Source of the DNA: Candidatus Competibacteraceae bacterium | GTDB lineage: Bacteria > Pseudomonadota > Gammaproteobacteria > Competibacterales > JAHEDQ01 | Reading direction: 5' to 3' | NCBI GenBank assembly: GCA_024641125.1 | Contig: JAHEDQ010000004.1 | Span: 1-54,217 of the forward strand | Length of the DNA: 54,217 bases | Shown: positions 1 to 54,217 of the stretch, piece by piece | Layout: each line of letters begins with the position of its first letter | Numbering within the stretch: position 1 is the first letter of the stretch | Program-made: the position numbers and the translations under genes | Notes under the pieces: generated by a model | Databases searched by the model: none | Told to the model about the DNA's origin: nothing | Seen by the model: only the letters and a program-made list of their open reading frames with translations

Positions 1-175
1 GCTGCAACGCCGCAGTGGCGTATCTGGGGCGCTCCCGACGGGCAAGGCGATAAGCGCCCATCCGCGGTGTTGGGCGCGCTTGAATGAGCGCAGGCTAGTC
101 CTGCGCCCGCCCGCCTAGCGCCTGGGCGCTTCTCGCCTTGCTGATATGCAACGAACTTATGGGACGGGACACTAG
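1..175. mobile_element. MITE-like structured repeat, family A copy 1 (left part probably outside the window)
   Basis: 41-171 closely matches 18774-18906. Internal inverted repeat GCAAGGCGATAAGCGCCCA / TGGGCGCTTCTCGCCTTGC; ends ...GGGACGGGACACTAG, overlapping the TAG stop of the adjacent gene. Confidence 0.75.
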
Positions 176-366
176 GTGTCCACCAGCGTAAACTCCGCCC
201 CGCAGTATGGACACTTGGCGTGCCCACCCTCCTCCAGCGAGAGATAGACCTTGGGATGAGAATTCCACAGGGTCATGCCGGGCATGGGACAGCTGAGGGG
301 CAGGTCAGCCCGGGAAACCGTGTACTGGTTCTCGGCGTTGGCCTGGACCGGTTCGATCTGCGCCAT
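172..366 (-). CDS. Small zinc-finger protein (zf-CHCC-like)
   Basis: C-P...W-N-S-H-P-K-V-Y-L...C-P-Y-C-G motif. ATG at 366 has GGAGG upstream. Lies downstream of ilvE. Confidence 0.85.
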   Translation of the reverse strand: MAQIEPVQANAENQYTVSRADLPLSCPMPGMTLWNSHPKVYLSLEEGGHAKCPYCGAEFTLVDT

Positions 367-401
367 GGATGCCGTGCCTCCTGGAAAGTGTTTGTGTATG
401 C

Positions 402-1325
402 TCAATCGACCAGAGTCAGCCACTCGGGATACGCGTCCCGACGGCCGTGTACCTGGTCGAAGTACATGCTCTGCAGGCGCTCCGTGATGGGGCCTCGCCC
501 GCCGTTGCCGATATCCCGCCCGTCCACCTGACGAATCGGCGTCACCTCCGCCGCGGTACCGGTGAAGAAGGCCTCGTCGGCGGTGTAGACCTCATCCCGC
601 GTGATGCGCTTTTCAGTAACCTTGACGCCGATATCCTGGCAGAACCGCATGATGGTATCGCGGGTGATGCCCTCCAGACAGGCGCTTAGGTCGGGCGTGC
701 TAATCACCCCGTCTCGGACAAGAAAAATGTTCTCGCCGCTGCCTTCGGCCACAAATCCCTGGGTGTCCAGCAGCAGTGCTTCGTCGTACCCGTTTCTCAG
801 CGCTTCCTGCAGGGCCAGCATGGAATTGATGTAATTGCCGTTCGCCTTGGCTTTGCACATGGCGGCGTTGACGTGGTGGCGGGAGAACGAGGAGGCATGC
901 ACCCGGATGCCGCGTTCGATATTCTCGGCGCCCAGGTAAGCACCCCATTCCCACGCCGCCACCATCAGATGTACGCTCAGGTTGTCCGCCCTGAGGCCCA
1001 TCCCTTCGGAACCGTAGAACGCCATGGGCCGGATATAGGCGCTTTCCAGTTCATTCTGGCGGACCGCGTCCCGGCACACCTGGTTGATTTGTTCACGGCC
1101 GTAGGGTAGCGCCATACCCATGATCTTGGCCGATCGCATCAGCCGGTCGGTATGGGCATCGAGCCGAAAAATCGCCGCGCCCCGATCTGTGCGGTAGGCG
1201 CGCACGCCCTCGAACACCCCCATGCCGTAGTGCAGCGTATGGGTCAGCAGGTGGGTCTTGGCTTCACGCCAGGGAATCATCTGGCCGTCCAGCCAGATCA
1301 GGCCATCGCGGTCATCGAACGTCAT
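402..1325 (-). CDS. ilvE: Branched-chain amino acid aminotransferase
   Basis: LHYGMGVFEGVRAY, AKANGNY, EGSGENIF, LEGITR and FFTGTAAEV class IV aminotransferase motifs. Confidence 0.97.
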   Translation of the reverse strand: MTFDDRDGLIWLDGQMIPWREAKTHLLTHTLHYGMGVFEGVRAYRTDRGAAIFRLDAHTDRLMRSAKIMGMALPYGREQINQVCRDAVRQNELESAYIRPMAFYGSEGMGLRADNLSVHLMVAAWEWGAYLGAENIERGIRVHASSFSRHHVNAAMCKAKANGNYINSMLALQEALRNGYDEALLLDTQGFVAEGSGENIFLVRDGVISTPDLSACLEGITRDTIMRFCQDIGVKVTEKRITRDEVYTADEAFFTGTAAEVTPIRQVDGRDIGNGGRGPITERLQSMYFDQVHGRRDAYPEWLTLVD

Positions 1326-4282
1326 TCCGGTGTCTCCTCAAGCACAATCTCTGCATCCGTCCCGGGGGCCATGAGTCGGGACCATATGTCGCACACCCCC
1401 AGTCGGGCCCTTTCCAGGGACTCGGTCACCTGATCCACGGGCAGCAGCGCCTCGTTTCCGCGCAGCTTACCCAGGTGGCCGAGATGCCTCAGCGCCCGGT
1501 AGGCATCCCGCAGCAGACCCGCGTCTTCCGGCGCCATCAGGCCGCAGGCCTCCAGCGCGTCGAGTTGGCGGATGTTGTCGCTCCAGACCAGGAGTTCCGG
1601 ATGGGCGTGAGCGCCCGCCAGAACCGCGTATTGCACCATAAATTCGATGTCCGCGATACCGCCCGGATCGTGCTTGAGATCGAAGAAACCCGGCTTTTTG
1701 GCGCCCAGTTCAACCCGCATGCGTTCGCGCATTTCCCGAACTTCGACCCGCAGCGCATCCGCATCCCTGGGCTGCGACAGAATCTCCCGCCGAAGTTGCT
1801 CAAATGCCGCGGCCATCTCCTGGGGTCCGGCCACCACCCGGGTCCTGACCAGGGCCTGATGCTCCCAGGTCCAGGCCTGACTGCGCTGGTACTCGGCGAA
1901 CGCTGCCAGACTGGTCACCAGCAGACCCGATCGACCGCTGGGCCGAAGCCGGGTGTCCACCTCATACAGCACCCCTGCCGCGGTCTGAGTGCCCAGCATA
2001 TGGATGATGCGCTGGGCCAGGCGGACGAAAAAGCTTGAATTGTCCAGGGCGCGCGGACCATCGCACTCCTGACGCTGTCCATGGCTATCGTGCAAAAAAA
2101 CCAGATCCAAGTCCGATCCATAACCCAACTCGATGCCGCCCAGCTTGCCGTAGGCGACAACCGCAAAATCAGCTCGAACCCGCCGCCCATCAATCTCATA
2201 CCAGGGCTCCCCGTGCTTGCGGATCAGATCGTTCCAGGCGATATCAACCACTTTTCTGATGACGGTCTCGGCAATCCAGGTCAGGCAGTCACTCACCACC
2301 ATCAGGCGCATACCGCCGCTGACGTCGGCGGCGGCCACCCTCAGCATATTGGTCTGCTGGAAATGGCGCAGCGCGTCCATCTGCTGCTCCAGATCGTCGC
2401 CCGGCGCCCGGGCCAGGAACACGTCCAGTTCCCGGGCCAGAGCTTCCGGCCGCAGGGGTTCATAGAGCGTCCCCGGGGTCAGCAGATCATCCAGCAGCAG
2501 CGGGTGTTTGCCCAGGTACTCGGCTATCCATGGGCTTGCCGCGCACAGACGGACCAGCTGCGACAGGGCCAACGGGTTCTCCACCAACAAGGCCATATAC
2601 ACACTGCGGCGGGCGACGCTCTGCACCAGATTGAGCACCCGTACCAGGGTCTCGTCCGGATGCTCCACGCCGGCCACCGCACCCAGCAGCAGCGGCATCA
2701 AGGCGTTTAGACGTTCACGCCCGTTCTTGGTCAGCGCACGGCAGGCATGTCCGACACGCAGACGCTGCAGCTGCCCCAGGGCTGCATCCGGGTCGCTGAA
2801 ACCGCTCGCCCGCAACTGCGCAATGGCGGTCGCATCGGCAGTTGCGCCGGTCCAGATTCCGACCCAGCCCAGCTCCGCGGCATCGCCCTCTTCGCTCTGG
2901 GGCGCGGCAAACACCTGCTGGAATTGCTGCTCGACCCGGCGCACATGGACCATCAGGGCGCGCACGTAGCCGCCCCAGTCGTCAAACCCCATGGTCATGG
3001 CGAGCCGGGCCTTGCCCGGGTCATCCACCGGCAGATCGTGCGTTTGCTGGTCCTTGTACGCCTGAATGCGGTTTTCGCTGCGACGCAGGAACCGATACGC
3101 CTGTTTGAGATGGGCCACGGCGTAGGCGGGCAGATTGTCGTCCGCCGCCAATTGATCCAACACGGTGACGATGCTGCGGCTTTGCAGGGCCGGGTAGCGC
3201 CCCCCGTAGATCAGCTGAAAAGCCTGGCCGATGAACTCGATCTCACGGATGCCGCCGGGACCCAGTTTGACGTTGCGCCGCAGCCCTTTACGCTCCACCT
3301 CACGGGCGATCAGCAGCTTCATCTCGCGCAGGGATTCAAAGGCGCCGTAGTCCAGATACCGCCGATAGACAAACGGCCGCAAGCGGCGCATGAGTTTTTC
3401 GGCCTCGGCCCGATCCCCCGCTATCGGGCGCGCCTTGATCATGGCATAGCGTTCCCACTCCCGGCCGTGGATCTGGTAATAGTGTTCCAGCGCGTCGAAA
3501 TGCATCACCAGCGGACCCGCCTCACCAAAGGGCCGCAACCGCATATCCACCCGAAACACGAACCCCCGGTCGGTGTTCTCACCCAGCACTTTGATCAGTT
3601 TCTGGCCCAGGCCCCGAAAAAACTCCTCGTTTGTGATCGGCCGGCGAGCGTCGGTTTCACCCTTGTCCGGATAGGCGAAAACAAGATCAATATCGGACGA
3701 GAAGTTGAGTTCCATTCCGCCCAGCTTGCCCATGCCGAGCACCACCATGGTTTGCGGCTGACCCTTGGCGCTGCGCGGCTGGCCACGGCGTTCCGCCTCC
3801 CAGGCGTGCAAACGCCGCAGCGCCGCGTCGACGCAGGCGTCGGCCAGCCAGGACAGTTCGCGCAGCGTCTCATCGAGATCGGCCGCCCCGACCAGATCGC
3901 GCCAAGCCACGCGCACCATCTCACGGTTGCGAATCCGCCGCAGCGCGACGGACAGTTCGGTAATGGATTCGGCGGCCTGGGCGGCGTCATCCGTCCGCTG
4001 GGACAAGGCGTCAGCCGGGTAACCGCGGTTCAGATCCCCGGACGCCAGCAGCTGCGCCAGCATGTCCGGATCCCGTATACAGCTGCGGGCGACGAAGTCA
4101 CTGCCGGCCCATACCCGGATCACCGCATCGGACAACACGTCGTCGGCACGGATCTGATCAGCCAATTCCGGTGCCGCCTGGACAAAGGCTTCCCAACGGT
4201 CCGCCGTGGCATCGACCAGCGGCTCCGGTAGACGGTTGCGGATGGTGGACAACATGGCCTCATCCATACGCCGCGCCCGCAT
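1322..4282 (-). CDS. glnE: Bifunctional glutamine synthetase adenylyltransferase / adenylyl-removing enzyme (start may be 4267)
   Basis: Two nucleotidyltransferase domains: MGKLGGMELNFSSDIDL...RVDMRLRP and YGKLGGIELGYGSDLDL...EVDTRLRP. Confidence 0.97.
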   Translation of the reverse strand: MRARRMDEAMLSTIRNRLPEPLVDATADRWEAFVQAAPELADQIRADDVLSDAVIRVWAGSDFVARSCIRDPDMLAQLLASGDLNRGYPADALSQRTDDAAQAAESITELSVALRRIRNREMVRVAWRDLVGAADLDETLRELSWLADACVDAALRRLHAWEAERRGQPRSAKGQPQTMVVLGMGKLGGMELNFSSDIDLVFAYPDKGETDARRPITNEEFFRGLGQKLIKVLGENTDRGFVFRVDMRLRPFGEAGPLVMHFDALEHYYQIHGREWERYAMIKARPIAGDRAEAEKLMRRLRPFVYRRYLDYGAFESLREMKLLIAREVERKGLRRNVKLGPGGIREIEFIGQAFQLIYGGRYPALQSRSIVTVLDQLAADDNLPAYAVAHLKQAYRFLRRSENRIQAYKDQQTHDLPVDDPGKARLAMTMGFDDWGGYVRALMVHVRRVEQQFQQVFAAPQSEEGDAAELGWVGIWTGATADATAIAQLRASGFSDPDAALGQLQRLRVGHACRALTKNGRERLNALMPLLLGAVAGVEHPDETLVRVLNLVQSVARRSVYMALLVENPLALSQLVRLCAASPWIAEYLGKHPLLLDDLLTPGTLYEPLRPEALARELDVFLARAPGDDLEQQMDALRHFQQTNMLRVAAADVSGGMRLMVVSDCLTWIAETVIRKVVDIAWNDLIRKHGEPWYEIDGRRVRADFAVVAYGKLGGIELGYGSDLDLVFLHDSHGQRQECDGPRALDNSSFFVRLAQRIIHMLGTQTAAGVLYEVDTRLRPSGRSGLLVTSLAAFAEYQRSQAWTWEHQALVRTRVVAGPQEMAAAFEQLRREILSQPRDADALRVEVREMRERMRVELGAKKPGFFDLKHDPGGIADIEFMVQYAVLAGAHAHPELLVWSDNIRQLDALEACGLMAPEDAGLLRDAYRALRHLGHLGKLRGNEALLPVDQVTESLERARLGVCDIWSRLMAPGTDAEIVLEETPE

Positions 4283-4400
4283 CAGGTGGGTTCAAACAGC
4301 CCCGCATGTGCCCGTCCCCCCGATCAAGTCCGAATCCCAACACGCCACACTCCACATAAGGTCGCCAGCCAGAATCGCTCAAGCAGTACTGGCGTTCTGG

Positions 4401-5405
4401 TCAGCAGATCCTGGGCAAAGGATCGTCTTCAAGCTCTTCCAGGAAACGCTCGCCGCCCAGGTCGGTTTCCAGAACGACGCCGGCGCCGGGTTCCATCACC
4501 CCAACACGGGCCGCACCGGCACCGCTCGGCAGTTGCCACCATCGGCTCAGGGCCACATCCGCCGCTTCCGGCGAGAGTACGGCAACGACACGGCCCTCGC
4601 AGGCCAGACTGTAAGCATCGTACCCCAGCATCTCGCACACCGAGCGCACCGGATCCCGGACCGGCACCTGATTTTCCCACAACCGCGCAGCCATGCCCGT
4701 TGCTCTGGCCAGCTCATGGGCGACCCCGGTGAGCCCGCCCCGGGTTGGATCGCGCATGAACCGCAACCCTGGCAAATCCAGCAGCGCGCGAGTCAGCGGA
4801 AGCACCGAGGCGTTGTCCGATTGAAGATCGCCTTTCAGGCCAAACTGCTCCCGGGCCAACATCACGGTGATGCCGTGATCACCAATCGGACCGCTGACCA
4901 GAATCGCGTCGCCGAGCTGAACCTGGGCCATGCCCAGAGTAAGGCCAGGCGGCTTCACACCGACCCCGGCGCTGATGAGATACAGGCCGCCACCCTGTCC
5001 ACGTGGCACCACCTTGGTGTCGCCCGCCACCACCCGAACCTCGGATGACCGGGCCGCGGCAGCCAGATCGGCCACGATTCGGTCCAGCTGCGCCAGCGGC
5101 AAGCCTTCCTCGATCAGGGCGCTGAGACTGAGATAGCGCGGCGTAGCGCCTGCCACCGCCAGATCGTTGACCGTGCCGTGCACCGCCAGCGAGCCAATGC
5201 TGCCGCCGGGAAACTCCAGGGGCTGGACGGTGAAACCATCGGTGGTGAAATAGGGCGTCCCGCCTTCGAGAGTCAGAGGCACCGCATCGGCATGGGTATC
5301 CATTTCCGGATTGGCCAGGTGGCGCTCGAACACCTGCTCGATGAGTTCGCGCATATAGCGGCCGCCATTGCCATGGGACAAGGCAATGCGCAGATCATCC
5401 GCCAT
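4401..5405 (-). CDS. hypE: Hydrogenase maturation carbamoyl dehydratase HypE
   Basis: SHGNGG, GTVNDLAV, GDTKVV, MRDPTRGG and C-terminal LPRIC. Confidence 0.96.
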   Translation of the reverse strand: MADDLRIALSHGNGGRYMRELIEQVFERHLANPEMDTHADAVPLTLEGGTPYFTTDGFTVQPLEFPGGSIGSLAVHGTVNDLAVAGATPRYLSLSALIEEGLPLAQLDRIVADLAAAARSSEVRVVAGDTKVVPRGQGGGLYLISAGVGVKPPGLTLGMAQVQLGDAILVSGPIGDHGITVMLAREQFGLKGDLQSDNASVLPLTRALLDLPGLRFMRDPTRGGLTGVAHELARATGMAARLWENQVPVRDPVRSVCEMLGYDAYSLACEGRVVAVLSPEAADVALSRWWQLPSGAGAARVGVMEPGAGVVLETDLGGERFLEELEDDPLPRIC

Positions 5406-7716
5406 GCCCACGCCTCTGCTGTCGCATCTTGTTGCCTTCCTCGACGGCGGCCCACTCCACCACCTGGCCAAAACTGAGCCCACCGTCGTTACAGGGCACG
5501 ATCCGATGTTGGCATACCGGAAACCCCTGCCCAACAAGAGCGCCCGTCAGTCGCTCGCACAATACGCTGTTCTGGAATACGCCGCCGGTCAGACCGACAG
5601 CATCGAAACGGTGAGTCTCAGCCAGCCTGCGTGTGACCTCGGCCGCCGCCGCCACCAGCGTGTCGTGAAACAGCCCGGAACGCTGTTCCGGTGCACGGCT
5701 GGCATCGCACAAGGGCCCCAGCAGGGGGCCCCAGTCGACACGCAAAACACCCTCGGCATCGGTGTCCATGGGCAACCGAATGGGGTCATCGGGCACACCC
5801 GCCATGGCCTCGAGTTGCATGGGTCCCTGCCCTTCGAAACTGGTCCGGTGCAGATCCAGGATCAGCGATGCGGCCGCATCGAACAAGCGCCCGGCAGCGG
5901 ATGTTTCCGGGCTTTGCAGGCCTCGCTCCCAGGCCGACCGGACCAACTCGGGGGACGCCACCGGGGCGGTCCAGGCACGACCGCTTGCCCAGCACAGGCC
6001 CGCGGCGGAGCGCCAGGGTTCGCGCCCAGCGGCGTCGCCCCCTGGGGGGCGAAACGGCCGAAAGCTGGCAACCCTTTGCCATCGTCCAGACGCCCCCAGA
6101 AACACCTCACCACCCCACAGGGTTCCGTCAGCGCCGTAGCCAACCCCATCCCAGGTAAAGATCAACCAGCGTTCTATCTCAGGGTGCTCCCCGGCCAGGG
6201 CCGAGGCATGGGCATGATGGTGGAACACCGGTGTGACAGGGCGGCCGTCGTGTTTCGCCCATTGGCTGCTGGCGTAGCGAGGATGGGCATCGCACACCAG
6301 GGCTTGTGCCTGTATCCCATACAGACGCTGAAGGTCATCCGCCACCTGGCGGAACACGCGCTCGGCCCGGGGCGAATCCAGGTCACCAATGTGGGGCGAG
6401 ACCACGACCCGATCTTCCCAGGCCAGGGCCAGCGTGCACTTCATGTGTCCGCCCACGGCCAGGGCCGGTCGGGGAACGGGTATCGGCAACCTGTGTTCCA
6501 GAGGCGCGTTTCCACGCCCCAGGCGGATGGGCCGCGTGCCGCACCCCGTGCTGCGGTACACCGGATCATCCGCCGGACGCTGTATCGGTCGATTGTGGTG
6601 TAAAAACGCATCCGCCACCCGGAACAACTGGTGCTCGGCGTGGACCGGATCGGTGATCACCGGCTCACCGCTGAGATTGCCGGAGGTGGCCACCAGCGCC
6701 CGGTCGCAGGCTGCCAGCAGCAGACAGTGCAAAGGGCTGTAAGGCAGCAACACACCCAGATCGTTCAAGCCCGGCGCAAGCTGATCGGACAATCCGTTAT
6801 CGGCCCTGCGGGGTGCGAGTACAATCGGGCGCATCGGGTCGGCGAGGCGGTCCCTGGCCGTCACATTCAGCCGGACCGCACACGCCACCGCCCCCAGGCC
6901 GTCCGATCCGCGCAGGGGAAACATGACCGCCAGCGGCTTGCGCGGGCGCTGCTTGCGGGTACGAAGCCGGATTACCGCCGCATCACTGGCGGCGTCGCAC
7001 ATCAGGTGATAACCACCGACACCCCGCACCGCCAGCACCTGACCGCGCAGCAGAACCCGAACCGCGGCTGCGAGGGCATCCTGGTCACCCTGGATTTCGG
7101 TCGATTTGTCCTTGAACCGCAGGCTGGGACCACACGCAGGGCAGGCCAAGGGCTGGGCATGAAAGCGACGGTCCAAGGGGTTTTCATATTCACGGCGACA
7201 GTCCGGACATAGAACAAAGTCCCGCAGGGTCGTGTTGGGTCGGTCGTAGGGCAGTGCGGTGATAATGGTGTAGCGGGGACCACACTGAGTGCAGTTGATA
7301 AACGGATAGGCGTAGCGGCGCTGTCCGGGGTCACGCAACTCCGCAAGGCAGTCTTCGCAGACAAACTGGTCGGGGGGAATGTGGATGTCGGGCTGCACAC
7401 CTTCGGCGCTGGCCAGAATACGGAACGCCGAGTACCCGGCCGGAGCGCAGTCGGTTTCCGAAATCACCTCCGGTCGGGCCAGTGGCGGAGCGCTATGAAT
7501 CAGGTCTCGCTTAAAATCGGCCAGGGCCGCGGCCGCGCCCTCCACTACCACGGTAACCTGGCCGGTGCTGTTCCGCACCCAACCGGTGAGGCCATAACGA
7601 GCCGCCAGGCGGTAGATGAACGGCCGGAAACCCACCCCCTGGACACGCCCGCCCAGGGTCAAACGACGGGCGTACACCCCGTACCCATCAGGCCTGTTTC
7701 CGGGCGCAGTGCTCAT
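5395..7716 (-). CDS. hypF: Carbamoyltransferase HypF
   Basis: Acylphosphatase domain GRVQGVGFRPF, CxxC-x18-CxxC zinc fingers, RRFHAQP, HHHAH, PCNDGGLSFGQ. Start placed at ATG 7716. Confidence 0.96.
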   Translation of the reverse strand: MSTAPGNRPDGYGVYARRLTLGGRVQGVGFRPFIYRLAARYGLTGWVRNSTGQVTVVVEGAAAALADFKRDLIHSAPPLARPEVISETDCAPAGYSAFRILASAEGVQPDIHIPPDQFVCEDCLAELRDPGQRRYAYPFINCTQCGPRYTIITALPYDRPNTTLRDFVLCPDCRREYENPLDRRFHAQPLACPACGPSLRFKDKSTEIQGDQDALAAAVRVLLRGQVLAVRGVGGYHLMCDAASDAAVIRLRTRKQRPRKPLAVMFPLRGSDGLGAVACAVRLNVTARDRLADPMRPIVLAPRRADNGLSDQLAPGLNDLGVLLPYSPLHCLLLAACDRALVATSGNLSGEPVITDPVHAEHQLFRVADAFLHHNRPIQRPADDPVYRSTGCGTRPIRLGRGNAPLEHRLPIPVPRPALAVGGHMKCTLALAWEDRVVVSPHIGDLDSPRAERVFRQVADDLQRLYGIQAQALVCDAHPRYASSQWAKHDGRPVTPVFHHHAHASALAGEHPEIERWLIFTWDGVGYGADGTLWGGEVFLGASGRWQRVASFRPFRPPGGDAAGREPWRSAAGLCWASGRAWTAPVASPELVRSAWERGLQSPETSAAGRLFDAAASLILDLHRTSFEGQGPMQLEAMAGVPDDPIRLPMDTDAEGVLRVDWGPLLGPLCDASRAPEQRSGLFHDTLVAAAAEVTRRLAETHRFDAVGLTGGVFQNSVLCERLTGALVGQGFPVCQHRIVPCNDGGLSFGQVVEWAAVEEGNKMRQQRRGHGG

Positions 7717-8803
7717 GCGGTTCGCGTAATCCCGCCGCCCACCAGATTCGGCAGGCTCCCTCATCCGACACCATGCAGGGCCCGATGGGCTTTCGGGGCG
7801 TGCAGGCCCGGCCATACAGCGCACATTCGTTCGGGTAGATGCGCCCCAGAACGACACCGGCACAGTCACAACCTGGCGGCATCTCGCCGGCGCGACGGCG
7901 CGAAACCGGCGGCGCCGGGAATCGCAGACGGGCATCCGACGCTGCCCGATCGGGGCTGAGACCATAGCCCGAGGCCGTAATCTCGCCGATGCCCCGCCAG
8001 TTGGCGTCGATTACCCGAAACACCCGATCGAGTTGCCGCCGCGCCGTGGGATTGCCGCCGGGGCGCACCAGCTCCGGGTAGCAGTTGTCCAGGAATGGAC
8101 GGCCCTCCATGCTCTGCCGCAGCACCGAGTAAGTGGCAGCCAGCAGGCTCTCGGGATTGAAACCGGCAATGGCGGCCGGCATGGCATGCCGATCCACCAC
8201 GAATGACCATTCCTCGGGACCCATGACGGTGGCCACGTGACCGGGCGCAATCAATGCGTCGAACCGGGCCTCTCCACTGTCCAGCAGCATCGCCACCGCG
8301 GGCCAGGTGCGACGACCCGATAGCAGGATCGACAGGTTGCCCGGCACCCCCGCCGCCATCATTGCGGCTACCGGTGCGCTGGTGGTTTCAAACCCTGCGG
8401 CAAAAAACACAACCTGACGCCGGGGGTGCCGCTGGGCAATGGCCACCGCCTCCAGGGGTGAGGCAATGGGCCGAATGTCACCGCCTGCCGCGCGGGCCTG
8501 TTCCAGGCAGCGGGGCTCGCCCTTCGCGACGTTGACCGGCACTCGCAACATGTCGCCAAAGGCCACCAGCAGGACGTCTTCATCCAGGGCGAGCCGCATC
8601 GCTTCGTAGACATCCTCTTCCGGGCACACGCACACCGGGCAACCCGGGCCTGGAATCAGTTCCACCTGATTGGGCAGGGCGGTGCGTAAACCAGCCTGGG
8701 TGATGGCCCGCTCGTGACCGCCACAGACGTTCAGGATGCGGATGCGCTCGGGCAGGTTCAGCGCCCGTATGCGCTCCAACCAACTTCGGGCGCTGACCGT
8801 CAT
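7688..8803 (-). CDS. hypD: Hydrogenase maturation protein HypD
   Basis: VCGGH, GPGCPVC, GFETT, PGHV and C-terminal CMVSDEGAC. Confidence 0.96.
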   Translation of the reverse strand: MTVSARSWLERIRALNLPERIRILNVCGGHERAITQAGLRTALPNQVELIPGPGCPVCVCPEEDVYEAMRLALDEDVLLVAFGDMLRVPVNVAKGEPRCLEQARAAGGDIRPIASPLEAVAIAQRHPRRQVVFFAAGFETTSAPVAAMMAAGVPGNLSILLSGRRTWPAVAMLLDSGEARFDALIAPGHVATVMGPEEWSFVVDRHAMPAAIAGFNPESLLAATYSVLRQSMEGRPFLDNCYPELVRPGGNPTARRQLDRVFRVIDANWRGIGEITASGYGLSPDRAASDARLRFPAPPVSRRRAGEMPPGCDCAGVVLGRIYPNECALYGRACTPRKPIGPCMVSDEGACRIWWAAGLREPHEHCARKQA

Positions 8804-9645
8804 TGCGGCGCGGCTTCCGCCGCCGACGCCCCATGCCTATGCGCATGCACCCCGTCGCTCCGAACCGTTGGCTGGGTGGTTTCCCCGCCCCGCAGGTGCG
8901 CGCGATGGGCGGCCAAAACATCGTGCAGCCAGGCTAACCATGCGTCCATGCCGGCCCCGCTGCGCGCGGACAAGGCAATGACCGGGGCCTCGTTGGCCAG
9001 ATTGCGCAAAGCGGTCTCCGCGGACTGGGGACGAAAATCGTCCAGCACCGACAGAAGATCGGATTTGCTCAGCAGCATCAGATCGGCAGCACGGAACATG
9101 ACCGGGTACTTGGCCGGTTTGTCGTCACCCTCGGTGACCGACAACAGCGTTACATTGAGATGATGACCCAGGTCGAAACTGGCCGGACAGACCAGATTGC
9201 CCACGTTTTCGATAAAAACGATGTCGATACCCACCAGATCCATCGCGTGCAGGGCGTCGTGCACCATGTGGGCGTCCAGATGGCAGGCCGAACCAGTGCT
9301 GATCTGGACCGCGGGAACCCCTTTGGCGCGAATCCGGTTGGCGTCATTCTCGGTTTCCAGATCGCCCTCCACCACTGCAATACCCAAGGCCCCGCCCAGC
9401 GCGTCGATGGTGGCCTCCAGCAGCGCAGTCTTACCCGAACCCGGTGATGACATCAGATTGACTGCCAGTACACGGGCGCGATCGAAATGCGCGCGATTGT
9501 GTTCAGCCTGGTGATCGTTCTCGTGCAGCAGGTTCTGCAACACAGCCACCGCGGCGTGGCCATCGTGGGTATGGGCATGCTTGCCACCCGGCTCCACCAG
9601 ATGACGGTTGCCCGGCGTAATGTTGCAACCACAGGTTTCACACAT
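8800..9645 (-). CDS. hypB: Nickel-insertion GTPase HypB
   Basis: N-terminal MCETCGC, SSPGSGKT, CHLDA, ENVGNLVCPA, EGDDKPAKYP. Confidence 0.96.
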   Translation of the reverse strand: MCETCGCNITPGNRHLVEPGGKHAHTHDGHAAVAVLQNLLHENDHQAEHNRAHFDRARVLAVNLMSSPGSGKTALLEATIDALGGALGIAVVEGDLETENDANRIRAKGVPAVQISTGSACHLDAHMVHDALHAMDLVGIDIVFIENVGNLVCPASFDLGHHLNVTLLSVTEGDDKPAKYPVMFRAADLMLLSKSDLLSVLDDFRPQSAETALRNLANEAPVIALSARSGAGMDAWLAWLHDVLAAHRAHLRGGETTQPTVRSDGVHAHRHGASAAEAAPQ

Positions 9646-9997
9646 GCGATTCCTCCATCTCCAGCTCAATGCCGGTCATCAGCATTTCGTCGCCGCTGAC
9701 CAACTCGGTGTGCCAGTCCCCGCAGGCGCCACATATGAGTCGGTTGGGCGGCGTTTGGGTTTCCGCATGACAGGTGCGACAGCGAACACGAACCGGCAAC
9801 GCCTCGGTGACCAGTTCGGCCCGAGCCGCCCGGGTGCCGCAGCGCGCCACGGTGAAAGCCCGCTCTAGCAATGGCAGCTCGATACCGCTCAGCGGACCCA
9901 CGCTGAGTCGAATCAGTACAATGACCTCGGTGCCATGTTCGCGCGCCACTGCCTCCGCCTGCCGGATCAGGCTTTGGCATACGGACAACTCATGCAC
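9638..9997 (-). CDS. hypA: Nickel metallochaperone HypA
   Basis: MHELS start (GTG) and two CxxC pairs. Confidence 0.95.
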   Translation of the reverse strand: MHELSVCQSLIRQAEAVAREHGTEVIVLIRLSVGPLSGIELPLLERAFTVARCGTRAARAELVTEALPVRVRCRTCHAETQTPPNRLICGACGDWHTELVSGDEMLMTGIELEMEESHV

Positions 9998-10235
9998 CTT
10001 CCGGCTCCGGCGGCGACGCCGCCAGCATTTGATCGTACAGCTCCCAGGCGCTGCGGGCGTCCGTCTCGGTCATTTTCTGTATCGCATAGCCCACATGAAC
10101 CATGACGTAGTCATCGGGCAGGACGGTTTCCTCCTGCAATAAGAAAAGGCTGACCTGGCGCTCGACCCCCTTGGCTTCGCATCGCGCCATAAAACCGTCG
10201 ACTTCTCGCACCTGCATCGGGATGCCAAGACACAT
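9990..10235 (-). CDS. hypC: Hydrogenase chaperone HypC
   Basis: MCLGIP N-terminus and VMVHVGYAI. Confidence 0.96.
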   Translation of the reverse strand: MCLGIPMQVREVDGFMARCEAKGVERQVSLFLLQEETVLPDDYVMVHVGYAIQKMTETDARSAWELYDQMLAASPPEPEGA

Positions 10236-10299
10236 GGCCGCGCCCCTGCCGAGTATTGGGTAAGTGACAGCAACGCTAGCAGACCAAATGGCGGATTGT

Positions 10300-10313
10300 C
10301 TGATGCAGATCAA
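10300..10313. promoter_or_regulatory. FNR-like binding site in the divergent hyp/hyn promoter region
   Basis: CTGAT-GCAG-ATCAA, one mismatch to TTGAT-N4-ATCAA, within an AT-rich intergenic region. Confidence 0.6.
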
Positions 10314-10408
10314 GATCATCACTTTATAAGCAAATAATAATTTCGCCTGATGCATATGTCCGATGGTTTGGATCTGTGCGAACGACGGCGACGGAACGAC
10401 CCGAACTC

Positions 10409-10894
10409 ATGCCCACTGCTAACCCCGTTCACTCAACCCTGGTACTCGGCATCGGCAACACACTGCTGTCGGATGAGGGCATCGGCGTTCACGTGGTCCA
10501 AAAGCTGGCCCATGATTCACCCAGCCTGCGGGCAACGTTCATGGACGGCGGCACTCTGAGTTTTTCCCTGGCCGGTCCCATCGAGGCTTGCCGGCGGCTG
10601 ATCGTGGTGGACGCGGCGGAACTCAAGGCACCTCCCGGCACCCTGCGGGTGTTTCTGGACGACGCCATGGACCGGCATGTGGCCGCCGGCGGCAAGCGCA
10701 GCGTTCACGAGGTCGGCCTCGCCGATCTGTTGGCGGTGGCCGCCTTGGCGGGCCGCCTGCCTCGGCAGCGGGCCCTGGTGGGTATCCAACCCGAATATGT
10801 GGACTGGGGCATGCGCCCCACCGAAGCGGTGGCGAATGCCCTGCCCAGCGCCTGCGCCGCGATCGAGCGGCTGGTCGAGGACTGGCCAACATGA
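10409..10894 (+). CDS. Hydrogenase maturation endopeptidase (HyaD/HupD family)
   Basis: VLGIGNTLLSDEGIGVHVV, DGGT, IVVDA, SVHEVGL, LVGIQP. Confidence 0.95.
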   Translation: MPTANPVHSTLVLGIGNTLLSDEGIGVHVVQKLAHDSPSLRATFMDGGTLSFSLAGPIEACRRLIVVDAAELKAPPGTLRVFLDDAMDRHVAAGGKRSVHEVGLADLLAVAALAGRLPRQRALVGIQPEYVDWGMRPTEAVANALPSACAAIERLVEDWPT

Positions 10895-11316
10895 AACTTC
10901 AAGACATTCCTGTGTCGGTTCAACCCACCGACAACGACGACGCGGAGTCCACCTTCACGCCGGCGCTATTGGCTGAGATCGCCGATCACCTGGAAGCATT
11001 ACAGGAGCGCGGTGCGACTCATCTGGTCGATCTGCGCGGGCTGCCCATGACTCGGTCGGACCGCAGCGCGCTGATCGGCGCTCTGGGACGGGGTGAAATC
11101 ACCATCCAGGTGGATGCGCTGGGCCGGAGCGAGGCCTGGGAAACGGGCTACGCCGGGGTCTGGTGGGTTGAGCATCGCTCGCCGGAGGGCATGGTGGTGG
11201 CCGAGCATATCGAGATCGCATTCGTTCCGCAGATCGTCCCGGCCCATCCGGACGACGTCCGCAGCGCACTGGCGCGGCTGCGTGCACGCAGCGAACCCGG
11301 AGGCGCAGTGCAATGA
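10891..11316 (+). CDS. Hydrogenase expression/formation protein (HupH/HyaF C-terminal-like)
   Basis: DLRGLPM...LGRGE...ETGYAGVWWV pattern; overlaps both neighbouring ORFs within the operon. Confidence 0.8.
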   Translation: MKLQDIPVSVQPTDNDDAESTFTPALLAEIADHLEALQERGATHLVDLRGLPMTRSDRSALIGALGRGEITIQVDALGRSEAWETGYAGVWWVEHRSPEGMVVAEHIEIAFVPQIVPAHPDDVRSALARLRARSEPGGAVQ

Positions 11317-11360
11317 AACCGCGCCCCGATCTTCACCCCCATCCGGCAGAGGAGAGCCCA

Positions 11361-12446
11361 ATGTCGCAACCCGAAACCCTCGGCCTGCAGCTCGCCAGAC
11401 GCGGCATAAGCCGCCGCAGCTTCCTGAAGTTCTGCACCGCCATGGCCAGCGCGATGGCCCTGCCGCCGGCAATGGCGGCGCAAATGGCCGACGCCCTGGC
11501 CAAAGCCCATCGCCAATCCGTGATCTGGTTGTCGTTTCAGGAATGCACGGGCTGCACCGAGTCCCTGACCCGATCTCACAATCCCTCGCTCGAGAGCTTG
11601 ATCTTCGATTTCATATCCCTGGATTACCACCATACGCTGCAGGCCGCATCCGGCGAAGCGGCGGAGCACGCCCGGGAAGCCGCCATGGCCGCCAATGCCG
11701 GCAACTACATCGTGGTGGTGGACGGTTCGGTGCCGCTGAAGGACGACGGGGTCTACTCCACCATCGCCGGCATCACCAATCTGCAAATGCTCAAGGATAC
11801 GGTGAAGGACGCGGCCGCGGTGGTGTCGGTGGGCACCTGCGCCGCGTTTGGCGGCATACCCAAGGCCAAGCCAAACCCGACCGGTGCGGTGGCCATTAGT
11901 GAAATCGTCACCGACAAGCCGGTCATCAATGTGTCGGGCTGCCCCCCGATTCCGGTGGTCATTACCGGTGTGCTGTCCCACGTGCTCACATTTGGCTCCA
12001 TACCCGAACTCGATCATCTGGGCCGGCCGTTGGCGTTTTTCGGAGAAACCATCCACGACCGTTGCTACCGGCGGCCGTTTTACGACAGGGGCCTGTTTGC
12101 CAAGGCGTTCGACGACGAGGGCGCACGCAAAGGCTGGTGTCTGTTCGAGCTGGGGTGCAAAGGCCCCACCACATACAACGCCTGTGCAACGGTCAAGTGG
12201 AACGACGGCACCTCGTTCCCGATCGAGTCGGGCCACGGTTGCCTCGGCTGCTCGGAACCGGATTTCTGGGATGGGGGTGGTTTTTACAAAGCCCTCTCCC
12301 AGGGCAACTGGGGCACCGCCGAGGGCATCGCCGCCGCGGCCGTGGCCGGCGCGGCGATCGGCACAGGCGCGGCGATGATGTCGCGCAAACGCCAGCAATC
12401 CATGGTTCAGGAACACGGCGAATCGGAAGGAGGTACCCTCAAATGA
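11361..12446 (+). CDS. hynS: [NiFe]-hydrogenase small subunit, Tat-exported (group 1e)
   Basis: Tat signal SRRSFLK, ECTGCTES, GTCAAFGG, GCPP, HDRCYRR, GCKGP, GHGCLGC and a C-terminal hydrophobic anchor. RBS GAGGAG precedes 11361. Confidence 0.95.
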   Translation: MSQPETLGLQLARRGISRRSFLKFCTAMASAMALPPAMAAQMADALAKAHRQSVIWLSFQECTGCTESLTRSHNPSLESLIFDFISLDYHHTLQAASGEAAEHAREAAMAANAGNYIVVVDGSVPLKDDGVYSTIAGITNLQMLKDTVKDAAAVVSVGTCAAFGGIPKAKPNPTGAVAISEIVTDKPVINVSGCPPIPVVITGVLSHVLTFGSIPELDHLGRPLAFFGETIHDRCYRRPFYDRGLFAKAFDDEGARKGWCLFELGCKGPTTYNACATVKWNDGTSFPIESGHGCLGCSEPDFWDGGGFYKALSQGNWGTAEGIAAAAVAGAAIGTGAAMMSRKRQQSMVQEHGESEGGTLK

Positions 12447-13102
12447 CGCTGCTCGAGTTTGCCCGAGGTCCGGGCCTGCAATGGTCCCTGGTGATCCTGG
12501 CGGTCGGCATGATGTGGCGCCTGGTGGGCATTCTGGCCCTGAAACACAAGCCGGATTTCTCGGAACCCAGGGCCGGTGGTGGAGCGATGTTTGCCGGAGC
12601 AGTGAAGACCGTTTTCACCCGCATGGTGTACGCCAAACCGTTTCGCACCCAGACCACACTGGCCAGCTTGCTGAGCTATGTGTTCCATATCGGCCTGGCC
12701 ATCGTCGTGTTCGGCTTTGGGCCCCACATCCTGTTTATCCGGGATCTCACCGGATTGTCCTGGCCCAATCTGCCCTCGGGCATGATCTACCTGACCGGGG
12801 TGATCACCCTGGGCGCGCTGGTCGCGCTGCTGATCCGGCGCATGACACACCCGGTGCTGCGGCTGCTGTCTAACTTCGATGACTATTTCAGCTGGCTGGT
12901 GACGGTGCTGCCCATCGCCACCGGATTGCTGGCGGTGGCGCATCTGGGGGCTCGCTACGAAACCCTGCTGGGGCTGCACATACTCAGTGTCGAGCTGCTG
13001 TTGGTCTGGCTGCCGTTCGGCAAGCTGGGGCATGCATTCCTGGTGTTCGTCTCCCGCGCCACCACCGGCGCGGTGTTCGCACGGAGGGGGGCCGCGACAT
13101 GA
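12443..13102 (+). CDS. isp1: Isp1, membrane heme-b protein (NarI/DsrM-like)
   Basis: About 5 hydrophobic segments with FHIG, LHIL and PFGKLGH; lies between the small subunit and isp2. Confidence 0.85.
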   Translation: MTLLEFARGPGLQWSLVILAVGMMWRLVGILALKHKPDFSEPRAGGGAMFAGAVKTVFTRMVYAKPFRTQTTLASLLSYVFHIGLAIVVFGFGPHILFIRDLTGLSWPNLPSGMIYLTGVITLGALVALLIRRMTHPVLRLLSNFDDYFSWLVTVLPIATGLLAVAHLGARYETLLGLHILSVELLLVWLPFGKLGHAFLVFVSRATTGAVFARRGAAT

Positions 13103-14466
13103 GCACTGCAGACATCAATGAGAAACACCCGCTGGATCTGGACCAGGCCCGGGTCAGTATCAAAAAGCCCGAAACACGATCCGATATCCAGGGCGATCTG
13201 ACCGACCAGGAACGGGTAGACACGGCGATGCGCAATTTCGTCAAGGACTTTGGCGCCGTGGCGGCAACCTACATGGAGGCCTGCGTGCACTGTGGCCACT
13301 GCGCGGAAGCCTGCCATTTCTATGTGCAGACCCAGGATCCGAAATACACCCCGATCTGGAAGCTCGAGCCGTTCAAACAGGCTTACAAGCGCGAAGCCGG
13401 ACCTTTTGCCTGGTTCTACCGGGCCTTGAATCTGAAGCGCAAGGTCACCACCAGGGAGCTCGAGGCATGGCAGGAGCTGATCTATGATTCCTGCACCATG
13501 TGCGGTCGCTGTTCCCTGATCTGCCCCATGGGAATCGACATCGCTACCTTGGTGGGCTTGGCACGCCACGGCATGTTCCAGGCCGGTCTGGTGCCCCATG
13601 AGCTGTGGGCGGTGGCAGAACGGGCCGAACGCGAAGGCAGCCCGCTGGGCGCCACCGCGGATGTGTTCGAGGACCGGGTCGAGTGGATGGGGGACGAGCA
13701 CGAGGTCGAAATGAATATCGACCTGGACCAGGCGGACGTTATGGTCACCCTGTCGTCGATCGAGATCCAGAAGTATCCAAAATCCATGGCGGATCTGGCC
13801 AAGGTAATGAACCACATGGGTCTGTCCTGGACTTTCCGGACCGACGGCTATGAGGCCACCAACTTCGGCATGTTATCGGGTAACAGCGCGTGGCAGCGGG
13901 ACATGAGCATGAAAATCATCGATGCGGCGATCAAGATCGGCGCGAAAACGGTGATTCTGCCCGAATGCGGGCATGCCTACGGGGCGCTGCGCTGGCAGGG
14001 GGCTAACGTCTACGGCAAACCACTGCCGTTCCGGGTGCGGCATATCTCCGAATTTCTGGCCGAGGCCGCCCGCGAGGGCAAACTCAAACTCAAGAAGGTC
14101 GACAAGAGTGTCACTTTTCACGACCCCTGCCAGGTCTCCAGGCGGGGCGGCGCGACCCAGGCGCCGCGGGACGTCATCAGCGCGCTGGGGCTGGAAATGC
14201 GCGAAACCCAGGATCATGGGGACTACAACTGGTGCTGTGGCGGGGGCGGCGGCGTCATCACCATTCACCGGGCCGACCCGATCCGTTACAAAGCCTTTGA
14301 AATCAAGATGCGGCAGATCGATGAAATCGAGGCAGACCTGATGGTCACCAGTTGCGCCAACTGCCGCCAGAACTTCGACGACAGCCAACAGCACTTTCAG
14401 TGGGATCGGAAAATGGAATCCCTGCTGGAACTGGTGGCCGACAACCTGATCGAGGATCCAGCATGA
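13099..14466 (+). CDS. isp2: Isp2, HdrD/DsrK-like Fe-S oxidoreductase
   Basis: CVHCGHCAEAC and CTMCGRCSLICP ferredoxin motifs plus CCG domain (HDPC, WCCGGGGG, SCANC). Confidence 0.88.
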   Translation: MSTADINEKHPLDLDQARVSIKKPETRSDIQGDLTDQERVDTAMRNFVKDFGAVAATYMEACVHCGHCAEACHFYVQTQDPKYTPIWKLEPFKQAYKREAGPFAWFYRALNLKRKVTTRELEAWQELIYDSCTMCGRCSLICPMGIDIATLVGLARHGMFQAGLVPHELWAVAERAEREGSPLGATADVFEDRVEWMGDEHEVEMNIDLDQADVMVTLSSIEIQKYPKSMADLAKVMNHMGLSWTFRTDGYEATNFGMLSGNSAWQRDMSMKIIDAAIKIGAKTVILPECGHAYGALRWQGANVYGKPLPFRVRHISEFLAEAAREGKLKLKKVDKSVTFHDPCQVSRRGGATQAPRDVISALGLEMRETQDHGDYNWCCGGGGGVITIHRADPIRYKAFEIKMRQIDEIEADLMVTSCANCRQNFDDSQQHFQWDRKMESLLELVADNLIEDPA

Positions 14467-16211
14467 GCAAACGTATCGTGGTCGATCCGATCACCCGAAT
14501 CGAGGGTCATCTGCGCATCGAGGCCGAGACCGACCCCAGTGGCAACATCAGTCAGGCCTATAGCTCCGGAACCATGGTGCGGGGCATCGAGATCATCCTG
14601 CGGGGGCGGGATCCGCGCGATGCCTGGGCGTTTGCCCAGCGTATTTGCGGTGTTTGCACCCTGGTCCACGGCATGGCCTCGGTGCGTTCGGTGGAGGACG
14701 CGCTCAACTATGAGATTCCCATCAACGCGCAGTTGATCCGCAATCTGATGATCGGGGCTCAGTACGTCCATGACCACGTGATGCATTTTTATCACCTGCA
14801 CGCCCTGGACTGGGTGGACGTGGTCTCATGCCTCAAAGCGGACCCGAAGGTGGCATCCGAGATCGCCCAGAGCCTGTCCAGCTGGTCCAAATCGTCGCCC
14901 GGCTACTTCGCGGACACGCAGACTCGGATCAAGGAGTTCGTTGAATCCGGTCAGCTGGGCATTTTCGCCAACGGCTACTGGGGCCATCCGGATTACCGGC
15001 TGCCCCCTGAGGTCAATTTGATCGCGGTGGCGCACTATCTCGAGGCGCTGGCCTGGCAGCGGGACGTAGTCAAGCTGCACGCCATTTTCGGCGGCAAGAA
15101 CCCGCACCCCAATTTTCTGGTGGGCGGCGCACCTTCGCCGATTTCCATCGACCCTGGCGGGATCGGCGGCGGCTCCGGATCCACCGCCCTCAACGTGGTC
15201 GGTCTCCAGCAGGTGCGGGACATCATCCTCAGCATGCAGCAGTTCGTGGACCAGGTTTATGTGCCTGACACCATCGCCATCGCTGGTTTCTACAAGGATT
15301 GGTTCGAGCGAGGCGAGGGGCTGGGCAATTTCATGACCTTCGGCGACTTCCCGATGCAGGGCATCAACGATCCGGACTCCTTCCTGATTCCGCGGGGTGT
15401 GATTCTGGACCGGGATCTGTCGACCATCCATCCGGTGGACTTGAACGACCCGGATCAGGTGCAGGAATTCGTCGCCCACTCCTGGTACGACTACGAGGGG
15501 GGCAAGGAACTGGGTCTGCATCCCTATGCCGGCGAGACCCAACTCAACTACACCGGACCCAAACCACCCTACGATCAGCTTGACGTGGACCAAAGCTACT
15601 CCTGGCTGAAGGCACCGCGCTGGCGGGGTAAAGCGGTGGAAGTCGGCCCGTTGGCGCGGGTGCTGATGCTGTATGCCAGCGGCCACGAACCGACTCGTGC
15701 GCTGGCAGATCAGACCCTGAGTGCTCTGGATCTGCCGCTAACGGCTTTGTATTCGACCCTGGGACGCACCGCCGCACGGACGCTGGAGACCAAAATCATC
15801 GCCGATCAGATGATGTCCTGGTGGCAGCAGCTGGTGGATAATATCAAGGGCGGGGACCGCAAGGTGCACAATGAAGCGCTGTGGGATCCCTCCACCTGGC
15901 CGTCGGAAGCCAAAGGCGTCGGCTTCATGGAAGCGCCCCGCGGCGCCCTGGCCCACTGGATCGTCATCAAGGACGAGAAAATCGACAATTATCAAGCTGT
16001 GGTGCCCTCCACCTGGAACGCCGGACCCCAGGACCCCACTGGCCAGCATGGCGCCTACGAGGCGGCTTTGATGGATCGTCATGCACTGTATGACCCACAG
16101 CAGCCACTGGAGATTCTGCGCACCATCCACAGCTTCGATCCCTGCATCGCCTGCGCAGTACATGTGTCCGATCCGGAGGGCAAAAAACTGGTTGAAGTAA
16201 AAGTACGCTGA
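14463..16211 (+). CDS. hynL: [NiFe]-hydrogenase large subunit (group 1e)
   Basis: DPITRIEGHL, L1 motif RICGVC, L2 motif SFDPCIACAVH and a C-terminal cleavable extension. Confidence 0.96.
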   Translation: MSKRIVVDPITRIEGHLRIEAETDPSGNISQAYSSGTMVRGIEIILRGRDPRDAWAFAQRICGVCTLVHGMASVRSVEDALNYEIPINAQLIRNLMIGAQYVHDHVMHFYHLHALDWVDVVSCLKADPKVASEIAQSLSSWSKSSPGYFADTQTRIKEFVESGQLGIFANGYWGHPDYRLPPEVNLIAVAHYLEALAWQRDVVKLHAIFGGKNPHPNFLVGGAPSPISIDPGGIGGGSGSTALNVVGLQQVRDIILSMQQFVDQVYVPDTIAIAGFYKDWFERGEGLGNFMTFGDFPMQGINDPDSFLIPRGVILDRDLSTIHPVDLNDPDQVQEFVAHSWYDYEGGKELGLHPYAGETQLNYTGPKPPYDQLDVDQSYSWLKAPRWRGKAVEVGPLARVLMLYASGHEPTRALADQTLSALDLPLTALYSTLGRTAARTLETKIIADQMMSWWQQLVDNIKGGDRKVHNEALWDPSTWPSEAKGVGFMEAPRGALAHWIVIKDEKIDNYQAVVPSTWNAGPQDPTGQHGAYEAALMDRHALYDPQQPLEILRTIHSFDPCIACAVHVSDPEGKKLVEVKVR

Positions 16212-16234
16212 TGAAACATCCAATGGAGATCACG

Positions 16235-16489
16235 ATGAACAAAAGCCTGGTTGGCAGCTTCTTGTTGTTGGCATCGTTACCGGTCCTGGCCCACAGCGAC
16301 GGCGAACACCCCGGCGGCATTCTGGCCACGTTGCTGCACCTCATCACCAGCGCAGATCATCTGCTGACGGGCGCAGTGCTGGTTGCCGCAGGGTTGCTTG
16401 CCGCATGGGTCCTGCAAAAACCGGCCTTGCGGGCAATCGCCTTCGTCAGCACCCTGGCCGGCGCCATTTTGTTGCTCGGCTCGGTTTAG
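16235..16489 (+). CDS. Short HupE/UreJ-like membrane protein (alternative start 16211)
   Basis: Signal peptide ending VLA-H, then HPGG...LHLITSADHLL resembling the HupE/UreJ HPxxGxDH motif; only about 84 aa. Confidence 0.55.
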   Translation: MNKSLVGSFLLLASLPVLAHSDGEHPGGILATLLHLITSADHLLTGAVLVAAGLLAAWVLQKPALRAIAFVSTLAGAILLLGSV

Positions 16490-16512
16490 ACCGAGCGTAG
16501 ATAAAGCAGCCG

Positions 16513-16550
16513 CCAATCTGCTTCGTCCAGAATAAATCAGAGGCTCCTGA
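16513..16550 (-). repeat. Solo end fragment of MITE family B
   Basis: Reverse complement TCAGGAGCCTCTGATTTATTCTGGACGAAGCAGATTGG matches the left end of 31987-32153 (TGAGGGGCCCGTGATCTATTCTGGACGAAACAGATTGG). Confidence 0.75.
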
Positions 16551-16551
16551 A

Positions 16552-16590
16552 GAAAAGGCCCCCGCAGAGATCTCTGCGGGGGCCTTTTTC
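16552..16590. terminator. Bidirectional intrinsic terminator between the hydrogenase operon and groEL
   Basis: Perfect palindrome AAAAGGCCCCCGCAGAGA-TCTCTGCGGGGGCCTTTT with A/T tracts on both sides, between convergent genes. Confidence 0.9.
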
Positions 16591-16612
16591 GGCGTCGCTA
16601 TGGCGCGCTGAT

Positions 16613-18268
<1,656 letters not shown>

Positions 18269-18311
18269 CTATCTAAAAATTGTTGAACGGAGGAGACGGG
18301 ACTCCGGGCGA

Positions 18312-18602
18312 TCAGTTGTCGATCACCGCCATGATGTCGTCTTCGCGCATCACCAGCAGCTCATCGTCACCCAGCTTGACCTCGCTGCCGGAGTACTTCC
18401 CGAACAGCACCTGGTCTCCCACTTTGACGTCCAGCGTGCGACGCTCTCCAGTATCGAGCACCTTGCCGTTACCGATGGCGACAATCTCGCCGCGGGAGGG
18501 CTTCTCCGCCGCCGAGCCTGGCAGGACGATGCCGCCGGCCGTGGTGGTCTCTTCTTCCATACGCTTGACGACGACACGATCGTGCAAGGGACGAATGTTC
18601 AT
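18312..18602 (-). CDS. groS: Co-chaperonin GroES
   Basis: [25 protein letters not shown]. Confidence 0.99.
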
Positions 18603-18651
18603 TCTCTGGTTTCTCCTTGGGGAAACAGTCCTAATTCAATTCGTGAGGCTG

Positions 18652-18678
18652 TTAGCACTCGCCTCGAGCGAGTGCTAA
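18652..18678. promoter_or_regulatory. CIRCE element (HrcA operator)
   Basis: Exact TTAGCACTC-N9-GAGTGCTAA upstream of groES. Confidence 0.95.
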
Positions 18679-18705
18679 TAATAGTCAGCAACTCAAATCT
18701 GTCAA
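18678..18705 (-). promoter_or_regulatory. Sigma70-type promoter of groESL
   Basis: Minus strand TTGACA-N16-TATTAT abutting CIRCE. Confidence 0.7.
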
Positions 18706-18720
18706 TACGCGATCGAAGGA

Positions 18721-18747
18721 ATGGGGACGACCAACCGAGGTTTCAAG
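18721..18747 (-). promoter_or_regulatory. Sigma32 (RpoH) heat-shock promoter of groESL
   Basis: Minus strand CTTGAAA-N14-CCCCAT. Confidence 0.85.
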
Positions 18748-18773
18748 TGCCGGGAGGGAATTGAGCGTCGGCA

Positions 18774-18906
18774 GGGCAAAGGCGATAAGCGCCCATCCGC
18801 GGTGTTGGGCGCGCTCGAATGAGCGCAGGACTGGCCTGCGCCCGCCCGTCTAACGCCTGGGCGCTCCTCGCCTTGCTGAGATGCAATGAACTCATGGAAC
18901 GGGACA
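18774..18906. mobile_element. MITE-like repeat family A copy 2
   Basis: Near-identical to 41-171 in the same orientation; lies between the fxsA stop and the groES promoters. Confidence 0.8.
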
Positions 18907-19045
18907 GCAGCGTGTTGAAAGCGCCTCACTCCGCACGATACGGCGTTAAAATTCCGTAAAAACAAGCGCTTACCGGGTTTAAACTGCGCGTTCGCCGACG
19001 TTTTTAACTTGCCTCGCACCCGACCGAGACGCTTTCAACACGCTG

Positions 19046-19516
19046 CTAGTCATCCTCCCGGCGCCACTCACCTTCGATGGTCGGGCGTCCTCTACCGCTC
19101 TGCGCCCCGGTTGCGGGGTTGTCCATGACCGGTCCGGCTGCGGCCGAGGCGGAAACAAGACCCGCGCGGCGAAGGGCGAGTTTGACCAGCCAGGCACGAC
19201 CCGCCGGCAGCAGGCAGGCGAAGCCGATGGCGTCGGTAAAAAACCCGGGTGTCAGCAGAAGTACACCGCCCACCGCCAAAAACACGGCATCCAGCAGCGA
19301 TTTCGCCGGGACCGCACCCTGCGCCATGCTGCGCTGTGCTTCCCGTAAGGTGGCGAGCCCCTGATGGCGCAAAAGCAGCGAACCCAAAACCGCCGTCAGA
19401 ACAATGAGACCGATGGTCGGCAGGACACCGATCCAGCCACCCACGGTGATCAGAAGATAGATTTCAAAAATGGGGACAATCAGAAATGCGAGCAATATAA
19501 GTTGACCAAGACGCAA
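19046..19516 (-). CDS. fxsA: FxsA family membrane protein
   Basis: PIFEIYLLI, GGVLLLTPGFFTDAIG, C-terminal TIEGEWRRED; upstream of groES. TTG start inferred from GGAG RBS. Confidence 0.9.
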   Translation of the reverse strand: MRLGQLILLAFLIVPIFEIYLLITVGGWIGVLPTIGLIVLTAVLGSLLLRHQGLATLREAQRSMAQGAVPAKSLLDAVFLAVGGVLLLTPGFFTDAIGFACLLPAGRAWLVKLALRRAGLVSASAAAGPVMDNPATGAQSGRGRPTIEGEWRREDD

Positions 19517-19808
19517 TGCAGCGCTCCAGTTGGTGATGCCGATCGGGCATCTTATTATAGTCGGGCGGTCGAAGCAGCCGCGGTCGAGGGTCGGGCCGTG
19601 CAGCTGGGCCCGCGATTCAAACCCAGGGGAAAAGCGCGTCAGCTTTGCCCCTGGGCACGTATACATTGGTGCCCCGGGCTGCGGCCCCGAGGCGAACACC
19701 GGAACTGTACCCGGCTGCGCTGTTCAGACCTGCAGGCGCGCCGGCGGCGCGGACATGACGCGGGGGCAACGCTGAATCGTGCGCACGGATGATCCAAGGA
19801 AATCCCGA

Positions 19809-22106
19809 ATGAGCCGAATTTTGGTCGCGCTGATCTCGATGGCGCCGATGCTTGCGTCCGCCATAGACGAGTCGGAACTGCTGCCGCCGGAACAAGCCTT
19901 TCCGGCCACCGCTGCGGCGCTGGGGCCGGAGCGTATAGAGGCAAGCTGGGACATCGCCGAAGGATACTATCTCTATCAACACCGCCTGGCAGTCACCACG
20001 ACCACCGCGGGGATTGAGCTGGGTGAACCGGTTCTGCCGCCGGGTACGGAAAAAGAGGACGAATTCTTCGGCCGTGTGGTGACCTACCGCACACGGGTCA
20101 CCGCTGAAATCCCGGTCCTGAAGCGGCCTGCAGGGATAACCCCGGTGGTGCTGGATCTCGGGTCTCAGGGCTGTGCCGATGTTGGCGTCTGCTACCCGCC
20201 CATGTCGCAATCGACTGTGCTCGAACTGCCGTTGATGGCGCAAGCCAAACCCGCGCAAACCCTACCCGCGGCGGCCGTTCCGGCTGCCCCGGCCAGCCAG
20301 CGCCTGCAGAATCTCCTTGGCGGCGGCAGTAATAGCCTGGGTATCGCCGGCGACGATCTGCTGCCACCGGATGAGGCCTTCATGCCCACGGCCGAGTCCA
20401 CCGATGGCCGCAGCATCCGCATCAAATGGCGCATCGCCGACGGCTACTACCTCTACCGGGACAAGATCGGGCTGGCGTTAACCGAAGCCGACGGGGTCGA
20501 ACTGGGCACGGTGACCACGCCCGAGGGCGAGGAGAAAGAGGACGAGTTTTTCGGCCGCATACAGGTCTATTACGGGTCCGCGGAGGCCACTGCGCAGCTG
20601 CAACGAACGCAACCAGATGCCACCGAGGTGGTCCTCAAAGCGGAATACCAGGGCTGTGCGGACATAGGAGTCTGCTACCCGCCCATGGAACAAACCATCC
20701 CGGTGCTGCTGCGGGCTATTCCGGCGGCAGAGGCGGCGACAGAGGCGGCCCCGAACGGCACCGCGCCGGCCCAGGCGGCTACAACTGACCTGGATGCCCT
20801 GCTCGGATCCCCGCAACCGGTGGCGGAACAGGATCGACTGGCAGAGAGTCTGGCCCAGGGCGGGCTCCTGACGGTGGCAACCTTTTTCGGCCTTGGTCTG
20901 CTGCTGGCCTTCACCCCTTGCGTGTTCCCGATGATCCCAATTCTGTCCGGCATCATCGTGGGCCAGGGTAAGGACATCACCGTGCGGCGGGCTCTGCTGC
21001 TGTCGTTGATCTATGTGCTGGCTATGGCGCTCACCTACACGGTGGCCGGGATACTGGCCGGCTTGTTCGGGCAAAACCTGCAGGCTCTGTTCCAGCAAAC
21101 CTGGATCCTGGTGGTTTTCGCCATCGTGTTTGTGCTGTTGTCACTGTCCATGTTCGGATTCTACGAGCTGCAACTGCCGTCGACGCTGCAAACCCGGCTT
21201 GCCGCCATGAGCAATCGCCAGCAGGGCGGAAATTACCTGGGGGTGGCGATCATGGGCTTTCTGTCCGCCCTGATCGTCGGCCCCTGTGTGGCGCCACCTT
21301 TGGCCGGCGCTCTGATTTACATCGGACAGACCGGAGATGCGGTGCTGGGCGGTCTGGCTTTGTTCGCCCTAAGCATGGGAATGGGCGCGCCGTTGCTGGT
21401 GATCGGCGCATCGGCCGGCAAATTTCTGCCCCGTGCAGGCGCCTGGATGGATGCGATCAAGGCGGTGTTTGGGGTGGGACTGCTGGCGGTGGCCATCGTT
21501 CTGCTGGAGCGGGTTCTGCCAGCGGCTGTCTCGATGGTCCTCTGGGGGCTGCTGATGATCGGCTCGGCGGTTTACCTGCGGGCATTCGAGGCGGTCGAAG
21601 GCGGATGGTCACGTTTGTGGCGCGGCCTGGGCCTGGCACTGGCCGTTTACGGCGGGCTCATGTTGGTTGGTGCCGCTATGGGGGGTCGCGACACCTTGCA
21701 ACCCCTGCGCGGCGTGTTCGGCGGCGGCGCGGCCCATCAGGAGCTGACGTTCAAGAGGATTAAATCCAGTGCCGATCTGGACCGGGAAATTGCCGCCGCG
21801 GTGGCGGCCGGACGGCCGGTGATGGTGGATTTCTACGCCGACTGGTGCGTGTCCTGCAAGGAAATGGAGAAATACACATTCAGCGATCCGGCGGTGATCA
21901 CTGCGCTCTCGCCCGCGGTGCTGCTGCAGGCCGACGTGACCGCCAACGATGCCGAGGATCAGGCGTTACTCGCGCGCTTTGACCTGATCGGGCCGCCGAC
22001 CATCCTGTTCTTCGGGACGGATGGCGCCGAACGTCCCGGCTATCGCACCGTGGGCTTTGTCCCGGCGAACGAATTCCGTGAGCACGTTCAGGCCGCCATC
22101 CGGTGA
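19809..22106 (+). CDS. dsbD: Thiol:disulfide interchange protein DsbD with a duplicated N-terminal Ig-like domain
   Basis: Two GYYLY...QGCADxGVCYPP domains, TM domain FTPCVFPMIP / GPCVAPPL, thioredoxin domain DFYADWCVSCK. Confidence 0.95.
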   Translation: MSRILVALISMAPMLASAIDESELLPPEQAFPATAAALGPERIEASWDIAEGYYLYQHRLAVTTTTAGIELGEPVLPPGTEKEDEFFGRVVTYRTRVTAEIPVLKRPAGITPVVLDLGSQGCADVGVCYPPMSQSTVLELPLMAQAKPAQTLPAAAVPAAPASQRLQNLLGGGSNSLGIAGDDLLPPDEAFMPTAESTDGRSIRIKWRIADGYYLYRDKIGLALTEADGVELGTVTTPEGEEKEDEFFGRIQVYYGSAEATAQLQRTQPDATEVVLKAEYQGCADIGVCYPPMEQTIPVLLRAIPAAEAATEAAPNGTAPAQAATTDLDALLGSPQPVAEQDRLAESLAQGGLLTVATFFGLGLLLAFTPCVFPMIPILSGIIVGQGKDITVRRALLLSLIYVLAMALTYTVAGILAGLFGQNLQALFQQTWILVVFAIVFVLLSLSMFGFYELQLPSTLQTRLAAMSNRQQGGNYLGVAIMGFLSALIVGPCVAPPLAGALIYIGQTGDAVLGGLALFALSMGMGAPLLVIGASAGKFLPRAGAWMDAIKAVFGVGLLAVAIVLLERVLPAAVSMVLWGLLMIGSAVYLRAFEAVEGGWSRLWRGLGLALAVYGGLMLVGAAMGGRDTLQPLRGVFGGGAAHQELTFKRIKSSADLDREIAAAVAAGRPVMVDFYADWCVSCKEMEKYTFSDPAVITALSPAVLLQADVTANDAEDQALLARFDLIGPPTILFFGTDGAERPGYRTVGFVPANEFREHVQAAIR

Positions 22107-22612
22107 TATTGCGGCACGCGCTGGTCGGCTTTCTGCTGGGCTTTGGCCTGCTGGGATGCGACACCGACGAGCACGGGATGGTCGGGCTGTCCACGGGAAC
22201 TGACGGCCCCCCATTGTCCCTGTTTGATCTGAACGGCAACCGTCGCGCCCTTTCGGAGTGGCAAGGCAAGGTTCTACTGGTGAATTTCTGGGCGACCTGG
22301 TGCGCACCTTGCCGCGCCGAAATCCCGGGCTTCATAGAGGTCAGGGAGCGCTACCGGGATCAGCCGTTCGAAGTAATTGGTATCGCGGTCGATCGACCCG
22401 ACTATGTGAAGGAATACGCCACGGATCTGGCGATCCCCTATCCTATTCTGTTGGATCCCATCAACGGCGGCAGCAGTCTGATTCCCTGGGGCAATCCCCA
22501 GGGCGTCCTGCCCTACAGTGTCTTGCTGGATCGAAACGGCAGGGTCGCGCTCACACATCTCGGCAAATTCAGCGTCCAGCAACTGCAGGCCCAATTGGAC
22601 GCTCTGCTCTAA
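22103..22612 (+). CDS. TlpA/ResA-like thioredoxin (probable lipoprotein)
   Basis: LVNFWATWCAPCRAEIP and LLGC lipobox. Confidence 0.9.
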   Translation: MILRHALVGFLLGFGLLGCDTDEHGMVGLSTGTDGPPLSLFDLNGNRRALSEWQGKVLLVNFWATWCAPCRAEIPGFIEVRERYRDQPFEVIGIAVDRPDYVKEYATDLAIPYPILLDPINGGSSLIPWGNPQGVLPYSVLLDRNGRVALTHLGKFSVQQLQAQLDALL

Positions 22613-22759
22613 AGATCTGCACCGATTTGAATCGAACACGCACCGATCGTCTCCGAACTCGCCGGCAGATGGACAGGAAACGACGTTTGCATCATACTCG
22701 GCCGCTTGCCGGCTCGGCACTAATTTGCTTGCCACCTGGGGGCCGTCACAATGAGTTCC

Positions 22760-23215
22760 ATGGCGACATTCCTGGTTCTGAACGGTCCTAACCTCAATCT
22801 CCTCGGCACCCGGGAACCCGATCTCTACGGCGCAGATTCTCTGGCCGACATCGAACGCGTTTGCATGGACATGGCGAAGGCCTGGGGGGATACCCTGGCA
22901 TTTTTTCAAACCAACGCCGAACATCGAATGGTGGAGCGGATTCATCAAGCCGGCAGGGACGAGACCCGTTTCATTATCATCAATCCGGCCGCCTGGACCC
23001 ACACCAGTGTGGCCACACGCGATGCGCTGCTGGGCGTCCAAATTCCGTTTATCGAGGTACATCTTTCCAATGTGCACGCACGGGAGCCGTTTCGCCGACA
23101 TTCCTACCTGTCCGATGTGGCAGTGGGTGTGATCGCGGGTCTGGGCGCGCAGGGGTACGAGTTGGCCCTGCTCGCCGCCCGGGCCCATGTGCAACAACAG
23201 GACGCTAGAGGCTGA
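22760..23215 (+). CDS. aroQ: Type II 3-dehydroquinate dehydratase
   Basis: [38 protein letters not shown]. Confidence 0.96.
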
Positions 23216-23688
23216 TGGACATTCGCAAAATCAAAAAACTGATCGACCTGCTGGAAGAATCGGGCGTTGCGGAGATCGAGATCCGCGAAGGCGAGGAATC
23301 GGTGCGAATCAGTCGTTACAGCATCAACGCACCGGCACCGGCCACGGCCCAGTCGATGCTGCCGGCTGCACCCGCGATCGCCGGAACGAAGCCGCCCACA
23401 CCATCCGAGGCCGCCCGCGGCAGCGACGAGCGCCGGGTTGAAGAAGAGCCATTGGGACACAAAGTACGTTCGCCCATGGTGGGCAGCTTTTACCGCTCTG
23501 CGACCCCGGGGGGCAAGTCCTTCGTCGAGGTGGGCAATCGGGTCAATGCAGGCGATACCCTGTGCATTATCGAGGCCATGAAGATGTTCAATCAGATCGA
23601 GGCCGATGTGTCCGGGGTGGTGAAAGCCGTCCTGGCCGAGAACGGCGATCCGGTCGAATACGACCAGCCCCTGTTCGTCATAGAGTGA
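23215..23688 (+). CDS. accB: Acetyl-CoA carboxylase biotin carboxyl carrier protein
   Basis: [10 protein letters not shown] and EAMKM biotinylation site. Confidence 0.98.
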
Positions 23689-23763
23689 ATCCGTATCATC
23701 CCGCGCCGTTCACGACGAGGGTCGTTGAGAACGGTCGCCGCAGCCGTACCGGACACTGAAATC

Positions 23764-25104
23764 ATGCTGGACAAAGTGGTCATCGCGAATCGTGGCGAGA
23801 TCGCCCTGCGTATACTGCGGGCCTGCCGCGAACTCGGAATCCCGACGGTCGCGGCGCACTCGAGCGCCGATCGCCAGCTCAAACATGTTCTGCTGGCCGA
23901 CGAGGCAGTGTGTATCGGTCCCCCAGCGTCAGTGGACAGCTACCTCAACATGCCGGCCATTATCAGCGCCGCCGAGGTAACGGATGCCGTGGCCATCCAT
24001 CCTGGCTATGGATTTCTGTCCGAGAACGCGGACTTCGCCGAACGGGTCGAGCAAAGCGGGTTCATCTTTATCGGCCCCAGAGCGGAGACCATCCGCCTGA
24101 TGGGAGACAAAGTATCCGCCATCCGGGCGATGCAGGCGGCAAACGTGCCCTGTGTCCCCGGTTCCGACGGCCCTCTGGGCACCGATGACGAGGAAAACCT
24201 GCGTCTGGCCCGGGATATCGGGTTCCCGGTCATCATCAAGGCTTCCGGCGGCGGTGGCGGGCGCGGCATGCGCGTGGTGCATGGGGAAGCCACGCTTCTG
24301 GATGCCATATCGCTGACCCGCACAGAGGCCGGTGCCGCGTTCGGCAACGACACGCTGTACATGGAGAAGTTTCTGGAACGGCCACGCCACATCGAGATCC
24401 AGGTGCTGGCAGATGGCCAAGGTAAGGCGATCCATCTGGGGGAACGGGACTGCTCGATGCAACGCCGACACCAGAAGGTGGTGGAAGAATCCCCCGCCCC
24501 GGGGATCACCGAGGAACAGCGGACCAAGATCGGGCATCGCTGCGTGGACGCCTGCCTGAAGTTGGACTACCGCGGCGCCGGAACCTTTGAGTTTCTGTAT
24601 CAGGATGGTGACTTCTACTTTATCGAGATGAACACCCGGGTTCAGGTCGAGCATCCGGTGACGGAAATGGTGACCGGTGTCGATATAGTCAAAGAACAAC
24701 TCAGGATTGCCGCGGGCGAAGGCCTCAAACTGAACCAGCAGGACATCGTTATTCGAGGCCACGCAATTGAATGCCGGATCAATGCCGAGGACCCTGAAAC
24801 CTTCATGCCCTGTCCAGGCACCATTACTCAATATCACGCCCCCGGCGGCCCCGGTATTCGCGTAGACACCCATGTCTACAACAATTACCGGGTACCACCC
24901 TATTACGACTCGATGATCGCCAAGCTGATTTCCTACGGTGGTGACCGGCCAACGGCCCTGGCCCGAATGCGCGGCGCCCTGTCGGAGATCGTGATCGACG
25001 GCATTAAAACCAACGTGCCCCTGCACCGGCGCATTCTGGATGATGGGCACTTTCAGGCTGGGGGAACCAACATCCATTACCTGGAAAAAATGCTGGGACT
25101 GTGA
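23764..25104 (+). CDS. accC: Biotin carboxylase
   Basis: [37 protein letters not shown]. Confidence 0.98.
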
Positions 25105-26015
25105 CCGACGCTGAACCGGCCAGTCCGCCCTGGATCCAGCTTGCATTCGAGACCGGAACCCATTCGGTCCAGGCGCTGGAGGATGCATTGCAAGCCAGCG
25201 GGGCGGTTGCGGTTACTCTGGAAGATGCGGCAGATGACCCGGTGCTGGAACCCGGGCCGGGGGAAACACCACTTTGGAAACAGACCCGGGTCACCGGCTT
25301 GTACGACGGCCGCACCATGGATCTCCCCGCAGTGGAACAGGCCATGCAGCGCGCGCTCGCGACACCACATCTGCCGCCATACCGGGCTTCGCCCCTGGAA
25401 CAGCGGGACTGGGTGCGGGCCTGGATGGATCACTATCACCCCATGCGCTTTGGCGAGGGCCTTTGGGTTTGCCCCAGCCACCTGACGCCACCCGACCCCA
25501 GCGCCACCACCATCATGATGGACCCGGGCCTCGCCTTCGGCACGGGAACCCACGCCACAACCGCTTTGTGTCTGGAATGGCTGTCCGCGCAAAGGGTAAC
25601 GGGCTGGTCGGTGGTCGACTACGGTTGCGGCTCAGGCATTCTCGCCATCGCGGCGCTATTGCTCGGCGCACGGCATGCGCTGGCGTTGGACATCGATCCC
25701 CAGGCGCTCATGTCGACCCGAACCAATGCGGAACGGAACGGCGTACTGCAACGGGTCCAGGTGTCCTTCCCCGACGACATCGAGCCACAGCCATCGGACC
25801 TGGTCATGGCCAACATTCTGGCCGGCCCTTTGCTGGCGTTGCGGGACCGGCTGAGCGCCCGCGTGCGGCCGGGAGGCAAGCTGATCATGTCCGGACTGCT
25901 CAGCCGCCATGCCAATGAGATCGAGCAGACTTATCGAAACGCGTTCGATTTCGGGCCCCGGCTGCAGCGGGACGACTGGATTCTCCTGGACGGCACCCGG
26001 CGCGCGTTGGTTTGA
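25101..26015 (+). CDS. prmA: Ribosomal protein L11 methyltransferase
   Basis: [28 protein letters not shown]. Confidence 0.97.
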
Positions 26016-26186
26016 TCGCCGGCCCACCCTCAAGCCCGGTTTGCGAATGGGCATATCTATACTATTCTGACCGTATAACGACGATGAAATTCAGGTTCAC
26101 CCAACGACGGGAGATCCTGTTGAGCCGCAACCCTCTGCGGCGTGAACGACCGGGCCCTACGGCCCGATACAGCTTTGCCAGGCACC

Positions 26187-27179
26187 ATGCGCATCGGTCC
26201 CTACGAACTGACAAATAACGTCGCTCTCGCACCCATGGCCGGCGTGACCGACCGCCCGTTCCGACAACTCTGTCGGAGATTGGGGGCAGGGTTTGCCGTG
26301 TCCGAAATGGTCAGCGCCAACCCCAGCTTGCGGCACACCCGCAAAAGCCGGCAACGACTCGACCACGCGGGTGAGGACGCGCCCATTAGCGTGCAGATCG
26401 CCGGCGCCGATCCCCACATCCTGGCCGAAGCCGCCCGAATCAATGTGGCCCATGGCGCCCAGATCATAGACATCAACATGGGCTGTCCGGCAAAAAAAGT
26501 GTGTAACGTCCTGGCGGGATCGGCGTTGCTTCGCGATGAGACACTGGTGGGCCGCATTCTGGCGGCAGTGGTGGACGCGGTGGACGTGCCGGTCACGCTG
26601 AAAATGCGTACCGGCTGGGCCGCGGATCACCGCAACGGGGTTCGGATAGCGCGCATGGCCGAAGCGGCCGGCATCCAGGCTTTGGCGGTCCACGGGCGAA
26701 CCCGAACCGACGGATACGGCGGCCCGGTGGACTACGACACCATCGCTCGGGTGAAAAACGAGGTGACCATCCCGGTCTACGCCAACGGCGATATCGACTC
26801 GCCGGCCAAGGCGGAAAGGGTGATGGCTCTGACCGGCGCCGACGGCGTGATGATCGGGCGTGCGGCACAGGGTCGTCCCTGGCTGCCAGGTCAGATAGCG
26901 GACTATCTGCGCACCGGCCAGAGGCACTCTGAACCGGCTGTGGCGGCGGTCCGAGACCTGCTGCTGGGCCACCTTGAGGAATTGTATCGGTTCTACGGTG
27001 CACATCAGGGGGTGCGCATCGCACGCAAGCACATCAAATGGTACTGCGCCGCGCACCCGGAGAGCGCAGCTTTCTGGCGGAACGTGAGCAGAGTCGAGTG
27101 CACCCGCCAGCAGACCCGCCTCACGCGGCAGCATTTCGACCGGCTGGCCATTGATTCACCCACCGGTTTGGCTGCCTAG
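26187..27179 (+). CDS. dusB: tRNA-dihydrouridine synthase B
   Basis: LAPMAGVTDRPFR, DINMGCPAKKV, VHGRTR; precedes fis. Confidence 0.96.
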   Translation: MRIGPYELTNNVALAPMAGVTDRPFRQLCRRLGAGFAVSEMVSANPSLRHTRKSRQRLDHAGEDAPISVQIAGADPHILAEAARINVAHGAQIIDINMGCPAKKVCNVLAGSALLRDETLVGRILAAVVDAVDVPVTLKMRTGWAADHRNGVRIARMAEAAGIQALAVHGRTRTDGYGGPVDYDTIARVKNEVTIPVYANGDIDSPAKAERVMALTGADGVMIGRAAQGRPWLPGQIADYLRTGQRHSEPAVAAVRDLLLGHLEELYRFYGAHQGVRIARKHIKWYCAAHPESAAFWRNVSRVECTRQQTRLTRQHFDRLAIDSPTGLAA

Positions 27180-27448
27180 GGCCTGTTGACACTATGCGGA
27201 TACCCATCGACAGAGCCCCATTTTTTGCAGGACCAGGCGCAGTGAGCGCTGCGTACCCGCCGTACATGAGCGAACCTGAAACGCAGGCCTGTGGAAAATG
27301 GGGCCTGTCCCTGCGGGTTGTCCCTCAAATCAGGCCATGCAGCGTTGCACATCGCTTATTTGGAATAACCAAACTGCGTTCTACGCGCCTTGCTTGGCCT
27401 GATTTGAGGGACAACGCTGGGCGTCCGAATAATGTCAACAGGCCGTAG
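27177..27448. mobile_element. MITE family D (about 272 bp) between dusB and fis
   Basis: Terminal IRs TAGGGCCTGTTGACACTAT / ATAATGTCAACAGGCCGTA (17 of 19 match); internal 25-bp IR 27317-27341 / 27391-27415; no convincing ORF. Confidence 0.8.
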
Positions 27449-27457
27449 AGCGTCCGA

Positions 27458-27715
27458 ATGAGCATCAAGATTTCCTGCGAAGACGCCAGCATCCCGCTCA
27501 GATCCCATGTTCAGACTGCACTCAGCGACTACTTTGAAAAGCTTGACGGCCATCCGACCTGCGGTCTGTACAAGTTGATCATAACCGAAGTGGAAAAACC
27601 CCTGTTGGAAGCCGCATTGCGACATGCGGGCGGCAATCAAACTCGGGCAGCTGAAATTCTGGGCATCAACCGCACCACCCTGCGCAAGAAGCTGCGGCTC
27701 TACGACATCGACTGA
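27458..27715 (+). CDS. fis: Fis DNA-binding protein
   Basis: EVEKPLL...GNQTRAAEILGINRTTLRKKL HTH; downstream of dusB. Confidence 0.93.
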   Translation: MSIKISCEDASIPLRSHVQTALSDYFEKLDGHPTCGLYKLIITEVEKPLLEAALRHAGGNQTRAAEILGINRTTLRKKLRLYDID

Positions 27716-27844
27716 AACGCCGCTCACGGCCGACCGTGGCCGTGATCAATCGGATGTTGCGTTGGCCTGCAACCCGCTATAATGCGCCGGCCGCGTAACC
27801 CACCGCTCCGTCCGCAGTCTTGCGGCCAACCCAGTACGGCTCAA

Positions 27845-29419
27845 ATGCAGCAGACCATTCCTATTCGACGTGCGCTTATCAGCGTTTCAGACAAGCACGG
27901 CCTGGTGGACTTCGCCCACCGCCTGGAGGATTTCGGTGTCGAGATTCTGTCCACCGGCGGGACCGCCAAGCTGCTGCGGGAAAACGCGATCCCGGTGGTC
28001 GATGTGTCCGACCACACCGGTTTCCCGGAATTGATGGATGGCCGGCTCAAAACCCTGCACCCACGAATACACGGCGGTCTGCTGGGCCGTCGTGGCGTCG
28101 ATGACGGGGTTATGGCCGAGCACGACATTGCCCCCATCGACATGGTGGTGGTCAACCTCTACCCGTTCGAGCAAACCATCGCCCGTCCGGACTGCGACCT
28201 GGAGATGGCAATTGAGAACATCGACATTGGCGGGCCAGCCATGCTGCGCGCCGCCGCCAAAAATCACGCGGGCGTGGCCGTGGTGATCGACGTGGCGGAC
28301 TACGCTGTGGTGATCGAGGAAATGGAGCGCGAGGGAGGGGCCTTGACCGCTGCCACGCGCTACCGCCTGGCGGTAAAGACCTTTGCCCGCACAGCCGGCT
28401 ATGACGGCACCATCGCTAACTATCTCGGCCGCACCAACCCGGATGGCACTCAGTCCCGGTTCTCGGATACCTTCACGCTGCAGCTGCGCAAGGCCCAGGA
28501 CATGCGTTACGGGGAAAACCCCCATCAGCAAGCGGCGTTTTATGTGGAAGCGAATGCCGGCGGCGCAAACGTGGCCGGCGCCCGCCAGCTGAACGGCAAG
28601 GCCCTGTCATACAACAACGTGGCCGACACGGATGCAGCGCTGGAATGCATCAAACAGTTCGATCAGCCCGCGTGCGTCATTGTCAAACACGCAAATCCCT
28701 GCGGCGTGGCTGTGGCGCCCAGCCTGTTGATGGCCTATGAGCGCGCTTTTCAGACCGACCCAACCTCAGCCTTTGGCGGCATCATCGCTTTCAATCGGCC
28801 GCTGGACGGCGATACCGCTTTTGCCATCGTGGAACGCCAGTTCGTGGAGGTCATCATTGCCCCCGGAGTCAGCGAGGCCGCGCTGCAGGCCGTGGCGACA
28901 AAGAAGAACATTCGTCTGCTGAGTTGCGGAGCGTGGACCGACGATCTGGAATCCGGGCTGGATTTTAAGCGCGTCAGCGGTGGCCTGCTGATACAGGATC
29001 GGGATACGGGACGAATCTCCGAAGCCGATCTGAAAGTCGTGACCAAGCGCCGGCCCAGCGCGCAGGAGCTGACAGACCTGATTTTCGCCTGGCGGGTCGC
29101 CAAATGCGTCAAATCCAACGCCATCGTCTATGCCCGGGACCAGCAGACCATCGGCGTCGGCGCAGGCCAGATGAGCCGGGTTTACTCGGCCCGCATCGCC
29201 GCGATCAAGGCCGAGGACGAGGGGATTCGCGTGGCCGGGGCGGTTATGGCGTCGGACGCTTTTTTCCCATTCCGGGACGGCATCGACTCGGCCGCCCAAC
29301 ATGGCATTACCGCAGTCATCCAACCCGGGGGTTCGCTACGCGACCAGGAAGTGATAGCGGCGGCGGATGAACAGGGAATGGCCATGGTGTTTACCGGTAT
29401 GCGCCACTTCCGGCACTAA
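27845..29419 (+). CDS. purH: Bifunctional AICAR transformylase / IMP cyclohydrolase
   Basis: [43 protein letters not shown]. Confidence 0.98.
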
Positions 29420-29431
29420 CTGGAGCGGATC

Positions 29432-30730
29432 ATGAAAGTACTGATCGTCGGAGGCGGCGGGCGTGAACACGCGATGGCCTGGAAATGCGCCCAGTCGCGA
29501 CGGGTGGATACCGTCTTTGTCGCCCCCGGCAACGCCGGCACCGAGAGCGAGGCCAAGGTTCGCAACATCGATCTGGCGGCGAACGACATCGAGGGCTTGG
29601 CCCGCTACGCCGCCGAGACCGGGGTGGATTTGACCATTGTCGGCCCCGAAGCCCCGCTGGTGGCCGGGATCGTGGACACGTTCACCTCGGCCGGATTGCG
29701 TTGTTTTGGTCCATCACGGGACGCGGCGCAACTGGAAGGGTCCAAGGCCTTCAGCAAGGATTTCCTGGCGCGCCATCGAATCCCTACCGCCGGCTATAGC
29801 GTGTTCTCGGAAATCCGGCCCGCCGTTGATTACATACGCACTCAGGGCGCGCCCATCGTGGTCAAGGCCGACGGCCTGGCGGCGGGCAAGGGCGTCATCG
29901 TGGCGGAAAGCGAAGCCGAGGCAATCGCCGCGGTGGAAGCGATGTTGGCCGACAACCGATTCGGCCAGGCCGGCAGCCGCGTTGTGATCGAGGCATTTCT
30001 GCGCGGAGAGGAAGCCAGTTTTATCGCGATGGTGGATGGCACCCACGTGCTGCCCATGGCGACATCCCAGGATCACAAGGCCCGCGAAGAGGGTGATCAC
30101 GGGCCAAATACCGGCGGCATGGGCGCCTACTCGCCGGCGCCGGTGATCACCCGGGAGATCCACGAACGTGTTATGTCCGAGGTCATACTGCCGACGGTCC
30201 GAGGCATGGCGGAGGACGGCCATCCCTACACCGGCTTTCTCTATGCCGGTCTCATGATCGATCAGGACGGATCGCCGCAGGTGCTGGAGTACAACTGCCG
30301 GCTCGGTGACCCGGAGACGCAGCCCATCCTGATGCGGCTGAGATCGGATCTGACCGGACTCTGCGAGCTGGCTCTTGACGGTCGTCTCGATCAGGCGGTT
30401 GTCGAGTGGGACCCACGGCCGGCGCTGGGCGTGGTGATGGTAGCCGGGGGCTATCCGGGTTCCTACCGCAGTGGCGATCCCATATCGGGGCTGAACCTGG
30501 GCGACGCGCCGGACTGCAAGATCTTCCACGCGGGGACCGTGAGACGCGACCAGGAGGTGGTCACCAGCGGTGGGCGCGTATTATGCGTCACCGCACTGGG
30601 AGATTCAGTGGCGTCGGCCCAGACACGAGCCTATGAAATCGTGCGGACGGTCCGGTGGAATCATGCTGGGTTCCGCCGGGACATCGGTTATCGGGCGGTG
30701 GCGCGGGAACAGTCGCACGCCAAACCCTGA
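29432..30730 (+). CDS. purD: Phosphoribosylamine-glycine ligase
   Basis: GGGGREHA, KADGLAAGKGV, GPNTGGMG, RLGDPE. Confidence 0.98.
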   Translation: MKVLIVGGGGREHAMAWKCAQSRRVDTVFVAPGNAGTESEAKVRNIDLAANDIEGLARYAAETGVDLTIVGPEAPLVAGIVDTFTSAGLRCFGPSRDAAQLEGSKAFSKDFLARHRIPTAGYSVFSEIRPAVDYIRTQGAPIVVKADGLAAGKGVIVAESEAEAIAAVEAMLADNRFGQAGSRVVIEAFLRGEEASFIAMVDGTHVLPMATSQDHKAREEGDHGPNTGGMGAYSPAPVITREIHERVMSEVILPTVRGMAEDGHPYTGFLYAGLMIDQDGSPQVLEYNCRLGDPETQPILMRLRSDLTGLCELALDGRLDQAVVEWDPRPALGVVMVAGGYPGSYRSGDPISGLNLGDAPDCKIFHAGTVRRDQEVVTSGGRVLCVTALGDSVASAQTRAYEIVRTVRWNHAGFRRDIGYRAVAREQSHAKP

Positions 30731-30824
30731 CCGAACCACAATCGGCCTGACTGCGGTACCGGCGTATAGTGGGCATAGAATGGTCCGTCGCCAATGTCCT
30801 GTGCCGGGTTCGGGATCAGTCGCC

Positions 30825-31307
30825 ATGCGGGAACGCGGATTCACACTCACCGAGGTGCTGCTGGCCATCGTGGTGATGACCCTTGGTCTGTTGGGTCTGG
30901 CCAACCTCCAGTTCCAATCGCTGCGCGCGAATCAGGATGCCTACCACACCAGCCAGGCGGCGTTCCTGGCCGAAGAAATTCTGGAACGCATGCGCGGCAA
31001 CCCGGTTCAGGCGCTGGCCGGGCGCTATGACCTGGCCTATGACGCGGCCGGACCAGCGCCGGTGAACTGCATCGGCAGCAGCCAGACCTGTTCCCCAGAG
31101 CAACTGCGGGCCTATGATCTGTCGGACTGGATCGCTACCGTCGCGCAGCGACTGCCGGCCGGGGTCGGCGCCATCAGTACCGCGCCTGGACCCGCCGCCA
31201 ACGCGCGGGTCACCATCCGACTCCGCTGGGAAAACAGACTGCGATGGTCTGGCCCCACACCAGGCGACGCGTCCACCACCGAACTCCGTTTCGATGCGGT
31301 GCTTTGA
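30825..31307 (+). CDS. pilV: Type IV minor pilin PilV
   Basis: Prepilin RG|FTLTEVL, ILERMRGN, two Cys, LPAGVG, VTIRLRW. Confidence 0.88.
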   Translation: MRERGFTLTEVLLAIVVMTLGLLGLANLQFQSLRANQDAYHTSQAAFLAEEILERMRGNPVQALAGRYDLAYDAAGPAPVNCIGSSQTCSPEQLRAYDLSDWIATVAQRLPAGVGAISTAPGPAANARVTIRLRWENRLRWSGPTPGDASTTELRFDAVL

Positions 31308-31989
31308 ATCCCACTTCCGGCGCACCCAGCGCGGATTCACCCTGACCGAGCTGATGGTGGCTCTCACCCTTGGACTCATCGTCAGCGCCGGCATAATCCA
31401 GATTGTGCTCTCGGCACGAGCAAGCCAGCGCATTCAGTACGCACTGACCGATCTGCAGGAAAGCGGGCGTGCCGCGGTTTCGCTGCTGGGGGAACGCATC
31501 CGGTTGGCCGGATATGACAATCCGGCGACGCTCAGAAAACCGGTTTCACCAGCCGTGCGGGGCGATGTTGGTCCGGATGCGATCCAAATCGCATTTGAAG
31601 GCGGGGACGATGTGGTGGACTGCCGGGGCCAAACAGTGGCTGAAGATACGGTGGTCACCGAGCGCTTCGAGGTGGTCGACGGGCAACTCCGGTGCAGCCT
31701 GCTGGACCAGCCGCTGGTGGATGGCATCAGCGATCTGCATATACTGTATGGGCTCGATACCGACTTTCCGCCGGATGGGCTGCCCAATCGATTTGTGGAC
31801 GCGGCCGGTGTGGGTGCGAACTGGGGGCAGGTGACGGGCGTGCGGCTGGCCGTGCTGGCGATCAGCAACGATGACGTGGGTCTGGACCCCGACACGCGGG
31901 CGCTGATGCTGCTCGATAACAGCATTGGGCCATTTGCTGACCGCAGATTGAGGGCAGTGTTCTCGACCACCGTACAATTGCGCAACTGA
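31294..31989 (+). CDS. pilW: Type IV minor pilin PilW
   Basis: RG|FTLTELMVAL, LQESGR, IRLAGY, LVDGISDLHILYGLD, FSTTVQLRN. Confidence 0.88.
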   Translation: MRCFESHFRRTQRGFTLTELMVALTLGLIVSAGIIQIVLSARASQRIQYALTDLQESGRAAVSLLGERIRLAGYDNPATLRKPVSPAVRGDVGPDAIQIAFEGGDDVVDCRGQTVAEDTVVTERFEVVDGQLRCSLLDQPLVDGISDLHILYGLDTDFPPDGLPNRFVDAAGVGANWGQVTGVRLAVLAISNDDVGLDPDTRALMLLDNSIGPFADRRLRAVFSTTVQLRN

Positions 31990-32153
31990 GGGGCCCGTGA
32001 TCTATTCTGGACGAAACAGATTGGAAGGTTAAAGGTGCAGCTTCAAGACGCAGATCGCGGGTAACAGTTGTTCTATTGCCAAGATTTTCAACGAGAAAGC
32101 TGTGTATTTCAGTCCCAAGATGCGCGTTCACCAGTAGGTCAGAGGCTCCCTGA
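31987..32153. mobile_element. MITE family B copy 1, between pilW and pilX
   Basis: Imperfect TIRs (GGGGCCCGTGATCTA / TAGGTCAGAGGCTCCC); body matches 40703-40850; left end matches 16513-16550. Confidence 0.75.
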
Positions 32154-32194
32154 AGAACGTCACCCGGAACACCCGGTGACCTGGAACAACGACC

Positions 32195-33526
32195 ATGATG
32201 CCTGATCCGTCCGTGGGCCATCCACCCCTGCCAAATTCACCGGGCCGGCTGCGGTCAGGGCTGGTCCGTTCGGGTCGCACACCGCGGCACCAACGCGGCA
32301 TGGCGCTGGCTACCAGCCTGATCATGTTGTCGCTGATGACCCTGATGGGTATCAGCGGAATGAACACCAGTATCCTGGAACAGCGGATAGCGGGTAACCA
32401 GAAACAACGGTGGCAGGCCATGGCGCTGGCCGACAGTGGACTTCGGCAAGCGGAAAGTCTGCTCAAAGCGCCCTGCGGCAACCGGGTCGATTTCACCGCC
32501 GAGTTGCAGAACAATGGCGGCCTGTTGATCGCCGACACCGAACTGGGACTGGGCCGTTACCGCGTCGCCGTTGAAGACAACAGCGGTGATTCGAATCCAA
32601 GTCAGCAGATCGACGGTGACGGTGTGGTGCATCTGCTGGCTACAGGGGAAGTGGGCCAGGACCCCAACCTGGCGGTGGTGAGACTCCAACGGACGCTGCG
32701 GCGACAGTTGACGGCCCATGACTACGCGGTGCTCACGGGGGCGGATACCGTGATCGAAGGGGCGCCCATCATTGACGGCTGCGCCGCAAACCTGCACGTC
32801 AACGGCAACATGAGCCTGCTCGGCGGCGGAACACTGGAAGGCAACCTATCTGCCGCGGGCCAGGTCATCAACGCGGGCGCAGCGGTGATCAACGGCGACA
32901 TTACCGCCGATGCCCTGCTGCTTCCAACACCCGAAATCGAACCCGAGGATGTGCGTGCAAGCGCCGACTACGTGCTGACGGATACGGGCCAGGTGCGAGA
33001 TAACGCGGGTCAGGTCTTAGCAGATGGCAACAACGACTGGAACGGCTGGCGGTACAGCGGGGGACAATGGGAACTGGGCGGCGATACGCCGCCAAACGGC
33101 ATTTACTTTGTCAATGCCAACGTTCTGATCTCGGGCTCACCGGGACGGAGCGGATCGGCCTGGCGGGCCACAATCGCGGCCCGGGACGACATACAGGTCA
33201 CCGGCGAAATGAGCGCCCGAAGCTACTCCGACGACCTGCGCCTGGGGGATGTGGGCGACCTGCTGCTGGTTGCCGGCGGCGATCTCCAGATCACCGCTCA
33301 GCCATCACAAATCCTGTCCGGTGCCTTGGTCGCCGGGCAACAGATTGAAATCGTAGGTGATCTGACGATAGAAGGACGTATCATCGCCCGAGGCGACGAT
33401 GCCGGCACATCTCTGGTGGATATCAACCACCTGTCCGGCGACATGCACATAAACGGACAGAGCGCACTGCCGTCAAGCGCAAACGGTGGTTTGGTTCTGT
33501 TGGCTTGGCGGGAACTCTACCAGTAA
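32195..33526 (+). CDS. pilX: PilX-family minor pilin with a long Gly-rich beta-type C-terminal extension (start uncertain)
   Basis: QRG|MALATSL (no Glu5, as in PilX), EQRIAGN, ALADSGLRQAE, C-terminal WREL. Confidence 0.75.
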   Translation: MMPDPSVGHPPLPNSPGRLRSGLVRSGRTPRHQRGMALATSLIMLSLMTLMGISGMNTSILEQRIAGNQKQRWQAMALADSGLRQAESLLKAPCGNRVDFTAELQNNGGLLIADTELGLGRYRVAVEDNSGDSNPSQQIDGDGVVHLLATGEVGQDPNLAVVRLQRTLRRQLTAHDYAVLTGADTVIEGAPIIDGCAANLHVNGNMSLLGGGTLEGNLSAAGQVINAGAAVINGDITADALLLPTPEIEPEDVRASADYVLTDTGQVRDNAGQVLADGNNDWNGWRYSGGQWELGGDTPPNGIYFVNANVLISGSPGRSGSAWRATIAARDDIQVTGEMSARSYSDDLRLGDVGDLLLVAGGDLQITAQPSQILSGALVAGQQIEIVGDLTIEGRIIARGDDAGTSLVDINHLSGDMHINGQSALPSSANGGLVLLAWRELYQ

Positions 33527-33529
33527 CGA

Positions 33530-34789
33530 TCAGCGTTTCATGGCAGCGAAAAATTCCGAGTTGGACTTGGTCGCCTTGAGCTTGTCCAGCAGAAACTCCA
33601 TGGCGGCGAGTTCGTCCATTGAGTGCAGGATCTTGCGCAGGATCCACACCTTCTGCAGCTCATTCGGGTCCATCAGCAACTCCTCGCGCCGGGTGCCCGA
33701 GCGATTGATGTCGATGGCCGGATAGATCCGTTTCTCAGCGATCCGCCGATCGAGATGAATCTCCATGTTGCCGGTGCCCTTGAACTCCTCGTAGATCACA
33801 TCGTCCATGCGCGATCCGGTGTCCACCAAGGCGGTGGCAATGATCGTGAGGCTGCCCCCCTCTTCGATATTCCGCGCGGCGCCAAAAAAGCGCTTCGGGC
33901 GATGCAGCGCGTTGGCATCGACGCCGCCGGTCAGCACCTTGCCCGATGACGGAACCACCGTGTTGTATGCCCGGGCAAGGCGGGTGATGGAATCCAGCAG
34001 AATGACCACGTCGCGCCGATGCTCCACCAGACGTTTGGCCTTCTCGATGACCATTTCAGACACTTGAACATGACGGCTGGCGGGCTCATCGAAGGTGCTG
34101 GACACCACCTCGCCCCGCACCGAACGCTGCATCTCGGTGACTTCCTCCGGCCGCTCGTCAATCAGCAGGACGATCAGGTAACACTCGGGGTGATTGAAGG
34201 AAATGCTCTGGGCGATGTTTTGCAGAATCATGGTCTTGCCCGCTTTGGGCGGTGAAACGATCAGTCCGCGTGCCCCCTTTCCGATGGGCGCCACCAGGTC
34301 GATGGTGCGTGCGGTCAAGTCCTCGGTGCTGCCATTGCCACGTTCCAGATCCAGACGCTCGGTGGCATGAAGCGGCGTGAGGTTCTCGAACAGAACCTTG
34401 TTCTTGGCATTTTCCGGCGGCTCGAAATTGATCTCGCTGACTTTCAGCAGCGCAAAATACCGTTCCCCCTCCTTGGGCGGCCGAATCTTGCCGGAAACGG
34501 TGTCGCCGGTGCGAAGACTGAACCGTCGGATCTGACTGGGGGAGACATAAATGTCGTCCGGACCGGCCAGATAGGAGCTGTCCGCCGAGCGCAGAAAACC
34601 GAAACCGTCCTGCAGGATCTCGAGTACGCCATCGCCGTGGATATCCTCTCCGCTTTTGGCATGGGCTTTGAGAATCGCGAAAATCAGATCCTGCTTGCGC
34701 GAGCGGGCGAGGTTATCCAGTCCAATGGACCGAGCCACTTCGATCAGCTCAGACGCAGATTTTTTCTTCAGTTCCGTCAGGTTCATCAA
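33530..34789 (-). CDS. rho: Transcription termination factor Rho
   Basis: MNLTELK, DGFGFLR, PPKAGKT, DERPEEV. Confidence 0.99.
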
Positions 34790-34901
34790 TGAATTCCAGG
34801 TTTGCTACCCGCCAGCGGACCGGTCGGCCTGCACGAATGACGGATGAGGTAGGAGGGTCTAGAATCGGGGGCAGGTACGGTATATCGGTTTCAAGGTCTT
34901 G

Positions 34902-34952
34902 AAAAAAAACGGGTATCCGCCGTGACGACAGGCACAGCGCCGTCGCCACGGC
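34902..34952 (-). terminator. Possible terminator/attenuator between trxA and rho
   Basis: Minus-strand GC hairpin (34919-34952) followed after 9 nt by T8; the spacing is non-canonical. Confidence 0.35.
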
Positions 34953-34961
34953 ACGTGCGTA

Positions 34962-35288
34962 TCAGAGGCTGCCGTCGAGAAACGCCGTCAGCTGAGATTT
35001 GGACACGGCGCCAACTTTGGTCGCCTCCACCGCCCCTTCCTTGAACAGCATCAAAGTTGGAATGCCACGGATGCCAAACTTCGGCGGCGTTGCCGGATTC
35101 TCGTCTATATTCAGTTTGCAGATCTTCAGGCGACCAGAATACTCGCCCACCACCTCGTCCAGGATCGGGGCGATCATCTTGCACGGGCCGCACCATTCCG
35201 CCCAGTAGTCGACCAGCACGGGATGTTCAGACTGCAAGACCTCGTTTTCGAAAGTGTCGTCGGTAACGTGGACAATGTCATCGCTCAC
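34962..35288 (-). CDS. trxA: Thioredoxin 1
   Basis: [13 protein letters not shown]; rhlB-trxA-rho synteny. Confidence 0.98.
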
Positions 35289-35484
35289 GGGAAATCTCTC
35301 CGTTCTCAGCCGACCGGCGCATGATTACGTCAGAGTGTTATGATTGCTTATGGGCAGGGCTGTCCGGAATCACTCTGCCTAAGGATCGCAACGGCGACCG
35401 GAGTTCCGGCTTAAAGAAGTACACAGCCCTAAGTTTGAGCCCAATCCACACTCTTTTTCAAGTCTCCTGCGAGAAATTCGCTTA

Positions 35485-36909
35485 ATGCCCAACCAGCACC
35501 TGACCAACACACGTTTCCGCTCCCTCGACTTATCCCCTGCCCTGGTGAAGGGATTGGATGATCTGGGATTCGACTATTGCACACCAATACAGGCCAAGAC
35601 TCTGCCACTGGCACTGGCAGGCAAAGACGTCGCCGGCCAGGCGCAGACCGGAACCGGCAAGACGGCCGCGTTCCTGCTTGCCACCATGCACCACCTGATG
35701 CGCCACACCGAGGCGCCACCGCCAGAGGCCGAGCACACGGATCCCCGGGCCATCATACTGGCGCCGACCCGCGAGCTCGCGATTCAGATCGAACGAGACG
35801 CCGAAGCGTTGGGCAAACACACCGGCCTGCGCACCGGCCTGGCTTATGGCGGCACCGGCTACGAGAGTCAGCGGCGGCGACTGGAAGAGGGTGTGGACAT
35901 TCTGATCGGAACGCCCGGACGGACCATCGACTACTTCAAACAGAAAGTGTTCAGCCTCAGACGAATCGAAGTGGTGGTGCTCGACGAAGCGGACCGCATG
36001 TTCGACCTCGGCTTCATCGCCGACCTGCGCTTTCTGTTGCGCCGAATGCCGCCGCCGGGACAACGGTTGAACCTGATGTTCTCTGCAACCCTCTCGTTTC
36101 GCGTCCACGAACTCGCCTATGAGCACATGAACTCGCCAGCGGAGGTTTCGATAGAGCCTGAGCAGGTAACCGCGGACCGGGTGGAGCAGGTGCTATATCA
36201 TGTGGCCATCAACGAGAAAATACCGTTGTTGCTGGGTCTGCTTAGGCAAGTGGACAAACAGCGCGTGCTGATATTCGTGAACACCAAACGGGTCGCTGAA
36301 ATTGTCGGCCGATACCTGGGCGGCAATGGCATGGAGGCCGCGGTTCTGTCGGGTGATATTCCGCAGAAGAAGCGGCAGCGTCTGCTGGAGCGATTTACTG
36401 CCGGCGAACTGACCGCGCTGGTGGCAACCGATGTGGCCGCGCGCGGATTACACATCCCCGATGTGGCCATGGTGGTGAACTTCGATCTGCCTCAGGACGC
36501 GGAGGACTATGTTCACCGCATTGGCCGAACGGCCAGAGCCGGGGCGGCGGGTCTGGCGGTCAGTCTGGCCTGTGAGGAGTATGTGTATTCGCTGCCGGAA
36601 ATCGAACAATACATCGGCCAACCCATACCAACGGCGCCAATCGAAGACGATTTTCTGGTGACTCCGTCACCACCTGAGCCACGACGCCCCAGCGAAAAAC
36701 CCGGCGGCCATGGCCGGAATCCCCGATCACGGCGCAGCGGCGGGCGGCGTGGCCAACCGCAGCGGAGCGACGACGCACAGTCACACACTGCTGCAGCCGG
36801 CGACGCAAATCCGGCGCCGGCGGCCGCCGACAGCGAGGCCGCACCCGCGCGCCCGAAACGCCGTCGTCGGCCGCGGCGCAAGTCCGAACCGAGTACGCCG
36901 GCCAAGTGA
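35485..36909 (+). CDS. rhlB: DEAD-box RNA helicase RhlB
   Basis: [29 protein letters not shown]; divergent from trxA. Confidence 0.93.
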
Positions 36910-36949
36910 CACATGAGAACCGCCGCGGCAGAACCGCCGAACTCGGTTG

Positions 36950-38497
36950 TCAGTGGTCTGCTGACCGAAAACGCAGTTTGTAGGCAGCTGCTTTGAGCAG
37001 GCCCGCCTCGGCCTCCAGATCGGCACGGGTGAGGGGGTGATCTTCCAGCCAGCCGGCCTCGAAAATCAGCGTAAGCGTGCGCTCCTGGCGCAGCAGCTCG
37101 GGGGTGGGCACGTTGACCTCGGTTCGGCCCCGATGGAGCAATACCGCCAGACGCAGGAGTATGCACAGATCAATCGCGGGCTGGCGGATTTCATCGGGCA
37201 GTTCCTCGAACGTGGATTGGGGGAATTTGCGCCGATGGCCGCGAATCAGCACCGAAAGCAGACGTTGCTCACCCCGCGCAAAACCGGCCAAATCGGCATG
37301 GCGCAGGAGATAGGCGCCGTGTTTGTGATACTGCGTATGTGAAACCGACAGGCCCAGTTCATGAAGATGGGCCGCCCAGTTGAGAAAGTTGCGGCATTCC
37401 TGATCCGTTGCAGCCCGGCAACTGCCGGCCTGATCGTAAAGGGCCAGGGCGGTACCGGACACCCTTTCGGCATGCTCGGTATCGATGACATATCGACGCT
37501 CGAGCGCCCAGACCGTGCGCTCGCGCACATCTTCATGGCGCAGGCGTCCGAGCAGGTCGTAGAGCAACCCTTCGCGCAACGCCCCGTCCGACACCTCGAG
37601 ATGCTCAATGCCCAGGGACTCGAACACCCCGTACAGAATGGCAAATCCACCCGGAAACACGGTGGCACGTTCCGGGCTGATTTCGAGCCGTTCGGACAAA
37701 GCTGCCACGCTGCCCGCTTCGATCATGGCTGCGCGCAGTCGTTTCAGGCTTTCGCGGGTGATCCCGTGTACACTCCAACCCGCGGCTTCCACCGCCTTGC
37801 GAATGGCCCGGATGGTGCCGGAAGCACCGGTGGCCACATCCCACTGCCCGGGCATGAATTCCCAGCGCACCGGTTCGAGTTCCAGGCGCGCCGCCACCTC
37901 GGCCCGCTGCATCTCCGCTTTGCTGATGACACCGTCGGCGAAAAACCTCTGGGTCATGGAAACACAGCCCATAAACAGGCTTTCCAGGCGCTGGGGTTCA
38001 AAATTCTCGCCGAGAATCAGCTCGGTACTGCCACCGCCGATGTCCATCACCAGCCGGCGTCCATCCGCAGCGATGGTGCTGTGCGCAACACCGAGATAAA
38101 TCAGCCGCGCCTCTTCCAAGCCGGATACCACTTCCACCGGGTGGCCCAGGGCGCGCTCTGCCTCCAGCAGAAATTCGCGCCCGTTGCGCGCGCGTCGCAG
38201 GGTGTTGGTACCGACCACGCGTACGTTTTCCGGTTGCAGGGATCGCAACCGCTGTCCGAACCGCTCAAGGCATGCAATGCCCCGGGTCCGGGAGTCGACC
38301 GTAAGTCGATTCCGATGGTCCAGGCCGGCGGCCAAACGCACCATCTCACGCAAGCGATCAAGGACTTGGAACTGATCGTCCACTTGACGCGCGACCATCA
38401 TATGAAAGCTGTTGGAGCCAAGATCGATGGCGGCAAAAAGATTGCTGTCGGAATGAACCGGCACGTCGGAGTTGGTCAAGGGAACGTCCGCGCTCAA
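36950..38497 (-). CDS. ppx: Exopolyphosphatase / pppGpp phosphohydrolase (Ppx/GppA)
   Basis: AAIDLGSNSFHM, DIGGGSTE, ALREG, HD-like C-terminal domain. Confidence 0.93.
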   Translation of the reverse strand: MSADVPLTNSDVPVHSDSNLFAAIDLGSNSFHMMVARQVDDQFQVLDRLREMVRLAAGLDHRNRLTVDSRTRGIACLERFGQRLRSLQPENVRVVGTNTLRRARNGREFLLEAERALGHPVEVVSGLEEARLIYLGVAHSTIAADGRRLVMDIGGGSTELILGENFEPQRLESLFMGCVSMTQRFFADGVISKAEMQRAEVAARLELEPVRWEFMPGQWDVATGASGTIRAIRKAVEAAGWSVHGITRESLKRLRAAMIEAGSVAALSERLEISPERATVFPGGFAILYGVFESLGIEHLEVSDGALREGLLYDLLGRLRHEDVRERTVWALERRYVIDTEHAERVSGTALALYDQAGSCRAATDQECRNFLNWAAHLHELGLSVSHTQYHKHGAYLLRHADLAGFARGEQRLLSVLIRGHRRKFPQSTFEELPDEIRQPAIDLCILLRLAVLLHRGRTEVNVPTPELLRQERTLTLIFEAGWLEDHPLTRADLEAEAGLLKAAAYKLRFRSADH

Positions 38498-39000
38498 TCC
38501 TTCAGATCGCGCAGCTGAGCCGGTGTCAACGCCCAGCGCATCATGCCGGTAGCGGGCTTGGGCTCGCCTTCGTACTCAAGCAGGCACACTCCGCCCTTCT
38601 TGAGCGCGATCACCCGCAACGGCCGACCGCATACCATATAGCCCGCCAGCCGGCCCAAATCCGGCTCGTGGCCCACCAACGCGATGGTATCCTCCGACCC
38701 AAAACGGTTCAGCCAGTCCAACACCGCCTGCGGATGCCCGCCCGGTTCCAACGCCGCGACCCGTTCGGATTTGGCCCGGCCGTAACTGCGGCCAAGCAAC
38801 GCGGCGGTCTCGCTGGCCCTGACCAGGCCACTGGTGCCGATGACATCCAATCGCTTGATCAGGCGTCGAAGGCGGCTCGCATTTTTTCGCATTCTGCGGC
38901 GCCCGGCGTCGGTCAAGGACCGTTTTGCGTCGTCAACTGTGGCGGACGAAACAGAATCGGGCACCTCGGCGACAGCATGGCGAATCAAGAGGATTTTCAT
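38494..39000 (-). CDS. sixA: Phosphohistidine phosphatase SixA family
   Basis: LLIRHA, RASETA, LVGHEPDL, LKKGG. Confidence 0.85.
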   Translation of the reverse strand: MKILLIRHAVAEVPDSVSSATVDDAKRSLTDAGRRRMRKNASRLRRLIKRLDVIGTSGLVRASETAALLGRSYGRAKSERVAALEPGGHPQAVLDWLNRFGSEDTIALVGHEPDLGRLAGYMVCGRPLRVIALKKGGVCLLEYEGEPKPATGMMRWALTPAQLRDLKD

Positions 39001-39037
39001 TGTGGTGACTCACCAACAGGCCTCAACGGAATGCGGG

Positions 39038-40396
39038 TCAGGCCTGTTTTGCGGTTTTGAACGCCGCCATCGTGGACGGATTCTGCCCAGCCAGTTGGCG
39101 ATCCGGAGTGATACCACGTTTGTCGTCGAAGCGACAGGTAAACACGCTGCCCTGACCGATTTGACTCTGGATTTCCAGTCGCGCGTCGTGGCGCAGCAGC
39201 ACGTGTTTGACAATAGCCAGACCCAGTCCGGTCCCTCCGGCCTCGCGGGAACGCGCCACATCCACCCGGTAGAAGCGCTCCGTCAGCCGCGACAGATGCT
39301 GAGCTGGAATCCCTTCACCGTTATCGGTTACAGACAAACAAAGACTGCGGTCTTGGTCCCGATACCAGTGAATGCCGATCCGCCCGCCGTCGGGAGTATA
39401 GCGGACCGCATTGAACACCAGGTTGGAGAAGGCACTGCGCAGCTCCCGCTCCTGGCCAAGCAGCCACTCGGATGCATCCGCAGAGAGGGTCACCTCATGA
39501 GCACGGGAACCGCTGAGTGAAAGCGCATCCTCCCGGATCACCGCCAGAATACCGTGTACTGGCACCGGTTCATCGGGCTGCCGCCGACCGCCTGATTCAA
39601 GCCGGGATAAGGTCAGCAGATCCTCGACCACGGTAAACATCCGGACGGCTTGCTGATTGATGTGTTGCAGCGGCCTCTGCCAGGGCGAATTCAGAAACTC
39701 CCCGCTGTCCAGCATGGACTCGGCATATCCGCTGAGCACCGTCAGGGGCGTTCGCAGCTCATGGGACATATTGGAGACGAAATCCCGACGGGTCCGCTCC
39801 AGGTTACGCAGGCGGGTTATGTCGGCGGACAGGAGCAAATCCTGGTCCTCGTCATAGTTCACCAACCGAAGGCTGAGCTGAACAGACTCGTTGACCGGCG
39901 ACGGGACTTCCACCGCCCCGTCGAACCGCCCGGCACGCAATAATGCAGTGAACTCGGGGTTACGCACCAAATTGCTGATGGGCCGATTGAGATCGCGCCG
40001 TCTCAGCCCCAGCATGCGCGCGGCGGCGCTGTTGTACCAAAGAATCCTTCGTTCCGGCCCCAGCGCCACCGCGCCGTCCGGTAGGGCCTCGGCCGCTTCC
40101 CGAAACCGCGACAAGAACTGGGCGAGGCGCCGCTTTCCCTGCCGGTTGCGCGACCTGAGATTGTAGAGGCTATCGTAAACCTGCGCCCAGATGCCGTAAG
40201 CTTTTGGGGGTCGATCGGTGCGGTGCGCCTTGAGCCATCGGTCCAGGCGATACAGACTCAGCAGATGCCAGCCAAGGCAGCCGCTAAGGGCCGCCACCAT
40301 GCACCAGGCGACCTCACCCAGAACGAGCCCCAGCACCAGGGAGACACCGAGAACGGTGACCAGTCTAAGGCCCACCCAAAGCCAGGCGGTGTTCAA
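39038..40396 (-). CDS. phoR: Phosphate regulon sensor kinase PhoR
   Basis: N-terminal TM, PAS, SHELRTPLTV, NLVFNAVRY, TERFYRVD, GTGLGLAIVKH. Confidence 0.95.
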   Translation of the reverse strand: MNTAWLWVGLRLVTVLGVSLVLGLVLGEVAWCMVAALSGCLGWHLLSLYRLDRWLKAHRTDRPPKAYGIWAQVYDSLYNLRSRNRQGKRRLAQFLSRFREAAEALPDGAVALGPERRILWYNSAAARMLGLRRRDLNRPISNLVRNPEFTALLRAGRFDGAVEVPSPVNESVQLSLRLVNYDEDQDLLLSADITRLRNLERTRRDFVSNMSHELRTPLTVLSGYAESMLDSGEFLNSPWQRPLQHINQQAVRMFTVVEDLLTLSRLESGGRRQPDEPVPVHGILAVIREDALSLSGSRAHEVTLSADASEWLLGQERELRSAFSNLVFNAVRYTPDGGRIGIHWYRDQDRSLCLSVTDNGEGIPAQHLSRLTERFYRVDVARSREAGGTGLGLAIVKHVLLRHDARLEIQSQIGQGSVFTCRFDDKRGITPDRQLAGQNPSTMAAFKTAKQA

Positions 40397-40413
40397 ACGA
40401 ACCCTTGATCCAG

Positions 40414-40698
40414 GAAAGGTCTGGTCAATTGCTGCGGGCGCGCCGACGCCTTTGCGCGCTCTCGTGCGAGTCGCACCGGGCGAAGTTGGCCCGAGGCATA
40501 TAAGCGAGTTGCCGATGAGCGAGGTGCAACGCGGTACCGAGGGCGCGAAAGCCCGATCCCGCTGGGGTTTTGCTCACAAGAGCGCATCTGCCGCGTTTCG
40601 CGGCTTGGCCATGGACTGACTGTGGCGCTGCGCCGGGAGCCTACCATCTGCGCCCATGCGGACCGAAGCGCGATTCGTATCAATTGATCAGACCTTAC
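40414..40698. mobile_element. MITE family C (285 bp, IS5-type ends) inserted into a family B element
   Basis: TIRs GAAAGGTCTGGTCAATTG / CAATTGATCAGACCTTAC flanked by CCAG and CTAG; same ends as 54122-54169. Confidence 0.8.
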
Positions 40699-40702
40699 CT
40701 AG

Positions 40703-40850
40703 TGTGGACGCATCAGGTGGGAGGGTAAAATGCGCAGGTTCAAGACGCAGATCGCGGATAGCAGTGGTTCTTTTGCCAAAATCTGCAACGATGCAACTGT
40801 GCATTTCAGTCCCAAGATGCAGGCTCACGAGTAAATCAGCGGCTCCCTGG
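40703..40850. mobile_element. MITE family B copy 2 (left-end remnant at 40398-40409)
   Basis: Matches 32005-32153 (CAAGACGCAGATCGCGG...TTTCAGTCCCAAGATGC...GGCTCCCTG). Confidence 0.8.
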
Positions 40851-40852
40851 CA

Positions 40853-41548
40853 CTAGACCTTGGTCGAGAAACGGTAACCCGCGCCTCGAACCGTCTGGAC
40901 CAGCGCATCGTAACCGGCCGGTTGCAGCGCTTTACGCAGTCGGCGAATGTGCACATCGATGGTGCGCTCCTCCACGTACACGTTGCTGCCCCAGACCCGG
41001 TCCAGCAGCTGGCCCCGGGTATATACCCGCTCCGGGTGGGACATGAAAAACTTCAGCAGCCGGTACTCGGTGGGGCCAACCTCTAGCTCTGCGCCCCTGG
41101 CCGAAGTCACTCGGTGGCTTGCCATATCCAGGGTCAAGCCATTGGCGCGCAGCAAATCGTCATTTCCCTCAGGCGCCGACCGGCGCAATACCGCCTTGAT
41201 TCGGGCCGCCAGTTCCCGCGGTGAGAACGGCTTGGTGACGTAGTCATCCGCCCCGGTCTCCAGACCCCGCACTTTGTCATCCTCCTCGGCCCGAGCGGTC
41301 AACATCACAATCGGTATGTCGGCGGTCAGCTCCTCCTTCTTCCAACGCCGCGCCAGTTCCAGACCGCTGACGCTGGGGAGCATCCAATCCAGCAGTATCA
41401 GGTCGGGCCTTTGATCTGCGATCAGTGACTGCGCTTCACGCGCGTCCACCGCCTCCTGGGTATGATAGCCGGCCTGGCGTAGAGCGAAGGCAGTCATCTC
41501 CCGGATGGCTTGCTCGTCTTCAACAATCAGGATGTATGGCGCGCTCAT
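40853..41548 (-). CDS. phoB: Phosphate regulon response regulator PhoB
   Basis: [50 protein letters not shown]. Confidence 0.97.
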
Positions 41549-41597
41549 ATTCCGTCCCGCGTTACGTAGTGCCCCTCCTCCATTGAAGACCACCCAT

Positions 41598-41615
41598 GTT
41601 ACAGTCAGATGACGA
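41598..41615 (-). promoter_or_regulatory. Pho box upstream of phoB
   Basis: Minus strand TCGTCAT-CTGA-CTGTAAC, with 11-bp periodicity, resembles CTGTCAT-N4-CTGT(C/A)A(C/T). Confidence 0.65.
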
Positions 41616-41897
41616 CCAGGGTGACCTGGAATCGTGCCACGAACGGATTTCCGAAATACCGGCCATGTCCAAGTCATCCAGGATCCCGTGCAAACCCGCC
41701 TGAGCGCTTATCTCCTTACCCGTCGGAATGGCGCCGCGGGAGCCGGACGCAGAACGATAAACAGGACAGCGAGGCAGGCAACGACCTAGTGATGGATTTT
41801 CTCCGTGGTTGCGGGCAGTCCTGGAAAACACAATACCCGGCTGACCGTTATGTGGATACGTGTCAGGTTTATTGTGAGTATGTTGGCCAATACGGCA

Positions 41898-41943
41898 TTG
41901 ACAAGTGAAGCCCATGACTCTACAACTTTAGACGCAGTATAAA
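41898..41943 (+). promoter_or_regulatory. Sigma70-like promoter of the rubrerythrin operon with an adjacent 7-3-7 palindrome
   Basis: TTGACA-N17-TACAAC followed by TTTAGAC-GCA-GTATAAA. Confidence 0.5.
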
Positions 41944-41992
41944 CTAGCGCTGCAAGTAGGCAGTATTCAGTAGATCGACAGGAGGGAAAGCG

Positions 41993-42412
41993 ATGGATCT
42001 CAAAGGCAGCAAGACGGAAGGTAACCTGAAGGACGCATTTTCGGGTGAGTCACAGGCCAACCGCCGGTACTTGTACTTCGCCGCCAAGGCGGATGTGGAG
42101 GGTTACAATGACGTGGCAGCCGTGTTCCGCTCCACCGCGGAGGGTGAAACAGGCCATGCCCACGGCCATTTGGAATATCTGGAATCCGTTGGCGATCCGG
42201 CAACCGGTCTACCGATTGGCGCAACCGGCGACAATTTGAAAGCCGCCATCGCCGGCGAAACCCATGAGTACACCGACATGTACCCGGGCATGGCCAAGTC
42301 AGCCCGAGATGAAGGTTTCGACGAAATCGCCGACTGGTTTGAAACCCTGGCCAAGGCCGAACGGTCTCATGCCAACCGGTTCCAGAAGGCTTTTGACAGT
42401 CTGGATGCCTGA
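41993..42412 (+). CDS. Rubrerythrin, short form without rubredoxin domain
   Basis: [38 protein letters not shown]; no C-terminal CxxC. Confidence 0.95.
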
Positions 42413-42424
42413 GTCGGCACCATC

Positions 42425-42453
42425 CGAGGGGCGGGTCATCGCCCCTCGCTTTT
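42425..42453 (+). terminator. Hairpin / weak intrinsic terminator after rubrerythrin
   Basis: CGAGGGGCG-N6-CGCCCCTCG followed by CTTTT. Confidence 0.55.
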
Positions 42454-42480
42454 CAATCTCAAAAAGGCAAAGGCCCGATC

Positions 42481-43827
42481 ATGTCAGCAGCGACCGGTGG
42501 CACGCGCGAGGGGAGTCTGGAGGCACCCACCCGACATCCGCTCGATTGGAAGAACGCAACGTTCTGGGATCAGGAGAACCTGGATCGAGAACTTGAGCGT
42601 GTGTTCGATATATGCCACGGCTGCCGGCGATGCGTCAGTCTGTGCAACTCATTTCCGACGCTGTTTGACCTGGTGGATGAATCCGACACCATGGAAGTGG
42701 ACGGTGTCGCCAAGTCAGACTATTGGAAGGTGGTTGAACACTGTTACCTGTGCGATCTCTGCTACCTGACCAAGTGCCCCTATGTGCCGCCCCATGAGTG
42801 GAACGTGGATTTTCCTCACCTCATGCTCAGGGCCAAGGCGGTACACTTCAAGGAACACGGCGCGAGCCTACGCGACCGGGTGCTGAGTTCAACCGATACG
42901 GTGGGCAAACTCGCCGGCATTCCGGTGGTGAGCGGTGTGGTCAACGCCAGTAACCGGAACGGCACGATGCGGCGGGTTCTGTCAAAGGCCCTGGGGGTGC
43001 ACGAGAACGCACCGGTGCCGCCCTACCATAGCGACACGCTGAGCAAGCGCATGGCCAAACGCCAGCCCTCATCGTTGCAAGCTGAATCTACCGATCTGAC
43101 CACAGGAAAGGTGGCGCTGTTCGGCACCTGCTACGGCAACTATAACGAACCGGATATCGGCACCGATCTGGTGTCCGTTTTTGAGCACAACGGCGTCCCT
43201 GTGACTCTGGTCGAGAAAACCCGGTGTTGCGGCATGCCCAAGCTGGAACTGGGTGATCTGGATGCCGTCGCCGCCGCCAAGGACATCAATATTCCGCTGC
43301 TGGCATCTCTGGTGGATCAGGGCTATGACATCGTTGCCCCGGTGCCGTCCTGTACATTGATGTTCAAGCAGGAACTGCCACTGATGTTCCCGGATGATGC
43401 TGAGGTGGCCAAGGTGCAGCAGCGTATTTTCGACCCGTTCGAGTATCTTATGCTCCGCCACAAGGCGGGCAAGCTTGCCACCGACTTCAAGCAGTCCCTG
43501 GGCAAGGTCGCCTATCATGTCGCCTGCCATCTACGGGTCCAGCGAATCGGTCTGAAGACCCGCGACCTCCTGCAACTGGTGCCCGACACCCAAGTCGAGC
43601 CGATAGAGCGCTGCTCGGGTCATGACGGTACCTATGCGGTCAAGCAGGAGTTCCACGACATTTCGATGAAAATCGCACGGCCCGTGGTAACCCGGGTGGA
43701 GAAAATGGACGCCGATCATTATGGTAGCGATTGTCCGATGGCCGGGCATCAAATTGAGAACGGTCTGGGCAAGGAAATGCATCCGGAGCACCCCATGACC
43801 CTGCTCCGCAAGGCTTACGGAATCTGA
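42481..43827 (+). CDS. Rubrerythrin-associated Fe-S oxidoreductase (GlpC/HdrD-like)
   Basis: REGSLEAPTRHP, CHGCRRCVSLC, CYLCDLCYLTKCP, CCGMP, CSGHDG, SDCPMA. Confidence 0.9.
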   Translation: MSAATGGTREGSLEAPTRHPLDWKNATFWDQENLDRELERVFDICHGCRRCVSLCNSFPTLFDLVDESDTMEVDGVAKSDYWKVVEHCYLCDLCYLTKCPYVPPHEWNVDFPHLMLRAKAVHFKEHGASLRDRVLSSTDTVGKLAGIPVVSGVVNASNRNGTMRRVLSKALGVHENAPVPPYHSDTLSKRMAKRQPSSLQAESTDLTTGKVALFGTCYGNYNEPDIGTDLVSVFEHNGVPVTLVEKTRCCGMPKLELGDLDAVAAAKDINIPLLASLVDQGYDIVAPVPSCTLMFKQELPLMFPDDAEVAKVQQRIFDPFEYLMLRHKAGKLATDFKQSLGKVAYHVACHLRVQRIGLKTRDLLQLVPDTQVEPIERCSGHDGTYAVKQEFHDISMKIARPVVTRVEKMDADHYGSDCPMAGHQIENGLGKEMHPEHPMTLLRKAYGI

Positions 43828-43846
43828 ACAAGAAGAGGACCACCCC

Positions 43847-44146
43847 ATGTCGAATGAGGGTTACCACGAGCCGATTGGCGAACTGAGCGACGAGACGCGC
43901 GACATGCACCGCGCCATCGTATCGCTGATGGAAGAACTCGAAGCGGTCGACTGGTACAACCAGCGCGTGGATGCCTGCAAGGATGCCGACCTGAAGCACA
44001 TTCTTGAGCACAATCGTGACGAAGAGAAAGAACATGCCGCTATGGTGATGGAGTGGATTCGGCGGAAAGATCCGACCTTCGACAAGGAACTGCGTGACTA
44101 TCTGTTCACCGACGCACCCATTGTCGACCCGGACCACGGACACTGA
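43847..44146 (+). CDS. Encapsulated-ferritin-type (EncFtn/Flp) protein without a cargo-loading peptide
   Basis: HRAIVSLMEELEAVDWYNQR and HNRDEEKEHAAM ferroxidase motifs; ends YLFTDAPIVDPDHGH. Confidence 0.9.
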   Translation: MSNEGYHEPIGELSDETRDMHRAIVSLMEELEAVDWYNQRVDACKDADLKHILEHNRDEEKEHAAMVMEWIRRKDPTFDKELRDYLFTDAPIVDPDHGH

Positions 44147-44229
44147 CAGAAGCAGCCGACAATACCTGGCAGAAACTGAAAAGCGTACACACGATGACTG
44201 AGATACCGATTGGTTCGGAGCCATCACGA

Positions 44230-44820
44230 ATGGAAAAGTTGTCCCGACAAGATTTGTTTTCCCTGGAGGCCTATGCCGAGGCGCGACCGGATTTCCGCGC
44301 TCAGGTCCTCAGGCACAAGGCGGCTCGGCGCATAGAGCTTGGCGATCACGCGACACTCTACTTCGAGGATCGGATGACCATGCAGTACCAGATTCAGGAA
44401 ATGCTGCGGGTCGAACGCATTTTTGAGGCCAGCGGCATTCAGGAAGAGTTGGACGCATACAACCCGATGATCCCGGACGGCAACAACTGGAAAGCCACCT
44501 TTATGCTGGAGTATGAGGACGTGGCCGAGCGGCGCGATGCGCTGGCCGCCCTGATCAATGTGGAAGATCACACCTGGGTGCGGGTGGCTGACATGCAGCC
44601 GGTTTACGCCATCGCCGACGAAGATCTGGAGCGGGAAACCAGTGACAAAACTTCATCGGTGCACTTCATGCGCTTCGAGCTGACGCCCCAGATGGTCGAG
44701 GCCGCCACCGCCGGTGCACCGATCAGCATAGGCATCGACCATCCGGCCTACACCGTGTCCCTGGAACCTATTCCAGAGCCTTCGCGGGAATCGCTCGCGG
44801 CCGATCTCAAGGCCGGCTGA
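44230..44820 (+). CDS. DUF3501 family protein
   Basis: SLEAY...R, YQIQEMLRVE, ELDAYNPMIP, KTSSVHFMRF, IDHPAY; last gene of the rubrerythrin cluster. Confidence 0.88.
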   Translation: MEKLSRQDLFSLEAYAEARPDFRAQVLRHKAARRIELGDHATLYFEDRMTMQYQIQEMLRVERIFEASGIQEELDAYNPMIPDGNNWKATFMLEYEDVAERRDALAALINVEDHTWVRVADMQPVYAIADEDLERETSDKTSSVHFMRFELTPQMVEAATAGAPISIGIDHPAYTVSLEPIPEPSRESLAADLKAG

Positions 44821-44851
44821 CAGGCAAACAAGGCGGCACGCATTGGGCGAG

Positions 44852-47146
44852 TCAACGGCCTGCCCGAATCAAGGCGCCCAACCCGGCCCGATCGAGCGCG
44901 TCTGACAGCAACGCCTCCACTTCGGCAGGGCTTTCGAGCGCGACCGCCTCTTGTGCCAACCGCTGAGCCTGATTCAGGGTAAAACTCTTGAGCACCCATT
45001 TGACCTTATTCAGGCTGGCATGGCTGGTGCTAAGGCTGTCGATACCGAGACCCACCATCAGCAAACACCCCGCGGGATCTCCGGCCAGCTCGCCACAAAC
45101 CGCCACCGGACATCCCAGTGGCGCAGCCTGCTCGGCCACACCTCCGATGGCCTTGAGCACGGCCGGGTGCAAACCGCTGTACAGCGCAGCGACCCGGCTG
45201 TTGGTCCGATCGGTCGCCAGCAGGTATTGAGTCAGGTCGTTGGTGCCAATAGACAATGCGTCGACCCGCCTGGCATATGCCTCCACCTGATACAGCACGG
45301 CCGGTACCTCAACCATCACGCCCACCTCGGGGTTGCCGACCGGGATGCCCTCTTCCAGCAATTCAGCCCGCGCCCGGGCCAGCAGCCCGAGCGCCTCGTC
45401 CAGTTCCGGTAGCTGGCTTATCATGGGGAAAAGAATACGGTAGCGGTCACCCGCCTCCCCCGCCCGGAGCATGGCCCGCAGCTGGGTCAGGAATATCTCC
45501 GGATGATCCAGTGTCACGCGCATGCCACGCCACCCCAGATAGGGATTGGCTTCGTTGATCGGAAAATACGGTAGCGCTTTGTCCCCGCCGATATCCAGAG
45601 TGCGCAGGCTCACCGGGTAGGGCGAGAACATGCGAATCACTCGCCGGTAGATCCCGGCCTGCTCAGTTTCTCCGGGAAAGCGGTCACGCACGGCAAAATG
45701 CATCTCGGAGCGGTACAGACCGATGCCCGCAGCGCCGCTCTGCCGCGCCGCCGCAATATCCGCAAACAGCGCCGTGTTGGCCATCAGGCTCACCGGGTGA
45801 GCGTCGGCCGTGGCGCAGGGATGGTCGCGCAGCCGCTCCAAATCCCTGGACAGCGCCTGCTCCTCGAGTTCCAGACGCAGATACTCCCGACGAAGCTGTG
45901 GCCGCGGTTCGATGCACACCCGGCCGGAGTAACCGTCCACCACGATCTCCAGCCCCTCTAGACCGGCCACCGGAAGGTTTCCGACACCGAACACCGCCGG
46001 GATGCCCATGCCCCGGGCCAGCACTGCCACATGGGAAGCCGAGGTTCCGCTGGCCGACACCACGGCGGAAAGACAGGCCACCGGCACATCTGTGATATCG
46101 GTGGCGGTAACGTCTTCGCCCACCAATACGACCCGTGCGGGGTATTCACGCTCTTGTTCGCCGGTGCTGCGAAGACGACGCAGGAGGCGTTCACCCAGGT
46201 CGCGCAGGTCATCGGCCCGGGTGCGGATGTAGGGGTCGTCCAATGCCTGTAACTGGTTCGCCTGGCGATCGATCACATGGCGCACCGCACCGGGCGCCCA
46301 ATTGCCTGACGCAATACCGGTGGCCACCTCGCCGGCGAAGGAGCCGCCCTCCAGAATCAGGATATAGGCATCGAACAGCGCCAGATCGGCTTCGGCCAAT
46401 CGCGGAGCCATGTTGAGCCGTATGGCGCGCATGGACGCGATCTCGGTCTGCAGAGCGGAACGAAATCGAGCCAACTCAAGCTCCACGTCGTCCGCAACCC
46501 GGTCGGGGGTTGTGGCCAATACGCGCGCCGTACGCACCGCCACCGCGCTGCCTACGGCAACCCCACGGACGGAATCCGTGCCGGATAAGATCACGTTGCG
46601 GGATGCAGCTTTACCGGGCCCTAGCGACCCTGTGTCAGGCTTGAGATACTCGGCCACTTCGATCTGAGCGAGTACCCCAGCGACTTGGGCCGCCAACGTG
46701 ACCAGAAAAGCGCCCTCGTCATCACCGAACCGGCGCCGGGCACTCTGTTGCACCACCAGCACGCCGAGTACACGACGGGCCAGAATTACCGGCACGCCCA
46801 GGAATCCGTGAAACGGAGCCTCCCCTGTTTTCGGTACGAACTGATAGCTCGGGTGGGCAGAGGCATCGTCCAGATTCACCGGCTCCGCGCGGGCGGCCAC
46901 CAGACCGACAAGCCCGCCCGTCCGGGGCAATCGCACTGCTCCGACTGCGTCAGGCCGCAAACCGTCGCTGGCCACCAGTACATGTTCCGCACGCCGCTCA
47001 TCGGCGATGTACACGGAGCATACGTCGCAACCGATCTCGGCCTTGACCCGGGCAACAATGAGGTTCAGGGCGGTGCGCGAATCCGGTGCGGAGCTGACAT
47101 CGACCACGATCCGGCGCAACGCTTCAAGCATGGAGCGACTCTTCAC
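44852..47146 (-). CDS. ptsP: PTS enzyme I-Ntr (GAF domain plus EI)
   Basis: N-terminal GAF, SHVAVLAR phospho-His, GLYRSE, RTLDIGGDK, SIGTNDLTQY, VCGE. Confidence 0.95.
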   Translation of the reverse strand: MKSRSMLEALRRIVVDVSSAPDSRTALNLIVARVKAEIGCDVCSVYIADERRAEHVLVASDGLRPDAVGAVRLPRTGGLVGLVAARAEPVNLDDASAHPSYQFVPKTGEAPFHGFLGVPVILARRVLGVLVVQQSARRRFGDDEGAFLVTLAAQVAGVLAQIEVAEYLKPDTGSLGPGKAASRNVILSGTDSVRGVAVGSAVAVRTARVLATTPDRVADDVELELARFRSALQTEIASMRAIRLNMAPRLAEADLALFDAYILILEGGSFAGEVATGIASGNWAPGAVRHVIDRQANQLQALDDPYIRTRADDLRDLGERLLRRLRSTGEQEREYPARVVLVGEDVTATDITDVPVACLSAVVSASGTSASHVAVLARGMGIPAVFGVGNLPVAGLEGLEIVVDGYSGRVCIEPRPQLRREYLRLELEEQALSRDLERLRDHPCATADAHPVSLMANTALFADIAAARQSGAAGIGLYRSEMHFAVRDRFPGETEQAGIYRRVIRMFSPYPVSLRTLDIGGDKALPYFPINEANPYLGWRGMRVTLDHPEIFLTQLRAMLRAGEAGDRYRILFPMISQLPELDEALGLLARARAELLEEGIPVGNPEVGVMVEVPAVLYQVEAYARRVDALSIGTNDLTQYLLATDRTNSRVAALYSGLHPAVLKAIGGVAEQAAPLGCPVAVCGELAGDPAGCLLMVGLGIDSLSTSHASLNKVKWVLKSFTLNQAQRLAQEAVALESPAEVEALLSDALDRAGLGALIRAGR

Positions 47147-47303
47147 TTACCCGGGCACCTCAGGCATTCGCAGCATACTGGATGGCAAAGTACATAACGT
47201 CGCTGATCAGTAGGAGCGGAGGGCAAGACGATTCCAACACTCGGTGGGATCGCCTTGCCACGACGGGGTAGACAATCCCGCCAGCGAGGCGACTTAGGCT
47301 TTG

Positions 47304-47346
47304 GTTTCATGCGTCAGAAGTTCGCAGCACTTCTGACGCATGAAAC
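47304..47346. repeat. Perfect 18-bp inverted repeat at the rppH stop codon
   Basis: GTTTCATGCGTCAGAAGT-N7-ACTTCTGACGCATGAAAC; no U-tract. Confidence 0.8.
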
Positions 47347-47900
47347 TACCGGCGCCGTTCCGGAGCACCGTTCCTGCTCGACCCCTGGCCCCGATGCTCG
47401 CGGACAGAGGCATCCCGTGGTTCGTAGTTTGGAAACAAGAGAGGGGCAAACTCCCTCAGCGCCCGCGCGTACACATCCCGTTTGAAGTGGACGACGGCCT
47501 GGTGGGGGTACCAGTAGTCGACCCAACGCCAGAAATCGAACTCAGGCCGTTGAGAGCAGGCCAGATTCACATGCTGCTCGGAACCGGTCAGACGCAGCAG
47601 GTACCATATCTGCTTCTGCCCAATGCACAAGGGCTGACGATGGCGGCGGATAAATCGTTCAGGCAAGCGATATCGCAGCCAGCGATCCGTCCTGCCCAGG
47701 ATGGTGACATGGTCAGGCAATAGACCGGTTTCTTCCTCCAACTCCCGGAACATAGCCTCTTCTGGCGATTCCGCGCCTTTGATGCCGCCTTGCGGAAACT
47801 GCCATGAGGGCTGTCCGACCCGGCGTCCCCAGAACACACGACCATCAACGTTGCTGAGAATGATCCCGACGTTGGCGCGATATCCCTCCCGGTCGATCAC
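47346..47900 (-). CDS. rppH: RNA pyrophosphohydrolase RppH (NudH)
   Basis: [20 protein letters not shown], Nudix box [15 protein letters not shown]; upstream of ptsP. Confidence 0.96.
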
Positions 47901-48123
47901 GGCACACACCTAAGCCCTTTGTACTTCCCCATTTTTCCACAAAGCCCGGCGATGAGTCACGTCTGACGAAAACAGGACTGGCCGCGTGGGCTAGATTCAT
48001 GCCCTGATTGGCCCGCAGCGCCGTTTGCAGACCCGCCTGGTCCCATGTATCTGGACCCAAGAATCCGAGCGTTGCGCCACTGCACCGCCGTGGCCGCCGC
48101 AGCGAAACGGCCGTGATGCGGGC

Positions 48124-48666
48124 TCATCTCTGATGCAAACGACTGCGCAACGCCTGAAATCGCGATGGCATGCTGCGGCCGAACAGGGGATCCTCCATGT
48201 GCACCAGCCTGCGGGCAATGGTCTGCCAATCGGCCGATTCGAAAATCTGGTCCACCAGCGGCAGTACGGATCCCTCCTCCACCTCCATGTGCCGATGGAA
48301 GCAAACGGTATAGGCCTGGCCAAGATTTGAGACCATGTCAACGTCAAACTCGCATGTCCGCTCGGCCCACGCGACCGCCAGGCGCAGTTCCGCACCCCGT
48401 TCCGCCAGTTCAACGTGCTCCCGCACGAGTTCAGCGAGCAGATCCGCCAGACTGGCATCCCGAGCCACCAGGCGCTTGAAAATTACATCTTCATTCGGAT
48501 GGTGAAACAGCTCTGCATAATCGAGGATATACGCCATGGCGTCCCCGATCAGTTGAAAATCGGCCTCGTTGCCGGCACGCAGCCGATCGAACTCGGCGCC
48601 CATCCACCTGAGTACACGCGCTGCGTTATCGTGGTCCAGATAAAGTCGATCGAGGGCCGCATGCAT
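48124..48666 (-). CDS. Hemerythrin/HHE cation-binding domain protein
   Basis: DH...HHPNED...EH...HMEVEE (H, HxxxE, H, HxxxE) followed by DPLFG. Confidence 0.88.
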   Translation of the reverse strand: MHAALDRLYLDHDNAARVLRWMGAEFDRLRAGNEADFQLIGDAMAYILDYAELFHHPNEDVIFKRLVARDASLADLLAELVREHVELAERGAELRLAVAWAERTCEFDVDMVSNLGQAYTVCFHRHMEVEEGSVLPLVDQIFESADWQTIARRLVHMEDPLFGRSMPSRFQALRSRLHQR

Positions 48667-48732
48667 GACCACTTTCCCCCTTTCTTGCACACCGCGGCCA
48701 TTCGCCAGCGCGGTGCTCCGCGGTGCGGATCG

Positions 48733-49212
48733 TCAAGTTCGGTCGAACAAGGGCGCCTGTTCCGGGTGTTCACGCTCATATCGGAACATAAACGCGGAGG
48801 CGGCCGAATCCAGTTGTTCGATATGAAGCCGCCACCAGGTCGGCGCCGTGTGACCCAGAAACTCCAGGCAGGATTCCGCCGATGTGGTGTGTCCCAGCAG
48901 CCGGCAGTGCAGTGTCAGCAAGCTTAGAAAACGTTGGTGCGCCAAAACATGCTTGGCTGCGCCGGGACAGCCGCTTCGCTGCATCGCCCGCTGCTCAGCC
49001 GCGAACAACTCTTTGGATGCGTTGGTGAGCTGATCGAACTCGCCGCCCAGCAAAGCCGACAGGGTGGTATCCCCAGCGGGCCGTGAGATGCAGATGTCGC
49101 ACATTTTGGCAAGGTGCGACAAAATCACCTGATGGCGATGGCGCATGAACTCAATGCACACATCGGCGCTGTCTGGAATCATCGGCTGTGCGCTTTCGTA
49201 TTCTGCCACCAT
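48733..49212 (-). CDS. Degenerate bacteriohemerythrin-like protein (start uncertain)
   Basis: HRH...LFAAEQRAM...CP...HVLAH...WWRLHIEQLD follows bacteriohemerythrin spacing. Confidence 0.65.
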   Translation of the reverse strand: MVAEYESAQPMIPDSADVCIEFMRHRHQVILSHLAKMCDICISRPAGDTTLSALLGGEFDQLTNASKELFAAEQRAMQRSGCPGAAKHVLAHQRFLSLLTLHCRLLGHTTSAESCLEFLGHTAPTWWRLHIEQLDSAASAFMFRYEREHPEQAPLFDRT

Positions 49213-49345
49213 CACCGCCTGCAAATACCGGTCTCCAGTATGTGGACTGGAAACGTGCCCGACCCCTCGCCTACCTGGACAGAGCGCCGATATCGACGCC
49301 ATCACGAGCATAATCCGACCCTACCGCCGTTCGGATTCGGGATAC

Positions 49346-49359
49346 TTGTCACAGATCAA
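49346..49359. promoter_or_regulatory. FNR-like site upstream of the hemerythrin pair
   Basis: Minus strand TTGAT-CTGT-GACAA (2 mismatches to consensus). Confidence 0.4.
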
Positions 49360-49499
49360 GTTTCCCAAACCTGACACGGGCCCGATCGGGTCTCACACAG
49401 CGGCAATCGAATCGCGATCCACTCCACATACCGGGTACTTGAGCGCCCGACCCCCGGTGCGTAGGCTGTGGCTGACGTGTTCTCGATGCGGCGCACAAA

Positions 49500-50168
49500 A
49501 TGACCGACAACTTGGCCATCTTCGATTTGGACGACACCCTGCTGGCCGCCGACAGCGGCAGCCTGTGGGGCGAGTTTCTGGTTGCTCAGGGGGTATTGGA
49601 AGCGGAGGTGTTTCAGCGCGCCAACGACCAATTCGAGCGCCAGTACCGGGCCGGTATGCTGGATGTGGTGGCGTTCCTGGAGTTCTCCCTCGCCCCGCTG
49701 GTCCCGCTGAGCCCGGATCGTCTGCAGAGGCTCCGTGCACACTTTCTCGAAGCGCACATCCCCGACGTGATCGCACCCGGGGCACCGGCGCTGCTGAACA
49801 GGCACCGGCAGCAGGGTGACCTGCTGATGGTGATCACGGCCACGCATCGCCTGCTGACACAACCGATCGTGGAGCACCTGGGGATCGACCTCCTGCTGGC
49901 CAGCGAACCGGTGCTGCTGGACGGACACCCCACCGGCGCGATCCAGGGCACACCCTGTTACCGGGAAGGCAAGGTGGAGCGTCTGAGGGAATGGCTTGAT
50001 GAGGACGGTTTCAAACCCCGGCGAACCTGGTTTTACAGCGACTCGCTGAACGACCTTCCGCTGCTTGAGCAGGTCACAGATCCCGTGGCTGTAGACCCGG
50101 ATCCGACCCTGACCCGAGAGGCACGCCGCCGTGGCTGGCCGATCATCTCGCTGCGCCATGATTACTGA
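49500..50168 (+). CDS. HAD-IB family phosphatase (SerB-like; possibly histidinol-phosphate phosphatase)
   Basis: IFDLDDTL, ITAT, GKV, FYSDSLNDLPLL. Confidence 0.9.
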   Translation: MTDNLAIFDLDDTLLAADSGSLWGEFLVAQGVLEAEVFQRANDQFERQYRAGMLDVVAFLEFSLAPLVPLSPDRLQRLRAHFLEAHIPDVIAPGAPALLNRHRQQGDLLMVITATHRLLTQPIVEHLGIDLLLASEPVLLDGHPTGAIQGTPCYREGKVERLREWLDEDGFKPRRTWFYSDSLNDLPLLEQVTDPVAVDPDPTLTREARRRGWPIISLRHDY

Positions 50169-51465
50169 TGCGCCGAAACCGCAGCACCAGCAACGCCGCC
50201 GCCACGCTCAAACCCAGCGTCAGACCCATCCACAGGCCAACGGCACCCAACGGGGTGCGAAAAGCCAGCCAGTACGCGCAGGGCAAACCCACCAGCCAGT
50301 AAGCCACCAGGGTATTCAGCATGGGGAGAAACGTATCATGCAGGCCACGCAATGCCCCCAGGGCGCCGACCTGAATTCCATCCGACACCTGGAACAGGGC
50401 TGCAACCATCAGCAGTTGACGCGCCAGATCCACCACGCCCGCATCGCTGGAGTAGAGCTGGGCAATGTCGCCAGCGAAGACCCAGATCGCGGCGGCGGCG
50501 AACACCATCACCAATCCGGTGACGCCAATGCCGGCGAAACCACGCGACCGCGCCTCCGGCAACCGCTCCGCGCCCACCGCATGACCGACCCGCACCGTCA
50601 CCGCCATGGACAAGCCCAGAGGCACCATAAAGGTCAGGGCGGCAAAGTTCAGGGCCACCTGGTGAGCGGCTACGGCCAGGGTGCTGATCCGGCCCATTAG
50701 AAGCGCAACGGCGCTGAACAACCCGGTTTCCAGTAGCGTGGCGCCGGCGATGGGCAGTCCGATCTTGACCAGTTCCAGTTGGGCCTTGAGGTCGAAACGC
50801 CGGCTCAGCCTCAAGCGCCCCGTGCGGAACACATAGAACATGACCAGAGCGAGATTCAGCCAAATGACGATGACGGTGGACCACGCCGCTCCGATCGCGC
50901 CCAGTCGGGGTAAGCCCAAGTGACCGAACATCAGTACATAGTTGCCCACTCCATTGACGAGCAATGCGACGATCTGGATAAACATGATCGGACGGGTATG
51001 ACCCAGGCCCTCGCACAGAAACCGCAGAGGCAGGTAGAGGCAGAGCGCCGGCATGGACCAGGCCAGGGTTTGCGCATAGCGCCCGGCGAGATCCTGTACC
51101 AGCGGGTCGACGCCCGCCCAAGCCAGTAGCCGATTGACCTCATGGACCGCGGGCGTCGCCAGCAGGGCCAGACCCAATGCCAGCCACATGGCGGCGTTCA
51201 GGACTGCTGCGACGCGGTCCGCCTGGCCCGCCCCCCGGGCCCGGGCCACCATGGGCGAGACCGCCATCATCAGACCGGTGCAGCCCAACATGATGGGCAT
51301 CCACAGGGACGCACCCAGCCCGACCGCCGCCAGTTCAAGCCCGCCCAAGCGGCCAACCATAAGAACGTCAGTGACCGCCATGCCGACCTGCACCAGCTGC
51401 GCCGCCACCAGCGGAGCACCGAGACGCAGCAGTGCTCGGGCTTCGCAGGCCAACTGGTTTAACAC
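50143..51465 (-). CDS. MATE family efflux transporter (NorM-like; start approximate)
   Basis: DVLMVGRLG, FGHLGLPRLGAIGAA, IGLPI, AAHQVA, FQVSDG, GALRG; about 12 TM segments. Confidence 0.92.
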   Translation of the reverse strand: MLNQLACEARALLRLGAPLVAAQLVQVGMAVTDVLMVGRLGGLELAAVGLGASLWMPIMLGCTGLMMAVSPMVARARGAGQADRVAAVLNAAMWLALGLALLATPAVHEVNRLLAWAGVDPLVQDLAGRYAQTLAWSMPALCLYLPLRFLCEGLGHTRPIMFIQIVALLVNGVGNYVLMFGHLGLPRLGAIGAAWSTVIVIWLNLALVMFYVFRTGRLRLSRRFDLKAQLELVKIGLPIAGATLLETGLFSAVALLMGRISTLAVAAHQVALNFAALTFMVPLGLSMAVTVRVGHAVGAERLPEARSRGFAGIGVTGLVMVFAAAAIWVFAGDIAQLYSSDAGVVDLARQLLMVAALFQVSDGIQVGALGALRGLHDTFLPMLNTLVAYWLVGLPCAYWLAFRTPLGAVGLWMGLTLGLSVAAALLVLRFRRISNHGAAR

Positions 51466-51520
51466 GGCCGGCCTGTCAAGCTTCCGGGCAGATCTGCCTG
51501 GTTCGCCGGCGGACCGATTC

Positions 51521-54079
51521 TCAGTCAAGCGGTACCGGCCGCCGGCGGTCCTTTCCGCCCTCCACCTTCTTGTCTTCTCCCCCGGACAGCGGTGGCACCG
51601 GGCCAAGCCCCCAGATCTGTTCGCTGTACTCGCGTATGGTCCGGTCAGTGGAGAACTTACCGCTGGCTGCGCTGTTCAGGATGCTCATGCGTACCCAGCG
51701 AGGGCGGTCGGCATAGGCTTTGGCCACCTCTCCCTGCGTATCCACATAGGCGCGGAAATCCGCGGCGGTCATCCACGGATCGTTGACGCTGAGCACCGCG
51801 TCGACAATGGGCTCGAACAGACCCGGCTCGAAGCGACTGAAATGACCGCTCCGGATGAGATCGAGGACGACCTGCAAGTCGGTATCCACTTCAGGCGCAA
51901 CGCCCGCATCTGCCTGCTGGCGCGCTGCGTGGATCTGCTCGACGGTGAGACCAAACAGAAAAAAATTGTCCGCCCCAACCTCTTCGCGGATCTCGATGTT
52001 GGCCCCGTCGAGGGTACCGATGGTCACCGCACCGTTCATCATGAACTTCATGTTGCCGGTGCCCGATGCCTCCTTGCCGGCGGTGGATATCTGCTCGGAC
52101 AGATCGGTACCCGGGCAGATCTGCTCCATGGCGGAAACCCGATAGTCGGGCAGGAAAGCCAGCCGCAGCCACGGTGTTACCTGCCGGTCCGCATTGATCA
52201 CGGCGGCCACGTTGTTCACCAGTTTGATGATCAGCTTGGCCATGACATAGCCGGGCGCCGCTTTGCCGCCGATCAAAACACAGCGCGGCGTCATACCATC
52301 GGTATCTCCCGCCTTGATGCGTCGGTAGAGATGGATGACGTGCAGCACGTTCAACAACTGACGCTTGTACTCGTGAATACGCTTGACCTGCACATCGAAC
52401 AACGCGTCGGTGTCGAATTCGATACCGCAGTCACGTAGAACAGCGGCTGCGAGTCGGGCCTTGTTGGCCTGCTTGACGCCCTGCCAGCGGGCATGGAACG
52501 AAGGATCGTCCGCCAAGGCCCGTAATCCGCTCAAACGCTCCAAATCGGTAACCCAGGTCGAGCCCAGGGTCTCGTCGAGCAGATCGGCCATACCCGGGTT
52601 GCAGCCCAGCAACCACCGCCGCGGCGTGACGCCGTTGGTTTTATTGTTGAACCGCTGTGGCCAAAGCTGGAAGAAATCCCGAAACAGGCCTTCCGTCAAG
52701 AGGCGCGAGTGCAAGGCGGCTACGCCGTTGACCGAGGCGCTGCCGACGATGGCCAGGAACGCCATGCGCACCATGGGCTCGTGTCCGTTCTCGGCAATGA
52801 TGGACATGCGCCGCAGGCGGTCATTGTCACCGGGCCAGGCCTGAGCAACCTGGGTCAGAAAGCGCGCGTTGATCTCGAAGATGATTTCCATCAACCGGGG
52901 CAGCAGCGTTTTGAACTGGCGAACCGGCCATTGCTCCAGGGCCTCGGGCAGCAACGTGTGGTTGGTATAGGCCATCGTCTGGGTGGTGATCTCCCAGGCC
53001 GCGTCCCATTCCAATCCGTGATCATCCATCAGCAGGCGCATCAGTTCCGGAACCGCGCAGGTCGGATGGGTATCGTTGAGCTGGAAGCGGTTCTTATCGG
53101 CAAAGTCGGCAAAATTCTCACCGTGGAACCGCTTCCAGTAACGCAAGGCATCCTGCATGCTGGCCGACGCCAGAAAATACTGCTGCCGGAGTCGCAGCTC
53201 CTTGCCGTTCTCACTGGCATCGTTTGGGTAGAGCACCATGCTGATGTGCTCCGCGGCGTTCTTTGCCGCCACCGACTCCGGGTAGCTGCCGGCATTGAAC
53301 TCGCCCAGGTCAAACTCATCGGTTGCGGCCGCCTTCCACAGCCGCAAGGTGTTAACTGTGCCGTTGCGATACCCGGGAACCGGCACATCGTAGGGCACAG
53401 CCAGTACGTCCTGGCTGTCCACCCAACGACCGCGCTGGCGGCCGTCGGCGTCGCGGTACATTTCTCCCCGCCCGCCGAACTTCACGCGCTGGGTGAACTC
53501 CGGGCGCTCGATCTCCCACGGATTGCCGTTGCGCAGCCAGTGATCGGGTTCCTCAACCTGATGGCCATTCTCAATGTGTTGCCGGAACATGCCGTACTCG
53601 TAGCGAATGCCATAACCCTTCACCGGTAACTGCAGGGTGGCGCAGCTGTCCAGGAAACAGGCTGCCAGACGGCCCAGACCGCCATTTCCCAATCCCGCGT
53701 CCTGCTCGGCCTGTTCCAGGTCGGCAAGCTGGAGCCCCAACTTTTCCAGACCCTCGGAAACCGCATCCCGCAATCCCAGATTCAGCAGGGCGTTGTCCAG
53801 GGTTCGTCCCATGAGAAACTCGAGGGACAGGTAGTAGGTACGGCGGCAGGAACGCTCCTGGTATGCATACAGGGTAAGCTGCCAGCGTTCCATCAAGCGA
53901 TCCCTTACTGCCAGGGCAAGCGCCTGGAACAGATAGTGCGGCGAACGGCAATAGCGGTCTCGCCCCAGGGTGTGGCTGAAATGACGGCGCAAATCGTCAA
54001 TCACGCTTTCCTCGTCCATGCCCATGGCACGACGCTCAATCAAACTGTCTCCGGGGTATCCGTTCTCGGTTTGCAACAT
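51521..54079 (-). CDS. glgP: Glycogen/alpha-glucan phosphorylase
   Basis: GLGNGGLGRLAAC, QLNDTHP, YTNHT, KRIHEYKRQ and PLP site EASGTGNMK. Confidence 0.97.
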   Translation of the reverse strand: MLQTENGYPGDSLIERRAMGMDEESVIDDLRRHFSHTLGRDRYCRSPHYLFQALALAVRDRLMERWQLTLYAYQERSCRRTYYLSLEFLMGRTLDNALLNLGLRDAVSEGLEKLGLQLADLEQAEQDAGLGNGGLGRLAACFLDSCATLQLPVKGYGIRYEYGMFRQHIENGHQVEEPDHWLRNGNPWEIERPEFTQRVKFGGRGEMYRDADGRQRGRWVDSQDVLAVPYDVPVPGYRNGTVNTLRLWKAAATDEFDLGEFNAGSYPESVAAKNAAEHISMVLYPNDASENGKELRLRQQYFLASASMQDALRYWKRFHGENFADFADKNRFQLNDTHPTCAVPELMRLLMDDHGLEWDAAWEITTQTMAYTNHTLLPEALEQWPVRQFKTLLPRLMEIIFEINARFLTQVAQAWPGDNDRLRRMSIIAENGHEPMVRMAFLAIVGSASVNGVAALHSRLLTEGLFRDFFQLWPQRFNNKTNGVTPRRWLLGCNPGMADLLDETLGSTWVTDLERLSGLRALADDPSFHARWQGVKQANKARLAAAVLRDCGIEFDTDALFDVQVKRIHEYKRQLLNVLHVIHLYRRIKAGDTDGMTPRCVLIGGKAAPGYVMAKLIIKLVNNVAAVINADRQVTPWLRLAFLPDYRVSAMEQICPGTDLSEQISTAGKEASGTGNMKFMMNGAVTIGTLDGANIEIREEVGADNFFLFGLTVEQIHAARQQADAGVAPEVDTDLQVVLDLIRSGHFSRFEPGLFEPIVDAVLSVNDPWMTAADFRAYVDTQGEVAKAYADRPRWVRMSILNSAASGKFSTDRTIREYSEQIWGLGPVPPLSGGEDKKVEGGKDRRRPVPLD

Positions 54080-54117
54080 GTGGCCGAAACTCCGTCAAAT
54101 TTATGGATCGTTGCGTA

Positions 54118-54173
54118 TTAAGGAGGGTCTGATCAATTGCTGCGATCGTATCAATTGATCAGACCTTCCTTAA
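54118..54173. mobile_element. 48-bp ends-only derivative of MITE family C with TTAA direct repeats
   Basis: TTAA-GGAGGGTCTGATCAATTG-CTGCGATCGTAT-CAATTGATCAGACCTTCC-TTAA. Confidence 0.8.
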
Positions 54174-54217
54174 GCCGCCCTAATCCGGTGCCCATTTGAA
54201 CAACCCGGCACCCAGGG

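Follow-up and report, generated by a model that had tools for sequence, protein, structure and literature searches.

What is the short sequence that several families of small dispersed repeats with unrelated ends have in common, and what keeps it? This question is raised by the stretch of DNA analysed here (54,217 nt, hereafter the window), for which a first-pass annotation had claimed that four element families, A to D, contain one structured module in which CAAGGCG and CAACGC flank a hairpin, and that different transposon ends spread this module as a mobile cis-regulatory signal. The window is contig C235 of a 4.76-Mb Pseudomonadota assembly (61.4% GC, 357 contigs), whose host is placed in the same GTDB class as a Neisseria-like genome, though in a separate small order that contains one sister family besides its own.

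A covariance model built from host-genome modules alone (R1; alignment A2, 20 copies of eight module types) was run over the window with filters off, and a cross-phylum covariance model (R2) provided a second score. The expected letters are present at all nine places that had been listed as module copies; five of these are strong model hits, one is marginal, two are unsupported and one is truncated by the end of the contig. The five strong copies, with R1 scores of 28.4 to 71.6 bits, lie in families B, C and D. The unstranded family D element (27176..27448, terminal inverted repeats at 27176-27209 and 27415-27448) carries two inverted modules: a variant reading CCAGGCG...AAACGC on the plus strand (27223..27294; R1 35.6 bits, R2 39.0 bits), and a CAAGGCG...CAACGC copy on the minus strand (27332..27402; R1 71.6 bits, the copy being within the R1 training set; R2 60.4 bits), which is the nearest of the window copies to the cross-phylum consensus. 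Both family B elements are on the plus strand, B1 at 31989..32152 (module 32034-32104, R1 45.1 bits) and B2 at 40699..40849 (module 40731-40801, R1 53.1 bits), as is the family C element at 40431..40690 with its 66-nt plus-strand module at 40457-40543 (R1 28.4 bits, R2 21.2 bits). The minus-strand module claimed for this C element at 40593-40644 gave no R1 hit up to E 10 and is too degenerate to score.

Family A is represented in the window by a minus-strand element at 1..175, truncated by the contig start and ending at CTAG 172-175. Its right module, for which 67-118 had been given, is degenerate (TAGGCG...CAACAC; 57-128, minus strand) and scores marginally (R1 14.4 bits, E 0.099; R2 15.6 bits). 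From full-length A copies elsewhere in the genome we read positions 1-10 (plus strand) as the tail of the left module, so that the CAACGC at 5-10 is, as had been supposed, part of a module, namely the 3' end of the left (second) one, the remainder of which was lost at the contig start. The supposed twin is a partial, decayed minus-strand copy (18774..18906, 91% like window 44-171), and its module (18792-18885, minus strand) is not significant (R1 9.4 bits, E 2.4). Near the far end of the window, an unstranded minimal element of family C type (54113..54178) consists of two terminal repeats back to back, without a core and with TTAA on both sides.

The four families are genuine dispersed repeats, with 93 (A), 223 (B), 72 (C) and 29 (D) hits in an iterated nhmmer search of the host genome, and with 31, 177, 14 and 18 full-length copies, respectively, that have usable flanks. 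Three further families also bear the module, E (89 hits; about 157 bp, with numerous near-identical copies), F (87) and G (26), giving at least seven dispersed MITE-like families with about 620 nhmmer hits and one common core. They have terminal inverted repeats, no transposase gene and many dispersed copies, as MITEs do, and measure 141-285 bp. In family consensuses and by genome-wide regular expression, CAAGGCG and CAACGC flank the hairpin in E-G as they do in A-D. The module occurs once per element in B, E and G (about 140-160 bp), and twice in inverted order in A, C, D and F (about 270-300 bp). The proposal that some elements carry two inverted modules thus holds for these families, for D in the window and for full-length A elsewhere, and fails for the minus-strand copy of the window C element; where both modules are present, the fold is offered on both strands, as had been foreseen.

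Profiles of whole elements hardly cross-hit between families (4 overlaps), so any common part must be short. A k-mer census of the host genome gave 10 non-coding repeat families with at least five members, of which 7 carry the module; by genome-wide regular expressions the other three (H, I and J) do not. The motif exceeds chance: exact AAGGCG...CAACGC with inner and outer flanking stems occurs 34 times in the genome, versus 0-1 occurrences for each of six composition-matched decoy motifs. Family B was also considered as a small gene, as it has a ribosome-binding-like site and a 34-codon frame. We rejected this reading: just 72 of 177 copies keep the frame intact, the three codon positions show variabilities of 0.173/0.172/0.211, and an antisense frame is open about equally often.

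The core comprises about 50 bases. After the P1 stem come C-AAG and GCG, then a helix with many tandem G.A pairs and a variable hairpin; CAA, CGC, N, G and P1' complete it. Alignment A2 shows no variation in the letters C-AAG-GCG and CAA-CG and has a G after CGC-N, and the structure consists of a 9-bp P1, a GCG:CGC helix and a 4-bp P2. The annotation had stated that the loop letters are kept while the stems change together, and had proposed a covariance model and a covariation test to examine this; counts of paired cells bear the statement out. Paired cells make up 85.0% of A2, compared with 61.2% after shuffling and 28-40% with the partners slid, and both sides have changed at 12 of the 16 pairs. 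Alignment A3 covers 57 sequences across phyla, and its letters CAAGGCG, GAG, CGA and CAACGC were imposed by the search pattern; here pairing is seen in 85.1% of cells, compared with 61.5% after shuffling and 23-39% with slid partners. In A3, P3, the terminal hairpin, reaches 95% pairing, with both sides changed in all six pairs, and the closing C-G pair, the G of which is outside the search pattern, is kept in 56 of 57 sequences. At 20:58 there is a G.A pair in 39 of 57 sequences and at 21:57 an A.G pair in 38 of 57, the remainder being mostly Watson-Crick. This occurrence of either G.A/A.G or Watson-Crick pairs at the intervening positions implies that the inner "loops" are a helix of stacked tandem G.A pairs set apart by G-C pairs. 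In the fold, the outer stem P1 is closed by the C-G pair and followed by three unpaired bases, AAG; a constant 3-bp GCG/CGC helix leads into a helix alternating G.A/A.G tandems with G-C pairs, beyond which lie the hairpin, variable and covarying, then CAA as a bulge and a single free base. Readings as an attC-like site or as a kink-turn were set aside, since the order of the motifs does not seem to fit the consensus features of either.

The fold is specific to one strand. Of 69 copies, 62 give a better fold for the motif strand than for its complement under RNA parameters, and 61 do so under DNA parameters; the stems contain 90 G.T against 30 A.C combinations. This excess indicates that one strand is functional; a plain double-stranded palindrome does not explain the pattern. 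Because its unpaired letters are conserved and its stems covary, the module is taken to be a fold under selection, as had been suspected.

The core is widespread. R1 finds at least 149 places in the host genome at E<=0.01 (150 of 2549 candidates scored). A scan of the genome and its relatives had been called for, and besides the seven host families it gave R1 hits in every other genome of the host's GTDB family, four in number (at least 121, 27, 3 and 10 matches), and in 1 of 36 genomes of the sister family. The pattern CAAGGCG-N4-GAG-N18-48-CGA-N4-CAACGC, scanned over 185,579 species genomes, gave at least 120 rows of matches. Among the matches listed (80 loci, 83 parsed matches), 71 of 83 have lengths of 48-52 nt, whereas random matches would range over 45-75 nt, and these 48-52-nt versions fall under about 15 phylum names. 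Judged by record titles, which are mostly those of metagenome bins, so that single assignments may be wrong, with several complete chromosomes or isolates among them, the listed carriers include Acidobacteriota (many of them Vicinamibacterales), Gemmatimonadota, Nitrospirales, Planctomycetota, Elusimicrobia, Myxococcales, Desulfobacteraceae, Verrucomicrobiales, Actinomycetota including Streptomyces, Saccharibacteria, Oscillospiraceae, Cloacimonadota, Fibrobacteria, Bdellovibrio and many Pseudomonadota. Pairs of copies from the same genome delimit complete elements measuring about 150-175 bp, each family with terminal repeats of its own and with TA/CTAG at its flanks. Within an even sample of 401 Pseudomonadota genomes (one of them, G423, is unpublished, has 1 match, is not a carrier and underlies none of our conclusions), 30 genomes, the host included, have at least 10 exact matches to CAAGGCG-N33-41-CAACGC-N-G; the reversed pattern, used as a control, never exceeds 5. 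The maximum is 339 matches in one 2.0-Mb genome, and the Neisseria-like genome (G211) has 96.

Two long-described repeats contain the same core. The annotation had stated that the enterobacterial ERIC consensus has similar letters, and this is correct: the 127-nt E. coli RU-1/ERIC unit, as printed in Table 1a of PMC2759123, shows P1-CAAGGCG-...-CAACGC-P1' when reverse-complemented, and its inner helix is likewise rich in purines. The E. coli K-12 chromosome has 57 exact pattern matches, and 5 of the 57 are ERIC copies with CAAGGCG...CAACGC and the G.A helix. These five score 23.2 to 9.2 bits with R1 when filters are off, ERIC scores with R2 are 12.6-14.9 bits only, and R1 run over the whole K-12 chromosome with strict filters returned nothing at E<=1. 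ERIC (also IRU or RU-1) is, like the elements here, a TA-flanked imperfect palindrome; its centre is as in families C and D, one of its termini, TACCCGTC..., resembles by eye those of families A and F, and the central core of ERIC sensu stricto is present in families A-G. The dimensions differ, ERIC having 127 bp with 24-26-nt arms and a 72-nt core, while the families here have 52-55-nt arms and a 51-70-nt core; elements of 141-285 bp do not align with ERIC end to end over its approximately 127 bp and show no overall sequence match to it. ERIC is reported only from Enterobacteriaceae and Vibrionaceae in a 2024 review (PMC10969869), and the host genome lies outside this range.

Correia elements (NEMIS or CREE, from Neisseria), fetched via the 28-nt repeat printed in PMC5039591, read ...CAGGA-CAAGGCG...CAACGC-CGTACCGG..., and their shortest form retains just CAAGGCG-AGG-CAACGCC. 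R1, which was trained without Correia sequences, matches 14 of 17 Correia loci. These too are TA-flanked MITEs, with CAAGGCG directly after the left repeat and CAACGCC before the right one; they differ from the families here in their arms of about 23 nt and in their interior, which is said to hold an IHF site (PMC3184786). There is also a likeness to REP/REPIN elements with their RAYT genes. These are dispersed, strand-specific hairpin repeats whose stems covary and whose unpaired tag is conserved, and they are thought to act as single-stranded DNA. Unlike them, the families here have long terminal inverted repeats and TA/CTAG flanks and lack the GTAG/CGTC tag, and the host genome has no Y1 gene flanked by the repeats. 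The proposed comparison with Rfam was made with release 15: nothing in the window matches at gathering scores, and nothing on the elements at E<=10 or E<=1. Literature searches by sequence strings returned nothing relevant, and a link between the ERIC centre and Correia or other phyla is absent from those parts of the literature that were searched (PMC2229807, PMC2267715 and PMC9778887 among it), although the original ERIC and Correia papers may hold an earlier remark.

That the module rides on elements with different ends, as first claimed, can be made more specific: by likeness, the ends appear to belong to at least two transposase types, IS5-like in B and C and IS630-like in A and ERIC. The first 11 nt of the terminal repeat of MITEPsy1 from Pseudomonas syringae (IS5 family, parent ISPsy2), GGAAGGTCTGA, are identical to family C and close to family B; MITEPsy1 is 100 nt long, and the comparison with B and C covers its ends. 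It was trapped experimentally, makes 4-nt duplications at CTAG/YTAA and is assigned to IS5 (PMC3189936), and ERIC is listed as MITEEc1 of the IS630 family (PMC11602168). Flanks of the host elements are CTAG or YTAR, where TA and 4-bp duplications are indistinguishable for B, D, E and F. No empty insertion site was found in a sister genome, which shares an E copy with the host and lacks synteny at a second site. A search of the host assembly for long pairs of the same ends revealed no autonomous element. An IS630-like element on contig C318, one end of which is like the family A end, lacks the core, as do three IS630-like copies from G211; that the autonomous IS630-like elements examined are core-less and that the assembly has no same-ended autonomous element speaks against a role of the core in propagation in cis.

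Arm lengths are less variable than the ends. In B, C, D and E, 52-54 nt separate the element end from CAAGGCG, and on the right side the arms measure 54-55 nt in B and E; family G combines arms of 35-36 nt with a core of 70 nt. Sufficient flank was available for 60 cross-phylum copies, of which 11 show clean terminal repeats flanked by TA (shuffled control, 0); in 10 of these 11 the arms measure 51-55 and 52-60 nt, and the end sequences are unrelated. The module may have been captured by different ends, or one old architecture may have exchanged or diverged its ends; that arms stay at 52-55 nt across end types favours a common architecture.

This constancy despite unrelated end sequences would also suit a single-stranded DNA signal, in which a Y1/HUH-type or other enzyme recognizes the folded core and acts at a fixed distance, the terminal repeats merely forming a stem, and the fold is indeed about equally favored with DNA parameters. 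In five heavy carriers, a small set that includes three incomplete bins, transposase profiles gave DDE_3 in two, DDE_Tnp_1 in four, DDE_Tnp_4 in two and Y1_Tnp in all five; Y1_Tnp genes occur in 6 of 14 control genomes, although the count of five in five was made post hoc and the family is common. However, terminal repeats that are particular to each family and flanked by TA/CTAG are characteristic of DDE transposons, B and C have ends matching those of the experimentally mobile MITEPsy1 with its 4-nt duplications, and the sole Y1_Tnp gene of the host has no module nearby. We consider this explanation very improbable.

If the module served the host, its inserted copies should be kept folded and placed with regard to genes. 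The annotation had suggested a mobile cis-regulatory module, and a version of this in which the fold, within neighboring mRNAs, binds a protein, directs RNase cleavage or alters termination, so that copies are kept as gene regulators, can draw on the strand-specific fold with its purine-rich non-canonical pairs, on the double-module families, which offer it in either direction of transcription, and on cases stated in a review (PMC10969869), namely an RNase E site that ERIC unmasks in Yersinia and the cleavage of Correia transcripts by RNase III. Against it, tandem gene contexts (from our own crude gene calls, with 87% coverage) place the module 70 times in sense and 71 times in antisense orientation, with no bias in any family (B 53/51, E 9/9, F 5/5, G 3/6), and pairing is lost symmetrically within families, G.T and A.C numbering 539/558 in B, 222/195 in E, 146/155 in D and 43/47 in G. 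This near-equality implies that inserted copies are not being kept folded. Few copies lie within predicted genes (14 of 195 in B). A search for RNA evidence gave only metatranscriptome contigs of small share, which are less than 95% alike and touch C only at its right end and B only in its right half. The even orientation, the symmetric loss of pairing and the lack of an Rfam match make a host-level RNA module unlikely, and the regulatory part of the original proposal is not upheld.

Neutral decay of the copies might instead suggest that the core has no function, and is the slowest-decaying remnant of one ancestral element that spread horizontally, its stems kept paired by palindrome-driven conversion. 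Stretches common to families beyond the motif, an AATAG..CTATTGC hairpin in B and E and CAAGGCGCGGTGAG in D and E, do point to common descent. Yet the ends and arms have diverged beyond recognition while the unpaired letters are fixed across phyla, and neither the 90:30 excess of G.T over A.C nor the presence of G.A rather than C.T mismatches is expected from conversion on double-stranded palindromes, which leaves this account improbable. Neutral decay together with the absence of orientation bias instead places selection on the element lineages, and not on inserted copies or host loci: the core is kept through selection among element lineages.

We propose that a very large group of small non-autonomous transposons (MITEs) inserting at TA/CTAG, of which ERIC and Correia are the described members, has this module as its conserved hairpin core, at the centre of the element, and that selection acts on element lineages; we give this reading as a whole a probability of roughly 0.55. 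The data favor a role in cis, in the propagation of the elements, rather than one in host regulation. That the folded core acts in cis in this way is a more tentative matter, which we put at somewhat less than even odds: it would help short elements to propagate whichever transposase cuts their ends, as a structure of single-stranded DNA or RNA that is recognized by a factor present in most bacteria, and copies that lose it would stop multiplying and then decay. More speculative still is a stronger form of this idea, which we regard as doubtful, wherein the core is a portable, strand-specific recognition structure, of RNA or single-stranded DNA, for one candidate factor of most bacteria, letting any short transposon multiply, such that ERIC, Correia and hundreds of unnamed MITE families in about 15 phyla would form one functional class set by the core and not by the transposase.

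The repeats ERIC and Correia have been used and studied for more than 30 years, and we know of no explanation of why their centres are conserved. Our analysis shows that the two centres are the same structure, and that this structure recurs with compensatory changes in MITEs of many phyla, where it is kept by selection on the elements themselves; the common structure, its spread and this level of selection turn an old puzzle into a testable question. The core also supplies a compact annotation signature for a large class of intergenic repeats that breaks assemblies, such as the one studied here, and that lies outside Rfam. It is best read as common to a pan-bacterial class of MITEs that includes ERIC and Correia, an observation wider than the one first made on this locus.

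The pattern CAAGGCG-N33-41-CAACGC-N-G, which describes the roughly 50-base module, has 339 exact matches in G225, a 2.0 Mb genome from the same phylum as the window genome, against 0 for the reversed control pattern. No DDE_3 domain was found in this genome, and DDE_Tnp_1 gave one match. At L077, a locus of a 'Scatosoma' bin, positions 214-291 give a weak match to the Rfam Gut-1 RNA (31.6 bits vs a gathering score of 50), which adjoins a module copy and does not overlap it.

In family B an open reading frame of 34 codons passes through the module, as at 40731-40835 (+) of the window, where a Shine-Dalgarno-like GGGAGGG precedes the start codon. Of the 177 copies, 72 keep this frame intact, and the frame has no clear coding signature. 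Elsewhere in the window, a 36-nt stretch at 16513-16548 is 86% complementary to the left end of element B1 (31989-32024); judging from this likeness, it is probably a solo family B terminus.

Elements lacking the core also occur. At window positions 54113-54178 two terminal repeats of family C type stand back to back with no interior and with TTAA flanking either side; this is a minimal element without a core, or an internal deletion. The window further contains a 39-nt direct repeat (87%) at 20166-20204 and 20649-20687, 483 nt apart within a long open frame. The module is also absent from family H of the window's own genome (G000), an element of about 260 bp with the terminal repeat CCTGCAAATTGCA, found at C354:27530-27795 and in 16 further copies; its flanks (TTAG/TTAG, CTAG/CTAG) are compatible with a 4-bp duplication. 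Across the genome, old copies of families B, C and A often have their CTAG flanks altered to CCAG, CTGG, CAAG or TTAG, and these changes are single transitions.

An IS630-like element (DDE_3) lies at about 1372-2441 of locus L005 (G000:C318:3662-7063), with its transposase in two frames of 65 and 251 aa. One of its ends is similar to the terminus of family A, and the element directly adjoins a family F element, with a CTAG common to both. Family F is a mosaic: its right half, as at L005:1100-1370, holds a family-A-type module (TAGGCG...CAACAC), inverted and degenerate, and this arrangement suggests that the families have recombined with one another.
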